In this document: positions 1 through 38,526 of the stretch, one piece after another
How the letters are laid out: the number at the start of each line of letters is the position of its first letter
Position numbering within the stretch: position 1 is the stretch's first letter
Virus record (IMG/VR): IMGVR_UViG_3300044274_000281
Reading direction: 5' to 3' (one strand)
DNA from: a virus
DNA: 38,526 nucleotides
Notes under the pieces: generated by a model
What the model was told of the DNA's origin: nothing
The model's input: the letters and a program-made list of their open reading frames with translations, nothing else
Databases searched by the model: none
Made by a program: the position numbers and the translations under genes

Positions 1-45
1 TGCCTTACAAGCAGGGGGTCACTGGTTCGAATCCAGTATTACCCA
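1..45 (+). tRNA. 3' portion of tRNA-Val (anticodon TAC); the window starts inside the gene
   Basis: Anticodon loop CTTACAA (4-10), anticodon-stem 3' strand GCAGG, 5-nt variable loop, T arm ACTGG-TTCGAAT-CCAGT (21-37), acceptor 3' strand ATTACCC plus discriminator A (38-45). The 5' half would lie left of the window. Confidence 0.8.
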
Positions 46-47
46 CA
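1..47. repeat. attL core (direct repeat with 38480-38526)
   Basis: tgccttacaagcagggggtcactggttcgaatccagtattacccaca is identical at both ends. The true repeat length may be longer because the window truncates it. Confidence 0.9.
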
Positions 48-51
48 TACA

Positions 52-86
52 CGAAACCTCACTATTAGTGGGGTTTCGGCGTTTTT
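52..86 (+). terminator. Intrinsic terminator immediately after the tRNA-Val 3' end
   Basis: 12-bp stem CGAAACCTCACT / AGTGGGGTTTCG (one G-U), 3-nt loop, followed by GCGTTTTT. Confidence 0.7.
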
Positions 87-296
87 AGACATATTCGTTT
101 CACTTCCCTATTTTGAAAATACTATTCATTTTTATTAAATTTAACATCAAAATTGTACGATATACTTACGGAAAATTGAAGCGAGAATTATTTTTTCGCT
201 AAAATTTCAGGATTTCAAAAAATATATGAGTCTCTTCCAAAAATAGAAAATATCGACATTTTATGACTTACGAAAAACGTACGATAAGAAAAATCT

Positions 297-1520
297 ATGA
301 ATGCGAAGATTAAGCTGTATAAAAACGATGGTAAAAATAGAAACGGAGAGTTTCCAATAAAGTTGATCATTACCCATAAAGGTGTTCCAAAAAGAGAAAC
401 AATAGGACACTCACTGGAAGAAGACTGGGATTTAACAACTGAGCTTCCCAATATTAATCATCCTGATTATGATGAGTTGTATGAATCCATTTTGATAATG
501 CGTCAGAGATCAAGGAAGAATGCATTCAAAAAAATGACCGATAAAAAGTTAGCACTTGAATTTCTTAAAAACGAAGATCAGGACGTTTCTGAAACAGATT
601 TCTATAAGTTTATTGATGAACTAATTCAAAGGTTACGAAATAATAACAAAGACGGTTTGGCAGAATCTTATGATACAGCCAAACGACAATTGCAATATTT
701 TATACCTGAACTTGCAATAGAAAATATCAATAAGCCACTGATTGAGAAGTTCAAAGTATATAAAAAAAATGAAGGGATCGAAAATTCCTCATTAAGTGTG
801 TATTTAAGAAGCTTGAGAGCAATCTATAATAAAGCTATAGATTTTTATGGTATAACGGACAAACAACCATTTAAAGGTGCTTTCAAGAATATCCCAGTTA
901 GAAAAAGGAGAAAGAAAAACAGATGGTTAGATAAAGAGCAATTAATAAAGCTCGCAACAGGAGAACTTGAAAAAGAGAAAGAAATTATCTCCAGAGACCT
1001 CACTATGTTACAGTTCTATTTAGGCGGTGCTGACTTGATGGATGTTTATTATCTGAATAAAAATATGTTTTTTGACGACAGAGTTATGTTACAACGTAAG
1101 AAACTTGGAGAAAAAGGATATGAATTTGATGTAAAAGTATTCCCAGAAGCAAAAAAAATAATTGACAAATACTCAGATCCAAACCGATTGGATATTTTTC
1201 CATTTAAAAAAGAGCATAAAAGTTATACGTCATTTCGAAGAAATCATTTAAAACGGTTAAAGGTGATACAAGAAAAATTAGATATTCAACTGTTACCATT
1301 ACAGGATGGACTTACTACTAAAGTTATTCGGCATTCTTTTGCTACAATTGGTAAATTTCTGCATATCGACGAAGACATAATGCGTGAGATAATGGGACAT
1401 GAAAGAGATGATATCGATACTATTTACAAAGATAAATATCCAGAAGAAGAGCGTGATGAGGCACATTTAAAAATTATATCCTTAAAAAACGAAGATCATT
1501 CTTCTTCAAACATTTCATAA
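297..1520 (+). CDS. int: Tyrosine recombinase / phage integrase
   Basis: 407 aa. SAM-like N-domain signature (LSVYLRSLRAIYNKA). Catalytic-domain motifs VIRHSFAT (HxxR) and MGHERDDIDTIYKD (H...Y). Adjacent to attL. Confidence 0.9.
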   Translation: MNAKIKLYKNDGKNRNGEFPIKLIITHKGVPKRETIGHSLEEDWDLTTELPNINHPDYDELYESILIMRQRSRKNAFKKMTDKKLALEFLKNEDQDVSETDFYKFIDELIQRLRNNNKDGLAESYDTAKRQLQYFIPELAIENINKPLIEKFKVYKKNEGIENSSLSVYLRSLRAIYNKAIDFYGITDKQPFKGAFKNIPVRKRRKKNRWLDKEQLIKLATGELEKEKEIISRDLTMLQFYLGGADLMDVYYLNKNMFFDDRVMLQRKKLGEKGYEFDVKVFPEAKKIIDKYSDPNRLDIFPFKKEHKSYTSFRRNHLKRLKVIQEKLDIQLLPLQDGLTTKVIRHSFATIGKFLHIDEDIMREIMGHERDDIDTIYKDKYPEEERDEAHLKIISLKNEDHSSSNIS

Positions 1521-1936
1521 TATGAATTTTCCTCACAAGTCATATCAATGTTAAGTTCATTATCATCAATAATAACAAACTTCTCACTACTTTTTTTATA
1601 GTAAAAGCAGTAATTGTGCATGTAGTGAGGAATGAAATCTTTATCTTTCCAGCCTTTGCGAGAATTTCCCTTAGTACAAAATTGATCAATTATATTTTTC
1701 TCCTTTAAAACTAAAGTGTCATTAATAATCAAATGATCACCAAAAGGTTGTGTAGATATTCTTTTACCATGGACTGCATAAAAAATTGTATCGTTTTCAG
1801 TTTTATAAAGAATCAGATTGTGCCCGCTTTTATATCCATTCAATGAATATCCAAATACCAAATATGAGAACATGGTGATAATGATAGTAGCTATTGCTAT
1901 TAACAATATATTTTGAGGTTTAAAATAAGATTTCAT
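1496..1936 (-). CDS. Hypothetical membrane-anchored protein (N-terminal TM helix)
   Basis: 146 aa with hydrophobic segment ILLIAIATIIITMFSYLVFGY. Convergent with int and overlaps it by 25 nt. Confidence 0.65.
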   Translation of the reverse strand: MKSYFKPQNILLIAIATIIITMFSYLVFGYSLNGYKSGHNLILYKTENDTIFYAVHGKRISTQPFGDHLIINDTLVLKEKNIIDQFCTKGNSRKGWKDKDFIPHYMHNYCFYYKKSSEKFVIIDDNELNIDMTCEENSYYEMFEEE

Positions 1937-2154
1937 GCAATGAGCTTTTTAAGCTTAATAATTAAGATGTAAGCTCCTGTTATAACTAATAATACTAGAC
2001 AGAGTAGTATTAGAATTCCTAAAATAATAATAAATGATTCTGGAAACTCAACGTTGGCTCCAGGTCTAGTAACATGAGTTTTATCAACAGCATATATGTA
2101 TTCTATGAAGAAAAATAAAGTTAAGAAAAGTATGAGTTTCAAGCGCTTAATCAT
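1933..2154 (-). CDS. Small membrane protein (two hydrophobic segments)
   Basis: ATG at 2154 (MIKRLKLILFLTLFFF...), 10 nt after the upstream stop. The ORF-track start at 2220 would overlap the upstream gene by 56 nt. Confidence 0.6.
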   Translation of the reverse strand: MIKRLKLILFLTLFFFIEYIYAVDKTHVTRPGANVEFPESFIIILGILILLCLVLLVITGAYILIIKLKKLIA

Positions 2155-2164
2155 AATGAAAAGT

Positions 2165-2755
2165 TTACTCCCTAAATGTGTTGTATGAGATTGAAGTAGC
2201 CCATTTAGGTCTATTTGCAAGTAAATTCATAAAGATAGTGTCATCATCTATGTTATTTTGAAATCCAATCAAACTAGTATCTTTCAATTTTCTATCCGCA
2301 ATTTTTGTCAATGTTAAAGGAATATATAACCCAGTTCCAATATTTGTAACCATTCTTAAAATTCCTTTATCCAATAACCCTGCAACTGTAGGATCATCAA
2401 TGGGCATAATAACTGTCTTCTTTTCTTGAATTAAAAACTCTCGAATCACTGCTTGTTCATGTAAATCTAATGATTCCAAGTGTTCTATAATTAGATTATT
2501 TCTTTTCTTTTTATTAAAACGGTTTTCCAATTTATCTTTTAAATAGTAAACTATCGATAGTGCAATAAAAGAAATAGATGCAAGAAAAATTGGACCAAAA
2601 AATTTACCATAATCTTTTCTAAATTCGGTCATTCTAAGGCTTTCAATAAAACTATCTGTTGAAAAAATTAGAATCCCACTAATTATCCCCAAAAAAATGA
2701 AGATTTTCATTGGGATTTTGTCTAAATCTATTAAATCACTTAGTTTGAAACTCAT
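2165..2755 (-). CDS. Membrane protein, superinfection-exclusion (SieB-like) candidate
   Basis: ATG at 2755 (MSFKLSDLIDL...). Two N-terminal TM segments, then a soluble domain (LHEQAVIREFLIQEKKTVIMPIDDPTVAGLLDKGIL) reminiscent of the SieB family. The track start at 2800 is TTG and sits inside the predicted -7 box. Confidence 0.45.
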   Translation of the reverse strand: MSFKLSDLIDLDKIPMKIFIFLGIISGILIFSTDSFIESLRMTEFRKDYGKFFGPIFLASISFIALSIVYYLKDKLENRFNKKKRNNLIIEHLESLDLHEQAVIREFLIQEKKTVIMPIDDPTVAGLLDKGILRMVTNIGTGLYIPLTLTKIADRKLKDTSLIGFQNNIDDDTIFMNLLANRPKWATSISYNTFRE

Positions 2756-2797
2756 ATTTTTAATTATGTATACTAGTAATTTGTAGTAAAATATACC

Positions 2798-2805
2798 CAA
2801 ATATA
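2798..2805 (-). promoter_or_regulatory. Bacteroidota-type -7 box (TATATTTG = TAnnTTTG) for the SieB-like gene
   Basis: Plus strand caaatata. Exact match to the consensus, ~43 nt upstream of the ATG at 2755. Confidence 0.45.
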
Positions 2806-2840
2806 CTGTTTTTAAGTATAATAATTATTTTCCATCTTAT

Positions 2841-3728
2841 CTACAATTTGTTTGAAAGTTGTTTTAATTTCTTCTTATCGCTTTCTTCAGTATCTAATAT
2901 TGATTGATACTTTTCCAAATCAATATTTTTTTCAATATTTTCAGTTAGCAATTGATTTAATGTTCTTGGATTTAATGCATCAACCTCCCAAGATACTTGA
3001 CCGTATTTTTTTATATAATCCTTTGCTCTTGGATCAGTAATTTTTGCAGGATTTGGCGGTGGGTTATGCTCTCTTATTTGATTCATGGTTAATGCAATTG
3101 GCTCAACACTTAAAGCATTGTAAATCTCCTGTGCCTCTAGCATTTCATTTATGCGCTCATCAATATCACGTATCATGTCCATGCCGCTTGGATCATGGTC
3201 GCCTAAGTATAATATTTTACAATTTTTACCTTTAAAATATTGACTTCTGAACCTGTTATATGCATCATGTATAGCTGTAACTGAACCATAGCCTCTATTT
3301 ACTAATAGTTTTATGTGATACTTGCTAGTTATGCGTTTTAAAACTCCAGAAAGCGCGTCTTTTTCTACCCAAACCTCTATGTAAACATCTTGACCTTTTT
3401 GCCTATCTAGGCGGTACTGATTAATAGTGTCTTCAATTGCCTCTTGGGGGTCTTCGTTGTAATAAGGAATGTAAGGAACTCGCAACCTATCTTCTATCGC
3501 TTCCCAATTAACAACACCCGCCATTCTGCCCTCTTTTAAAAGCTTAGAGAGTTTAGCGTACTCAGATTGTTTATTTGGAATTACATCTCTTGAAACAAGC
3601 TGGTAGTACAACTGACGTAAAGTTAACTTGTATCCATCTGCTGCATATTCTTCAATAATAGAATTCACTAAATCGAGTTTTAACAAGTTTTTCTTGCTTA
3701 AATGAATTTCTCTAAACTTCGTTTTCAT
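2841..3728 (-). CDS. Topo VI subunit-A / Spo11-like protein ('Mini-A'-type: 5Y-CAP + Toprim, no B subunit)
   Basis: 295 aa. LTLRQLYYQLVSR (catalytic-Tyr context, cf. Spo11 RDIFY), VWVEKDALSG (Toprim Glu), YLGDHDPSGMDMI (Toprim DxDPxG). Confidence 0.6.
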   Translation of the reverse strand: MKTKFREIHLSKKNLLKLDLVNSIIEEYAADGYKLTLRQLYYQLVSRDVIPNKQSEYAKLSKLLKEGRMAGVVNWEAIEDRLRVPYIPYYNEDPQEAIEDTINQYRLDRQKGQDVYIEVWVEKDALSGVLKRITSKYHIKLLVNRGYGSVTAIHDAYNRFRSQYFKGKNCKILYLGDHDPSGMDMIRDIDERINEMLEAQEIYNALSVEPIALTMNQIREHNPPPNPAKITDPRAKDYIKKYGQVSWEVDALNPRTLNQLLTENIEKNIDLEKYQSILDTEESDKKKLKQLSNKL

Positions 3729-3749
3729 ATCGGTTTATTTACTGTTATT

Positions 3750-4544
3750 TTACATTACCCAATTGGCAATGCTTTTTGGTTTATAATTATTTTCAATTGC
3801 TTCTTTTACTTTTGCGATCGCAAATCCATCGCGAAACGTGTGACCAATTTTATTTTCAACTTCAACGTATCTGTCAAGTAATTCAGGATTGGCAATACCA
3901 GCTGTAACAAGTGCATCAAACGGACTGAATATGCAAAAGCAACATGATAGTCTAGGCATACCTAAATCATAGGCGAAGTGGTAAGGAATATCATTTGATT
4001 TTATACAGTCCCAGACTTCTTTAGTTGTCCAGTTCAAAATCGGATTGAACTCATACACTTTGCGCGTTTGGATAGTTAATCGTTGAATCAAAGAAATTCT
4101 TTTCTTTTTTGCTCGTTGTGGACTCTCTTCTTTACGAAATCCGAAAACACTCAATACTTCTTTTGCTTTGATTTTGTTGGATATTCTACGAATTACTTTG
4201 TCTCCTGGCGCGCGCTTGAAATCGCTAGTACAATATCGTTGATTTCTACTCGGCCACTTTTTTCTACGCTCCACATATTCAAGTAAATTCTCTTCGTAAC
4301 CGTTTTGGTCAACTCTTTTTTCGACTTCAACAAATAGACCGTATTTGGCGGCTTGTTTTACAACCAATTCTTTAGTGCCAGTCCATTCCATTTCTCCCAA
4401 ATCTTGATGGGATACAATGATTTTACTTTTAGGGAAATTTTGATTTTCCGCTTCCATGACAATCTCATGTAATGCACATACACTATCCTTTCCGCCAGAT
4501 GAATTGACAACTATTAAATCATATTTGCGTAAATCAATATTCAC
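3750..4544 (-). CDS. PAPS-reductase-family PP-loop ATP pyrophosphatase (DndC/SspD/CysH-like fold)
   Basis: 264 aa. VVNSSGGKDSVCALH (SGGKDS PP-loop), RYCTSDFKRAP, GFRKEESPQR, and C-terminal Cys cluster PRLSCCFCIFS. Confidence 0.8.
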   Translation of the reverse strand: MNIDLRKYDLIVVNSSGGKDSVCALHEIVMEAENQNFPKSKIIVSHQDLGEMEWTGTKELVVKQAAKYGLFVEVEKRVDQNGYEENLLEYVERRKKWPSRNQRYCTSDFKRAPGDKVIRRISNKIKAKEVLSVFGFRKEESPQRAKKKRISLIQRLTIQTRKVYEFNPILNWTTKEVWDCIKSNDIPYHFAYDLGMPRLSCCFCIFSPFDALVTAGIANPELLDRYVEVENKIGHTFRDGFAIAKVKEAIENNYKPKSIANWVM

Positions 4545-4549
4545 GATTT

Positions 4550-5197
4550 CTACTGTTTTTTGTTAATACTTATTTTTCGTTTGGCATTTTGGTTGCCAAT
4601 ATTTTTGTGACGTTTTCGGTAATCATAATTTTCATTCTCGAATATTTTGTAAATAGTTCCTTGAGATATTCCGAATGTATTTTTGATCTCTCTGATTGAA
4701 CTATCACTATCTTTATGCATCAATACAACTGCCTTAGATATCTTCTTAATTCTTTCAGTCATGCCTTTTGGGCGACCGCCTTTTATTCCTCTACTTCTTG
4801 ATGATTGTAATCCTGCCATGACACGTTCACGATTAATTTCCCTGTCCATTTGATTTAATGATGTAAATACATTGAAAATGAATCTTCCATGTGGTGATTT
4901 TGTGTCAAGAAACGGCTCTTGTATACTCTTGAATTCTATGTTGTTCGACTCAAAAAATTCCATCATTGAGAGCATGTGTTTAACGTTTCTTGCCAGTCGA
5001 CATGATTTCCAAACTATCACCGTATCTCCTTCACGTAATTTCATCAACAGAGTTTCTAAACCAATTCTGTCTTCCTTTGCTCCCGAAGCTATATCAGTCA
5101 TTATATTCTTTGGGTCAATTCCAAAGGCTTCCAATGCATCTGTTTGCATTTGTAAATTTTGAGCTGGAGTACTTACCCTTGCGTAACCGAATTTCAT
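4550..5197 (-). CDS. Small serine recombinase (resolvase/invertase, Hin/Gin-like)
   Basis: 215 aa. MKFGYARVSTPAQNLQMQ (catalytic Ser), GDTVIVWKSCRLARN, GRFIFNVFTSLNQMDRE, GGRPKG, C-terminal HTH. Confidence 0.9.
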   Translation of the reverse strand: MKFGYARVSTPAQNLQMQTDALEAFGIDPKNIMTDIASGAKEDRIGLETLLMKLREGDTVIVWKSCRLARNVKHMLSMMEFFESNNIEFKSIQEPFLDTKSPHGRFIFNVFTSLNQMDREINRERVMAGLQSSRSRGIKGGRPKGMTERIKKISKAVVLMHKDSDSSIREIKNTFGISQGTIYKIFENENYDYRKRHKNIGNQNAKRKISINKKQ

Positions 5198-5294
5198 TTT
5201 TGGAGTTTAGTGTAGTTTGTAATTATTTATCTTAATTTGTTTTGTAATAGCTTGATTATAAATAGTATGTGCCTAAATATTCAAATTCTGATTA

Positions 5295-6353
5295 TTATGA
5301 ATTCTCTTCCTTATTGAAATACAACAAGTAGTAGTACATCTGTTTTTCTTCATCCCAGCCTTTTTCCACAAACTTCTCTGCAGATTCGGGATTGATAAAA
5401 TTCATTTTGATTTGAATATTAGTATCAAGATTGATTGAATTCTTTATCCCTTTTCTTACCGCAGAAACCGCTTGGTTAGAAATTGGGAACTCTGTCACAT
5501 CTTCAATGCTATATTTCGGTCCTTTCTCAATTTTGTAGTGTTGGAATTCAGGAAGTAAATCAGGGTTTTCAATTACTTCATTCAAGAACTCAGTTTCAAG
5601 AAAATTGTCATTTTTTGCAAAGTGATTTACCGCACGATTCATAAACATCACTTCTTCTTTTTTGTCCTCGGCTGGAAACACCACATCTCTAGCAAAATTT
5701 TGACAGAACTTTAGGTATTTTTTAGTGTAGAAGTTTTCATCTTCAAAAGTGTCAACACCCAAAAAATGATCAAGCCAATACTTAGTGTCGTACTTATTGC
5801 TGTCTATAGATAGAATTTTGAAGCCTTCTTCTTTTCGGACGTTGAAGATGATACATCCTTTGTCAAGCTTATTCAACGAAATTCCTTGTTGTAAGAGGAC
5901 TTCAAGATTATTTCCATTCTCTTCTATTTGTAAGAAATCGTGTTTTATCTCCGATTTGAAGATTCCAATTGCATCTATTTTTTCATTGTCAATAATGACA
6001 TTTTCAAAGTATCCAATATACACTTCTCCGCTTTTAATATGTGGGTGTTGCGATTGTTCATAGAGTAGATTTGTGATTTTAGTTGAATTGATATGGATGC
6101 TTTCTGGCTGATTAAAAATATCAACCGCAATTGCATACAATGGATTGAATTCAACATCTACTTCACTCACAAATTGGAAATAGTTTTCTTCTTTCTCGCG
6201 AAAAGGCTTGAAAAAATATTCTTTTAGTAGTGGCTTCAATTCATCTGTTATCCAGTACGGTTCTTTGGATATTACCACTTTTTCATTTCTACTTTTGTTT
6301 CCAATTTTGTGGATGGAAACTGCGGAAAATTCCGCGCTGTACAAATTGATCAT
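5295..6353 (-). CDS. Nucleoid-associated protein, NdpA/YejK-like (Bacteroidota type)
   Basis: 352 aa. The N-terminus (AVSIHKIGNKSRNEKVVISKEP) resembles the vHkvGNK...l.lS signature of Bacteroidota 'nucleoid-associated protein' annotations. Confidence 0.5.
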   Translation of the reverse strand: MINLYSAEFSAVSIHKIGNKSRNEKVVISKEPYWITDELKPLLKEYFFKPFREKEENYFQFVSEVDVEFNPLYAIAVDIFNQPESIHINSTKITNLLYEQSQHPHIKSGEVYIGYFENVIIDNEKIDAIGIFKSEIKHDFLQIEENGNNLEVLLQQGISLNKLDKGCIIFNVRKEEGFKILSIDSNKYDTKYWLDHFLGVDTFEDENFYTKKYLKFCQNFARDVVFPAEDKKEEVMFMNRAVNHFAKNDNFLETEFLNEVIENPDLLPEFQHYKIEKGPKYSIEDVTEFPISNQAVSAVRKGIKNSINLDTNIQIKMNFINPESAEKFVEKGWDEEKQMYYYLLYFNKEENS

Positions 6354-6370
6354 TTTTAATATAATTAAGG

Positions 6371-6481
6371 TTAAAAAATTTTATTACAGATCTTACACTT
6401 TTGAAGAATATCAAATACATCTTCTGCTTCGCAAGGCTCTGTCGTGCATTCACATTTCGGTTTTTCAGGTTCTTCTTCCAT
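6371..6481 (-). CDS. 36-aa Cys-rich micro-protein (below ORF-track cutoff)
   Basis: MEEEPEKPKCECTTEPCEAEDVFDILQKCKICNKIF. Its ATG overlaps the upstream TGA by 1 nt (TGATG). Confidence 0.4.
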   Translation of the reverse strand: MEEEPEKPKCECTTEPCEAEDVFDILQKCKICNKIF

Positions 6482-6822
6482 CAAACTGTTTTTTCATCTA
6501 GGAAATGAATTTGTTTATTTATCAAGGTTTGATGTAATTCATTATCTAGTGGATCTTTATCATTAATTTCAATTAGAATCTTTTGTAGTGCCACAGCTTC
6601 ATGAAATTCTAATCCAATGGTATACTTCTTTTTCTGATTGAATAGATTACTATTTCTATATTCCTTTTTGTACTTGGCATCAAACGTTTCAGCCAGTTTG
6701 TAACCAATAGATCTATACACGCGCATGGTTCTATCAGTTGTAGGTTGAAGGTCATACAGTTTTTGAAGCGAATTTCTAATCGCTTTCAGAGAATCATTGT
6801 TGATTTTGAGTTTGATTTTCAT
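6481..6822 (-). CDS. Hypothetical protein
   Basis: 113-aa ORF with a 4-nt overlap to the upstream gene, in the operon orientation. Confidence 0.7.
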   Translation of the reverse strand: MKIKLKINNDSLKAIRNSLQKLYDLQPTTDRTMRVYRSIGYKLAETFDAKYKKEYRNSNLFNQKKKYTIGLEFHEAVALQKILIEINDKDPLDNELHQTLINKQIHFLDEKTV

Positions 6823-7127
6823 GCTTCTTCGGTTTCAATTATGGGTGGATTTTGGCTTCCATTATTTTGGCAGAAAAGAACTTTGTTGTAATCACCTGCA
6901 AAACATTCTGCATTATTTCCATTTATTTTTAGCAATCGATTTTTCATTTTGGTGATGATCACATCATCTTTTTTGTGGTCCTCCTGGAGTAGAGAATATC
7001 TTGTGACTGTATTTCTACCTCCGTATTTGTGCTTTGCATTGTTTTTCAAGCAAATGATGGCTACTATTTTGGAACAATGCTTGCAAAAGTATTTTTGTCC
7101 GTGGCTACAATTGTTGGTTCTGGGCAT
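6819..7127 (-). CDS. Hypothetical Cys/His-containing protein (possible zinc binding)
   Basis: 102 aa. CSHGQKYFCKHC near the N-terminus. Overlaps the upstream gene end by 23 nt. Confidence 0.6.
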   Translation of the reverse strand: MPRTNNCSHGQKYFCKHCSKIVAIICLKNNAKHKYGGRNTVTRYSLLQEDHKKDDVIITKMKNRLLKINGNNAECFAGDYNKVLFCQNNGSQNPPIIETEEA

Positions 7128-8865
7128 GTTGAATTGTATTTTTTTCTACTTCTAAAATGTTGATTAATGCTCTGGCCAGTGTACCTTTTTTCTTGTGGTG
7201 TTTCTTTTCCAAACTTTCTACATAGCCTGTTAATTCTTCAAATCTGCATCTGCCTTTCAAATACTTACGTGCGCGTAAAGTAATTTTATGAGTCAGTTCT
7301 CTTTGCTTCTTTTTTTGGAGTGAATCTTTGTTTTTATCAGCTTCGTTCTTTAGATAATTTTCATGCTTTTTGAAGTGTTTTTTCGTATATCCAAAGCCAC
7401 CTTCGTAGGAATTGGTTCGTGTGAGATTGAAATATTCTCTTGGGTATAGCAGTTTATAATCAGGATATCTGGAACAGTAGCTTATTACCCATTTAAGGCG
7501 CCAGCGAAACTCTTCAAGTTTTTCTAGCTGATATTGTTTGGAATAAATACCAGATGTTTTGCTGAAAAAATAGTTATAAAAAAAGTATTTTATTGTGTTG
7601 GTCCATTCACCTTGGTATACTTTTTTGTCTTTAAATATTCGGGCGGTGGTGCATATAAAGTCATAGATAATTATTCGCCTAAACTGCTCTTTATCAATAG
7701 TTCCATACTGTGCTTCCCAAATCAAGTCTCGCATTGGTAAAGGTCTGTAGTTATTATGTATTCCTGCGGCTAGTTCATTAGCCAATTCATACACACTTTT
7801 ATTGTATAGCACACGAAATGACTCTCTTATCGGGAAAATTTCTTTTCTTTTTTTTGCCGCAGCTTTTTTTTCTTTTGGCGCAGCCGCCGCAACTTGCTTC
7901 CCTGTGTTCCTATAGAATTCTGATCCGTTAGGATCACTTATCGCAGAATTGGAAACCTGTGGATAGAGAACCGACTGAACCTTTTTTAAAGCTTCCAATT
8001 CTTCCTTATCTATGGCATCTGCTTTAGCAGTAGCCTTATTATTTTTATGTTGAACTTGGTTACTATAGGAACTGTTGTTATATCCGTATTTTGCTGTGAA
8101 ATCCCCTGTATCGGTATATTTTTCGTAAGGTTTGTATCCGTCAGATATGCGAAGAACCAAAGGGTTTAGCTTTGCCATTGGAGCGTAATCATAGCCTCGG
8201 AACCTGTATTCTTCAATCACTCCACAGTCCAATAATCGCGCTATGTGTCTATGAATTGTATCTTTATCTAGATCTAACTTTGGGACCTCAGTACTAGTGC
8301 CCAGATCCAAGTTTACATTTAACAATGATTTTGCACTTAGTGGAAATTCATATCCTTCATCCAGACGCAATTGGGTTGATTCATTTGCTTGTAAGCACCA
8401 TAGGTTTCTTCCCTTTAATTTATAGGCGCAATGACTGAGAATAGCTGCAAATATTTGTTTACTGGCTTGCTTTACTTTATGATGTTTCTTCTTTCTGATT
8501 TTAACGCGATTGTCGGCATTAAACTCATTTACATGGGCGTTGTATAGTTTTACAGGAATAGTGCAACGTCCGTATGTTTCTCGAAGTCTACGATCGTATT
8601 TGTCCTTCATTTTAAAGATATCCTGCTCCTGGACAACCTTCATCTGGACCATTTTGTCAATCAAACTGTTGTGGTTGTCTACATCGTTGTTTAATTTTAC
8701 CAGCGTAGTATTGTTATACTCGTGTACAAATAATGAGTAATTATCAAGTGACTGCTTAAAGTCTTCTGATGTAATTACTGGATAAGTAAGGCTCGGCGGT
8801 TGTGCACTATCATAGATAGCTGATACCGCCGAAACACCTTGCTTCCTGTGCCTTGACTGTAACAT
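7105..8865 (-). CDS. Large hypothetical protein; possible winged-helix DNA-binding / replication-initiation protein
   Basis: ATG at 8865 (MLQSRHRKQG...); the track start at 8889 is GTG inside a hairpin. wHTH-like DTIHRHIARLLDCGVIEEY, a basic Ala/Lys linker, and no Walker A motif. Function is inferred from position and size only. Confidence 0.7.
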   Translation of the reverse strand: MLQSRHRKQGVSAVSAIYDSAQPPSLTYPVITSEDFKQSLDNYSLFVHEYNNTTLVKLNNDVDNHNSLIDKMVQMKVVQEQDIFKMKDKYDRRLRETYGRCTIPVKLYNAHVNEFNADNRVKIRKKKHHKVKQASKQIFAAILSHCAYKLKGRNLWCLQANESTQLRLDEGYEFPLSAKSLLNVNLDLGTSTEVPKLDLDKDTIHRHIARLLDCGVIEEYRFRGYDYAPMAKLNPLVLRISDGYKPYEKYTDTGDFTAKYGYNNSSYSNQVQHKNNKATAKADAIDKEELEALKKVQSVLYPQVSNSAISDPNGSEFYRNTGKQVAAAAPKEKKAAAKKRKEIFPIRESFRVLYNKSVYELANELAAGIHNNYRPLPMRDLIWEAQYGTIDKEQFRRIIIYDFICTTARIFKDKKVYQGEWTNTIKYFFYNYFFSKTSGIYSKQYQLEKLEEFRWRLKWVISYCSRYPDYKLLYPREYFNLTRTNSYEGGFGYTKKHFKKHENYLKNEADKNKDSLQKKKQRELTHKITLRARKYLKGRCRFEELTGYVESLEKKHHKKKGTLARALINILEVEKNTIQHAQNQQL

Positions 8866-8880
8866 ATTATGTTTATTTAT

Positions 8881-8923
8881 GAAACTCACTGCTAGTCGCC
8901 AAACTATATAGGCAGTGGGTTTC
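8881..8923. other. 12-bp stem hairpin between the tRNA-Met gene and the 594-aa gene
   Basis: GAAACTCACTGC - 19 nt - GCAGTGGGTTTC (one G-U). The T-run follows only on the plus strand. Confidence 0.5.
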
Positions 8924-8936
8924 TTTTATTACTTTG

Positions 8937-9009
8937 TAGCGGGGACAGGACTCGAACCTGTAACCTCTGGGTTATGAGCCCAGCGAGCTACCATTTGCTC
9001 TACCCCGCG
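8937..9009 (-). tRNA. tRNA-Met (anticodon CAT) with initiator-type features
   Basis: 73-nt cloverleaf: CGCGGGG-TA-GAGC-AAATGGTA-GCTC-G-CTGGG-CTCATAA-CCCAG-AGGTT-ACAGG-TTCGAGT-CCTGT-CCCCGCT-A. It has a C1/U72 mismatch, A11:U24, and three G:C pairs closing the anticodon stem. Confidence 0.9.
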
Positions 9010-9064
9010 TGAGGTTTTAACTAACAACAATAAAATTTAGCCTTTCAAATAAACTACCTCCTGA

Positions 9065-9238
9065 TTATTTTTTAGAAACTCTTAGTTGTCCAATCCAATC
9101 TTCAAATCCATCTTTCGGGTGTTTTTCTACCTCCTTTGCCAAATACTTATCATGTAAGGTTATGGCAATGATTGTAGTTAGGATTCCAACGGCAAAGCCG
9201 CCAAAAGCCGCAATAATTGTTAAATAATTTACTTCCAT
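9065..9238 (-). CDS. 57-aa single-pass membrane protein (below ORF-track cutoff)
   Basis: MEVNYLTIIAAFGGFAVGILTTIIAITLHDKYLAKEVEKHPKDGFEDWIGQLRVSKK. The ATG lies 7 nt after the upstream stop. Confidence 0.45.
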   Translation of the reverse strand: MEVNYLTIIAAFGGFAVGILTTIIAITLHDKYLAKEVEKHPKDGFEDWIGQLRVSKK

Positions 9239-9245
9239 CATTTCT

Positions 9246-9935
9246 TTAATTATGATGATGGTTTGTTATTTCAGGATCATACGCTTCTTTTCCCCAAGCT
9301 GTCACGATCAAATATCCTCCTTTCACTTTCTTGAATACTATGGGATCATCCACAAGAATGTGATTGTCTTTGATCTCATCGGGATCGTGCTTCATCATCT
9401 CTGCAGGAGCTGCAATCATGAATTCCTCCATTCTCATCATTGTAGCGAGTCCATCCATTTGTTCTCTGAGCCTTGATCCAGAAAATGGATTAAATATTGA
9501 AGGTACTGATCCTGCAGAAAGCAAGGATGATTCCATACTTAAAAAAAGATCATCTGAATTCTTACGGCTTAGATTTCTCTTGTATAATTTTTTAAACGTT
9601 TGTATATCTTCCAAGTTTTTATCTGGAATGTCTCCTAAATAGCGGCGCGTGTTACCAAATAATAATCCGTATTTTTCACAGACTCTTTTAATACCTTCTT
9701 CCGTGATGAATCTGTAAGGCATTCCAATTTTGATATACTCTAAGGCAGAAGTGACCGACTTGTAGTCTTCTACTGGAACTGCATTAATAAATCCAAATTC
9801 CTTTACCTTTTCCGATTTAGCCTGTAGACTTTCCAATTCAGACTCGGTCATTGCGCTTGCTCTGTTTGTGACTTGCTGAGATTCTTTGTAGAAATCATTC
9901 AAGATCACTTCTGCTGTAATAGCTTCAGTACTCAT
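9246..9935 (-). CDS. Hypothetical protein
   Basis: 229-aa ORF in the leftward block. No recognised motif. Confidence 0.75.
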   Translation of the reverse strand: MSTEAITAEVILNDFYKESQQVTNRASAMTESELESLQAKSEKVKEFGFINAVPVEDYKSVTSALEYIKIGMPYRFITEEGIKRVCEKYGLLFGNTRRYLGDIPDKNLEDIQTFKKLYKRNLSRKNSDDLFLSMESSLLSAGSVPSIFNPFSGSRLREQMDGLATMMRMEEFMIAAPAEMMKHDPDEIKDNHILVDDPIVFKKVKGGYLIVTAWGKEAYDPEITNHHHN

Positions 9936-9955
9936 AAAAAATTGTTTTTAAAATT

Positions 9956-10205
9956 TGCCAGCAGTCAGGAATCGAACCTGCAACAGTCTAACATTTAAGC
10001 TATCATTTTTACGTTTCAAGCACCTGTTTCCGAAAACTCGTTGAGTTTCCCTGCTATGTGTGACCAAGTGGAGTTCCTTTCAATCTCCCGCTAAAGTCTT
10101 GCAAGTTATTAACCGAGTGGCATGCATTCTCGTAGACACAACAGTCTTGACTGCGAAATGTTTGTCAAACCCTGTTTTCCGTGTGCCGTTTCCTCGCGTG
10201 TAATA
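9956..10205 (-). ncRNA. Candidate structured RNA with a tRNA-like T arm at its 3' end (not a canonical tRNA)
   Basis: ORF-free, G+C-elevated gap. The minus strand ends ...GCAGG-TTCGATT-CCTGA-CTGCTGG-CA, containing GGTTCGATTCC. It also has an internal duplication: CGGAAA(A)CAGG..TTGA(C)AAAC..AGACTGTTG occurs twice. Confidence 0.35.
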
Positions 10206-10218
10206 CTATAAAAGCCTT

Positions 10219-10470
10219 TTATTTTTTAGGCGCATTGTAGTCGCACCCTTTTTCATCAGATGTTACTTCCTGTTGACTTATTTTGACTTCACCAAATGAT
10301 AAACGCCCTTCGTCAAACCATTGTGCTTCTGGGTACTTCTTGGTGTCATCACAATCGGGTTTTACCAAATATTGATCACATCCAGTTAAGTATTCGGCAT
10401 GCCCAACAATTACTCCACTAAATTGTGTAATCTTGTCTGTGGCAGTTCTTCCTAAATTTTGATTTTTCAT
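10219..10470 (-). CDS. Hypothetical protein
   Basis: 83-aa ORF. Confidence 0.7.
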   Translation of the reverse strand: MKNQNLGRTATDKITQFSGVIVGHAEYLTGCDQYLVKPDCDDTKKYPEAQWFDEGRLSFGEVKISQQEVTSDEKGCDYNAPKK

Positions 10471-10482
10471 AATTTCACGGCT

Positions 10483-10602
10483 TTAATGCTTTAGTCCGCA
10501 TTGATTACAGTACGGATAACCATCTTTGTTATACTTCACTTTGGTTTCAATCTCGCATTCAAAACAGTAAAGTCTTGGTGGTATATATGATTCTGATTCC
10601 AT
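10483..10602 (-). CDS. 39-aa zinc-ribbon micro-protein (below ORF-track cutoff)
   Basis: MESESYIPPRLYCFECEIETKVKYNKDGYPYCNQCGLKH (CxxC-N16-CxxC). Starts 2 nt after the upstream stop. Confidence 0.45.
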   Translation of the reverse strand: MESESYIPPRLYCFECEIETKVKYNKDGYPYCNQCGLKH

Positions 10603-10604
10603 AT

Positions 10605-10817
10605 TTAAACAGCGACTAATTCTGGATCATTAACTTCAATTTCATTTGCTCTCACTGTATCTAGTTTATTGTTGAGACGTATGAGCGTGTTCTGTAAGTG
10701 CTTTCGATTTTCAATTTTCTGATCACCTTTGATTGAATTGTCAGAATCAAGATTGATGATTGATTGCTGAATATTGTCAATGTCTTGCTGAAGCTGTTGT
10801 ATTTCAGGATTTTCCAT
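10605..10817 (-). CDS. Hypothetical coiled-coil protein
   Basis: 70-aa ORF, heptad-like and Q/N/D-rich. Confidence 0.65.
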   Translation of the reverse strand: MENPEIQQLQQDIDNIQQSIINLDSDNSIKGDQKIENRKHLQNTLIRLNNKLDTVRANEIEVNDPELVAV

Positions 10818-10832
10818 ACTTAGACAATTTGG

Positions 10833-10896
10833 TTAGGTTAAATGAGTGCGGCGTTGCTTCCGCACTCACTACGCTTAAAAATATTATTTAACCTAA
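10833..10896. promoter_or_regulatory. Nested inverted repeats upstream of the 10817 gene
   Basis: Outer 11-bp IR TTAGGTTAAAT (10833-10843) / ATTTAACCTAA (10886-10896). It encloses a 9-bp G+C-rich stem TGAGTGCGG (10843-10851) / CCGCACTCA (10860-10868). Confidence 0.4.
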
Positions 10897-11142
10897 AAAT
10901 TATATTATGCCTACTCTGATCAGTTTTCGGCTTCCCTGTTATCTTTAAAATGCTCGTCTTTCCGAGCCGTCAGACTCAATTCATCGTTTGTCTTTTGAAT
11001 TCCCGTCTGTCTTGTCATTTCACTATTCTTTCCAAGATGTCATCGGTTAGGTTGACCGCCACCGAAAGGTCAAGACGTAATCAATTGAGTCGCTTCTTAC
11101 ATATTGAATGGGTTACGTTCATGCAATTGCTATATTTTAAAA

Positions 11143-11361
11143 TCATCGCTTTACTTGATTTCGTTTCAAATTCCTATTGATAATACTGTTTACTGTGAGT
11201 TCGGAAATTCCAAAGTGTTTACCAACTACCCAAAGTCGATTGTCTTCTTGGGTGTTGAAATACTCCATCACGTCAGCGTCTGTGTATGTAACTTTATCAT
11301 GTTTCATTGCTTGACTATTTTCCAGTTTTTTGCATAGTTTTTTACATATTCTTGTAAACAT
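11143..11361 (-). CDS. Small HTH DNA-binding protein
   Basis: HTH-like segment WVVGKHFGISELTVNSIINRN. ATG at 11361, or alternatively 11307 (MKHDKV...). The track start at 11379 is TTG. Confidence 0.55.
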   Translation of the reverse strand: MFTRICKKLCKKLENSQAMKHDKVTYTDADVMEYFNTQEDNRLWVVGKHFGISELTVNSIINRNLKRNQVKR

Positions 11362-11431
11362 TTTGCCATGGTAGCACAATGTATTTCTTTAATAGCTGTT
11401 CCCTTTTTTCGTTGTAATACTATCTTTGGCA

Positions 11432-11785
11432 TCACTCATAACCTTTTAGTTTCCGAACGCGCTTTACTTCGTCCGTTAGTATTTTTGTGGTGCCAGTTGA
11501 GTCTGGGAAAACGGAATCTTTTCTAAAGGTTCCATTCTTGGTCCAGGTACTGATTGTATTAAATGTCTTTGGGATGATTTTGTTTTTTGAAATCTCGTGA
11601 ATGGTCAAACTCTTTTTGCGTAGTAGTTTCGCTTGCGTTTTTCTGAGTTCTGCTTCTTCATTTTGATTGTTGGCAAACGCTGCTGGAACGATGACCAGAT
11701 TTTGCTGCTTTAAATACGAAACAAACTGCGGCATAAATTCCTGCACGTCTATCAATCCTTGTTGTATGTTTACCGAGCCATCCAT
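11432..11785 (-). CDS. Hypothetical protein, possible HTH (excisionase-like) C-terminal half
   Basis: 117 aa. LTIHEISKNKIIPKTFNTISTWTKNG resembles the excisionase-family HTH pattern. This is a weak call. Confidence 0.6.
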   Translation of the reverse strand: MDGSVNIQQGLIDVQEFMPQFVSYLKQQNLVIVPAAFANNQNEEAELRKTQAKLLRKKSLTIHEISKNKIIPKTFNTISTWTKNGTFRKDSVFPDSTGTTKILTDEVKRVRKLKGYE

Positions 11786-12153
11786 TATTTTAAAGCTAAT
11801 TGTAGTTGCTCGTCTTCTTCTGCATGAAGCAACTCGTTAAAAATGGGAAGTCTTATGTTCCAATATTCACAGAACACTGTTTTTAAGGTCAAATACGCCT
11901 TTTTCATTACATCTTCGGAAATCGGTACACCACTTGTACTAATGCCCGATAGTAGGATGCTGTAATAAACTTTTGGGTTTTTTGCTTTGGAGAGTTGCCT
12001 TTGCGCCTCTTGGCGAATTTCTTTGTTGGATGCATCATTTATCCATACAAAACGGTCATGATACGTAAGCGTTTTCAAAGTATCTGTTACGACTATAGTG
12101 TCGTTGTCGGACTTTTTGTTTATTTTGACGCTTCGTTGGCACATAATTGGCAA
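11785..12153 (-). CDS. Hypothetical protein, first gene of the leftward early operon
   Basis: 122-aa ORF directly downstream of the divergent promoter region. 1-nt overlap with the next gene. Confidence 0.7.
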   Translation of the reverse strand: MPIMCQRSVKINKKSDNDTIVVTDTLKTLTYHDRFVWINDASNKEIRQEAQRQLSKAKNPKVYYSILLSGISTSGVPISEDVMKKAYLTLKTVFCEYWNIRLPIFNELLHAEEDEQLQLALK

Positions 12154-12194
12154 ATTCTTGTTAAATTGTGTTCGATTTGTTTAATATTGTTATA

Positions 12195-12211
12195 CAAACA
12201 TAATACATTTG
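12195..12211. promoter_or_regulatory. Back-to-back divergent -7 boxes of the lysis/lysogeny switch
   Basis: caaacata (12195-12202) reads TATGTTTG on the minus strand. TACATTTG lies at 12204-12211 on the plus strand. Both match TAnnTTTG. Confidence 0.5.
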
Positions 12212-12235
12212 GCATAAAAACAAAACATTTGGCAT
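12202..12235. promoter_or_regulatory. Operator-like repeats ACATTTGGCAT x2 in the switch region
   Basis: AATACATTTGGCATAAA at 12202-12218 and AACATTTGGCAT at 12224-12235. A third, exact 17-nt copy lies at 12438-12454 inside the repressor CDS. Confidence 0.45.
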
Positions 12236-12257
12236 GTTTTTTTAACATTTTTTTTTT

Positions 12258-12701
12258 GTGAATAATACCTCCCAAAAAATATCTCAGATAATTCATGAGC
12301 TAAAGCTTAATAATAATTCCTTTGCTAAAGCTCTGGGAGTCACCAATCCAACTATAGATGGAATGACGAAAGGTAGATTGAGAAGTGGGGAATTAGTAGT
12401 GACAAAACCAAGCTTTGATATTATTCAAAAAATGGTCAATACATTTGGCATAAATCCTTTATTTCTATTTGATTTAAGTGACAAAATGTTTTTAAATGAT
12501 GATAAAAAAAGGGAAATAGATTCTTTTTCTGAAAGCGAAATAGTCAAACACGTATCAGAAAATTGGGAGAGATATCAAAGAAATGAAATAATGATTCAAA
12601 TCATTGATGGAATAAAAAAAGATGAAATGATAGATAGATTGCTAAAAGAAAAACAAAAGCTTATGAACTCTAAAAATCAAAAAAATACAGCCGAAAATTA
12701 G
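12258..12701 (+). CDS. XRE-family HTH repressor (CI-like)
   Basis: 147 aa with a GTG start. HTH: ISQIIHELKLNNNSFAKALGVTNPTIDGMTKGR. Divergent from the early operon. Confidence 0.75.
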   Translation: MNNTSQKISQIIHELKLNNNSFAKALGVTNPTIDGMTKGRLRSGELVVTKPSFDIIQKMVNTFGINPLFLFDLSDKMFLNDDKKREIDSFSESEIVKHVSENWERYQRNEIMIQIIDGIKKDEMIDRLLKEKQKLMNSKNQKNTAEN

Positions 12702-12901
12702 ATTTCTATATCATTTTTAAGAAGAAATATATCAAGTAACAAATTTTCTATTTTTTTGTCCTTTTCTTCATTCTCTTTTCTCAGTTTTTCTACAATAGTA
12801 TCAATCTCCTTTTGCAAATCACTATCAAAGATTTCCTTTTGTCTTGGAGTGACAAAAGTCTTTTTTCTAATTCTCAGTATGTTTAATATCTTTTTAAGCA
12901 T
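12698..12901 (-). CDS. Hypothetical coiled-coil protein
   Basis: 67-aa ORF. Its start abuts the stop of the 279-aa membrane-protein gene. Confidence 0.6.
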   Translation of the reverse strand: MLKKILNILRIRKKTFVTPRQKEIFDSDLQKEIDTIVEKLRKENEEKDKKIENLLLDIFLLKNDIEI

Positions 12902-13741
12902 CTAAGAATTTTTTATAGTGTTAATTAAGTCCTTTTCGAAATCTAATATTTGCTCTTCTAAATTTGACTCAGTTTCTAGGACTTCTCCGTATTTTTCAGC
13001 ATATCTAGCTTTAATGGCTATTTTAGGGTAATGTATGGTTCTTATTCTTTCTATAAAAGATAATTGATTCAATATGATATCTTCCCTGTAGGTGTAATTT
13101 TTCACTAAGAAATAAGTGAATGCAGAGAAAAGTATAGCACAAACAAGTAGAACTATAAAATATTTGTTTTTATTGAAATCATTTTGTGTTAAGAATATTA
13201 AATGAATAAAGTAGAAACAACTGACAATGACTCCCGAGATAGAAACCAAATGAAATTTAAATTTGCTGCTCCTTACGATATCATCATATAAAGATTTACA
13301 GCTAAAGAAGAAAAGTGCACTTACTAAACCAAAAGCGAATAACCAAAAATGAAAACTACTTCTTCCGCGAAAAGAATGTTCTCTTGCTAGCGCTTTTCTT
13401 TTATCAGATAGTGTTTTTAGACTTGATTTATAATGCTCCTTTTGCCTTCTAAGCTCTTCGATGAATTCTTTTTTTGATACTAAGTCTTTTTCAAATCTTA
13501 TTAATAGATCCTCTTCTGCCTTGTCTCTAACTTGAACTTCCTGCTTATATTTAGGCGCATGTAAAATTTGTTCTTTGGATTTTGATTCAAAAAAAACATG
13601 AAATAAAGACATAGTTACAATCAAAAATGCACCTATGCCTTTGATTATAGCTTTTAATTTAGTACTCTTCGTCTGTGTTTCCGTCATCGATTGTTCCGTC
13701 ATCGTCTGGGTCAACAACTTGGATTTCAGTTGATTCTTCAT
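12902..13741 (-). CDS. Polytopic membrane protein (4-5 TM segments, charged central helix)
   Basis: 279 aa. TM-like segments IGAFLIVTMSLFHVFF, FHFWLFAFGLVSALFFF, LVSISGVIVSCFYFIHLIF, YFIVLLVCAILFSAFTYFLV. The start may instead be the ATG at 13687 or 13702. Confidence 0.75.
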   Translation of the reverse strand: MKNQLKSKLLTQTMTEQSMTETQTKSTKLKAIIKGIGAFLIVTMSLFHVFFESKSKEQILHAPKYKQEVQVRDKAEEDLLIRFEKDLVSKKEFIEELRRQKEHYKSSLKTLSDKRKALAREHSFRGRSSFHFWLFAFGLVSALFFFSCKSLYDDIVRSSKFKFHLVSISGVIVSCFYFIHLIFLTQNDFNKNKYFIVLLVCAILFSAFTYFLVKNYTYREDIILNQLSFIERIRTIHYPKIAIKARYAEKYGEVLETESNLEEQILDFEKDLINTIKNS

Positions 13742-13817
13742 TTAATGCTTCTGGTGTACAAGAATTGAAAAATGAAAGGCTAAATAATAAAACGAAGATT
13801 AGTGATAATTTTTTCAT
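13659..13817 (-). CDS. 52-aa lipoprotein candidate (below ORF-track cutoff)
   Basis: MKKLSLIFVLLFSLSFFNSC-TPEALNEES...DDGNTDEEY: signal peptide plus Cys lipobox and an acidic tail. Exact TAnnTTTG box upstream. Overlaps the 5' end of the next ORF in another frame. Confidence 0.45.
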   Translation of the reverse strand: MKKLSLIFVLLFSLSFFNSCTPEALNEESTEIQVVDPDDDGTIDDGNTDEEY

Positions 13818-13847
13818 TATGTGATGATTTTAGAATTTGTTAATACA

Positions 13848-13855
13848 CAAATCTA
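13848..13855 (-). promoter_or_regulatory. -7 box TAGATTTG for the lipoprotein/membrane-protein operon
   Basis: Plus strand caaatcta. Exact TAnnTTTG, ~31 nt upstream of the ATG at 13817. Confidence 0.45.
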
Positions 13856-13971
13856 AAATCTTAAATCGTTCGTTTTCAGTATATAGCGTTTCTTTTTTTC
13901 ACGATTTTATGTTAATATTTTTTTTAAAAGTACACTAATTTTATTTGTACTTTATAAGTATTTGTTGTTTT

Positions 13972-14067
13972 TACGGTTTTACCGTACTAAAATTACGGTA
14001 TTTAATTTTACGGTTTTCCGTAATATTAAACTTTATTATCTATATGATTTTACGGCTTCCCGTAAAA
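13972..14067. promoter_or_regulatory. Cluster of TTACGG-N3/4-CCGTAA palindromes in a divergent intergenic region
   Basis: TACGGT-TTT-ACCGTA (13972-13986), extra half-site TACGGT (13994-13999), TTACGG-TTTT-CCGTAA (14008-14023), TTTTACGG-CTTC-CCGTAAAA (14048-14067). Confidence 0.55.
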
Positions 14068-14188
14068 TAACGTTATTTTTTTTCATTTCATTGCAAAAAA
14101 TTAAAAAAGGGTGTTATGCCCTAAGAAAAAAAATAGTACTTCGTAAGAAAAATTATATATTTACTAACTCATTCAATTTTTGATTATT

Positions 14189-14746
14189 ATGAAAAAAAGT
14201 ATACTCATCGTTTTGGCATTTGTTACTAGCTTTTTGCAAGCACAAGAAAAGTTTAATTATAATACTGAAGGACTAACTCCTAAGTATTTAGTTGTGGAAG
14301 TTGATTCTGTTTCAAAGAGCGAACTTTATAAAAGAGCTATTAATTGGATTAAGGAAAACTATGAAAATCCAGATGAAGTTATTAAAACTTCTATAGATGA
14401 CAAAATGATTCGTTTTACTGGTGTACAACTTCAAGGATTTTACAGAACTACATTAGTAGGTAAGGCATACCATCATGTGCGTTACACCATTAGTATTTCA
14501 TTTAAAGAAGGTAGGTATAAATTAGAACCGATATCTATTGAAGATAAATATGAAGATGGTGGATATTGGCTAGAAGTTGACTTAAATAATTCGAAAAAAT
14601 ACTTTAGGAAAAATGGAAAAGCAAGAGGAGAATACAAATTTTATCCCTTGTTAATTGGAAAACTACTTAATGACATGAACCAAAGTATATACGAATATTT
14701 AAAGACTGGCGGACAATCAAAAGACAGCGATGAAGATGATTGGTAG
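14189..14746 (+). CDS. Secreted DUF4468-like protein (moron)
   Basis: ATG at 14189 (MKKSILIVLAFVTSFLQAQ signal peptide). PKYLVVEVDSVSKSELYKRAINWIKENY resembles the DUF4468 N-terminal pattern. Confidence 0.6.
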   Translation: MKKSILIVLAFVTSFLQAQEKFNYNTEGLTPKYLVVEVDSVSKSELYKRAINWIKENYENPDEVIKTSIDDKMIRFTGVQLQGFYRTTLVGKAYHHVRYTISISFKEGRYKLEPISIEDKYEDGGYWLEVDLNNSKKYFRKNGKARGEYKFYPLLIGKLLNDMNQSIYEYLKTGGQSKDSDEDDW

Positions 14747-15016
14747 TTAAGTATTCCCTTTCATTTGCTCCTTTAACCTTTTACATCTTTCAATAGTAAT
14801 TTCTATTGGGTATTTGTACATTGGTTTTACTTCTATGAGTTCAAATTTCTGTGTCTCTGGATGATAATCAAAAATGACAACTTCGCGATTTATAGTCTTG
14901 TATGAATTGCTAAAATTTTTCTCCAAATGAAACTTGAAGCTATCCATGATAGGTTTATGATATTCTTCGGTAAAGAAGATATCTGCAGTGGGATTTATAA
15001 CAATATCTAATGCCAT
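14747..15016 (-). CDS. Hypothetical protein
   Basis: 89-aa ORF, convergent with and abutting the DUF4468-like gene. Confidence 0.6.
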   Translation of the reverse strand: MALDIVINPTADIFFTEEYHKPIMDSFKFHLEKNFSNSYKTINREVVIFDYHPETQKFELIEVKPMYKYPIEITIERCKRLKEQMKGNT

Positions 15017-15072
15017 GCTTCAAAATTAAATTTCTTCACAATTTCACCACACACTTTTTACTAAGATATTCC

Positions 15073-15112
15073 TATAGTTGCAGTAATACAGTTATAGTTG
15101 TTAAACATAGTT
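15073..15112 (+). promoter_or_regulatory. Direct repeats TATAGTTG x2 (20-nt period) plus ATAGTT upstream of the first rightward gene
   Basis: TATAGTTG at 15073-15080 and 15093-15100; ATAGTT at 15107-15112. Each is one mismatch from TAnnTTTG. Confidence 0.3.
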
Positions 15113-15161
15113 AAACTCGTTTTAATAGATAATATCTATATTGCATTTATATCATTTGTAA

Positions 15162-15674
15162 ATGCCAGTAAAAAGAAAAATACCTGTTTCGAAGCACATC
15201 AAAAAGTTTTTGGAATATTACTTTCCGCATCCATATACTTATAAACCTACTGACTTTATAGGAGCGCTTATTGCTGGAGTACTTAAGAAAGGATATCGCG
15301 TCCGTGTAAAAAAGAAAGCCGAAGCAGAATTTACCATTATATTGAAAGACAACGATGTTGATCGACTTGGTAAGTTTGCTGAGTGGGAAGATTGTTTGAA
15401 TTTTAATAAAGCAATTCATTCCATCTTTTTAACGGTTGTGTATACTCACATGGATATTAGTCGCAAACTTGATATAGAGAAATCTAAAGTGGCCATGATC
15501 CAACTTTTGGAAGAAATGGGTATTACGGAAGACGATATTAATTTTGAAAGCTTGTATAGAGAGTATGGCAGAAAGAAGAAATATCCTAAAACTACGAGTG
15601 AAAATATTGTGAATCATTTAACTAAAAAAACTATGGTCAAATTGTCCTCTGAAAATGGTCAAATTGTCCTTTAA
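15162..15674 (+). CDS. Hypothetical protein, first gene of the rightward block
   Basis: 170-aa ORF, basic N-terminus. Its 3' end carries the 16-nt duplicated motif. Confidence 0.7.
   Translation: MPVKRKIPVSKHIKKFLEYYFPHPYTYKPTDFIGALIAGVLKKGYRVRVKKKAEAEFTIILKDNDVDRLGKFAEWEDCLNFNKAIHSIFLTVVYTHMDISRKLDIEKSKVAMIQLLEEMGITEDDINFESLYREYGRKKKYPKTTSENIVNHLTKKTMVKLSSENGQIVL
15633..15670 (+). repeat. Exact 16-nt direct repeat ATGGTCAAATTGTCCT x2 (22-nt period)
   Basis: 15633-15648 and 15655-15670. Each copy contains TGTCC. The two copies are translated in different frames of the same CDS. Confidence 0.8.
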
Positions 15675-15684
15675 TTTTTAAGCT

Positions 15685-16197
15685 ATGGAAATTTGTAATC
15701 AATCAGAGTTTTTAAAAAGAATCAAAAAGGTACATTTATTATTGCCTAGTGATATCATTTATTCGATTGCCGAAGTTTTGAATAATACTTCCATAGGAAT
15801 TACTACTTCAGAAAACACATTGACCGTAAAAGTACTTCCCGAAAATGTCAGTGTTAATTCCAGACAGACCACCGTTAAAGAAGGTGCGCGATGGAACCAT
15901 AAAATCACATTTGACGTGATACCACAGGAAGAATCTATACTTTCCATTTTAGACAAACTCTCCAACAAAAAGGTTGTGGTGGCTTTGGAGTCTACAGATT
16001 ATCGTGTATTTATATACGGAAATACAGATCAACCTCTTACCTATACGTATAAAGAAATCAACAGTAAAAATCAAGAAGGAAATATCGGATATCAAATAAG
16101 TGTATCTGGTGCAACTACGGTGCGACCACTGATAAGAACAATTAATGAATTTGACGGTAATCCTTTCTTAGCAAGTGTGATTGCAGGCTATTTATAG
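15685..16197 (+). CDS. Hypothetical protein (head-module position)
   Basis: 170-aa ORF. Confidence 0.7.
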   Translation: MEICNQSEFLKRIKKVHLLLPSDIIYSIAEVLNNTSIGITTSENTLTVKVLPENVSVNSRQTTVKEGARWNHKITFDVIPQEESILSILDKLSNKKVVVALESTDYRVFIYGNTDQPLTYTYKEINSKNQEGNIGYQISVSGATTVRPLIRTINEFDGNPFLASVIAGYL

Positions 16198-16208
16198 TGT
16201 CCTTTTTT
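16198..16208 (+). promoter_or_regulatory. TGTCC-T6 motif copy
   Basis: tgtcctttttt, 65 nt upstream of the ATG at 16263. Confidence 0.5.
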
Positions 16209-16262
16209 AGCCCTTTCAACAGGGGTAAAATTGTATCGTAGAAAATCTATAGATACAATTTT

Positions 16263-17594
16263 ATGAGCAGCAATATTGCTAATTTACATAGTTTATTAAG
16301 CAGCAAATGGATGATAACAGATCAATTTGCCAATGCTCTTATACCTCAATTATTGAGTATTCTTAATAAAGGAGAACTTCCTGAAAAACAATCTTCTAGT
16401 TCAGGAATTATTTTCATGAATACTTCCATGGAATTTTTTGATGAGGAAGAATACAATACAGCTACTGAGGAAGAAGAAGAAAAGCAAGAAGTAGTTGCAA
16501 TTCTACCAATTAAAGGTGCAATTACTAAGTATTCTCAATGGTGCGGACCAGCTGGTACTCGTGAAATGAAATCGAGAATGGAAAAATGGAAAGCCGACGA
16601 CAATATCGTTGGTATTTTATTTGACATAGACAGCGGTGGCGGACAAGTATCGGGCACAGGAGAATTTGCCAGATATGTCAAAGACTATCCTAAACCAACA
16701 TTGACTTACAGTGATGGTATGATTGCATCTGCAGCATATTACATTGCTTCTGCAACGGATGAAATTGTAATGAATAAGTATTCGGATGTTGTAGGTAGTA
16801 ATGGTACAATGTGTAAATATCTTATCCTCGATGGATACTATAAAAAACTTGGTGCAGAAGTAATAGAAGCTTATGCAACAAAATCTACAAAGAAAAACAA
16901 CACTAGTAGGGAAGCCAAAAAAGGGAATTTGAAACCTCTGATCAAAGAAGAGCTTGATCCTATTAATGAACAATATCTACAGGAAATTCAAGAGTACAGA
17001 CCTCAAGTAAATAGCGAAGTGCTGAACGGTCAACATTATGTTGACATGAGTATAGCTCAAGACAAAGGTTTGATTGATGCAATTGGAGACAAAAAATATG
17101 CGATTGACAGAATTTTTGAACTCGCAGATACAAACAAATCACAAAATCATAATAATCAGAACATGGCAGAAGAACAAAACAATTTTGAACAACTAGCTGC
17201 CACATTAGGTTTGGAAGATGGTCTTAAGCTGTCAACAAAACTTTTTGGTGGCAAAAAAGGAGTTTTTCTTAACGAAGCACAGTTACAAGCTTTAGAAAGC
17301 AAACTTGCTGATCAAGAGGAAAACAAAGCAGAAGACACTTCATTAAACAATGAAGCTGAAAACAAAGTAACAGCTTTGGAAAATGCAGTCACGGATGCAT
17401 TAAAAGTTGCCTCATTAGATGCAGCAGACTCTACAGAAGCATCTATCAAGTTACTTGGAGATACGGTTGCACAGTATGGATCGCAACCAGGAGAAACACC
17501 AACACAAACTGCATCAGATGGTGACAGATTCAATGATGAAGATGGAATCGTAAATTCTTCTGATGCTCATAATCAAATCTATAATAAAGTCTAA
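16263..17594 (+). CDS. S49 (SppA/ClpP-fold) prohead protease fused to a scaffold-like C-terminal region
   Basis: 443 aa. GILFDIDSGGGQVSG and SDGMIASAAYYIASATDEIVMN are S49 signatures. The C-terminal ~140 aa is Ala/Glu/Gln-rich and coiled-coil-like. Confidence 0.8.
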   Translation: MSSNIANLHSLLSSKWMITDQFANALIPQLLSILNKGELPEKQSSSSGIIFMNTSMEFFDEEEYNTATEEEEEKQEVVAILPIKGAITKYSQWCGPAGTREMKSRMEKWKADDNIVGILFDIDSGGGQVSGTGEFARYVKDYPKPTLTYSDGMIASAAYYIASATDEIVMNKYSDVVGSNGTMCKYLILDGYYKKLGAEVIEAYATKSTKKNNTSREAKKGNLKPLIKEELDPINEQYLQEIQEYRPQVNSEVLNGQHYVDMSIAQDKGLIDAIGDKKYAIDRIFELADTNKSQNHNNQNMAEEQNNFEQLAATLGLEDGLKLSTKLFGGKKGVFLNEAQLQALESKLADQEENKAEDTSLNNEAENKVTALENAVTDALKVASLDAADSTEASIKLLGDTVAQYGSQPGETPTQTASDGDRFNDEDGIVNSSDAHNQIYNKV

Positions 17595-17596
17595 AC

Positions 17597-18625
17597 ATGA
17601 GTGTAAATATTGATCAAATACTAAACGAAACAAAGCGATTTGTTAAGGACAATCCAAAAGTTCTTAATGGCGCTATTATGTCCAAAGAAGTTGAGTTGAA
17701 CAAGCATGCTAAACTTGTGGTTAAAATCAGAGGAGAGTATCCAACGGTAAACGCTGTTTTAGGACATGTTGTTCAAGGTTTTCAACCAAAATGGACAGAA
17801 ATGGGGAATGTTCAATTCCGTGGAAAGGTAAGTAAAGATTACCATCAAAAGGTAAACTTTGGTTTTACTCCCGCAGAAGTACTTGGTTCTTGGATTGAAC
17901 AGAAATATGATGAGGGCAAAGAAATTAAAGACAAATCAATTTCTCAGCATGTTTTGAAGACAATGCTTCCAGCAAAAATTATATCAGATGTAGATATCTT
18001 ATCAATGAATGGAATTTTTGATCCAGTACGTGCATTTGCTGAAAACCCTGAATTTGGATACTCAATGGATGGTTTGAATACAATTGTGAAAAATAATGTA
18101 ACAAACACAAACAATCCATACTTCAAGATTCCAATTGACACGGTAACTGATGATAACATTTTGGATGTTATCGAATCTTATGAAGAAGCAATTCCTTTGG
18201 ATTACGTCAAGTTGATTGACAAAATTTTCATTTCTCATAGAAATTATTTGAGAGCTAAGAAAAAGCACAAAGAACTCAATGGAGGTAACACTGATTTCAA
18301 AGCTGATGGATTTGCAATGACTCCTCTATTAGAAAAAAAATTAGTTGTTCTTACTGGGTTAGATGACAATACCATTCTTTCATCCGTTTCTGGAAACTTG
18401 ATCAGAATGGTTGACCTTATCCAAAATCCTGCAACAATTGTTGATGTTCAAAAGCAAGATTACAAGATCAAAATCTTTGGTGAGTTTACTCTAGGTTATG
18501 ATTTTGCCGTAAACGAACTCACTATTGTAGGTTCTAACCATGCTTCAATAACTGAGAGAGGTCTTGGAAATTCAGAACTCAATGAGTTGTACTATCCACG
18601 TGAATATACTCAGATAACCGCTTAA
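17597..18625 (+). CDS. Major capsid protein (candidate)
   Basis: 342 aa, immediately downstream of the protease/scaffold gene. Call rests on size and position; no motif was verified. Confidence 0.55.
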   Translation: MSVNIDQILNETKRFVKDNPKVLNGAIMSKEVELNKHAKLVVKIRGEYPTVNAVLGHVVQGFQPKWTEMGNVQFRGKVSKDYHQKVNFGFTPAEVLGSWIEQKYDEGKEIKDKSISQHVLKTMLPAKIISDVDILSMNGIFDPVRAFAENPEFGYSMDGLNTIVKNNVTNTNNPYFKIPIDTVTDDNILDVIESYEEAIPLDYVKLIDKIFISHRNYLRAKKKHKELNGGNTDFKADGFAMTPLLEKKLVVLTGLDDNTILSSVSGNLIRMVDLIQNPATIVDVQKQDYKIKIFGEFTLGYDFAVNELTIVGSNHASITERGLGNSELNELYYPREYTQITA

Positions 18626-18634
18626 GAGTAATCT

Positions 18635-19039
18635 ATGGAAAATTATAATGTAATAGGGAAATCCACAGAAGAACTGCAAGTAAAAGCGAAAGAACTGGGG
18701 ATTTCTGGATTTATGGAATTAGGCTATAAAGACCTGCAAAAAGCTATAACAGGTCATTATAGTGCAAAGGATAAAGAAAGTCAGCAAATACCACCAGAGG
18801 ATAATAAAGCTGACTCAGAAAATCAAACCGAAAATACGGAAACAGATACTTCAGTAGAGGCACCTGTATTATTCTATACAGATAGTAATTCTACAAAATG
18901 GGTATTTAAAAAAGATACTCCAGATGCTTTTCGATTTAACGGTTTAGTTAGGACTAAACAAGAGTGGCTTCAAGATGAAGATGCTATGGAAATGTTAGTC
19001 TATGGAAGATCAACTTATGTTCAAAAATTAAAAAAATAA
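18635..19039 (+). CDS. Hypothetical protein with Rho_N/HeH-like N-terminal motif
   Basis: 134 aa. STEELQVKAKELGISGFMELGYKDLQKAI. Confidence 0.7.
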   Translation: MENYNVIGKSTEELQVKAKELGISGFMELGYKDLQKAITGHYSAKDKESQQIPPEDNKADSENQTENTETDTSVEAPVLFYTDSNSTKWVFKKDTPDAFRFNGLVRTKQEWLQDEDAMEMLVYGRSTYVQKLKK

Positions 19040-19043
19040 TCTT

Positions 19044-19616
19044 ATGTCAACAAATTGTTTTGATAACGTTCCATTAGAGGATTTGACAATGTGTGTCAAT
19101 GAAGAATTGGTTGCTGGTACCTCAGAAACACAAGTTTTCGCAGCAGTGGCAGATCACATTGATGCCTTTCCAGCATTACCTGCATTGGGTGGTGATCCAA
19201 CCACTACAACTTTGGAAAGTTTAGCCACAATAGCTGCAGATATCACTTTTGTTGCTACAAAAGGTTTCTTCAAACTACAGGCGCAAACTGAGACAGGGGA
19301 AGTTAAAGATGAACTTGTAGGTAACAAGGGTAATAAGAAAGTGAAGAGTATGTACGAATTCTTCCTTCCAAATACCTCAAAGCGAAATATTGGTTTTATT
19401 CGCCAGTATATGAATGTGCCTTTAATATTCATAGTTACTGAGAAAACAGGACGTATGCGACTTATTGGTAGCAAACTAAATCCTGTTTATATGGATGATA
19501 CTTCTGGTACTACTGGTAAAGGACCAGAGGATGACAACGGGTGGCAAATATCTGTTTCAACCACATCAAGTAGTCCAGCGCCTGTTTACGAAGGTAATGT
19601 AGCAATGCACGCGTAA
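19044..19616 (+). CDS. Hypothetical structural protein
   Basis: 190-aa ORF in the head module. Confidence 0.7.
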   Translation: MSTNCFDNVPLEDLTMCVNEELVAGTSETQVFAAVADHIDAFPALPALGGDPTTTTLESLATIAADITFVATKGFFKLQAQTETGEVKDELVGNKGNKKVKSMYEFFLPNTSKRNIGFIRQYMNVPLIFIVTEKTGRMRLIGSKLNPVYMDDTSGTTGKGPEDDNGWQISVSTTSSSPAPVYEGNVAMHA

Positions 19617-19972
19617 TGAGTGAAGAGTTAAATAAAAAAATAATTGAAAGTATGACACCTCAAATGACGCATTTTGAGGTGATCGGGCATCCTAGGGTAT
19701 ACGTAACACCAAGATTAGGTATTGTGGATCTAAGGCTTGCGTTTCCAGAAGATAAAGCCCTTATATGTTATAAAGACATCAATTTTCCATATTTGAAACT
19801 AAAAGATGGTGCTGAAGAATTGTTTAAGAATGAAAAAGTAGACACAATCTTGAATTTAATTAATAAAGCGACTATCATTTCAGATATTGAGATTCTAGCA
19901 AAATCAAAACCCGAAAGTAAAAAGGTACAAGAACTGTTTCAAACACGTATTGCTGAATTGAAAAAAGCATAA
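19616..19972 (+). CDS. Hypothetical protein
   Basis: 118-aa ORF with a TAATG overlap to the upstream gene. Confidence 0.7.
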   Translation: MSEELNKKIIESMTPQMTHFEVIGHPRVYVTPRLGIVDLRLAFPEDKALICYKDINFPYLKLKDGAEELFKNEKVDTILNLINKATIISDIEILAKSKPESKKVQELFQTRIAELKKA

Positions 19973-20005
19973 TTTATTATCCATCTTTATTTTTATTTTA
20001 TTTCT

Positions 20006-20037
20006 AAAAGGCATGTTTTCAGTAGCATGCCTTTTTT
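20006..20037 (+). terminator. Strong intrinsic terminator after the capsid gene block
   Basis: AAAAGGCATG - 10-nt loop - CATGCCTTTT, then TT. Confidence 0.8.
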
Positions 20038-20075
20038 AGTGATAACACTGACAGAATGAAGCTTTCTAGCTTAAC

Positions 20076-20087
20076 TGTCCTTTTTTT
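20076..20087 (+). promoter_or_regulatory. TGTCC-T7 motif copy
   Basis: The TGTCC starts exactly 40 nt upstream of the ATG at 20116. The near-consensus -7-like box CATTTTTG (20104-20111) starts 28 nt downstream of the TGTCC. Confidence 0.5.
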
Positions 20088-20115
20088 AAAAACCTTCACT
20101 TTCCATTTTTGAACT

Positions 20116-20865
20116 ATGGATATAGTTCAGTGGTTCAAAGATTCTAGAGATTACCAAACAGGTGTTCGTATTTATGCTATGCTTCCAAAAGCTAGCAAAA
20201 ATATACTTACCCGTTTACAGCGTGGAGAGAATCCTAGAAATCGAGCTACTTTGTTATATGAGCTTAATAAGCTAAAAAAATCAGCTTTAAATGTTAGTAT
20301 TCCCATTAATTCAGTTGAAAATATTCAATCGACTCAACCACCAATTCCTCCACCAGATCCAATAAAAAAATCTTTAACTCAGGATAATGGAAAAGTCACC
20401 ATGGCAATGCTGCCTGATCCTATCCTTAGAAAACGATTCGTGCAAAAGAACCAGGCATTTTATAAGCGATGGGAATTAAAGCATCAACTTAATGGACTTG
20501 CGCCAAGGCAAGAAGCTGAAGCACTAGAGTTGATCACTGAAATAATGAGACTTACCAAGCTTATTGATCAGATTTGGACTGAAATAGATTACTACATGGC
20601 ACATAAAAAGCTGCTTCCATCTAGTTCCAAAGACTATACTTTGCTATCTCCAATGGCGAAAGTTCGAGAGCGTCAACTTCTTTATTCCAGAAAGAGTAAG
20701 CGAGAGAAAACAGTTAATAATTACCTGTTAAAATTAAAATCTACAACAGATACAAAAGCGCGTGCTAACCTCCAGAGAAAAATATCCGAAAAGCAAAAGG
20801 TAATCACTCAAATGGATATAGATATAAAAAAATTAAATGAATTGATAAATGCCTCAGATAGTTAA
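20116..20865 (+). CDS. Hypothetical protein
   Basis: 249-aa ORF with a basic, helical C-terminal half. Confidence 0.7.
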   Translation: MDIVQWFKDSRDYQTGVRIYAMLPKASKNILTRLQRGENPRNRATLLYELNKLKKSALNVSIPINSVENIQSTQPPIPPPDPIKKSLTQDNGKVTMAMLPDPILRKRFVQKNQAFYKRWELKHQLNGLAPRQEAEALELITEIMRLTKLIDQIWTEIDYYMAHKKLLPSSSKDYTLLSPMAKVRERQLLYSRKSKREKTVNNYLLKLKSTTDTKARANLQRKISEKQKVITQMDIDIKKLNELINASDS

Positions 20866-21439
20866 GTTCAATAAAGATTCTTCGCTTCAGAAAATACGAG
20901 CTTCTTTTTTAGATGATACAATTGCGTTGAGTCCCAAGGAAGAAGATACGAAAAACAAATGTCGATACATTTTTACGTTGCGCCTAAAGAATAAGTACTC
21001 AAGGTCGCAAGCTATTGAGATGTTTGTAAAGGAGTACTCCACTGACAAGAAGAAGGTGAGTCTTGCAACTGCTTATCGTATTTATAATAAAGCGACGTTT
21101 ATCTATGGAGAACTGGATGAAACTGATGCCCGTGCCGAGCGCATGATCCTTCGTGAACATTACTTTAATCTTTATCAATTAGCACTGAAAGACAAGGAAA
21201 TTGAGCTTGCTAAAAAGATACTGGATAGCTACAAGGAATTATTTGATTTCAATGTCGATGAGACTGACATAGATCGTGGTAAGCTCAAAGCGCATGAATA
21301 TGTTATTAAGGTACCTCGCGATGTGCGTAAGATTTTGAGAGATCAAATACTAAACAAGGGAGTAGTTGACTTTAATTCGTATCCAAACATAGAAGATGTT
21401 TATTTTAAGGAGGTGAATGATGGAGAAGAAGATAGTTAA
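20849..21439 (+). CDS. Small terminase subunit (positional candidate)
   Basis: 196 aa, immediately upstream of the large terminase gene and overlapping it. No motif verified. Confidence 0.4.
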   Translation: MPQIVKFNKDSSLQKIRASFLDDTIALSPKEEDTKNKCRYIFTLRLKNKYSRSQAIEMFVKEYSTDKKKVSLATAYRIYNKATFIYGELDETDARAERMILREHYFNLYQLALKDKEIELAKKILDSYKELFDFNVDETDIDRGKLKAHEYVIKVPRDVRKILRDQILNKGVVDFNSYPNIEDVYFKEVNDGEEDS

Positions 21440-22970
21440 CCTAAATGCACCTCAATATTCAGTTGTAGAGGCACTGAATTTATTTATAAAATATATTTTT
21501 CTGGAATGGGCTCGTGGAACAGGGAAATCTACAATACTAGGATGGATTGTTAAAGAAGCTGCAATACAACTACCAAGGGCAACAGGGATATTGGTCGGAC
21601 AAACATATATTCAAATGCTCTCTAGAACATTACCTTCTACCAAGGAAGGTTTAGAGATGTTCGGCTATTATGAAGGTATTGATTATGTTGTCGGTAAATG
21701 TGGAAAGAAACTAGGCTTTGAGATGCCTTATCAAAGTCCATCCAAGTGGGATAATGTCATCCATTTTCGCAATGGCTTTATTTTAGTGTTGGTTTCTTTA
21801 GATAATCCTAACAGCGGTCGTGGATTGAACTCATATATAGTTATAGGGGATGAGGCAGCTTTACTAGATCCGGAACGACTGTTTAACAATGTGCAGACTA
21901 CCAACAGGGCAAAAAAAGTGTGGTTTGAAAAGTCACCACTTCTCAATGCTGAAATATTCGCCTCTTCCACTCCAATGACAAAAAAAGGAAAGTGGTTCAC
22001 CTCCTATGATAAACTTATACAAGATGCCAGAAACGGTATATCAAACAAAATTAAAAATCCAAATGAGTGGTTCTTCTCCAAAGCAAACGCATTTTCTAAT
22101 GCTCATAACTTAACAAGAGGATGGTTCGATCGAATGAAGGTCAATGCACCAAGCCTTACGCATTACAATGCGGAAATATTAAACATACGACCAAAGTTTG
22201 TACTAGAGAGCTTCTATCCATCGCTAGATCCAGCAGTACATTATTACGAGAACTTTAATAATACCTATTTAGAATCATTGGGAGTCAATGCCAGTAAGAG
22301 TTCATTCAACTGTTTACAAGACTCTGATTTAAAGAAAAACAAACCTCTCATTGTGGAATTAGACTGGGGAGTATTCAACTCGATGGTGATCTCACAGGAC
22401 GATGGAGAGGAGTGGAAGTTCTTGAAATCATTGTGGGTAAAGAATCCAAAGATTATAGACGACCTTATTGATGAACAGTTTGCTCCTTATTACTCTTCTC
22501 ATGGAAAGAAAGTAATACACCTGTATTACGATCGTAATGGTAACAATCGTCAAGCCAACAGTAGTATAACACTAGCACAACAAGCCATCGCTGCATTCAA
22601 GCGTAACGGGTGGAAGGTGATAGTTAAGACTCCTCCCACACTAGATCCACCACACAATGAGAAGTTCATCGTAGTTAACTTCCTTTTAAAGTTTGGTGGT
22701 ACAAGGGGACTCCCTAAGATGAGAATCAATATGCACAATGCGTATGATCTTACCGTATCGTTGGAGGATGCTCCAGCTAAAGAAGGTAACAACGGGATTC
22801 AAAAGGATAAGAGTTCCGAGCGATCAAAGACCACACCACAGGAGCATGCCACCCACCTGTCTGATGCGTTCGACCTTGCACCTTACTGGCGATACAAGGA
22901 TAAGGTGATGAAGCTCATTACTAACAAACAAGATCGTTGGTCTATTCCACTCTTCGGTGGAAGAAAATGA
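21417..22970 (+). CDS. terL: Terminase large subunit
   Basis: 517 aa. Walker A-like EWARGTGKSTILG and Walker B YIVIGDEAALL. Size and position are typical. Confidence 0.85.
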   Translation: MMEKKIVNLNAPQYSVVEALNLFIKYIFLEWARGTGKSTILGWIVKEAAIQLPRATGILVGQTYIQMLSRTLPSTKEGLEMFGYYEGIDYVVGKCGKKLGFEMPYQSPSKWDNVIHFRNGFILVLVSLDNPNSGRGLNSYIVIGDEAALLDPERLFNNVQTTNRAKKVWFEKSPLLNAEIFASSTPMTKKGKWFTSYDKLIQDARNGISNKIKNPNEWFFSKANAFSNAHNLTRGWFDRMKVNAPSLTHYNAEILNIRPKFVLESFYPSLDPAVHYYENFNNTYLESLGVNASKSSFNCLQDSDLKKNKPLIVELDWGVFNSMVISQDDGEEWKFLKSLWVKNPKIIDDLIDEQFAPYYSSHGKKVIHLYYDRNGNNRQANSSITLAQQAIAAFKRNGWKVIVKTPPTLDPPHNEKFIVVNFLLKFGGTRGLPKMRINMHNAYDLTVSLEDAPAKEGNNGIQKDKSSERSKTTPQEHATHLSDAFDLAPYWRYKDKVMKLITNKQDRWSIPLFGGRK

Positions 22971-23161
22971 CTTCTGACAACCCAAAATTCATATATCGGG
23001 CAATTTCAATAAAGGAAAGTGAAGAAATCCGTTAGGCTACGGCGGGGTGATCGTGCAGACTTTGAGAAAGTTAAAAGAATTTTTAAACTCAAAACATTGT
23101 AAATCAGAATTTTATATTTTAAAAAATGAGAAAGCCAATTGCAAAAACGCTCAAAGTTAGG

Positions 23162-23175
23162 TGTCCTTTTTTTTT
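23162..23175 (+). promoter_or_regulatory. TGTCC-T9 motif copy
   Basis: The TGTCC starts exactly 40 nt upstream of the ATG at 23202. Confidence 0.5.
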
Positions 23176-23201
23176 GGTTAGTAGAAATTGACCTTCGTAG
23201 T

Positions 23202-23549
23202 ATGGAAAATTCAATATTTCTCAATTCTGTTTTAGAGAAAATGCGCGAAACTGATGCCAATGGTAATCTGGTTGCATTTGACATTGAATGGCGCACATGG
23301 AATGAGCGTAATAAAATGGGCGGAAAACTTATGGTTTCCAAGCAAGCAAAGCTTTGTATGGTAACAGATAAGAAAAAAAATATTGTTGATGTACTTCGCA
23401 CTGAAACAAGTGAACTGCCACGCAATAGAAGAAATCCGAATCATTACAAAAACAGAACACGAAATATTGATCGCTGTGATGGATCACATCCGGTAAAAAT
23501 TCACATTGATTTAATAACCAAATTTAACGGCATGCAAGTCGTGTATTAA
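23202..23549 (+). CDS. Hypothetical protein
   Basis: ATG at 23202 (MENSIFLNSVLEKMRE...). The track start at 23139 is a TTG that reads through the T-run motif. Confidence 0.6.
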   Translation: MENSIFLNSVLEKMRETDANGNLVAFDIEWRTWNERNKMGGKLMVSKQAKLCMVTDKKKNIVDVLRTETSELPRNRRNPNHYKNRTRNIDRCDGSHPVKIHIDLITKFNGMQVVY

Positions 23550-23550
23550 T

Positions 23551-24891
23551 ATGGCAGGTGTTACAAGTACAAAAGGAGTTTATTTTGGTAGAAGTTCAGT
23601 TATTTTCTCTGGCAAAACTTCTGCTCCTGTCGCACCAACGACAGTAAAAGTTAAAGAAGAATCGGGAAAGTTTGAAAAAGGAAAGATTGCTCCTTGGGGA
23701 AGCGACAACCGATATCCACAAAAATTCTTAGATCAATTAAAACTTAATGGCGCGGCTTCAGGAGGTTTGTCTTTATTGAAAGCAATCCACTACGGAAACG
23801 GAGTAACCTTTTTCAAGAATGAAAAAGATGAAAACGGAAAGCGCACCAAACAAGTCCAATTCTTAGAGGACTATGAAGAAATATTTTCGTTTTGGAAGCG
23901 TAACAAAATGCCTAAGTTTTTCACTTCCACTATATCAGATTTGGAAACTTTCAGTATGGCGTTTCCTGAGTACATTATTAGTAAGGACTTTCAAAAAATA
24001 ACGCATGTTCGTCGCAAAAAAACAGCGTGGTGTCGGCGAGAACTCATAAATCCTAGTACGGGTATTTCCGAGCAAGTGTATTTGAACGCTAATTGGGAAG
24101 GCACTGAGACCAATAACGAATATACATCTAAGATCCATTGCATGGATCCTTTCTGGACTGCGGATGAAATAAGAGAATATTGCAAGAAAAAACGAATCTA
24201 CAAGTTTGTCATTCCTACACATTATACGATGACAGATGAGACGTATTATAATAAGACCAGCTGGCACGCAGTCTATCACAACGGCTGGATGGAAGTGTCG
24301 AATTCCATACCAAAGTATAAGAAATATCTTTTTGAAAATCAGATCAACATCAAATATGTGGTGTATATCTCTGACCAATATTTTGCTGACGAATATGGCG
24401 ATGATTGGGAAGAGTACGATGTAGCTAAAAAGAAAAAGATAAAAGAAGAATTAATCACGGCTATTGATGAACATTTATCAGGCAATGAATCTGCAGGAAG
24501 GACTTTGTTTTCTAAGAAAATCAGAGATGCCAATGGAGATTTTATCAAAGCCATTGAAATAGAACCAATCGATAATTTATTAAAGGATGGTTCTTTCCTA
24601 CCGGATGCCTCGGCAGCTAACTCTGAAATCAATTATTCGCAAGGCGTGGATTCCACACTTGTTGGATCAGGTACACCAGGAGGAAACATGGGAGCAGGTT
24701 CGGGAAGTGATAAACGCATCGCTTTTGTAATTCTTTCTGCACTTTTTAAGACAAAGCGCGAAACTACACTGGAAATATGGGAGTTCTTAAAAGAATTCAA
24801 CGGATGGGATGAGGCACTACAAGCCACTTTTGAAAATATGGTATTAACGACGTTGGATAAAAATCCGACTGGTCAAACAAACGGAATCTAA
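23551..24891 (+). CDS. Portal protein (candidate)
   Basis: 446 aa, downstream of terL. Call rests on size and position. Confidence 0.5.
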   Translation: MAGVTSTKGVYFGRSSVIFSGKTSAPVAPTTVKVKEESGKFEKGKIAPWGSDNRYPQKFLDQLKLNGAASGGLSLLKAIHYGNGVTFFKNEKDENGKRTKQVQFLEDYEEIFSFWKRNKMPKFFTSTISDLETFSMAFPEYIISKDFQKITHVRRKKTAWCRRELINPSTGISEQVYLNANWEGTETNNEYTSKIHCMDPFWTADEIREYCKKKRIYKFVIPTHYTMTDETYYNKTSWHAVYHNGWMEVSNSIPKYKKYLFENQINIKYVVYISDQYFADEYGDDWEEYDVAKKKKIKEELITAIDEHLSGNESAGRTLFSKKIRDANGDFIKAIEIEPIDNLLKDGSFLPDASAANSEINYSQGVDSTLVGSGTPGGNMGAGSGSDKRIAFVILSALFKTKRETTLEIWEFLKEFNGWDEALQATFENMVLTTLDKNPTGQTNGI

Positions 24892-25838
24892 TGGCTTTTT
24901 TAATCAATTCAACAGAAGAAATTCAAAATCATGTAACAGTTTTATCCTCGTTTGACTTTGACAGGGCAAAGCCTTACATAAGAAAAGCAGAGCGTAACTA
25001 CATTATTCCACTTATAAGTGAAGAAGAATATCAATACTTTATCGATAATCAAAGTGACGATTTATCTTCTAAAAAGAAAGTCCGTGAGCTGATAGAAGAA
25101 GCCACGGTTAATTTAGCTTTTCACTTAGGGTTCTCAGTATTGAAAGTACATATTGGTAACTATGGTATTACCGATACAGATGTTGATGAAGCCAAACAGA
25201 GTAGTTGGGCAGACAAACGAGATTTACAACGAACTTTCATTCGTGATGGAAATAAGGCATTGGATGATGCTTTAAAGACAATGGAAAAGTACTTTGATGA
25301 ATTTCCGCATTGGAGAGCATCAAATAGTTTCACTGTGTTAAACGAACATTTTAATCGTCATACTGATGATTTCCAACTGTGGTTTAACATTCATAACAGT
25401 CGCCAAACATTCTTGGCACTGCGCCCAACCATACGAGAGGTACATGAAAAGTACTTCTTACCACTTTTAGGTGTTGCCACAATCAATCTTATCAAAACCA
25501 GAACTACCAATACGGTAATTACTCGCGCTTTGGAATTATGCCAAAAGGCAGAAGCAGCTCACACGATCGCTGAGATCGCAAAAACAGGAACTTTTGAAGT
25601 TACGGAAACAGGTTTTTTACTCAGATGGGAAACCTTGCCATGGGAGAAAGCATACAAGGATGTTGATTTGAAGAAACTCGATCGTCTTTCCAAGTCAAAA
25701 GAAGCTGCTGGAGAAGAATATTTAAAAAAGCTTAAAAAGCTAATTGAAGATAATATTACGCTGTTTCCTGATTATACAATTCAGACGAAAACTTCAGGAA
25801 TTCAGATCATAAAAACCAAATCAGGTCTCGCTATTTAG
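24891..25838 (+). CDS. Hypothetical virion-module protein
   Basis: 315-aa ORF with a 1-nt overlap to the portal candidate. Confidence 0.7.
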   Translation: MAFLINSTEEIQNHVTVLSSFDFDRAKPYIRKAERNYIIPLISEEEYQYFIDNQSDDLSSKKKVRELIEEATVNLAFHLGFSVLKVHIGNYGITDTDVDEAKQSSWADKRDLQRTFIRDGNKALDDALKTMEKYFDEFPHWRASNSFTVLNEHFNRHTDDFQLWFNIHNSRQTFLALRPTIREVHEKYFLPLLGVATINLIKTRTTNTVITRALELCQKAEAAHTIAEIAKTGTFEVTETGFLLRWETLPWEKAYKDVDLKKLDRLSKSKEAAGEEYLKKLKKLIEDNITLFPDYTIQTKTSGIQIIKTKSGLAI

Positions 25839-25839
25839 C

Positions 25840-25852
25840 TGTCCTTTTTTTT
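25840..25852 (+). promoter_or_regulatory. TGTCC-T8 motif copy
   Basis: The TGTCC starts exactly 40 nt upstream of the ATG at 25880. The exact TAnnTTTG box TAATTTTG (25868-25875) starts 28 nt downstream of the TGTCC. Confidence 0.55.
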
Positions 25853-25879
25853 ACATAGTCTGTAAAATAATTTTGAATT

Positions 25880-27625
25880 ATGAGTTTAGATCCAATAGAT
25901 TATCCGACAAAAGTTAATTTAAACATTGTAGTTGATCAGCAAAGACAAGCTACAGCAGAAGACTTCAATCAGATAAAACTAAAGTATAATACTTTATTGT
26001 CAGATTATAAGATTCAGAAAGGAGTTAATTTAGCCAATGAAAAAGAGATTGAAATTCAATCTTTATCGAGTAATGGTAAAGTGAATGCAATTGTAAAAGA
26101 TGGAGGTCAAATTAAAATCCATCGACACTTAGGAGCTGATAATTGGCTAGAAATTACACTAGGCAATTCGGGTTCTTTTGATACAGATGTCTTATCTGCG
26201 TACAAAGTAGTAAGTCAACGAGTATACAAAATGTTTGGTTATATATTAGCGAATGATGCTTCTCAATCAGGTACATGGCAGTCATGGACATCCAATTCTG
26301 CTACACAATATGTAGGTCATAAGTCTCTAAGAAGTTTTAATCCTGGTGATCAACTTTCTTTTACTAAAACTTTCGGAGGAAATCTCAGTTTAGTTTATGT
26401 AGCCGACACAGATGGAGGAATGGTTGAAATATCAATCAATGGTGAAACACCAATAATTGTTGATACATATTCAGAAACATCCAATTTATATAATCAAAAA
26501 CAGAATATATATACTGATTTACCTTATGGAACGCATACAGTAACTATTACTGTTTTGTCTGATAGTAATTCGAATAGCTCAGGAACTCAGGTTTGGTTCA
26601 ATGCGCTAGAAGTATCAGGAGATATATTCTTAGATGACCCATTAGTTTATCCTAAAAAGTGGGAATCGGGAACTGCATATTTACAGTTTGATGAAGTTAT
26701 TGGACAGGATGGAAATATATACATAGCCCAACAAGATGGAACTTCAGGAAATACAATTCCTGCTCATAGTTCTGGTTCAGTTAGTGATGGTGTAATTGAT
26801 TGGCTATATTCTTCTGCATCCTCATTTGTTTCAGAAAGTTTTCGTATACAGGCTATTGGTAGCGAGTTAGAGTATGCTTATGAGGTAGTCCCTTTGGATG
26901 AAGACATAGTTGAGGATATAGGAGGCAATCTTCATGGAAATGAGTACATAGATACTATGTCATATTATGTAGATGGAAAAAAAATAGAATTGGTAGAAGG
27001 AGTATACTATAAAGGTAAATCGATAACAGTCGAGCAAAACCTAGTTCAATTCTATGGTGATTATCAAAATAGGTTAGAAATAGCTAATGTTAAGCAGATA
27101 CACGCTTTTTCCCTTGAATGTATGAGCGTTAGATATTCAATTGATCTCATTTATCAATGTAATATCGGTTACTACTATACCGCAATGTTTCCATTTTTAG
27201 CATACGATGGGGCAAATCAAAGAATCCAATTTAAGGAGTTATCTTCTCCTCAAGCATCCGTTAAATTATTAGATTATGATGGAGTCTCAGGAAATCCTAT
27301 ACTTGGAAAAGAAAAAGATTTTATTGCGTATGCAGTAGGAAATGCTTTTGTGCCACGAGGCTCTGGTGGAGTCCCTTCAACTGAACCAGCAAAAGAGAAA
27401 GTAACAATCGCTTTAAGAGTGAATAGTGAAACTATGGATAACTACACTGAAAGTGAAATGAATTGTGGTTTAGCAGTCAATACTAACGGTAATAGCTTTA
27501 CAGGGTACTCTTCAATTTTATCTAAGATTTACTTTCAACGTATACGATCTGGTCAATCTGTTGTTTTTCAACCAGGAGATAAGCTACAAGGATTTAACAA
27601 ATACTATATAAAAATCCATAAATAA
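25880..27625 (+). CDS. Large structural protein with a CBM5/12-like carbohydrate-binding motif
   Basis: 581 aa. KKWESGTAYLQFDEVIGQDGNIYIAQQDGTSGNTIPAHSSGSVSDGVIDWLY. Confidence 0.6.
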   Translation: MSLDPIDYPTKVNLNIVVDQQRQATAEDFNQIKLKYNTLLSDYKIQKGVNLANEKEIEIQSLSSNGKVNAIVKDGGQIKIHRHLGADNWLEITLGNSGSFDTDVLSAYKVVSQRVYKMFGYILANDASQSGTWQSWTSNSATQYVGHKSLRSFNPGDQLSFTKTFGGNLSLVYVADTDGGMVEISINGETPIIVDTYSETSNLYNQKQNIYTDLPYGTHTVTITVLSDSNSNSSGTQVWFNALEVSGDIFLDDPLVYPKKWESGTAYLQFDEVIGQDGNIYIAQQDGTSGNTIPAHSSGSVSDGVIDWLYSSASSFVSESFRIQAIGSELEYAYEVVPLDEDIVEDIGGNLHGNEYIDTMSYYVDGKKIELVEGVYYKGKSITVEQNLVQFYGDYQNRLEIANVKQIHAFSLECMSVRYSIDLIYQCNIGYYYTAMFPFLAYDGANQRIQFKELSSPQASVKLLDYDGVSGNPILGKEKDFIAYAVGNAFVPRGSGGVPSTEPAKEKVTIALRVNSETMDNYTESEMNCGLAVNTNGNSFTGYSSILSKIYFQRIRSGQSVVFQPGDKLQGFNKYYIKIHK

Positions 27626-27646
27626 TGAATAAAATATTTTTGAAAA

Positions 27647-27967
27647 ATGACATTACTAATATCATACATAACTAATACAACGATTGGTAAATGGTTGTAT
27701 GGTCTAGTCTTTACAGTTTCAACCTACGACCTAGTAAAACAATCTACTATGAATGAAACATCTTTTTTTGAGGAGCTTTTAAAAAATGTTCCTGCGCAAG
27801 TAGTATATGTATTAGGAATAATTTATGGAATTGCAATTGTCTTGACTAAAATTTCCGATTTATGGAAAAGGCACGAATTAAATAAGCTTCAAGTAAAAAA
27901 AGAAAGAGAACATCTCGAACAAGAAGAGATTAATACCGAAATCCAACGAAAAGAAATTCAAAAATGA
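27647..27967 (+). CDS. Holin candidate
   Basis: 106 aa. Hydrophobic segments (WLYGLVFTVSTY; VVYVLGIIYGIAIVLTKI) followed by a highly charged C-terminus. ATGA overlap with the next gene. Confidence 0.5.
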   Translation: MTLLISYITNTTIGKWLYGLVFTVSTYDLVKQSTMNETSFFEELLKNVPAQVVYVLGIIYGIAIVLTKISDLWKRHELNKLQVKKEREHLEQEEINTEIQRKEIQK

Positions 27968-28392
27968 AAAAGGTAGTACTACAACGTCTATGGCAAGATA
28001 AGAACCAAGCTACAGGAGTACTAACTGTTGTAGATAGTATAGGACAACCAATTTTTATTTGCTTGTGTATTGAAAGAGGAGATCGTAACAATAAACGAAA
28101 CGTCAGCAATGTTCCTGCGGGAATATATCCTTTAGTCCTAGAATACTCTCCTAGATTTAAACGTGATCTTTTTGAATTAAAAGAAGTACCAAATAGGAGT
28201 GAGTGCAAAATACACGCATCAAATTTTTGGACACAACTAAATGGATGCATTGCACCAGGACTAAAGTTGAAAGATATGAACCGTGATGGATACTATGATG
28301 TCACTAACAGTAAAAATTCACTTGAAGAATTCCATACTGCTTTAAATGGAATTAAGAAGACAACTATTCAAATAATAGATCCAGCAAAATGA
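27964..28392 (+). CDS. DUF5675-like protein; candidate non-canonical endolysin
   Basis: 142 aa. NVSNVPAGIYPLVLEYSPRFKRDLFELKEVPNRSECKIHASNFWTQLNGCIAPG matches my recollection of the DUF5675 pattern (IP.G.Y...VP.R..I.IH..N....L.GCIAP). Flanked by holin-like and spanin-like genes. Confidence 0.45.
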   Translation: MKKVVLQRLWQDKNQATGVLTVVDSIGQPIFICLCIERGDRNNKRNVSNVPAGIYPLVLEYSPRFKRDLFELKEVPNRSECKIHASNFWTQLNGCIAPGLKLKDMNRDGYYDVTNSKNSLEEFHTALNGIKKTTIQIIDPAK

Positions 28393-28907
28393 AATTAGCT
28401 TTAAAAATCATTCTACTTTCTATTTTAGTTTATTCTTGTTCGGTCAAAAAAGACTCAGCAAAGAAAAAAATCAAATCAGTTGAAGCAAAAGATGTGAATA
28501 CTGAAATAGTGAGAAGCATTCAGGAAAAAAGGAAAGGAGGTAAAATCACCACTGAAATCATTCCAGTTGAAAAACGTGAACGCGATGAGAATGGAGAACT
28601 TAAAGAATTGATCGAAACCATAAAAGATGGTGGTTTAACAAAAACAGTCATTTACCGTCCTGATGGAAAAGTCGATGTTGAATGTACAGCAGATGAAATT
28701 TATCGTTTGATTAAAGAAAAAATCAAACAACAGGATAATTCCATTGTCAAAGAAGAAGTCAAAGAAAAACAAAAGCAAAAAGAAGAAAAGTTTAATCCTG
28801 CTCCATTCATTTTTGGATTAATTGGTTTAGCAATTATTCTATTGGTTGGATTTTTCATAATGAGGCGTGTTATAGAGAAATCCTTAGTAAAAAAGCTCAA
28901 CAGCTAA
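28389..28907 (+). CDS. Unimolecular-spanin-like protein (N-terminal lipoprotein signal + C-terminal TM)
   Basis: 172 aa. MKLALKIILLSILVYSC lipobox at the N-terminus and PFIFGLIGLAIILLVGFFIM at the C-terminus. ATGA overlap with the upstream gene. Confidence 0.5.
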   Translation: MKLALKIILLSILVYSCSVKKDSAKKKIKSVEAKDVNTEIVRSIQEKRKGGKITTEIIPVEKRERDENGELKELIETIKDGGLTKTVIYRPDGKVDVECTADEIYRLIKEKIKQQDNSIVKEEVKEKQKQKEEKFNPAPFIFGLIGLAIILLVGFFIMRRVIEKSLVKKLNS

Positions 28908-29683
28908 TGCGCTTAAACTTCGACATACCAACCTCATGGAATGAACTTACTAATTGGCAATTGAAGCGAATTGCAAGTATTTTTTTTTCGGATAAGGATA
29001 CTAAAAAAGTCACTTTCCTTTTGGTAGTATATTTATTCATGCCTCGTTTATCATTGTGGAATATACTGAAACTATTCTTTTTGTTCATGCAAGTTCCATA
29101 TTCGGCTTTAAAAGAGTACACTAAATTTCTTTATGAAGAAAACGATCTGACTCGGTTTCCAAAAAAACTACGTTCTCGTTTTTCTTATCTACATGGTCCT
29201 GCAGATAGACTTTCAAATGTTACAATTGAAGAGTATGCCTATGCTGATTTATTTTATTACAATTGGGCGAAGACAAAGTCAACTACTGATTTAGACCGAT
29301 TGGTTTCAGTCTTGTACAGACCGAAAGCAAATGAAACAGAAGAATTGACAGATTTAAGACAAGCTTTCGATAAGGATAAACTCAGGTTTCATGCCAAATC
29401 AGTCGAACGTTTATCAACGCTAACCAAGATTACAATCATGATGGCATTTCAAGGTTGTCGTGACAATATAATCAAACGATACACAAACGTCTATAAAAAA
29501 GGAAAATCAAAATCAGGATACGCGCCATTTACAAAAATTATTGCTTCTATGGCCAGAGGCGAAAGTCAACCTTTTGGAGATTATTACAAAACCAAACAAG
29601 CGAATGTCTTTGACTTCATGGAAATGCTTGATGAAGAGATCAAAGAACAACGGCTAAAACTTAAAAAGACAAAAAAGAAATGA
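28907..29683 (+). CDS. Hypothetical protein
   Basis: 258-aa ORF. Confidence 0.7.
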   Translation: MRLNFDIPTSWNELTNWQLKRIASIFFSDKDTKKVTFLLVVYLFMPRLSLWNILKLFFLFMQVPYSALKEYTKFLYEENDLTRFPKKLRSRFSYLHGPADRLSNVTIEEYAYADLFYYNWAKTKSTTDLDRLVSVLYRPKANETEELTDLRQAFDKDKLRFHAKSVERLSTLTKITIMMAFQGCRDNIIKRYTNVYKKGKSKSGYAPFTKIIASMARGESQPFGDYYKTKQANVFDFMEMLDEEIKEQRLKLKKTKKK

Positions 29684-30189
29684 GAAATATAACATACGAG
29701 ATTCTTATGGACTATTTTAAGGACTTGGCTAAAAACCATGCCGATATTAATAGCTTTGTTGGCTATTCATCGCTTGATTTCCAAACACAAATAAATACTG
29801 TCAAAGGATTAGATGATTTTATTTTAGTACTCTACAATTATGAAGCTAAGTTAGAAGGTAATAATCAACGTACTATTTCACAGCGATCGATAAGTTTTGC
29901 AATCTTAAAAAAAGTGAAAGAACTTCATGATTTTAATGCTCAATACAAAGCAATCGCAGAGTGTGAAGTGATTGGTTTAGAAGTTTTATCAAGAGTAAAT
30001 TATGATAGTAAGCTAGATGAAGTGAAATGGTTGTATAATAATTTTGTAAAAGAAAGTGTTAATTTCAAAGAAGTCGGTCTGAAAACAGAAAGTGGTTTAT
30101 TCGGGATGGAATTTTTCTTCGATATAAAAACGCCAGAACCACTTACAATCCTTGCAGAAAAATGGGATGATATAGAATCAGTATGTTAG
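29680..30189 (+). CDS. Hypothetical protein (tail-module position)
   Basis: 169-aa ORF with a 4-nt overlap to the upstream gene. Confidence 0.7.
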   Translation: MRNITYEILMDYFKDLAKNHADINSFVGYSSLDFQTQINTVKGLDDFILVLYNYEAKLEGNNQRTISQRSISFAILKKVKELHDFNAQYKAIAECEVIGLEVLSRVNYDSKLDEVKWLYNNFVKESVNFKEVGLKTESGLFGMEFFFDIKTPEPLTILAEKWDDIESVC

Positions 30190-30195
30190 GTTTTT

Positions 30196-30216
30196 AATTA
30201 CGGTAAAACCGTAATT
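30196..30216. promoter_or_regulatory. Fifth copy of the TTACGG/CCGTAA palindrome
   Basis: AATTACGGT-AAA-ACCGTAATT, a perfect 9-bp palindrome. It could also act as a hairpin terminator, but the T-run is 9 nt away. Confidence 0.5.
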
Positions 30217-30271
30217 ATTATACGTTTTTTATTCATATATTTCACATGTAGAATAAAAAATTTCCCTTAAC

Positions 30272-30514
30272 ATGCCTGATATAATAGATTACAAAACGGA
30301 AGTGAAGCGACTTATACAAGAAAACTATGAGCCTGCTGATATGTTGACAAAAGAAGTCGAGAAAACTACAAAAGATTTAGTGGAAGGATTTAGTAATATT
30401 ATGTCTTCCAAACAAGTAGATGAACACGTAGTATATGAAGCTTTAATTGAACTCGGTTATACACCAAAAGAAAAAGAACCTTTATCTTTTAGTTGGTTTT
30501 TCAAAAGGAAATAA
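30272..30514 (+). CDS. Hypothetical protein
   Basis: 80-aa ORF. Confidence 0.6.
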   Translation: MPDIIDYKTEVKRLIQENYEPADMLTKEVEKTTKDLVEGFSNIMSSKQVDEHVVYEALIELGYTPKEKEPLSFSWFFKRK

Positions 30515-30515
30515 C

Positions 30516-30815
30516 TTATAAATATTCCCATGAACCGTTATCAACATATATCATTTCATTATCTAAAGTCATAATAATATCCTTCTCTTTTCTCCTTTTT
30601 CCTAAAATTATAGCACCATAAGTTCTTTTAAAGTTTTTGTTTGGTGGTTCTGATTCTACATGCACAGGAAAATTACTTTCAAAATGCTTTTTTATAGAAC
30701 TAAAATGTTTTATATATGAAAGAGGTAGATTCAATTCAAAATTAGTAAAATTGGAATCCATCCATATTTTAATCTGCCTTTCTATTTCCTTTACTGTGTA
30801 ATCATTTTTTTGCAT
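30516..30815 (-). CDS. Hypothetical protein on the opposite strand (moron candidate)
   Basis: 99-aa ORF, the only minus-strand gene within the 15-38 kb late region. Confidence 0.6.
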   Translation of the reverse strand: MQKNDYTVKEIERQIKIWMDSNFTNFELNLPLSYIKHFSSIKKHFESNFPVHVESEPPNKNFKRTYGAIILGKRRKEKDIIMTLDNEMIYVDNGSWEYL

Positions 30816-30859
30816 AAATAAAATTAAGCAAATTCTTTTAATCTAATTCCAAACTTCCT

Positions 30860-30872
30860 TGTCCTTTTTTTT
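30860..30872 (+). promoter_or_regulatory. TGTCC-T8 motif copy
   Basis: 52 nt upstream of the ATG at 30912. Confidence 0.5.
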
Positions 30873-30911
30873 AGGATAAGCTTCGCGCATCTTGCCATAA
30901 ATTTCAGTTAC

Positions 30912-31274
30912 ATGGCAGGTGATACTACGAATTTAGAGAAACAGGCTGGACAGGCAGCAGCCAGAAATCTTGGGAGAGTTGTTCGAAAAACACTCAAACA
31001 GCACTTTTCTAAAGACACTGGTCGTATGTTCCGAACTAATGCAACTGCAAAGATGCGACACGGTAGTTTGGATAGAATAGAAATCAGATCTCCTTACTAC
31101 TCATTTATCCAGCATTACGGTTTTTCTCGAAGCTACAAAAGTGGAAAAACACATCAATCATCTGGTACCGATCATTTCAATGAAGCACTCAACAATACTT
31201 CAATTATTGAAGAACTAGCTGATAAAATTGCCGCAATCCGAATTGATAATGTAACATCAATAATCAAGTTCTAA
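30912..31274 (+). CDS. Small virion protein, possibly HK97 gp10-like tail-completion protein
   Basis: 120 aa, directly upstream of the tape measure gene. Weak resemblance only (DTGRMFRT...IEIRSPYYSFIQHYG). Confidence 0.35.
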   Translation: MAGDTTNLEKQAGQAAARNLGRVVRKTLKQHFSKDTGRMFRTNATAKMRHGSLDRIEIRSPYYSFIQHYGFSRSYKSGKTHQSSGTDHFNEALNNTSIIEELADKIAAIRIDNVTSIIKF

Positions 31275-34200
31275 TGGCTAAGAAAAATGTAAATAGACGC
31301 TTATTTATCTACATCAATGGAAAGCAGGTAAAAAACACCTTAAATGGTGTTCGTCAGCAAATGCGTAAAGTTCAAGGTCAACTTGGAAACATAACAAGAG
31401 GAACTGATGAGTATAAAAAGAAGTCAGAGGAGCTAAGACAAATCACAAAGGTGTACAATGAAATGAGGCAGGAAATAAAAGGTATTCCTTCTTTGTTGAA
31501 AAAAATCAAAACCGAACTTGGTTCAGTAGGAACCATTTTACTTGGTATTTTCTCAGTCAATGCTATCACTTCCTATTTCTCTACTTTAAAAGAAAAAGTA
31601 AATGTTCTTAGAGATTTAAAAAACATTATTTCTCAAATTACACAGCTTCAAGGGCAAGAGTTGGAAATGGTCACAGCACGAGTACAAGCTTTGGCAGATG
31701 GATTTGACGAGGACACACAAAAAATGACAGAGGCGGCAAATAATCTGTCTAAGCAAATGAGCATTGACTTCACACAAGCTTTAGACCTTATTGAACAAGG
31801 ATATTACGATGGAGCCAATGCCAATGGTGAATTTTTAGATAAGGTGAGAGAATATCCTGCCTTATTAAAAGAGGCAGGTTTATCTTCAGAGCAATCCATT
31901 AAGCTGATGTCCGAAGAAGTCAAAAAAGGAATTTACTCGGATAAAGGTGTGGATGCTATCAAAGAGGCAAATATCCGTATCAGAGAAATGACGCCTGCTA
32001 CTAAACAAGCCATTGACGCAATAGGACTGAGTTCAAAAAGTATTGAAGAAGATCTAAAATCTGGAAGAAAAACAATTTTTGAAGTCATACAATCGGTTTC
32101 ACAACAAATGGCAGTACTTCCGCCACAAAGTCAATTAGTGGGGCAGGCAATTGCAGATATTTTTGGTGGTCCTGGAGAAGATGCAGGTGTTGAATATCTA
32201 ACTTCATTACACGAAATCGATTTGTCATTAAATGACTTGTCAAAAAAGACCGATGAGTATACCAAGGCAAAACAACTTGAAATAAAAGCAAATGAAAGCT
32301 TAAATAATATTTGGGTACAACTTACCACAACTGGCGGAAAACTAAACGTTTTGTGGCAGCAATTAAAGCTTCAAGTTGCAAATGTTATTAGTTTTTTTGC
32401 GAGACTAATTGGTGTCACTGATGATGCTGATGGTTCAATTGATGGATTACGACAAAAAGTGATCTTCATGAGTAAAGTTTTGTTGGTAGGTGTTACAGCA
32501 TTTTTCTCGTACAATGCAGCACTTAAAGTCATGTCATTTTTGTCAAAAGTTGCCGCAGGAAATTCAATTCTTCATACAGCAGCAGTTAGGGCTAATGCGT
32601 TAGGAGCAAAAGCGGCAAAAGCGGCAACCTTGGCATATATAATTGTAATCAACCTTTTATCAGGAAACTTAAAAAAGGCAACTGTAGCAATGCGTGTGTT
32701 TAATATGGTTACCAAAATGAATCCAATTGGTTTATTGATTGGTGCCGTGATGGGATTAATTGCAGCGTATCAGTTATTTTCAAAAGACACATCCGAAGCG
32801 GCGAGAAAGCAAGAAGCTCTTAACAATGTAAAGAAGAAAGCGGCATCATTATTTGCAGAAGAAGAATCAAAATTAAAAAAGCTGCTAATAGTCGCTCAAA
32901 ATGAGGCATTAAGTAAAGAGCGAAGACAAAAAGCAATTGAAGAACTAAATAAACTATCCCCTAAATTATTAGGGAATCTCACCCTTGAGAATATCAATAC
33001 TGTTGAAGGTGCCAAGGCAATAGAGATGTATGTCCGCGCCATGAAGCAACGTATTAAACTCAAAGCTCTTGAATTTTTGATTGAAGAAAATATCAAGAAG
33101 CAGCGAGAAACTGAAGCCAAAGACATTAAGGAATTTAAAAGTTGGTATGAATCTATGAATTCTGCCCGAAAAGATAAGGCACAAGAACTTCAACATTTAG
33201 TAGACCAGGAGAAAGTATATACGGAACAGTATGCTGAAGAAATGCAGAAGCAAGCTGATTTAGATGCGGAGTATTCTAAAAAGTACAATTCTGATTTGAA
33301 AATCAGAGAAATGCTGTTGAAATCTGCACGCTTATTACGTATCAAAAATCTTGAAAAACTTAACAATGAACAGTTAAGACTTGAAATACAAAAGGCAACC
33401 GAAAGGAACAATAAGCTAGCTGCTTCCAACAAAAAAGCCGCAGAAGATCGTGCCAGAAGAGAAAAGGCAGAACAGGATCGTATTGCCAAACAAAAGAAAG
33501 AAGCTTTTGAAAGAGCTCTCAAAGAACTCAATGATATTGAACTAAAACTGCAAAGAGAAAAAGAGCTTAATGCAAAGCAAGGCTTAGAAAGAGAGTTACT
33601 ACAAATTGATTTTAAATACAAATCGCTCTTAGAAAAATTTAAAGGGCATGAGGATAAAATCAAAGAAGTGGAGCGTGTTCGCGATGAGGAAAAAGAAATG
33701 CTTCGCGAACAGCGCCGATTAGCATCGGAAGCACGTGCCAAGGAAATTGAGGAACAGAATAGAATTGCTAAGGAAGAACAGCGCTTATTGCTAGAAGCAG
33801 AAGAAATTGAAAATGAAATTGCTAGAGCAGATCGATTACTGGAAATTACCAGAGACATTGCTTTACAAGAGTTAGATATTGAAAGGCAAAAAGCCTTAGA
33901 AAAGCTACGAATTGCAGGTGCGTCTGAAGCAGAGATTGCAGCTGTTAAAGAACGTTTTTCCATTCAAGAGAAAAAAATAAATGATCAGTTTCAAAAAGGA
34001 AAAGATGAAAATGATAAAAAATCAAAAGAGCGAGAGAAAAAAATATTAAATGACAAACTCAACGCTTATAAAAATATGTTCGGCGGTATCAGTCAGTTAC
34101 TTGGAGAACATACTGCTGCTGGAAAAGCTGCCGCAATAGCTCAAGCTACAATTAATACTTGGCAAGGAGTTACAGAGGTATGGAAAGCTCCTGCTGTATT

Positions 34201-34708
34201 ACCAGAGCCATTTAATACTGCGAGTAAAGTAGTTGCCACAGGAACTACCATCGCAAGTGGATTAAAAGCTGTTGGTGTTATAAAGAAAACGAGCACAAGC
34301 GGATATAAAGATGGTGGTTTTACAGAAAGTCTTGGATTTAAAGATCATACAGGAGAAGATGTTGCTGGAGTAGTACATGCGGACGAGTATGTAATTCCAA
34401 AGTTTGTAATGAATTCCACTGATCCAGCAATTCCACAAGTAATTAATTATCTTGAGAATAAACGACTGGAAAAGGTAGGATTTAATAATGGTGGACATAC
34501 GTCCACACCAACTCCTGAATTTGAATCGGAAACAACTACTCAACTCGATGAAACATACAATCCACTTTTATTTCAAATCACACGTTTGAATGACATTTTA
34601 GAAAGTGGACTTGTTGCGAATGCATTTATTGGTGATGATGAAATTGATCGTTATCAAGAGAGAGAGCAAAAGTTAAATAGATCTAGAGAAAATTCTAAAA
34701 TTCAGTAA
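31274..34708 (+). CDS. Tail tape measure protein
   Basis: 1144 aa. Long coiled-coil regions, central hydrophobic segments (aa ~390-500), and position upstream of the distal tail genes. Confidence 0.85.
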   Translation: MAKKNVNRRLFIYINGKQVKNTLNGVRQQMRKVQGQLGNITRGTDEYKKKSEELRQITKVYNEMRQEIKGIPSLLKKIKTELGSVGTILLGIFSVNAITSYFSTLKEKVNVLRDLKNIISQITQLQGQELEMVTARVQALADGFDEDTQKMTEAANNLSKQMSIDFTQALDLIEQGYYDGANANGEFLDKVREYPALLKEAGLSSEQSIKLMSEEVKKGIYSDKGVDAIKEANIRIREMTPATKQAIDAIGLSSKSIEEDLKSGRKTIFEVIQSVSQQMAVLPPQSQLVGQAIADIFGGPGEDAGVEYLTSLHEIDLSLNDLSKKTDEYTKAKQLEIKANESLNNIWVQLTTTGGKLNVLWQQLKLQVANVISFFARLIGVTDDADGSIDGLRQKVIFMSKVLLVGVTAFFSYNAALKVMSFLSKVAAGNSILHTAAVRANALGAKAAKAATLAYIIVINLLSGNLKKATVAMRVFNMVTKMNPIGLLIGAVMGLIAAYQLFSKDTSEAARKQEALNNVKKKAASLFAEEESKLKKLLIVAQNEALSKERRQKAIEELNKLSPKLLGNLTLENINTVEGAKAIEMYVRAMKQRIKLKALEFLIEENIKKQRETEAKDIKEFKSWYESMNSARKDKAQELQHLVDQEKVYTEQYAEEMQKQADLDAEYSKKYNSDLKIREMLLKSARLLRIKNLEKLNNEQLRLEIQKATERNNKLAASNKKAAEDRARREKAEQDRIAKQKKEAFERALKELNDIELKLQREKELNAKQGLERELLQIDFKYKSLLEKFKGHEDKIKEVERVRDEEKEMLREQRRLASEARAKEIEEQNRIAKEEQRLLLEAEEIENEIARADRLLEITRDIALQELDIERQKALEKLRIAGASEAEIAAVKERFSIQEKKINDQFQKGKDENDKKSKEREKKILNDKLNAYKNMFGGISQLLGEHTAAGKAAAIAQATINTWQGVTEVWKAPAVLPEPFNTASKVVATGTTIASGLKAVGVIKKTSTSGYKDGGFTESLGFKDHTGEDVAGVVHADEYVIPKFVMNSTDPAIPQVINYLENKRLEKVGFNNGGHTSTPTPEFESETTTQLDETYNPLLFQITRLNDILESGLVANAFIGDDEIDRYQEREQKLNRSRENSKIQ

Positions 34709-34710
34709 AT

Positions 34711-36612
34711 ATGCCAATTACTCCATCTTCAATAAATTTTCAATATGAATTAGGAGGAAATATTCCACCTGTTAGGATCGTCAATTATTCCCATAATGGT
34801 ATTGGTACAGTTGTAACCGATAAACCATCTTGGATTACATTAACGGGGCTTACGGCTACAACTGCATACATAAAATTACATTCTAGTGCCAGTAACCTGT
34901 CTGTGGGAACACATACTGGACAAATTGATTTTTCAGCAGTATACCAAGATGATTACTATCAGCCAGATGGTACATTGGCAACATTTAACGTACCTCTTGG
35001 TGTAGTGAATGTGACTGTAGTTGTTACCGAAGTTTTTTTATTATCATTGACACCTGATTCAGTAACTTTCAATTATGAATTAGGAGGCGCAACACCTGCG
35101 GATCAAACAATCAATGTGTCTTCGGAAAATTCATGGACTGTCACCGAATCTACTACGTGGCTTTCTACTTCTGCTACATCAGGAAGTAATAATGGTTCTT
35201 TTCAAATATCAGTAACTCCTAATGGATTGAGCATTGGAACTCATACAGCGATTGTTACGGTAGATGATGGAATCGTCCAAGAAGTAACAGTTACATTAGT
35301 TGTTTCTGAACCTGCCACAGGTAGTGACTATTTATATGTGAATCCTTTAGTACTCGAATTCGGATACACACAGTCTGGAGTGCTTCCACCTTTAAAACCT
35401 GTTGAAATTAACGCTTCAGAAAATTGGACAGTGACAGCAAATCAAAGTTGGATAAATTTAACTGCCACTACAGGTTCCGCTGGAGTATCTGTATTAGAAA
35501 TAGGAATTCATAATGCAATTGGATTATCTATTGGAGATCATTCTGCAATTGTTACAATCCAAGCAGGATCTATTGTAAAGATTATATCGGTTACTTTATC
35601 GGTGTACGCATTTGCCGAGATACTATTAGATTCAAATGAGTTATACTTTACGGAAGAAAATAACATGATTGTTGTTTCCTCTGGACGAATAGATACTCAT
35701 TTATCAATAAATGCAACAACGATTTATGAAGGAGAACAATTTGATGTACCTTATAAAAATCCATTTTTTCAAGGGCAAGCTAAAAAAAGATTAGGCTTAG
35801 AAGCGAGAAAAATAATAGGAGATCGACCGTTTTCTGGAGTAAGTAATGCTTTAGTTTATATTCCATACTTTCCTGTGGATTTGAACCTACAAATTAGAGA
35901 AGAGGAATTATATCAAGATGTAATAGCTCAAGAAATTACATTGAATAATATCTCATTTATAAAGGGAAAGATACCTATTAACAATTGGATGAGTGATTCT
36001 CCTAGAAAGCTATTTTTAACTAAGAATGGATTAGTTTACTTTAGTTTTAGATCTGATGGGATTACACCTGCTAATTTATTGACGATTACAGGAGCTATTC
36101 AAGCTACATATACTTTTAATAATGAAGTAAGTCATTTCTATTCTGTCATTTTCTCATTAGCAGAATTAGACTTAAATATTGGTGATCAAATCCGATTACA
36201 AGTTCTAGATTTCTTTATTGATGTTCAAATTAAGCCTGACGGAAAAGACCATTGTTCTATTTTCTGGGAAAACCAATGGGGTTGTTGGGATGCTTTTGAG
36301 GCAACTGGCGAAGTAAAAATTGAGGATAAGTTTAAATCTGAATCTTTTAGTTTTAGAAAGAACCATTTAGAGAAAGAAACTAAAGTCTTACAAATTGAAT
36401 CAACTGAGGTCTTAAAAATAAATACTGGTTGGGTGTATTCGGATCCAGAAGTAAACACTGTGAGAAAACTGCTAAAATCAAGAAATGTATACATTCATTA
36501 TAAAAATCAATTTTTCAAATTAAGAAATACCACAAAAAAACTTGAAGTCCACAAAACAGATAAATTCCTAAAATCATACAATTTAACCTTTGAAAATGTA
36601 ATAATCACATGA
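34711..36612 (+). CDS. Distal tail protein with three N-terminal BACON/Ig-like repeats
   Basis: 633 aa. Three ~95-aa repeats, each with (F/Y)ELGG ... NxS ... W(I/L)(T/S/N)L(T/S) ... LS(V/I)G(T/D)H(T/S). Confidence 0.6.
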   Translation: MPITPSSINFQYELGGNIPPVRIVNYSHNGIGTVVTDKPSWITLTGLTATTAYIKLHSSASNLSVGTHTGQIDFSAVYQDDYYQPDGTLATFNVPLGVVNVTVVVTEVFLLSLTPDSVTFNYELGGATPADQTINVSSENSWTVTESTTWLSTSATSGSNNGSFQISVTPNGLSIGTHTAIVTVDDGIVQEVTVTLVVSEPATGSDYLYVNPLVLEFGYTQSGVLPPLKPVEINASENWTVTANQSWINLTATTGSAGVSVLEIGIHNAIGLSIGDHSAIVTIQAGSIVKIISVTLSVYAFAEILLDSNELYFTEENNMIVVSSGRIDTHLSINATTIYEGEQFDVPYKNPFFQGQAKKRLGLEARKIIGDRPFSGVSNALVYIPYFPVDLNLQIREEELYQDVIAQEITLNNISFIKGKIPINNWMSDSPRKLFLTKNGLVYFSFRSDGITPANLLTITGAIQATYTFNNEVSHFYSVIFSLAELDLNIGDQIRLQVLDFFIDVQIKPDGKDHCSIFWENQWGCWDAFEATGEVKIEDKFKSESFSFRKNHLEKETKVLQIESTEVLKINTGWVYSDPEVNTVRKLLKSRNVYIHYKNQFFKLRNTTKKLEVHKTDKFLKSYNLTFENVIIT

Positions 36613-38393
36613 TAACTTTTTATGCAGATGCAGGTTTTGTATTAGACCTTACAGATACTAAAATTACATTGGTAGAAGAGAATCCTTTATTCTATAATTA
36701 CTTCATCCGAAATTACACCTGGCCATTTAGGAAAAAAATTGATGATGAAACATCAAAAAAATTAGGTTTTATTGATCTTGATAACGTTGGAGATTATGAA
36801 GTAAAGTTTTACGGTAAATTATTGATCGATGACACTTTTGATGAAGCATTTTTATTGATCACTGATATCGTAGACAAAGTTATTGAAGGTAGTATTTATT
36901 ACGGAAGAGAAACCTTGGCATTATTAGACAAGCCTTTAAATGAACTACCATTTCCAGTTGTCAATACCGATAATCTTCGAATTCATGCACGTTCTGTTAT
37001 TGACTTGCAGTATCCAGAGGTAGGATACAATTTCCCTATGATTATTGATCAGAAGTTTTCGGAAACTTCCAAATATGAAAAGTTTGAAGGATTCATTAAC
37101 AACTACAGAGATGGAAACTTTGTAAATAACACTATTGAAGCGGAAAACATAGACGGGCAAGTAACGCCAGTAGTTTACAACAGAAACTTAATGGTGCCTT
37201 TTCCGTATCTGATGGAAATATTAAGGGTTGGTTTTGCGAGTGAAAATATGGTAATGTTAGGTTCATTTGTAAGTGATCAAGTAAATGAGAAGTTAATGGT
37301 GTTTACAGAGAAATATTTAGAAAAGTTTCAGTCATCTTTACCAGACTTTTTTCAATTTACTACAACAACTGAAATTTGGGATGCGGGAATTATTTCTGCT
37401 TCCTATAGCAGGAACTATGCAATTAGTTTAACAGGATCTTACAAAATAAAGATTCTTATCAATATTCCTGTCCAAATTCAAGTTCATGAATTTAAAGTAC
37501 TCTTCAACTTAGAAGAGATTTATAGTTCCGACTCTAATGTAATAAACGAAGAACTAACTCTCAACGTTGAAAATGATACTGATTTAGGAACTTTGAGATT
37601 CTCATTGGATTTGAGAATGGCTTCGTCCAATTCTTCAAATTCTATTGGTGATATCTCCGCTTTTAATAGTTTCAATTTTCAATTTTCAGATGGTCAACTC
37701 AATATATTTCCGAATAACTTTTCTTTGGCAGAAATTATGCCTGATATGACTTTTGGAGCTTTTCTCAACAAAATAAAAAACTGGCTAAATTTAGAAGTGT
37801 TGTATCATAAGAATACAGTGATTATTAATTACATAGAATCAAAATTTTTGAATACAAACTTTAAAGATGAATCTCATTTAGAAATTGAAATTCCAAAAAG
37901 GAAACCCAATCATTCAAAATTATTCAAACTAACAACTGGAAATGGATCCTTATTTATTTCTAAAAATGGATTAGAAAACAATTCGTTAGGATATAGAGAA
38001 GAGGATATTATAAAAATTGATATGGGGCTAGAATTAATGCCTATCGAAAGTTTTCAAGATGTATTTACTGCTGTTAAGAAAGAATCAGGCGAGGCATTCA
38101 AATTATTTTTATACGATGGATTGCAAAACGATCTGCCTGTTAGTGTTTCCAGTATTTTTGATCGAAACTATTTAATTGAAGAAGTGCATAATAGATTCTG
38201 GAAGCAATGGCTTTTATTCAGATTGAATTCAGAATTGTACACAGATAAATTCCCATTACATATTTCTGAACCTTTAAAAATTAGTGAAGGAAGTTTCAAA
38301 TACAATAAAAAACATATTTTCAAAAAAATAAAAAAACGTCGAAAATCAGAAGAAGAATGGGATGTCGAAGTAGAAAGAGAGTCCTTTTCTTAA
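36609..38393 (+). CDS. Tail tip/baseplate protein (positional)
   Basis: 594-aa ORF, the last gene before attR. ATGA overlap with the upstream gene. Confidence 0.55.
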   Translation: MITFYADAGFVLDLTDTKITLVEENPLFYNYFIRNYTWPFRKKIDDETSKKLGFIDLDNVGDYEVKFYGKLLIDDTFDEAFLLITDIVDKVIEGSIYYGRETLALLDKPLNELPFPVVNTDNLRIHARSVIDLQYPEVGYNFPMIIDQKFSETSKYEKFEGFINNYRDGNFVNNTIEAENIDGQVTPVVYNRNLMVPFPYLMEILRVGFASENMVMLGSFVSDQVNEKLMVFTEKYLEKFQSSLPDFFQFTTTTEIWDAGIISASYSRNYAISLTGSYKIKILINIPVQIQVHEFKVLFNLEEIYSSDSNVINEELTLNVENDTDLGTLRFSLDLRMASSNSSNSIGDISAFNSFNFQFSDGQLNIFPNNFSLAEIMPDMTFGAFLNKIKNWLNLEVLYHKNTVIINYIESKFLNTNFKDESHLEIEIPKRKPNHSKLFKLTTGNGSLFISKNGLENNSLGYREEDIIKIDMGLELMPIESFQDVFTAVKKESGEAFKLFLYDGLQNDLPVSVSSIFDRNYLIEEVHNRFWKQWLLFRLNSELYTDKFPLHISEPLKISEGSFKYNKKHIFKKIKKRRKSEEEWDVEVERESFS

Positions 38394-38479
38394 AAATAGA
38401 CATGTACTTTTTATGTACTTTAAATCATTAATAAAATTATAAAACATTTATAATCAACATATTGTAAATTATAATTTAA

Positions 38480-38526
38480 TGCCTTACAAGCAGGGGGTCA
38501 CTGGTTCGAATCCAGTATTACCCACA
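38480..38526. repeat. attR core = displaced 3' fragment of tRNA-Val
   Basis: Identical to 1-47. It is preceded by AT-rich phage DNA (...attataatttaa) that cannot form the tRNA 5' half; the anticodon-stem 5' strand would be AATGC instead of CCTGC. Confidence 0.9.

Follow-up and report, generated by a model that had tools for sequence, protein, structure and literature searches.

Phage-borne CAU tRNAs with an unpaired 1x72 position and an A11:U24 pair are known from Sinorhizobium phage phiLM21, Pseudomonas phage PaMx74, Cellulophaga phage phi17:2, and the mycobacteriophages of cluster C1. In the temperate phiLM21 (50.8 kb), an initiator-like tRNA-Met is the only annotated tRNA in the stretch that we retrieved; PaMx74 has an initiator-like tRNA that is missing from its annotation; and phi17:2 has one (A1xC72, A11:U24, AGG/CCU) that adjoins an elongator Met gene in an array. 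Here, we describe a gene of this type in a stretch of viral DNA of 38,526 nucleotides (IMG/VR record IMGVR_UViG_3300044274_000281; the whole stretch is hereafter the window), from a phage of the same bacterial family that phi17:2 infects. The window tRNA shares the unpaired 1x72 position and A11:U24 with these relatives, but it is of the CxU type, which is not that of phiLM21 (GxA), PaMx74 (CxA), or phi17:2 (AxC). Unlike the initiator-like tRNAs of phi17:2 and the mycobacteriophages, it does not lie within a large tRNA array, and none of these phages resembles the window phage in gene content.

Among cellular tRNAs, the C1xU72 initiators of Nocardia farcinica and Streptomyces have the same C1xU72, A73, G2:C71, C3:G70, A11:U24, GGG/CCC, and CUCAUAA loop as the window tRNA, which differs from them in being borne by a phage of a low-GC flavobacterium; its D loop has 8 nt against their 9, its T loop is UUCGAGU, its Levitt pair is A15:U48, and its CCA is not templated. 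E. coli tRNA-fMet (metZWV, metY) is 78% identical, with the same D stem and the same anticodon stem core and loop, but it has A72 and not U72, a templated CCA, and a chromosomal location. Its 5' heptamer, CGCGGGG, had been singled out from the sequence as shared with the phage gene, and alignment to metZWV agrees. An initiator tRNA that shares a transcript with protein genes has a precedent in E. coli, in metY-rimP-nusA-infB.

Two further phage systems invite comparison. Like the nuclease-evading phage tRNAs (van den Berg et al. 2023, PMC10264068), the window gene is a phage copy of a VapC-targeted tRNA species, but in the anticodon loop it matches E. coli and Nocardia, whose loop is the canonical initiator one. 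The phage also resembles those with tRNA-dependent lysogeny (Guerrero-Bustamante & Hatfull 2024, PMC10865867) in being temperate, integrating in a tRNA gene, and carrying a tRNA; here, however, the isotypes differ (Met versus Val) and the 47-bp core rebuilds an intact tRNA-Val.

The gene under study is as follows:

8937..9009, minus strand: initiator-type tRNA-Met(CAU) gene (ARAGORN; Rfam 65.2 bits; cloverleaf fold; determinants from sequence)

Its 73 nt match the Rfam tRNA family (RF00005) from end to end at 65.2 bits (E 3.9e-12; gathering score 29), and ARAGORN calls a tRNA-Met(cat) at 8936-9009(-), the sole complete tRNA of the window; the tRNA call is far beyond chance expectation. The minimum-energy fold of the RNA, CGCGGGGUAGAGCAAAUGGUAGCUCGCUGGGCUCAUAACCCAGAGGUUACAGGUUCGAGUCCUGUCCCCGCUA, is a cloverleaf with positions 1 and 72 unpaired, C1 standing opposite U72 with no Watson-Crick pair at 1:72. 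The D stem, GAGC/GCUC, carries A11:U24, and the anticodon stem has G29G30G31/C39C40C41 closing the canonical 7-nt loop CUCAUAA. Also present are A73 and the pairs G2:C71 and C3:G70, which belong to the published initiator determinants as those of the formyltransferase (PMC7949028). The remaining stem pairs are all Watson-Crick (20 of 20), the tertiary nucleotides are U8, A14, G18G19, U54U55C56, and A58, and no CCA is encoded (GCUA is followed directly by CAAAG). The sequence-only reading had the coordinates right and left the strand, which is minus, unstated; the perfect cloverleaf, unpaired 1:72, A11:U24, and G29-31:C39-41 that it reported were all recovered with ARAGORN, Rfam, the fold, and the sequence itself.

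To place this tRNA among the CAU classes we relied on two proxies, a published feature census and pairwise identity. The census (Ardell & Hou 2016, PMC5143459) covers 9,917 bacterial CAU tRNA genes, of which 4438 are initiators and about 2,700 each are elongator Met and Ile2. C.U at 1:72 is found in 626 of the 4438 initiators and A11:U24 in 4430 of them, neither occurring in any elongator Met or Ile2 gene, while GGG,CCC at 29-31/39-41 is found in 3849 initiators, 2 elongator Met, and 1 Ile2 (PMC5143459). The phage tRNA carries all three of these marks, each of which the census finds almost nowhere outside initiators. Pairwise identity is 78% with the E. coli initiator metZ, 62% with the elongators metT/metU, and 59% with ileX (Ile2); it reaches 89% across the 73 nt with the initiator-type CxU tRNA of Nocardia and Streptomyces, the combination CGCGGGG...CCCCGCUA being found in Nocardia farcinica and many Streptomyces replicons. 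BLAST of the tRNA against 5,426 E. coli genomes hit a median of 4 places per genome, which fits the four initiator genes, the metZWV triplet alone having been checked directly. The census marks and the pairwise identities therefore effectively exclude the elongator and Ile2 readings, and by these two proxies the assignment of 8937-9009(-) as a functional-looking, initiator-type tRNA (tRNA-fMet type) is well supported, in line with what had been proposed from the three determinants. That proposal had set C1/U72 beside the C1/A72 of E. coli, and a departure from the norm at this position is not supported. C1xU72 is no deviation, because C.U is the second commonest natural initiator configuration in the census (C.A 3392, C.U 626, then U.U 207, C.C 90, U:A 63, and A.A 39; PMC5143459), and it also occurs in Nocardia and Streptomyces. 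The supplements of Ardell & Hou contain no per-taxon 1:72 data.

The gene is truly phage-borne. The ends of the window and the gene adjoining the left end are:

1..47, plus strand: attL core, 3' part of the host tRNA-Val(UAC) (Rfam partial tRNA; 47-bp repeat; full tRNA-Val in contig L002)
297..1520, plus strand: tyrosine integrase adjoining attL (PHROG 1; Phage_int_SAM_5)
38480..38526, plus strand: attR core, direct repeat of 1-47 (exact 47-bp repeat)

With att repeats at both ends, the integrase, and structural genes (head protease, terminase, and tape-measure, on the plus strand at 16-38 kb), the window is a complete 38.5-kb prophage running from attL to attR. The tRNA gene lies 8.9 kb inside it, with phage genes on both sides, and so in the prophage and not in host flank. 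The same phage is present on at least 14 metagenome contigs, and the tRNA is identical in all seven of the other contigs that span it. One contig, L002, extends beyond the prophage, and its host portion has tRNA-Val (intact), folC, and exbD. The best match of the host folC product is in Kordia sp. SMS9 (75%), which has exbBD-folC-tRNA-Val in the same arrangement at a site without a prophage; from this similarity and the empty site we infer that the host is a Kordia-like member of the Flavobacteriaceae. The only tRNA genes in the 21 kb around the Kordia folC are two tRNA-Val genes, and at the empty site (L163:11289-11464) two tandem tRNA-Val(UAC) genes adjoin folC. The host tRNA-Val, like the phage tRNA, has no templated CCA. 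Tested against this arrangement, tRNA-dependent lysogeny was excluded: the interrupted host gene is tRNA-Val(UAC), mismatched in isotype with the phage tRNA-Met, and is rebuilt intact.

Megablast of 25 kb of the window gave no match among GenBank phages, and the exact phage tRNA sequence was not found in IMG/VR. A pattern for the 5' half of the tRNA had no match in metagenomes and matched contig L040 alone in IMG/VR. The L040 tRNA (6034-6109) is the most similar one on an IMG/VR contig, with C1xU72 and an encoded CCA. Just upstream of it, L040:6376-6618 encodes a 41%-identical homologue of the window's 83-aa protein (10219-10470), and L040 and the window have no further genes in common.

The surroundings of the tRNA gene, from the switch region leftward, are:

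12258..12701, plus strand: CI-like HTH regulator gene (PHROG 8/4/2967, transcriptional regulator or repressor)
12195..12202, minus strand: candidate Bacteroidota -7 element TATGTTTG of the leftward operon (motif scan, consensus match only)
9065..9241, minus strand: 58-aa ORF upstream of the tRNA (hydrophobic N-terminal half; no family match)
9010..9064, minus strand: 5' leader, from the stop of the 58-aa ORF to tRNA position 1 (sequence; motif scan)
8866..8936, minus strand: 3' trailer CAAAGUA..., up to the ATG of the 586-aa ORF (CACUGC/GCAGUG hairpin)
7105..8865, minus strand: 586-aa early protein P0001, downstream of the tRNA (family without annotation; winged-helix-like middle domain)

The tRNA thus sits in a 199-nt gap between the 58-aa and 586-aa ORFs, all on the minus strand, and the minus-strand block to which they belong begins at 12153, divergent from the HTH regulator gene. 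In the CI-side intergenic region, TACATTTG at 12204-12211(+) stands back to back with TATGTTTG at 12195-12202(-). The latter is the single copy of the Bacteroidota -7 motif, TAnnTTTG, on the minus strand upstream of the tRNA, with none between there and the tRNA gene. A direct repeat, ACATTTGGCAT, at 12205 and 12226 in the switch region looks like an operator pair. Nearer to the gene, the motif scan did not find the exact Bacteroidota -7 motif in the leader (9010-9064), a one-mismatch -7-like TAAATTTT lies 22 nt upstream of the tRNA, and scans for sigma-70-type promoters and terminators around the tRNA gave no excess of sites over shuffled sequence. In relatives of the 586-aa protein (L158, L159, L161), a CI-like or HTH gene is likewise divergent from the operon, and in L161 this gene is a Phage_CI_repr. 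Gene order and the consensus motif support a place for the tRNA within a leftward early operon diverging from a CI-like repressor gene, and the earlier reading, with the gene in a temperate phage's early operon, is upheld indirectly by the att repeats, the CI-like gene, gene order, and the -7 motif. Elsewhere on the minus strand, the Rfam DUF805b RNA motif is matched at 10908-10940(-) (37.3 bits, gathering score 35.6) and is followed by an 8-bp G+C-rich hairpin at about 10842-10872(-); motif and hairpin lie upstream of a 70-aa coiled-coil-like ORF, which is not a DUF805 protein.

The 586-aa protein has no match in Pfam, PHROG, NCBIfam, or PDB sequences, and its AlphaFold2 model, though confident (pLDDT 82.9), matches no fold in the PDB at E <= 0.001. 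An exhaustive profile search assigns it to a family that comprises 184 clusters when grouped at 50% identity. Other searches added little: a profile of 50 family members run against a word-indexed protein database returned two already known proteins only, neither protein nor profile had a match in IMG/VR or JGI metagenomes, and a scan of GTDB genomes with the protein gave a single MAG contig, already known. A few family members have weak winged-helix HTH matches, and a conserved TIxNHxxRLxEAGVL segment reads like an HTH recognition helix; its probable place is among DNA-binding proteins of the early or replication type. A tRNA enzyme acting together with the tRNA was considered and dropped, there being no family, PDB-sequence, or fold support for it. 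In the window and in L158-L162, the family gene always lies a few small genes downstream of the divergent CI-like or HTH gene.

A 42%-identical homologue of this protein, P0002, is encoded on L010, which comes from a Bacteroidota MAG, and directly upstream of it is again a CAU tRNA (L010:190-263), with C1xU72 and A73. The trailers of the two syntenic tRNAs start alike (CAAARUA in the alignment). Between the tRNAs themselves, eight pairs (7:66, 10:25, 11:24, 13:22, 27:43, 28:42, 31:39, and 49:65) are changed on both sides yet remain paired, and none is broken. Such paired compensatory changes argue for selection on a working tRNA. By its sequence the L010 tRNA does not qualify as a canonical initiator: two additional nucleotides separate position 9 from the D stem, and it has U11:A24 and U31.G39. 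The family of L010-type tRNAs extends to more than 20 IMG/VR contigs (L032:4240-4315, L048, L070, L072, L079, L082, L084, L087, L122, L126, L133, L138, and others). Its members have the same two additional nucleotides ahead of a CUGG/CCAG D stem, with U11:A24 or similar by covariance-model register, an anticodon stem of GGU/GCC (U31.G39), and an unpaired 1x72 that is mostly G1xA72 and sometimes C1xU72; most of their contigs have low GC (median 0.33). GGU,GCC does not figure in the list published for the 4,438 bacterial initiators (PMC5143459).

The slot upstream of the 586-aa gene holds a CAU tRNA in two lineages and none in three. No tRNA at all is present on five contigs with a homologue of the 586-aa protein, namely L158 (42% identity), L159/L160, and L161/L162 (about 24% for both pairs). 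These three tRNA-less lineages indicate that the tRNA is dispensable for this phage type, an accessory gene in a recurrent slot and not a core gene.

A private initiator tRNA in a phage of this kind had been called unusual in the sequence-only reading, and this our surveys contradict: initiator-like tRNA genes are frequent in phages, mid-sized and temperate ones included. About 280 GenBank phage records have a similar tRNA, several of them checked individually. A pattern search of IMG/VR gave 138 loci, from which 128 tRNAs were parsed, a biased sample and not a frequency estimate in that the T arm and some of the 3' strand of the acceptor stem were fixed in the pattern. Most of the 128 have A11:U24 and GGG/CCC, and at 67 of the 138 loci the tRNA is alone within the retrieved stretch. 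At 1x72 the parsed tRNAs are varied: UxU (35), GxA (20), CxA (19), CxU (11), AxA (10), and UxA (10). The CxA share, 19 of 128 phage initiator-like tRNAs against about 76% in bacterial genomes, is a lead only, given the T-arm bias of the phage sample. GC content is low at most CxU loci (median 0.34). On two very low-GC contigs (24-25%), a suppressor-type tRNA with anticodon UUA, which reads UAA, adjoins a C1xU72 initiator-like tRNA (L035:10187-10259 and L054:10337-10409), a pairing expected in stop-codon-recoding phages. The window tRNA is a further example of the known phage-encoded initiator-type tRNAs, a real but fairly ordinary feature.

How might a prophage of a Kordia-like host use such a gene? 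Biased initiation, compensation for host tRNA cleavage by a defence system, and a decoy role had been suggested from the sequence. We think it reasonably probable that this is an operon-expressed initiator tRNA that is used in initiation and raises or safeguards the initiator supply. The tRNA would be transcribed as part of the leftward early operon, divergently from the CI-like repressor gene, and then excised by RNase P and the 3' processing enzymes of the host. Most Bacteroidetes tRNA genes are without a templated CCA, and the host CCA-adding enzyme would supply the CCA end here. By its sequence the gene has what maturation, charging by MetRS, formylation, and placement in the P site require (determinants as in PMC7949028). 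Host MetRS would charge the tRNA via the CAU anticodon and A73, and the open 1x72 position, together with G2:C71, C3:G70, and A11:U24, would let the host formyltransferase act on it; the G:C triplet of the anticodon stem would hold it in the 30S P site. The phage would benefit in that the supply of initiator tRNA is raised or safeguarded while its genes are expressed after induction or infection, and extra initiator supply in lytic growth appears to be the most likely role. The size of this benefit is conjecture, because codon-usage compensation cannot explain an initiator tRNA.

The main rival to initiator supply, which we regard as unlikely but worth keeping in view, is a counter-defence or backup role, in which the phage tRNA replaces a host initiator destroyed or blocked in infection, or acts as a decoy for the enzyme responsible, such as a VapC-type PIN toxin that cleaves tRNA-fMet or a toxin that modifies the acceptor end. 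That phage tRNAs counter tRNA-targeting defences is a published hypothesis, and VapC does target initiator tRNA (PMC10264068); the highly varied 1x72 of the IMG/VR phage initiator-like tRNAs could also reflect selection at the acceptor end. However, the window's anticodon stem-loop, GGG-CUCAUAA-CCC, is canonical; it has none of the loop mutations proposed for nuclease resistance and lends no support to nuclease evasion. As an initiator form C1xU72 is natural and common, neither the host nor the window gave any identified tRNA nuclease, and phages as a rule do not encode tRNA-fMet where the VapC cut falls inside the anticodon (PMC10264068).

We see little chance that the gene serves lysogenic conversion, with the prophage expressing an extra initiator tRNA copy that aids growth of the lysogen. 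The one-mismatch TAAATTTT 22 nt upstream of the tRNA makes an own promoter possible, and farther downstream on the same strand, in a distal block at 1496-6353, are moron-like genes:

5295-6353, minus strand: NA37 nucleoid-associated protein
4550-5197, minus strand: serine recombinase/invertase (resolvase)
3750-4544, minus strand: PAPS-reductase-like protein
2841-3728, minus strand: PHROG 6247 protein
2165-2800, minus strand: SieB

Against such a role, no exact Bacteroidota promoter motif lies between the tRNA and the switch region, and the operon diverges from the CI-like gene and is thus expected to be repressed in the lysogen. It is similarly doubtful that the tRNAs of this slot, canonical in the window and non-canonical in L010, differ from the host initiator (for example at position 72) in a way that gives phage mRNAs privileged initiation; were this true, the slot tRNAs would stay usable when a host toxin or the phage inactivates the host initiator.

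Less probable again is a passenger or structural role, the tRNA being a captured host gene without a selected function, punctuation for RNA processing, or part of the integration system (as in tRNA-dependent lysogeny, or as a secondary att site). The three related phage lineages without the tRNA would agree with this, and tRNA-dependent lysogeny is documented in temperate phages (PMC10865867), but all identity elements and tertiary nucleotides are intact, the syntenic L010 tRNA keeps its fold through 8 compensatory changes, and the host gene disrupted is tRNA-Val and not Met, and is rebuilt intact. Finally, we give almost no credence to an elongator tRNA-Met, or a tRNA-Ile2 with C34 converted to lysidine, a reading backed only by the shared CAU anticodon and A73 and opposed by C.U, A11:U24, and GGG,CCC occurring in 0, 0, and at most 2 of the about 2,700 genes per class and by the lower identity to metT/metU (62%) and ileX (59%) than to the E. 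coli initiator (78%).

For an initiator tRNA in a phage, C1xU72 should not count as an anomaly. There is also a lesson for annotation, in that "tRNA-Met" calls in phages often hide initiator-type genes (phi17:2, phiLM21, PaMx74). The prophage could serve as a model only with a host that can be grown in culture. To the known phage-encoded initiator-type tRNAs, the window adds one clean case, a solitary gene of what appears to be an early operon, in a temperate phage from the marine Flavobacteriaceae, a group that initiates translation without Shine-Dalgarno pairing.

Follow-up and report, generated by a model that had tools for sequence, protein, structure and literature searches.

Predicted tRNA pseudogenes have been reported in T4-like phage genomes (PMC1524935), and tRNA fragments from integrating elements are common and widespread in prokaryotes (PMC9897764). 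The window analyzed here, a 38.5-kb stretch of viral DNA, harbored a 101-nt element at 10057-9957 (minus strand) that, judged from its sequence, is probably a pseudo-tRNA, i.e., a decayed former phage tRNA gene unable to decode. The element was compared with three described systems: (i) it resembled the "Pseudo" calls made by tRNAscan-SE in T4-like phages (PMC1524935) in being apparently tRNA-derived, close to an intact phage tRNA, recognizable in some arms and non-decoding, but it was detected by neither ARAGORN nor the Rfam tRNA model, and its middle was expanded to 52 nt and not merely mutated; (ii) it shared with the partial tRNA genes of integrating elements (PMC9897764) the retention of a tRNA 3' part within or close to a mobile element, but it contained both tRNA halves and was accompanied by neither an integrase nor a repeat partner; and (iii) it had in common with the tRNA-like domain of tmRNA an acceptor stem plus T-arm around a non-tRNA insert, but it lacked G3·U70, pseudoknots, and a credible tag frame, and the insert was only 52 nt. 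A pseudo-tRNA in a phage is an ordinary occurrence, and the present element would be another case of a known kind.

Exact 47-bp direct repeats were found at both ends of the window (1-47 and 38480-38526), and thus the window was recognized as one complete Bacteroidota-type prophage bounded by these att sites. Each att repeat covered the 3' portion of a tRNA, anticodon stem through 3' end, and the left one was adjoined by an integrase with Arm-DNA-bind_5 and Phage_int_SAM_5 domains, an architecture characteristic of integrases from Bacteroidota. The gap containing the element (9936-10218, minus strand) was located in the leftward early operon, within a run of tightly packed leftward genes. Its boundaries had been placed correctly in the preliminary description, between an 83-aa gene and a 229-aa gene (Table 1), and it was indeed free of ORFs of at least 60 aa. 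Two short ORFs overlapped the gap, one of 39 aa (TTG start, minus strand) and one of 47 aa (GTG start, plus strand); neither these two nor an 85-codon frame running through one TGA had a Pfam or PHROG match, and a search of the 39-aa ORF against 1.8 billion protein representatives gave no small-protein relative and only one repetitive 2958-aa protein. A small-protein gene in the gap was rejected because of this lack of family matches and small-protein homologues.

The reported rise in G+C was real but modest (0.41 versus a window mean of 0.34 with sd 0.042; top 3.5% of 283-nt windows), and the argument that it marked a structured RNA failed statistically, no fold being better than those of shuffles: the folding energy of the whole gap corresponded to z = +1.54, and every 110-nt minus-strand window had z > -0.8. 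With fold z-scores at shuffle level, the gap was not supported as a thermodynamically structured RNA. The Bacteroidota -7 box (TAnnTTTG) was absent on either strand across 8282-11421, and the nearest minus-strand box was at 12195-12202; the gap is thus probably transcribed within the early operon, presumably as a co-transcript from a promoter near 12200. Sigma-70-like sites and terminators in the gap were at or below shuffle level, and the gap was rejected as a promoter or terminator region on this ground and that of the missing -7 box. A second ORF-poor gap in this operon contained a marginal match to the Rfam DUF805b RNA motif at 10908-10940 (minus strand; 37.3 bits versus a threshold of 35.6).

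Table 1. Layout of the putative pseudo-tRNA, the gap around it, and the neighboring genes in the window
Feature	Coordinates	Strand	Basis or remark
83-aa gene, phrog_16275, function unknown	10219..10470	-	Upstream of gap
Upstream part of gap, 161 nt, no identified feature	10058..10218	-	No Rfam, tRNA-profile, promoter-box, or protein-family match
Putative pseudo-tRNA, 101 nt	9957..10057	-	Layout from sequence; likeness to L195 tRNA; tRNA profile match
Acceptor 5' strand ATAGCAG	10051..10057	-	Read from sequence; L195 tRNA counterpart CCAGCAG
Two linker bases	10049-10050	-	Between acceptor 5' strand and D-like hairpin
D-arm remnant AAACTC-AAC-GAGTTT, 6-bp stem, 3-nt loop, without G18 G19	10034..10048	-	ACTC/GAGT stem as in L195 tRNA and many tRNA-Gly(UCC) genes
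52-nt middle ending in AGACTGTT	9982..10033	-	Sits where N26, anticodon arm, and variable loop (~22 nt) belong
T-arm GCAGG-TTCGATT-CCTGA, consensus T-loop	9965..9981	-	4 Watson-Crick bp plus closing G·A; one base off L195 T-arm
Acceptor 3' strand CTGCTGG	9958-9964	-	Identical to L195 tRNA 3' end
Discriminator C	9957	-	Identical to L195; no encoded CCA
229-aa gene, no named family	9246..9935	-	Start 21 nt past pseudo-tRNA
Intact tRNA-Met(CAT)	8936..9009	-	ARAGORN; Rfam 65.2 bits; same operon, ~950 nt downstream of relic

The 3' end of the element was its most tRNA-like part. The exact T-loop 11-mer GGTTCGATTCC, already pointed out in the preliminary description, was present on the minus strand at 9978-9968 and was followed by CTGA and then by CTGCTGG-C; its chance expectation in the window was 0.007, and the only near-copies elsewhere were the two att tRNA fragments. 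The tRNA T-arm pattern (GTTCRANNC loop, 5-bp stem) was recognized in GCAGG-TTCGATT-CCTGA with four Watson-Crick pairs plus the G·A. The 5' partner ATAGCAG (10057-10051) did pair with CTGCTGG at six of the seven positions as had been claimed (five Watson-Crick pairs, 3:70 being A-U, together with 2:71 U·G, beside a terminal 1:72 A·G), but the pairing was not significant in itself, a 6/7 partner being present in 99% of dinucleotide shuffles. No canonical D or anticodon arm had been built in the preliminary description, and the 6-bp hairpin AAACTC-AAC-GAGTTT, located two bases past the partner, had been missed there; a 6/7 acceptor partner together with a 6-bp Watson-Crick hairpin within 1-3 nt occurred in 2.35% of shuffles. 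Set against a regular D-arm (7-11-nt loop with G18 G19), the stem sequence was kept and the loop was shortened to AAC. The terminal AGACTGTT of the middle matched the anticodon-stem end and variable loop of real tRNAs, while the rest of this region folded weakly: no anticodon arm (5-bp stem, 7-nt loop, U33, R37) could be drawn in the 52 nt, and the best closing stem, TCGGA/TTAGA, had four of five pairs with a central G·A and enclosed 37 nt. The acceptor and the D hairpin were formed in the MFE fold of the element, and the T-arm was not.

The sequence comparison was extended to real tRNAs by a public-contig search with the pattern AGACTGTTGNNGGTTCGANTCC, aimed at relatives of the gap. It returned 27 contigs from IMG/VR and over 120 from metagenomes, and most matches were called tRNA genes, chiefly tRNA-Gly(UCC), in which AGA closed the anticodon stem, CTGTT constituted the variable loop, and the remainder belonged to the T-arm; likewise, AGACTGTTG, which directly preceded the T-arm of the element, matched the end of the anticodon stem together with the variable loop in many real tRNAs. 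Since nearly all matches to AGACTGTTGNNGGTTCGANTCC were ordinary tRNAs, the last ~45 nt of the gap were read as the 3' half of a normal tRNA. Another pattern, composed of the T-loop and the acceptor strand, identified a bona fide phage tRNA at 820-891 (minus strand) of IMG/VR UViG_3300014201_000017 (designated L195), which scored 48.2 bits with Rfam and was called tRNA-Cys(GCA) by ARAGORN. From the T-stem to the discriminator, the L195 tRNA and the element were identical at 25 of 26 nt. Their 5' ends (CCAGCAG-TA-ACTC-AATGGCA-GAGT in L195 and ATAGCAG-GG-AAACTC-AAC-GAGTTT in the window) had in common the AGCAG acceptor core, two bases, and the ACTC/GAGT D-stem, while the 7-nt D-loop, the 5-bp anticodon stem with its 7-nt loop, and the 4-nt variable loop were found in L195 and not in the window copy. 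This 5' match indicated that the acceptor 5' strand and the D-stem are also retained in the window at tRNA-like two-base spacing, although only 3 nt of D-loop are left. A tRNA profile HMM trained on 350 tRNAs from phages and metagenomes was also applied to the entire window with nhmmer; its matches were, in order, tRNA-Met, the two att copies, and 9988-9966 (E=0.013), all remaining listed matches having E>1.

Three candidates had been named in the preliminary description, namely a degenerate tRNA, a relic att site, and a tRNA-like sRNA; the first is favored because of the 25/26 identity of the 3' end to a real phage tRNA, the matching acceptor 5' strand, and the D-stem upstream, while the second is disfavored (see below) and the third has gained no positive support. 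A fortuitous likeness within an ordinary spacer between genes is extremely improbable: it would fit the chance-level acceptor partner and repeated words and the lack of a structure signal, but it leaves unexplained the 11-mer, the likeness to a real tRNA 3' end, and a D-stem lying two bases past a complementary acceptor strand. A separate observation concerned the metagenome contigs L082, L116, and L172, in each of which a tRNA 3' half (variable loop, T-arm, and acceptor-like strand) without a recognizable 5' half came right after a normal tRNA gene; this 3' half is another tRNA relic.

The element was examined for a working tRNA or another known RNA. The Rfam run that the preliminary description had proposed for the gap yielded no tRNA, tmRNA, intron, or other minus-strand match at E<=10; the Rfam tRNA model RF00005 (gathering threshold 29 bits) in particular gave none at E<=10 over 9800-10350 or 9950-10075. 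ARAGORN found no tRNA or tmRNA in the gap by default, and at lowered thresholds it gave only implausible intron-bearing calls with their 5' exons inside the conserved 83-aa ORF. One of these, a tRNA-Leu(UAA) with a 282-nt intron (80% threshold), was rejected, since its 5' exon would lie within the conserved ORF and a group I core was lacking; Rfam matched no intron family at E<=10 that could represent a group I intron between the tRNA halves. For tRNA-Sec (RF01852), which requires at least 47 bits, a long variable arm, and a UCA anticodon, the 3' part alone gave 12-17 bits as a truncated match to the T hairpin only. No tmRNA was detected by Rfam or by ARAGORN -m at default and lowered thresholds, and G3·U70 was absent; a mini-tmRNA, considered because a short frame in the insert ended in Ile-Ala-stop, was rejected for lack of G3·U70 and of any tmRNA detection.

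A non-canonical tRNA that still decodes, for example by way of a short intron or an expanded anticodon loop closed by TCGGA/TTAGA, is highly improbable. The insert can be enclosed by a weak stem, and metagenomic tRNA-like sequences with ~50-nt inserts between good anticodon stems do exist: L123 and L175 (metagenome contig NFZD01017411.1) displayed the anticodon stem TCTGG/CCAGA around a ~49-nt insert and were not called by ARAGORN. However, neither bacteria nor their phages are known to possess a system that splices short introns; moreover, the loop lacked the U33-anticodon-R37 context, the D-loop was only 3 nt, the intron mode of ARAGORN gave only the low-threshold calls with 5' exons in the 83-aa ORF, and no group I match was obtained from Rfam.

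A further alternative is a relic att site or recombination scar, in which an integrase module since lost, or else illegitimate recombination, would have left behind the 3' end of a host tRNA. The best-kept part of the element, from the anticodon-stem end to the discriminator (~45 nt), had the usual extent of tRNA-targeting att cores, and the phage's own att core spanned the same part of a tRNA. This origin is nevertheless very unlikely, given four observations: (i) a 5' acceptor strand and a D-stem were present, and these are absent from att cores; (ii) no integrase was adjacent, the neighboring genes not being integrases; (iii) no partner repeat was found elsewhere in the window; and (iv) no tRNA with the same T-arm and acceptor within two mismatches was found in 401 Flavobacteriaceae genomes searched.

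No counterpart of the gap was found in any of the sequence sets searched. A blastn search for homologues of the gap in 50,697 phage records (INPHARED) gave none, no exact 33-mer of the gap was present in IMG/VR, and a blastn comparison of the gap with loci around relatives of the flanking genes (38 for the 83-aa gene and seven for the 229-aa gene) displayed similarity to generic T-arms only. The relatives of the 83-aa gene were distributed in 38 IMG/VR loci, none of which contained gap-like DNA. An IMG/VR search with a pattern combining a truncated D-arm and a distant T-loop gave 10 matches; in seven of them, the matched part was an unrelated hairpin that preceded a called tRNA of ordinary type, the other three had no tRNA call, and none of the 10 resembled the relic. 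The phage closest by the 83-aa gene (L001; 67% identity) had this gene followed by small ORFs, without the gap. The gap, which was also missing from all seven loci of the 229-aa relatives, is not conserved.

The 229-aa protein itself was present in identical form on six other contigs, with further relatives (P0002-P0004) at 38-47% identity; its AF2 model was confident (pLDDT 83, pTM 0.74), and neither a Pfam/PHROG family nor a PDB fold match at E<=0.001 was found for it. Its family comprised at least 181 detectable relatives with the invariant motifs FIT, C..K..L, DP, and WG.E. In the small-ORF region of L001 (594-1459, plus strand), the 8-mer TGTAGTTA occurred six times versus 0.14 expected (six were reached in none of 200 shuffles), each copy just upstream of a small-ORF start. 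This 8-mer may be a conserved intergenic signal of L001; it was not enriched in the window (four versus 1.5 expected).

Genes for tRNAs and tRNA-like genes were found near homologues of both flanking genes in several relatives: L045 carried a four-tRNA array shortly upstream of the 229-aa homologue, L016 and L030 carried tRNA arrays a few hundred bases after the 83-aa homologue, and L025 and L041 carried non-canonical tRNA-like genes beside homologues of the flanking genes. The occurrence of tRNA genes at similar places in relatives lends loose support, short of strict synteny, to a former tRNA cluster at the present locus. The L025 gene (82-171, plus strand; 90 nt) was located directly upstream of the 83-aa (phrog_16275) homologue, scored 42 bits with the Rfam tRNA model, and had good acceptor, D, and T arms, with an anticodon region of 32 nt versus 13 nt expected by the model and no default ARAGORN call. 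The two L041 elements (2081-2196 and 3903-4001, plus strand) had type II-like D-arms and unpaired acceptor halves of their own; the 3' strand CCTGACT of the first was complementary to the 5' strand AGTCAGG of the second, 1.7 kb downstream, and the pair may be a rearranged or split tRNA. The first L041 element was called as a permuted tmRNA by ARAGORN at a lowered threshold.

Another alternative is a functional, non-decoding tRNA-like RNA, whose acceptor/T-arm portion would be recognized by RNase P, RNase Z, or the CCA-adding enzyme, so that the early polycistronic transcript would be cut just upstream of the 229-aa gene or host factors that bind tRNA would be drawn to a decoy. Taken together, this set of roles is unlikely, although several features would suit it: the framework arms were preserved with only the anticodon domain lost, the element ended 21 nt upstream of the next ATG in an operon with no promoter box in the gap, and a similar anticodon-less tRNA-like gene stood beside the same gene family in L025. 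Against it, the gap had no homologue and hence no covariation, its fold energy was no better than random and the T-arm was missing from the MFE fold, and the element displayed the 1:72 mismatch and a D-loop without G18 G19, the bases needed for the tRNA elbow. The more general proposal that anticodon-less tRNA-like genes are a maintained class in Bacteroidota phages, with L025 as a second, independent example beside phrog_16275, is quite unlikely; if it were true, such genes could punctuate early operons for transcript processing or act as decoys that engage host factors binding or cleaving tRNAs.

The preliminary description had further reported an internal duplication in the gap, and this claim did not survive comparison with shuffles: with three gap-tolerant scorings, 118-178 of 400 dinucleotide shuffles equaled the best local alignments of the two halves, and a simpler first test gave 247 of 500 shuffles as good. 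A repeated 9-mer was present in 20% of shuffles, and a chain of collinear shared words was typical of them. Within the upstream 161 nt (Table 1), an interrupted 11-bp hairpin at 10181-10139 (-9 kcal/mol) shared short words with the middle of the pseudo-tRNA at chance level. A second decayed tRNA copy at 10200-10105, suggestive by eye, was significant in no test and was rejected. The 161-nt spacer may be older debris of the same kind as the pseudo-tRNA.

The decayed tRNA gene would most likely have arisen as follows: the phage once had a few tRNA genes clustered at this locus, an arrangement seen in some relatives next to homologues of both flanking genes, and one member of the cluster would have been left to drift. 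Such drift would have kept a mostly paired acceptor stem, the D-stem, the anticodon-stem end with the variable loop, the consensus T-arm, and the discriminator, and it would have brought the D-loop down to 3 nt and replaced the anticodon stem-loop by, or swollen it to, 52 poorly pairing nt. The decay is deduced and not observed. The framework arms (acceptor, D-stem, and T-arm) were kept better than uniform neutral decay predicts, the damage being concentrated in the D-loop and the anticodon region, and this pattern could reflect selection for a non-decoding tRNA-like role.

The pseudo-tRNA would account for most of an odd non-coding gap and would mean that, in addition to tRNA-Met, one or more further tRNA genes were formerly present in this temperate phage. 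Two cautions for annotation follow from the locus: a perfect T-loop plus a pairable acceptor strand does not amount to a tRNA, and short collinear repeats within 283 nt can arise by chance. If tRNA-like genes without an anticodon arm prove to be maintained in several phages, they would merit attention as RNA-processing signals or decoys.

Follow-up and report, generated by a model that had tools for sequence, protein, structure and literature searches.

A TGTC(C/T)TTT element at fixed distance from a host-type -7 box as the probable late-promoter signal of a Flavobacteriaceae prophage and related phages

In the window, by which we mean the whole 38,526-nucleotide stretch of viral DNA analysed (IMG/VR record IMGVR_UViG_3300044274_000281), a TGTCC pentamer followed by a T-run very probably forms the 5' part of a bipartite promoter that turns on the virion genes of this Flavobacteriaceae prophage. 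Judged from sequence comparison, related phages spread over the phylum Bacteroidota carry the same signal. An earlier note had proposed a late-promoter upstream element that replaces the host -33 box, and this proposal is supported by conservation, by rigid spacing to the -7 box and by restriction of the motif to the strand and region of the virion genes. The late temporal class is suggested by its exclusive placement before virion-gene blocks, both in the window and in Polaribacter phage Leef_1. We give a probability of about 0.75 to the whole explanation, in which five late-promoter elements would be used by the host polymerase together with a phage-induced factor, for which the product of 15162-15674 is the best candidate.

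Exact matches to TGTCCTTTTTT begin at five positions (Table 1, copies 1 to 5), all on the plus strand and all in gaps between plus-strand ORFs ahead of gene blocks, as the earlier note had reported. Its claim of rarity holds as far as enrichment is concerned, with five copies observed and none of 100 dinucleotide shuffles reaching five, and the expected number is 0.12 by these shuffles rather than 0.02. The list of five is likewise correct for TGTCCTTTTTT, but two more TGTCCT copies, inside the ATGGTCAAATTGTCCT repeat, had been overlooked. The distance from the first T of the motif to the ATG is exactly 40 nt in the three copies for which this was claimed (20076/20116, 23162/23202 and 25840/25880), and is 65 nt for copy 1 and 52 nt for copy 5. 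In the same three copies motif positions 29-36 are occupied by a box that ends, as had been noticed for two of them, 4 nt before the ATG. The upstream stop codons lie 0 to ~190 nt from the motif with no rigid spacing. Two details of the earlier description were not borne out: the conserved feature is not the T(6-9) run, the family-wide core being TGTC(C/T)TTT, and the TTA-N2 upstream context amounts to a weak T-richness at -5..-3.

Table 1. Coordinates of the putative late promoters and of neighbouring features in the window.
Feature	Position	Strand	Remarks
Direct repeat GTTAAAC-ATA-GTTAAAC	15100..15116	+	46 nt 5' of 15162-15674 ATG
Candidate late-gene factor, 'gp39-like', 170 aa	15162..15674	+	synteny; own promoter without TGTCC
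Two direct copies of 16-nt ATGGTCAAATTGTCCT, 22 nt apart	15633-15648, 15655-15670	+	3' end of 15162-15674
'gp40-like' protein, 170 aa	15685..16197	+	paralogue of head-module protein 19044-19616
Putative late-promoter upstream element, copy 1 (TGTCCTTTTTT)	16198..16208	+	adjoins TAG stop of 15685-16197; 5' of S49 head protease gene, ATG 16263
-7 box, copy 1 (TAAAATTG)	16226..16233	+	fixed offset 29-36
Perfect 12-nt inverted repeat TAAAATTGTATC / GATACAATTTTA	16226..16263	.	z = -6.7
Canonical intrinsic terminator, GGCATG...CATGCC + T6	20010..20037	+	z = -5.0
Putative late-promoter upstream element, copy 2	20076..20087	+	5' of 249-aa gene leading to TerS, TerL
-7 box, copy 2 (CATTTTTG)	20104..20111	+	predicted start 20116 = A of ATG (leaderless)
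Putative late-promoter upstream element, copy 3	23162..23175	+	5' of 115-aa gene preceding portal gene
-7 box, copy 3 (GACCTTCG)	23190..23197	+	predicted start 23202 = A of ATG
Putative late-promoter upstream element, copy 4	25840..25852	+	1 nt after adaptor gene stop; 5' of 581-aa gene
-7 box, copy 4 (TAATTTTG, perfect TAnnTTTG)	25868..25875	+	predicted start 25880 = A of ATG
Putative late-promoter upstream element, copy 5	30860..30872	+	5' of neck, tape-measure, tail block, ATG 30912
-7 box, copy 5 (CATCTTGC)	30888..30895	+	subclass with TTG one nt earlier

Across the family, the spacing between the core TGTC(C/T)TTT and a Bacteroidota -7 box (nAnnTTTG, motif positions 29-36) is constant. 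The position weight matrix, built from 79 unique motif instances, contains a second conserved block (A30 in 74/79, T33 in 69/79, T34 in 77/79 and G36 in 57/79) which corresponds to A-11, T-8, T-7 and G-5 of the Flavobacterium -7 element. Positions 18-28 have an information content of at most 0.17 bits, and T at -12 is not conserved, its frequency being that of the background (26/79). The strict A..TTTG box was found in 91 cases at motif position 30 and in no more than two at any other offset (20 to 44). The Bacteroidota -33 TTTG/TTG element lies 19-21 nt upstream of the -7 box. Here no such element is present, as motif positions 4-10 read CCTTTTT without G, and TGTCCT is directly 5'. In Flavobacterium the start site falls 4-5 nt after the G of the -7 element (PMC6847099), and in the phage motif it is predicted at position 41, with TGTCCT at -40..-35. 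The first T is 40 nt from the ATG in 27/81 unique instances. Moreover, among 77 gene starts preceded by A..TTTG-N4-ATG and chosen independently of TGTCC, nGTCYT is present at -40..-35 in 51, and in none at the other tested offsets. In three of the window copies, position 41 falls on the A of the start codon, and thus their mRNAs would be leaderless, which supports the earlier suggestion of near-leaderless transcripts. Copies 1 and 5 are not leaderless by their predicted start sites (~16238 and ~30899-30900, with leaders of ~25 and ~12 nt, respectively).

The single promoters can be followed into the relatives. The orthologue of copy 1 precedes the protease gene in L001, L002, L004, L005, L009, L011, L012, Leef_1, Ingeline and the P. 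gingivalis phage. The inverted repeat at this promoter runs from the -7 box through the predicted start site to the A of the ATG, and it would be either an operator or a read-through terminator escaped by transcripts starting inside it; a palindrome of different sequence occupies the equivalent place in L002, L009, L218, L225 and L226. The intrinsic terminator a short way 5' of copy 2 closes the protease/capsid unit. The promoter orthologous to copy 3 has d = 40 in nearly all relatives, at up to 62% GC, and the CTTCG of its -7 box is kept in L002 and L003. Copy 5 follows the minus-strand ORF 30516-30815 and so lies in a gap between divergent genes, and its orthologues with CATCTTGC boxes were found in L002, L003 and Leef_1 (at 10520).

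Conservation in relatives, on which the earlier note had let its proposal depend, was confirmed. Orthologous sites in TerL-related prophages and phages keep the element on the coding strand only, and it stays conserved there while the flanks diverge; in 76 TerL-related loci the extended motif occurs 94 times on the gene strand and 4 times on the opposite one. The six copies in Leef_1 are confined to the late region, and the early region at 17.4-30 kb is free of them. The element is also present in Cellulophaga phage Ingeline, in Porphyromonas gingivalis prophages including phage026a, in a human faecal phage and in a 'Microcystis' phage, with the variant TGTCTTTT in gut relatives and CATGTCTTAAA in Flavobacterium phage 6H. 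Furthermore, a collection scan found the motif in at least 119 viral contigs of 31-62% GC, compared with 20 for a permuted pentamer, and nearly all matches are followed by real ORFs. The full bipartite pattern was found there 157 times on the same strand and not once on the opposite strand. Nothing on this motif was found in the papers searched.

In each putative promoter, TGTC(C/T)TTT at -40..-33 overlaps or borders on the position expected for a host -33 TTTG box and is followed by an A-rich stretch near -28 and by a host-type -7 element, nAnnTTTG, at -12..-5, in which the T normally seen at -12 is lacking. We hypothesize that the host RNA polymerase with the primary sigma factor of Bacteroidota reads the -7 element, and that a phage-induced factor recognises TGTCYTTT or makes the polymerase recognise it. 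With T-12 at background frequency, the core promoter would be weak. The polymerase would need the phage-induced factor, and therefore the virion genes would be silent in the lysogen and then be turned on in five distinct units of transcription (protease/capsid, terminase, portal, 581-aa block and tail), three of them starting on the A of the ATG. If the virion-gene promoters were constitutively active, lysogeny would not be possible. The architecture, in which an apparently phage-specific upstream box stands at fixed distance to a host-type element, in many copies restricted to one probable temporal class, resembles that of activator-dependent or sigma-appropriation promoters of the T4 MotA type. 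The factor could come from the host, or could be a phage protein that acts as activator or remodels sigma.

The evidence that makes 15162-15674, already named as a candidate in the earlier note, the best candidate for this factor is circumstantial. Its family, uncharacterised and comprising about 1,770 clusters, is present in 7/7 complete phage genomes, always 1-2 genes before the protease promoter, although the gene is linked to the conserved head module, and its occurrence together with the motif is therefore not independent evidence. Together with 15685-16197, it is the only non-virion-module protein common to the window and Leef_1. In L223, L226 and L227 the first TGTCCT promoter begins right after the stop of the family gene, and TGTCC is on the coding strand in 26/39 unique 3' junctions of the family versus 10% of random windows. 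The ATGGTCAAATTGTCCT repeats may provide additional TGTCC sites, or 15685-16197 may be weakly transcribed from them, the TGTCCT at 15643 lying 42 nt from its ATG. The most conserved segment of the candidate is a C-terminal helix-loop-helix (...GITEDDINFESLYREYGRKKK) with an invariant R137. The protein is without annotation in Pfam or PHROG, no DNA-binding or sigma-like domain can be recognised in it, it is not homologous to MotA or AsiA, and its confident model (pLDDT 83) matched no PDB fold. If it is the factor, the protein with or without host RNA polymerase would discriminate TGTCCTTT from mutant DNA. The direct repeat upstream of its gene has counterparts in relatives, where tandem TGTGGAAC / TGTTGAAC / TGTTGGAC repeats occupy the equivalent place, and is likely a site for an earlier regulator. 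The neighbouring 15685-16197 was also considered as a regulator, which is disfavoured by its head-module paralogy; its homologue has its own TGTCCT promoter in some relatives, and thus it is probably a late structural protein.

It is rather unlikely that the same promoter works without a phage DNA-binding protein, with TGTCYTTT recognised by the host itself through primary sigma region 4, another host factor or a conserved transcription factor, and with the timing set by something else, such as repressor loss or genome copy number. The core is nearly invariant over hosts of 31-62% GC from several Bacteroidota orders while phage proteins diverge strongly; the candidate family falls to 10-25% identity, so that recognition by a conserved host component would explain this no less well than direct binding of the candidate. 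Both the -7 box and the A-rich region at -28 are of host type, and the window yielded neither a sigma domain nor a known activator domain. On the other hand, unaided housekeeping polymerase would express virion genes in lysogens, and a palindrome able to act as operator exists at only 1-2 of the five promoters. Moreover, the motif is absent from the early regions of complete genomes, TGTCC sites are concentrated at the 3' end of a single conserved phage gene, and the Flavobacterium promoter analysis reports no such element (PMC6847099).

The motif as a transcription stop or RNA-level signal, such as a sequence-specific terminator, a pause or an RNA processing site between late blocks, is very improbable. 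Copies 1 and 4 begin 0-1 nt after a stop codon, and copy 2 can fold a GACAG/CUGUC hairpin. The class II signal of T7 RNA polymerase is ATCTGTT plus a U-run, which the conserved pentamer with its U-run resembles. However, the hairpin of copy 2 is weak (z = -2.9), and the other four copies have none (z from 0.0 to 0.4), in line with the earlier remark that only the 20076 copy has a complementary arm; a G+C-rich hairpin before the T-run is thus lacking in 4/5 copies, and the terminator scan listed none of the five. The conclusion of the earlier note that these are not generic terminators also agrees with the relatives, many of which already have a canonical hairpin-plus-T terminator directly 5' of TGTCC. 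The rigid spacing is to the downstream -7 box and ATG and not to upstream stops, copy 5 comes after a divergently oriented ORF, the T-run becomes ATTTT or AAA in some relatives, and no phage RNA polymerase was found in the window. Least probable of all is a DNA-level site for packaging, replication, recombination or methylation that is polar and intergenic by chance: such placement is typical of some DNA-metabolism sites too, and a separate conserved non-coding block exists after TerL, but nothing would then explain a 22-nt spacer to a -7 box and a 40-nt distance to start codons before non-homologous genes, or 5-7 copies per genome, each ahead of a gene block.

Among known systems, the putative phage promoter shares its downstream half with the Bacteroidota housekeeping promoters, which are read by sigma-ABfr and carry -33 TTTG / -7 TAnnTTTG (Baez 2019, PMC6847099; also Bayley 2000, Chen 2007). 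The -7 element (A-11, T-8, T-7, T-6, G-5) lies at the same distance from the predicted start, an A/T-rich stretch occurs near -28, and there is no Shine-Dalgarno sequence. The start codon is at the predicted +1 in a third of phage instances, unlike in F. johnsoniae, where 87% of probable-promoter transcripts have leaders >10 nt (PMC6847099). The phage element also differs in having TGTC(C/T)TTT at -40..-33 instead of -33 TTTG, and no conserved T-12. An mRNA beginning on the A of AUG is likewise that of lambda cI from PRM; here, such a start is predicted from geometry, and is conserved across the phylum for the orthologous 115-aa pre-portal and 249-aa late genes.

T4 middle promoters combine a MotA box at -30 with the sigma-70 -10 element and are used after AsiA/MotA sigma appropriation. 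As in T4, the host-type downstream element would be kept, the upstream part is a phage-specific asymmetric box at fixed distance, many copies occur per genome, and dependence on a small phage protein is implied. The box differs in sequence and position (-40..-33 here, about -30 in T4), no MotA/AsiA homologue was detected here, the candidate being without similar known fold, and the promoters would serve virion genes of temperate siphophages and not middle genes. With phage sigmas (SPO1 gp28, gp33/34, ECF-like) the common point is a phage-specific upstream hexamer that sets the temporal class. A replacement sigma brings its own -10, whereas the downstream element here is the host primary-sigma -7 box. 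A replacement-sigma (ECF-type) promoter was rejected, as nothing is conserved 16-18 nt after TGTCCT and no Sigma70_r2 / r4 domain was found in any window ORF tested. The site of P2 Ogr and P4 Delta is TGT-N12-ACA at about -55, and Mu C and Mor bind at -35. In these systems, too, several late operons each have the same upstream element, and the activator expected is a small phage protein whose gene immediately precedes the late genes. The Ogr, C and Mor sites are dyad-symmetric and dimer-bound, while TGTCYTTT is asymmetric and abuts the -33 position, and a Pfam search of the window proteins found no Ogr zinc-finger and no Mor/C family domain. The closest kind appears to be the activator-type phage late promoter.

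In the window, the TGTCC-T-run motif (TGTCCTTTTTT) occurs five times, at 16198, 20076, 23162, 25840 and 30860 (copies 1 to 5), always on the plus strand and always in a gap between plus-strand ORFs. These are the same five positions that an earlier note, made from the sequence alone, had listed. Dinucleotide-preserving shuffles of the window gave an expectation of 0.12 copies, and none of 100 shuffles reached five; chance falls far short of explaining the enrichment, which is real. The distance from the first T of TGTCC (motif position 1) to the ATG is exactly 40 nt at three copies, again as noted earlier, 65 nt at 16198 and 52 nt at 30860. The contig is a complete 38.5-kb Flavobacteriaceae prophage-like element, and its features are collected in the table below. 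The partial tRNA beside the integrase would fit an element that integrates into a tRNA gene, with the contig beginning at the attachment site.

Features of the window, with positions in nucleotides
Feature	Position	Strand	Remark
Partial tRNA	1-45	+	Rfam model positions 28-71
Tyrosine integrase	297-1520	+	Adjoins partial tRNA
Early/accessory block: SieB superinfection exclusion, PAPS-reductase-like, serine resolvase, NA37 nucleoid-associated	2165-2800, 3750-4544, 4550-5197, 5295-6353	-	
tRNA-Met (CAT), phage-borne	8936-9009	-	Gap between early genes 7105-8889 and 9246-9935
Rfam DUF805b RNA motif	10908-10940	-	Early-region intergenic gap; 37.3 bits vs gathering score of 35.6 bits
HTH repressor-like gene	12258-12701		
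GTTAAAC, two copies	15100-15116		Upstream of gp39-like gene
16-nt direct repeat (TGTCC pair of the window)	15633-15648 and 15655-15670		3' junction of gp39-like gene
Perfect 12-nt inverted repeat, protease promoter	16226-16263		Spans -7 box, predicted +1 and ATG; z = -6.7
S49 protease	16263-17594	+	
Capsid-like protein	17597-18625	+	
TerL	21417-22970	+	
Portal	23551-24891	+	Homology to annotated Leef_1 protein
Adaptor	24891-25838	+	Homology to annotated Leef_1 protein
Neck	30912-31274	+	Homology to annotated Leef_1 protein
Tape measure	31274-34708	+	Homology to annotated Leef_1 protein

A megablast search of the late region of the window against GenBank phages returned no match, so relatives were found via TerL and gathered from viral, genome and metagenome collections. 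Across 76 of these loci and the window, TGTCCT[AT]T[TC][TC] was observed 94 times on the gene strand vs 4 times on the opposite strand. When 79 unique instances were aligned on TGTCCT, a further conserved block appeared at constant spacing, with A30 in 74, T33 in 69, T34 in 77, T35 in 53 and G36 in 57 of the 79. The -7 element of F. johnsoniae was shown to be T-12 A-11 n n T-8 T-7 T-6 G-5, and the start lies 4-5 nt after the G (PMC6847099). If G36 is set to -5, TGTCCT falls at -40 to -35, a T-rich continuation at -34 to -31 and an A-rich patch near -28; the predicted +1 is then motif position 41. In 27 of 81 unique instances the distance to the ATG is 40 nt, which means that the predicted +1 is the A of the ATG. 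For copies 1 to 5 of the window the predicted starts are 16238, 20116, 23202, 25880 and about 30900, and leaderless initiation is predicted at 20116, 23202 and 25880. The spacing between the TGTCC element and the -7 box is rigid: of the strict A..TTTG boxes, 91 begin at motif position 30 and no more than two at any one other offset between 20 and 44. The same geometry was obtained independently of the motif, from 77 unique gene starts chosen solely for A..TTTG-N4-ATG: nGTCYT lies exactly at -40 to -35 in 51 of them and at none of the other offsets tested. The hexamers at this place were TGTCCT (30), TGTCTT (18) and AGTCCT (3). Taken together, these results give TGTC(C/T)TTT as the conserved core. 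The run of six to nine T's described earlier is thus exact for the window, but judging by these alignments its length is a local feature and not part of the family core.

The orthologous promoters precede the protease gene, the block of the 249-aa gene, TerS and TerL, the small pre-portal gene and the neck/tape-measure block, and they retain the element although their flanks diverge. It takes the form TGTCCTATTTT in a Leptobacterium prophage, TGTCTTTT in a gut-type subgroup (again 40 nt from the ATG) and CATGTCTTAAA in Flavobacterium phage 6H. Polaribacter phage Leef_1 carries six copies of TGTCCTTTTT, all on the coding strand and all in the virion region, and its early region at 17.4-30 kb has none. 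The element was also found in Cellulophaga phage Ingeline, P. gingivalis phage026a (50% GC), a human-faecal phage and 'Microcystis phage Mea-Yong924-1', so that its conservation in related phages, a test set beforehand, holds at orthologous sites in the TerL relatives, Leef_1 and Ingeline. In a collection scan, TGTCCTTTT-N20-ANNTTTG-N4-ATG matched at least 119 viral contigs of 31-62% GC, vs 20 in the permuted-pentamer control. Nearly all matches open real ORFs, and in these loci the full bipartite pattern occurs 157 times on the seed strand vs 0 on the opposite strand. In the 'Microcystis' phage (MZ447863.1, locus L219), five copies of ACACGC-TGTCCT-T(T/A)T are located at 13088, 17597, 19632, 23769 and 28689, most of them followed by a Bacteroidota-type -7-like box, and a gp39-like gene (see below) lies at 8977-9450. 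This promoter grammar suggests that its host belongs to the Bacteroidota and is not Microcystis.

The TGTCC-T-run could also be read as the T-tract of a terminator. Against this, canonical hairpin-plus-T terminators often end directly before TGTCC in the relatives, and in the window a true terminator (20010-20037, z = -5.0) lies just upstream of copy 2. When the 60 nt up to and including each of copies 1 to 5 were folded as RNA, the z-scores were 0.17, -2.88, 0.00, 0.32 and 0.40, with a stem at 20076 only, in line with the earlier remark that no other copy has a complementary arm. Copy 5 is preceded by a divergently oriented ORF. Moreover, upstream stop codons lie anywhere from 0 to about 190 nt away, but the -7 box always lies at the same distance, and the terminator reading was rejected. 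Palindromes that differ in sequence, but always cover the -7 box or predicted start of the protease promoter, were observed not only in the window but also in L002 (about 410-450), L218 (about 11034-11068), L225 (about 11000-11030) and L226 (about 11068-11100), all related loci. They could be operators or read-through terminators; transcripts begun inside the 16226-16263 repeat would lack its left arm, so it could stop upstream read-through and spare promoter-initiated RNA. The TerS promoters of relatives likewise have palindromes of the form ATTGC(A)-N-(T)GCAAT. Directly after TerL, a non-coding block (about 22997-23085; TTCATATATCG ... GGAAAGTGAAGA ... TTAGGG) is conserved in L001-L004 and L011, and a second conserved sequence, TGAGAAA, is situated about 35 nt before TGTCC. 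An RNA fold of this block was unsupported and no Rfam match was found for it; it is possibly a DNA-level site, e.g., a packaging site.

The TGTCC-T-run is supported by every computational test as the upstream element of predicted late promoters. The proposal of the earlier note, that it replaces the host -33 element, agrees with the fixed -7 spacing, the missing -33 TTTG and the conservation. The absence of the -33 TTTG together with T-12 at background frequency (26/79) points to a weak core promoter. Since the core is weak, the element is restricted to virion genes, and a temperate phage could presumably not afford constitutive virion-gene promoters, we infer that a factor is needed. Because the -7 box is kept, the host primary sigma is favoured over a replacement sigma, and among the 79 aligned instances nothing is conserved at the expected place of an ECF-type -10. 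No sigma factor, MotA/AsiA, Ogr, Mor/C-type activator or phage RNA polymerase was identified by Pfam and PHROGs in nearly all ORFs of the window.

Outside the virion module, the window and Leef_1 have only two conserved proteins in common, those of 15162-15674 (Leef gp39) and 15685-16197 (Leef gp40). HMM iteration picked up 41 ORFs of the gp39-like family, with members in each of the seven complete phage genomes; the family is present in every checked TerL-related locus that reaches upstream of the protease gene, always one or two genes ahead of the protease promoter. Loci retrieved via the gp39-like protein alone have the same synteny and the same promoters. Furthermore, of the 39 unique 3' junctions examined for the gene, 26 have coding-strand TGTCC, often as a direct or inverted pair, vs 10% of random 180-nt windows. 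Neither Pfam nor PHROGs annotates the family, which falls into about 1,770 clusters at 50% identity. Its AlphaFold model is confident (pLDDT 83); the fold search gave no PDB match and only the Leef_1 orthologue in BFVD, and a profile search against PDB sequences was likewise negative. The most conserved part is a C-terminal helix-loop-helix that ends in an invariant Arg and a Lys-rich tail. Inspection of the alignment for co-variation between motif variants and this helix gave no interpretable pattern. The case for the gp39-like protein as late-gene factor is circumstantial, and it is a candidate. A near-invariant DNA core beside a family diverging to 10-25% identity is equally compatible with this protein redirecting a conserved host surface.

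The gp39-like gene has its own -7-like box without TGTCC, preceded by tandem 7-8-nt direct repeats 45-95 nt upstream of the gene. In the relatives these are two to three copies of TGTGGAAC, TGTTGAAC, TGTTGGAC or TGTTGGTA, and such repeats were observed in loci L001, L005, L011, L012, L040, L047, L185, L218 (about 9990-10006) and L226/L227 (about 9920-9945). An earlier regulator probably binds there and controls the gp39-like gene, which suggests a cascade. We hypothesize, at somewhat less than even odds, that the gp39-like proteins are a new class of phage transcription factor, which steers the unusual Bacteroidota primary-sigma polymerase to TGTCYTTT(-40)/-7 by helix-loop-helix DNA binding or by sigma appropriation. 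It would mean that they form a phylum-wide late-gene switch making leaderless mRNAs, and a three-tier cascade may result if their gene is in turn controlled by the TGTGGAAC-type repeats.

Other regulators were considered and rejected. LuxR/GerE-type proteins occur in Leef_1, laban6-1 and L225, but the window has none, so they cannot be the universal factor. The gp40-like protein was set aside because it has a paralogue in the head module, 19044-19616, and because a TGTCCT promoter of its own precedes it in L223, L226 and L227; its homology search gave only 2 matches. HMM iteration started from one of these two paralogues also pulls in the family of the other across the loci. The DUF4468 protein (14180-14746, plus strand), with a TBP-like fold, sits between the early and late blocks. 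As a DNA binder it was rejected because it has a signal peptide and its homologues are found in the tail regions of Flavobacterium phages 6H and laban6-1, and it is likely a moron or lysogenic-conversion lipoprotein.

Bacteroidota transcribe their genes in an atypical way: the primary sigma is divergent, promoters are of the -33/-7 type and Shine-Dalgarno sequences are not used. To our knowledge, almost nothing is known about the timing of gene expression in their temperate phages. A rigid promoter grammar common to marine Flavobacteriaceae phages, Porphyromonas gingivalis prophages and human-gut phages offers a readily testable model, for which suitable isolates exist (Leef_1, Ingeline), and one uncharacterised family, the gp39-like proteins, is singled out as the likely switch. 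The TGTCC/-7 signature can be used to mark late operons and to call start codons in Bacteroidota viromes, also for leaderless genes, and the promoters may supply tightly off, inducible parts for Bacteroides and Flavobacterium engineering. The phylum-wide reach and the unannotated candidate regulator are grounds for experimental follow-up. No description of a TGTC(C/T)TTT element was found in the searchable literature; the activator-type phage late promoter is already a well-known kind of system. The closest functional analogy to the TGTCC promoters is the T4 middle promoter, in which a MotA box is combined with a host -10 element, a comparison that concerns only the way in which they work.

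Follow-up and report, generated by a model that had tools for sequence, protein, structure and literature searches.

A DUF5675 protein as candidate endolysin within a holin- and spanin-like gene cassette of a flavobacterial prophage

The DNA analysed here, referred to as the window, is the 38,526-nt sequence of IMG/VR virus record IMGVR_UViG_3300044274_000281, given as one strand. A cassette of three genes, ORF1 to ORF3, lies at 27647-28907 between the head and tail genes (Table 1). The genes are joined by ATGA start/stop overlaps at 27964-27967 (ORF1/ORF2) and 28389-28392 (ORF2/ORF3); this arrangement had been proposed in an earlier sequence-only reading of the window, and the coordinates, the plus strand and both overlaps were confirmed. 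The coupling extends past the cassette, as ORF3 and ORF4 share TAATG at 28905-28909 and ORF4 and ORF5 overlap by ATGA at 29680. However, ORF4 and ORF5 are conserved together with the tail module in relatives, and were consequently placed outside the cassette. At its two ends the window carries exactly the same 47 bases. This repeat matches Rfam tRNA positions 28-71 at window positions 1-45 and, exactly, the 3'-terminal part of the tRNA-Val(TAC) gene of Kordia genomes. A direct repeat of this kind marks the window as a complete attL-attR prophage of a Kordia-like marine flavobacterium, integrated at tRNA-Val. Given these att repeats, the suspicion that the window stops within the tail module, and that a lysin might lie beyond it, was dismissed.

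Table 1. Features of the prophage discussed in the text
Feature	Position	Strand	Basis or remark
attL	1..47	+	47-bp direct repeat identical to 38480-38526; 3' end of tRNA gene
ORF1, 106 aa, holin-like small membrane protein	27647..27967	+	hydropathy; no Pfam/PHROG family
ORF2, 142 aa, single-domain DUF5675, proposed cytoplasmic endolysin	27964..28392	+	PF18925, phrog_1501
ORF3, 172 aa, unimolecular-spanin-like	28389..28907	+	lipobox and C-terminal TM helix
attR	38480..38526	+	second copy of 47-bp repeat

Hydropathy analysis of ORF1 revealed one strong transmembrane (TM) helix (residues 48-66). Its N-terminus is weakly hydrophobic, and its C-terminal tail is charged and K/E-rich. The description of this protein as holin-like, with several hydrophobic helices and a charged tail, thus stands with regard to the tail, but the helices are reduced to a single clear one. 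A small protein with at least one TM domain and a charged C-terminus, ATGA-coupled to the candidate endolysin gene ORF2, ORF1 fits the usual description of a holin. It belongs to no known holin family, as judged from the lack of any Pfam or PHROG match, and no homolog was found among 80 related loci, in which its slot is taken by other TM proteins, Pfam holins among them. The possibility that ORF1 is a structural protein homologous to Ingeline gp4, which likewise has 106 aa and is encoded behind the adaptor, was discarded, as the two proteins display no similarity.

ORF2 matched the Pfam family DUF5675 (PF18925) over profile positions 2-113 of 114 with a score of 86.6 bits (cutoff 26.7, E=1.4e-24), as well as phrog_1501 (E=1.3e-23), verifying a family membership that had previously been proposed from the sequence pattern. 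The protein carries no signal peptide and consists of this one domain, without any binding domain. The residues E37, N43, S62, R78, H84 and G94-C95 are all present in ORF2, and are 97-100% conserved among 150 DUF5675 representatives drawn from different 50%-identity clusters (C95 in 148/148, H84 in 148/149, G94 in 147/147, E37 in 146/147 and R78 in 150/150). Likewise, the conserved residues of ORF2 are invariant in an 18-sequence cross-phylum alignment with homologs from Bacteroidota, Vibrio, crAss-like, Microviridae and Ralstonia jumbo phages. The AF2 model of ORF2 is of high confidence (pLDDT 96.3) and mostly beta. Still, a Foldseek search with this model against the PDB returned no significant match (best NUDT5, E=0.011, TM 0.25), and sequence and profile searches of the PDB with ORF2 and two DUF5675 family profiles gave nothing relevant. 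Consequently, the chemistry proposed for DUF5675 is deduced from its conserved residues. The family comprises about 7,800 clusters at 50% identity, and the majority of the inspected phage records label its members 'hypothetical'; no report of muralytic activity for a DUF5675 protein was found in the literature consulted.

The sequence-only reading had likened ORF2 to L,D-transpeptidases of the YkuD type on the basis of an H-x12-GC(I) spacing. This spacing was incorrect, the actual motif being H84-x9-G94-C95-I96, with 11 residues from His to Cys. The YkuD catalytic motif is H-x(14-17)-[S/T]-H-G-C-h-R (PMC9638812); ORF2, reading H84-x9-G94-C95-I96-A97, departs from it in its shorter loop, in having no [S/T]H before the Gly and no Arg after the Cys. 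The YkuD profile (PF03734, MEROPS C82) gave no match for ORF2 at E≤10, and a YkuD Pfam match was observed in 1 of 18 DUF5675 relatives (E=0.19). Similarly, the Tlde1 domain (PF10908) did not match ORF2 itself, and matched 5 of the 18 relatives below threshold (E=0.0037-0.16, no score exceeding 18 bits where the cutoff is 30.1), in each case on the His...Gly-Cys segment. HHalign comparison of DUF5675 (130 sequences, Neff 3.3) with YkuD (121 sequences, Neff 2.4, built from 120 homologs of the verified B. subtilis YkuD) in local, global and low-mact modes gave a probability of 0.7% and never aligned the two in the His/Cys register, the profiles being narrow and the comparison of limited power. 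The Foldseek search against the PDB returned noise only, leaving a YkuD fold for ORF2 unconfirmed, and yielded no Tlde1a or LD-transpeptidase structure. Conversely, an ordered motif defined post hoc, P-x-G-x-[YF]...H...G-C-[IV], occurs in 225/269 sequences of DUF5675 and 119/120 of YkuD, compared to 0/963 ORFs of the background. In combination, the sub-threshold Tlde1 and YkuD matches and the post hoc motif leave the proposed resemblance to the YkuD fold weakly supported, with the corrected spacing, Foldseek and HHalign counting against it.

Both elements of the architecture ascribed to ORF3, an N-terminal lipobox and a C-terminal TM helix, were confirmed by hydropathy and by homologs. The signal, MKLALKIILLSILVYS-C17, ends in the lipobox V-Y-S-C17, and the lipobox Cys is kept in 8/8 full-length homologs with the pattern [VLIF]-x-[SG]-C. 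The TM helix at residues 138-158 (KD 2.9), also conserved in homologs, precedes a short basic tail, RRVIEKSLVKKLNS. Between lipobox and TM helix, about 120 aa are predicted to form a periplasmic domain, with a conserved core at residues 47-104 and an invariant Cys99; the AF2 model of ORF3, of low confidence (pLDDT 65), shows three strands (74-101) and a long helix (102-133). ORF3 starts 4 nt inside the ORF2 stop, in the place expected of a unimolecular spanin (u-spanin), namely as last gene of the cassette and adjoining the candidate endolysin gene. No spanin match was obtained in PHROGs or Pfam at E≤0.1, only nine homologs were found, none of them named spanin, and a fold search of the model against BFVD gave nothing usable.

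Pfam and PHROGs profile searches of the 38 other ORFs of at least 90 aa in the prophage revealed no other peptidoglycan hydrolase domain, in agreement with the previous failure to recognise a lysozyme, amidase or peptidase elsewhere in the element; such libraries detect known lysin families only. As the window is a complete prophage, this search covered the entire element. The sole match to an 'endolysin' PHROG (E=9e-5) was located on the coiled-coil body of the tape-measure protein and was rejected. Thus, ORF2 is the sole recognisable wall-hydrolase candidate of the prophage, and DUF5675 holds the same position in phi39:1, Ingeline_1, martha 12B12 and Microviridae with 4-6 genes. Likewise, profile searches with 71 proteins (unassigned, structural or TMP) from the complete genomes of phi39:1, Ingeline_1 and martha 12B12 revealed no further lysin domain; a 'hydrolase' family, phrog_10327, is among the PHROG families listed for these three phages (25 of 81).

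The genomic context of DUF5675 was further studied at 59 viral loci, dereplicated at 80% identity, with 419 genes as background. A TM helix was predicted in 35/57 (61%) of the genes directly upstream (-1) and 40/56 (71%) of those directly downstream (+1), compared to 81/419 (19%) of the background genes (p=1.7e-10 and 1.0e-14, respectively). As this enrichment is seen over 59 independent loci, the cassette pattern is not attributable to chance. A TM protein was present within two genes on either side of DUF5675 in 56/59 loci, and the median intergenic gap was -1 nt. The earlier reading had proposed a survey of whether DUF5675 genes adjoin holins in other phages; here, 12 of the neighbours fell in six Pfam holin families (Phage_holin_4_1, 2e-19; GTA_holin_3TM, 2e-11; Phage_holin_2_3, 2_1, 3_3 and 2_4). 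A protein combining a lipobox with a C-terminal TM helix occupied the +1 position in 9/56 loci, whereas 5/419 background genes encode one (p=3e-6), these proteins being unrelated in sequence. In a 78%-identical relative (P0004) the order is Phage_holin_4_1, DUF5675 and an ORF3 homolog, and gp37-gp38-gp39 of Cellulophaga phage Ingeline have the same layout as ORF1-ORF3. In Cellulophaga phage phi39:1 the DUF5675 protein is gp30; its gene follows that of the tail fibre and lies among genes for small TM proteins. The Mu-like Vibrio phage martha carries DUF5675 between the late activator gene and the DksA-like, DUF2730 and small-terminase genes, which is the lys slot of Mu. DUF5675 is also an accessory gene in Microviridae of 4.8-6.8 kb, where the copies have no signal peptide and no obvious holin partner.

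The domain also occurs in fusions of a type common among lysins. In one homolog (P0294) a peptidoglycan-binding domain of the phiKZ gp144 type (3BKH, E=1.9e-9) lies N-terminal to DUF5675. Foldseek also matched a Synechococcus phage protein annotated with a GH19 domain (E=1e-3), the match being placed at the level of the whole protein. Among 37 long forms, 32 carry an N-terminal domain with an HExxH motif; this assignment is at the motif level, and the N-terminal HExxH domain of the 300-aa fusion class gave no PDB sequence match. Further, DUF5675 is found inside a 7.5-kb 'tail fiber protein' gene of the Ralstonia jumbo phage RP12 and, among BFVD matches, within proteins of 868-1251 aa, and in the crAss-like phage cr10_1 the genes on either side of it encode structural proteins of the virion. 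Because the domain also resides in giant virion or tail proteins or among virion genes, DUF5675 is not exclusively an endolysin.

We consider it probable, at roughly three chances in four, that 27647-28907 is a lysis module encoding a holin (ORF1), a DUF5675 endolysin (ORF2) and a unimolecular spanin (ORF3). The earlier suggestion that DUF5675 is the endolysin of this phage group is supported by several independent comparative lines: the synteny, the neighbouring holin families, the recurrent u-spanin architecture downstream, the lack of another lysin domain, the replacement of Mu lys by position in martha, the occurrence in Microviridae, the fusion to a peptidoglycan-binding domain and the near-invariant Cys and His. 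Extended to the family, the same observations indicate that DUF5675 is a widespread and largely unrecognised type of phage endolysin. In the proposed mechanism, ORF2, soluble and signal-less, would accumulate in the cytoplasm until ORF1 permeabilises the inner membrane late in the programme, allowing it to reach the wall. There it would cleave a peptide or amide bond in the peptidoglycan stem peptide, with Cys95 as putative nucleophile, His84 as general base, and Glu37, Arg78, Asn43 and Ser62 predicted to line the site. By analogy to Tlde1 and L,D-transpeptidase-like enzymes, the target may be an L,D-type bond at the meso-DAP carbonyl, an assignment made with low confidence. ORF3 is presumed to span the periplasm, with a lipoylated Cys17 as its anchor in the outer membrane and the C-terminal helix as its anchor in the inner one, and would disrupt the outer membrane after cleavage of the wall.

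Among the alternatives, the one that survives best, albeit unlikely, is that DUF5675 acts as a Tlde1-like L,D-carboxypeptidase or exchange enzyme that poisons wall synthesis, by tetrapeptide trimming or in an 'amurin'-like manner on cytoplasmic precursors, and does not cut load-bearing bonds. Lysis would then result as the cells keep growing, and the membrane proteins on either side would be accessory. Such a role would agree with the Tlde1 domain matches on the catalytic segment (5 of 18 members, best E=0.0037), a His-Cys spacing (11) near that of Tlde1a (H121...C131), itself an enzyme that kills by LD-carboxypeptidase/exchange activity (PMC9638812), and the annotation 'L,D-carboxypeptidase/transpeptidase' carried by crAss homologs of DUF5675; the Microviridae copies, having neither signal peptide nor visible holin, would fit a cytoplasmic target. 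However, the link to Tlde1 and YkuD stays below Pfam thresholds and was missed by Foldseek and HHalign, the strong association with holin- and spanin-like genes is what a holin-dependent, wall-degrading endolysin predicts, and the fusion to PG_binding_1, a domain that binds the sacculus, suggests that the substrate is the mature wall.

It is rather improbable that DUF5675 is instead a virion-associated enzyme that remodels peptidoglycan at the entry stage and is packaged, hence its location in the structural block. In this prophage and in relatives L012, L013 and L045 the gene does lie between portal/adaptor and tail genes, and the RP12, BFVD and cr10_1 proteins described above are of a kind with such a function. 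This location is not conserved, however, as in the 78%-identical relative the cassette follows the tail genes and lies at the end of the prophage. Moreover, the single-domain form of 142 aa lacks an attachment domain, coupling to membrane proteins on both sides is a lysis-cassette signature and the partners in relatives include genuine holins, phi39:1 gp30 is absent from the MS/MS-detected virion proteins given in its record, and the element holds no other endolysin candidate. Finally, a membrane-associated accessory or superinfection-exclusion module, with the lysin elsewhere, e.g. in the 581-aa ORF at 25880-27625 or in an ORF below 90 aa, is very unlikely: the lack of family assignments for ORF1 and ORF3, the faint carbohydrate-esterase-like match of the 581-aa ORF (CE2_N, E=0.0085) and a scan of ORFs of at least 90 aa with libraries blind to novel lysin families leave some room for it, but DUF5675 genes are flanked by recognised holins in other phages, occupy the lysis slot in phi39:1 and the Mu-like martha and are fused to a peptidoglycan-binding domain, and in the nearest relative the 581-aa ORF is replaced by 217-aa and 208-aa proteins while DUF5675 is kept.

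Endolysin catalytic domains form a short, well-known list. If the endolysin reading is correct, adding DUF5675 would fill a missing-lysin gap in many marine Bacteroidota and Vibrio phages, in crAss-like phages and some Microviridae, improve automated annotation of lysis genes, and give a new small (~140 aa) single-domain scaffold for enzybiotics against Gram-negative bacteria. More tentatively, and with more doubt than confidence, DUF5675 may constitute a distinct class of Cys/His peptidoglycan peptidases without a solved structural relative, at most a deeply diverged short-loop offshoot of the L,D-transpeptidases or Tlde1. Numerous phages, mostly from marine and gut habitats and including Bacteroidota siphoviruses, vibriophages and crAss-like phages, would then rely on it as their sole endolysin, over the roughly 7,800 clusters mentioned above, and it would explain lysis in some Microviridae that have no E-type lysis gene. 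In the latter, a holin-less DUF5675 protein may reach or attack its substrate unconventionally, e.g. as cytoplasmic precursors. The ORF3 homologs, in turn, would be tractable flavobacterial u-spanin candidates, with a conserved periplasmic Cys absent from known u-spanins.

Compared with known enzymes, DUF5675 has in common with YkuD and Csd6 the ordered P-x-G-x-[YF]...H...G-C-[IV] residues, with a Gly-to-His spacing of 30-31 versus 30, and, by inspection, a C-terminal order of strand (His), loop, strand (Gly-Cys), helix and strand; it differs in a His-Cys loop shorter by 5 residues and in the absent Arg after the Cys. Tlde1a (PDB 7UMA), an antibacterial type VI secretion (T6SS) effector of Salmonella (PMC9638812), is likewise a small stand-alone Cys/His protein, in which H121...H129-G130-C131 corresponds to H84...N93-G94-C95 of DUF5675, the peptidoglycan role of the latter being predicted. 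In contrast to Tlde1a, DUF5675 has no second His before the Gly-Cys, and T6SS delivery is set against a proposed holin route in a different biological role. The phiKZ endolysin gp144 (PDB 3BKH) shares its PG_binding_1 domain with P0294, in which DUF5675 stands in place of the catalytic domain; in gp144 this is a lytic transglycosylase, and ORF2 has no binding domain. The lysin-domain idea itself is already present in an independent April 2026 preprint (bioRxiv 10.64898/2026.04.11.717860), in which the DUF5675 domain of the candidate lysin LysPd160, from a prophage of a periodontal pathogen, was proposed as a peptidase-type ('C82-like') catalytic domain by AlphaFold and US-align; the accessible text of the preprint contains no genomic-context evidence or activity result specific to DUF5675. 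LysPd160, a 294-aa protein of two domains, was according to that text found via its EL188-like binding domain, whereas ORF2 is a bare 142-aa domain in a holin/spanin-like cassette. To the preprint's structure prediction the present analysis adds the evidence from genomic context and a set of candidate catalytic residues.

With regard to ORF3, no sequence relation to u-spanin families of the T1 gp11 type was detected. The Tyr at position -2 of its lipobox departs from the strict [ASTVI] consensus of u-spanins (PMC6139136), and a periplasmic Cys occurs in 0/58 of the catalogued u-spanins (PMC6139136). T1 gp11-type proteins have a beta-rich domain without periplasmic Cys, whereas ORF3 contains Cys99 and predicted strands mixed with a long helix. 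The cassette as a whole differs from the holin/endolysin/u-spanin cassettes of the T1 type in its embedded position between head and tail genes, in its flavobacterial host, a group barely represented in spanin surveys, and in that DUF5675 is in none of the established lysin families. The likeness to these cassettes (PMC6139136) lies in their organisation: translational coupling joins the genes, and a conserved enzyme is combined with membrane proteins that are mosaic and evolve fast.

The product of the second cassette gene belongs to Pfam DUF5675 over its full length (86.6 bits, cutoff 26.7, E=1.4e-24), as the sequence-only reading had proposed, and it also matches phrog_1501, labelled 'unknown function'. 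The endolysin role put forward for this protein is supported by synteny, known holins, complete genomes, Microviridae and domain fusions, and these several independent strands make DUF5675 a strong candidate by comparison. Dereplication at 80% identity left 59 IMG/VR loci. In these, a transmembrane (TM) helix was found in the gene directly upstream of DUF5675 in 35/57 cases and directly downstream in 40/56, as compared to 81/419 background genes at a distance of at least four genes (Fisher p=1.7e-10 and 1.0e-14, respectively). A TM protein was encoded within two genes in 56/59 loci, the median gaps around DUF5675 were -1 nt, and 4-nt overlaps were frequent. Of the 103 TM neighbours, 12 were assigned by Pfam to six holin families, namely Phage_holin_4_1 (2e-19), GTA_holin_3TM (2e-11), HP1, P21 S, LydA and superfamily II-like; the proposed survey of other phages thus places DUF5675 next to holins. 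In the 78%-identical relative P0004, Phage_holin_4_1, DUF5675 and an ORF3 homolog lie at the prophage end.

Features of the lysis cassette and of the surrounding prophage
Feature	Position	Strand	Length	Basis
ORF1	27647-27967	+	106 aa	ORF translation
ORF2	27964-28392	+	142 aa	ORF translation; DUF5675
ORF3	28389-28907	+	172 aa	ORF translation
attL	1-47			47-bp repeat, tRNA 3' end
attR	38480-38526			47-bp repeat, second copy
Integrase	297-1520			Pfam/PHROGs scan
tRNA-Met (CAT)	8936-9009	-		ARAGORN and Rfam (65 bits)
DUF805b RNA motif (RF02914)	10908-10940	-		Rfam, 37.3 bits vs gathering score 35.6

The cassette type itself is classical. The ATGA coupling of its three genes was confirmed as start/stop overlaps at 27964 and 28389, and coupling extends further 3', with TAATG common to ORF3 and the next ORF (28905-28909) and an ATGA at 29680 joining that ORF to its successor. 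In related phages these two genes (products of 258 aa and 169 aa) accompany the tail module, and they are therefore placed outside the cassette. Directly 5' of the cassette, a 581-aa ORF (25880-27625) gave only a faint carbohydrate-esterase-like match (CE2_N, E=0.0085). It is not conserved in the nearest relative, which has 217-aa and 208-aa proteins instead, and the interval from the adaptor gene to the lysis genes is thus a variable slot.

The 47-bp sequences at the two window ends are identical direct repeats. Positions 1-45 correspond to a tRNA 3' part according to Rfam (Rfam positions 28-71), and the 47-mer exactly matches the tRNA-Val(TAC) 3' end in the genomes of Kordia algicida OT-1, K. 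periserrulae and K. zhangzhouensis. Together with the integrase, these terminal repeats identify the window as an entire prophage, from attL to attR, of a Kordia-like flavobacterium. The 38 remaining ORFs of 90 aa or longer, searched with Pfam and PHROGs profiles, included an integrase, an invertase, a PAPS reductase, SieB, an S49 head protease, the large terminase, the tape measure and a tail protein with a BACON domain, and none matched a lysozyme, an amidase, a transglycosylase or a wall peptidase. As the window is complete, the claim that the cassette holds the only enzyme candidate is valid for the whole element with regard to these known profile families, and no canonical endolysin was found elsewhere in it. 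A single 'endolysin' PHROG match (E=9e-5) was rejected, since it covers aa 128-506 of the tape measure (TMP-like body) with a 1338-position profile. In the early left arm, the region 1496-6353 (minus strand) as a whole gave Pfam/PHROG matches to accessory genes: SieB-like superinfection exclusion, PAPS-reductase-like, resolvase/DNA invertase and 37-kD nucleoid-associated protein (NA37), as well as a strong match to phrog_6247, 'DNA topoisomerase' (E=6.5e-90). The prophage tRNA-Met adjoins a 594-aa ORF (7105-8889), and the DUF805b motif lies within a 1.5-kb stretch (9935-11432) devoid of ORFs of at least 90 aa.

Three complete phage genomes with DUF5675 were also considered. In the Cellulophaga phage phi39:1 the gene follows a pectate-lyase tail fibre, amid small TM proteins and ahead of the early genes, and its product is not on the record's MS/MS-based virion list. 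The order in Cellulophaga phage Ingeline is a 44-aa TM protein, DUF5675 and a lipobox protein of 157 aa whose C-terminus is hydrophobic. In the Mu-like Vibrio phage martha 12B12 the gene is flanked by the late activator and by DksA-like, DUF2730 and small-terminase genes, which is the position of lys in Mu. The full Pfam listing showed no wall hydrolase in 71 unassigned, structural and tape-measure proteins of these three phages. A DUF5675 ORF is among the few non-core genes of Microviridae (4.8-6.8 kb). In Gokushovirinae sp. PV067912.1 an unannotated ORF of ~129 aa (about 1678-2067, plus strand; Pfam E=9e-29) separates the major capsid gene from the DNA pilot gene, and further copies are recorded as 'hypothetical protein' in MH572525 (4705-5085) and PQ007373 (4829-5242). 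No signal peptide or evident holin was found with these three copies.

Domain fusions point in the same direction. The retrieved protein P0294 carries a phiKZ gp144-type peptidoglycan-binding domain (3BKH, E=1.9e-9) N-terminal to DUF5675, and Foldseek hit a protein of 933 aa from a Synechococcus phage whose annotation includes a GH19 domain (E=1e-3). An HExxH domain of ~170 aa precedes a C-terminal DUF5675 in 32/37 long members (e.g. P0284, P0290, P0297 and P0313, about 300-340 aa) and had no sequence match in the PDB; in P0294 and P0304 its place is taken by a papain-like domain (SC(A/T)TFSALN ... G(S/T)HA). DUF5675 also serves inside giant virion-associated proteins, as shown by BFVD matches and by the jumbo Ralstonia phage RP12 (NC_041911, 1-4879), where a 7.5-kb 'tail fiber protein' gene encodes it close to the C-terminal part. 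Lysozyme and transglycosylase domains likewise occur within giant virion proteins. An endolysin role suits the form seen here, a lone 142-aa domain coupled to membrane proteins. The DUF5675 protein LysPd160 has an EL188-like binding domain besides DUF5675, according to the available text of a preprint (bioRxiv 10.64898/2026.04.11.717860).

Conservation was assessed in 63 close homologs, in an 18-sequence alignment that reaches down to 24% identity and includes Bacteroidota, Vibrio, crAss-like, Microviridae and Ralstonia jumbo-phage members, and in 150 representatives taken from separate clusters at 50% identity. All three alignments agree on a small near-invariant set: E37 (146/147 of the representatives), N43 (143/145), S62 (147/149), R78 (150/150), H84 (148/149), G94 (147/147) and C95 (148/148). 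C81 is confined to one clade and hence not catalytic. The H-x12-GC spacing given in the sequence-only reading was incorrect, the homolog alignment giving H84-x9-G94-C95-I96. The AlphaFold2 model of ORF2 is mostly beta and very confident (pLDDT 96.3), and the protein lacks a signal peptide.

Direct comparisons gave negative results for the proposed likeness to YkuD-type L,D-transpeptidases (LD-TPases), and what is left is indirect. Foldseek with the ORF2 model against 350,542 PDB chains gave nothing at E<=0.001, and its top 50 matches contained neither an L,D-transpeptidase nor Csd6 or Tlde1a; phmmer and hmmsearch left DUF5675 unmatched in PDB sequences, and HHalign with a YkuD profile centred on the verified protein of B. 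subtilis returned 0.7% probability in the wrong register. The suggested fold and profile comparison thus yielded no supporting match. On the other hand, sub-threshold Pfam matches to Tlde1_dom (5/18) and YkuD (1/18) among the 18 diverse members all lie on the strand-His...Gly-Cys segment and pair it with the catalytic portion of those profiles. A pattern derived post hoc, PxGx[YF]-x(24-36)-H-x(8-18)-GC[IV], occurs in 225/269 DUF5675, 119/120 YkuD and 0/963 background ORFs, with Gly-to-His spacings of 30-31 in DUF5675 versus 30 in YkuD. In crAss-like phage records the homologs are named 'transpeptidase catalytic domain protein' or 'L,D-carboxypeptidase/transpeptidase'. The T6SS effector Tlde1a has an 'altered LD-transpeptidase fold' with LD-carboxypeptidase activity and catalytic H121, H129 and C131 (PMC9638812); the His-Cys spacing is 10 in Tlde1a, 11 in ORF2 and 16 in YkuD. 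The preprint, in its available text, terms the domain 'C82-like' via US-align, with 'significant differences' (bioRxiv 10.64898/2026.04.11.717860). LD-TPase ancestry is accordingly a tentative possibility, at somewhat less than even odds, and ORF2 is not classed as a YkuD or Tlde1 member.

In the proposed mechanism, ORF2 would build up in the cytoplasm already folded, and ORF1 would set off inner-membrane permeabilisation. ORF2 would then attack stem peptides through a Cys95 thiolate/His84 pair, forming an acyl-enzyme that would subsequently be hydrolysed. Our best guess for the bond, drawn purely from analogy to Tlde1 and LD-TPases, would be the L,D bond at the meso-DAP carbonyl; such cleavage would sever 3-3 cross-links, and 4-3 cross-links too if donor stems were accepted. 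ORF3, tethered to both membranes, would be freed from the wall meshwork after wall cutting and disrupt the outer membrane.

DUF5675 comprises 7,817 clusters (E<=1e-3); Pfam continues to list it as a DUF, PHROGs gives 'unknown function', and most phage records examined call it 'hypothetical'. The available preprint text already classes it as a lysin domain by predicted structure, and reports one member chosen for expression with no result stated there (bioRxiv 10.64898/2026.04.11.717860). The assignment of this large orphan family to an endolysin role is well supported and experimentally testable, and flavobacterial u-spanin candidates are a by-product.

The two membrane partners probably act as holin (ORF1) and spanin (ORF3), each at somewhat better than even odds. 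By hydropathy, the K/E-rich charged tail ascribed to ORF1 is present, but the several hydrophobic helices reduce to one strong TM helix (aa 48-66) after a weakly hydrophobic N-terminus. No ORF1 homolog was found in 80 related loci, where other TM proteins occupy the slot. The lipobox and C-terminal TM helix read in ORF3 were borne out: the signal peptide ends V-Y-S-C17, and a strong helix (138-158, hydropathy) is followed by a basic tail. Searches of 5.8 billion proteins gave 9 homologs for ORF3 and 357 for ORF2, which indicates that ORF3 is fast-evolving. In the nearest relative (P0002, contig L107), whose phage backbone is the same and whose DUF5675 is 82% identical, the ORF3 slot (L107:10423-11071) holds two overlapping small membrane-protein genes (118 aa, N-terminal TM; 116 aa, C-terminal TM and early Cys) that may be a two-component envelope-disruption pair in place of the u-spanin-like gene. 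An invariable enzyme with mosaic membrane partners is typical lysis-cassette behaviour.

[quoted passage not shown] Spanin-type synteny recurs elsewhere, as the gene immediately following DUF5675 encodes an unrelated sequence with lipobox and C-terminal TM in 9/56 loci versus 5/419 in the background (p=3e-6). ORF3 has a conserved core (aa 47-104) and a periplasmic Cys99 invariant in all 9 homologs, whereas none of the 58 catalogued u-spanins has a periplasmic cysteine (PMC6139136). Cys99 may permit disulfide-linked dimers, by analogy with two-component spanins, and ORF3 further differs from the catalogued u-spanins in its low-confidence model of three strands and a long charged helix.
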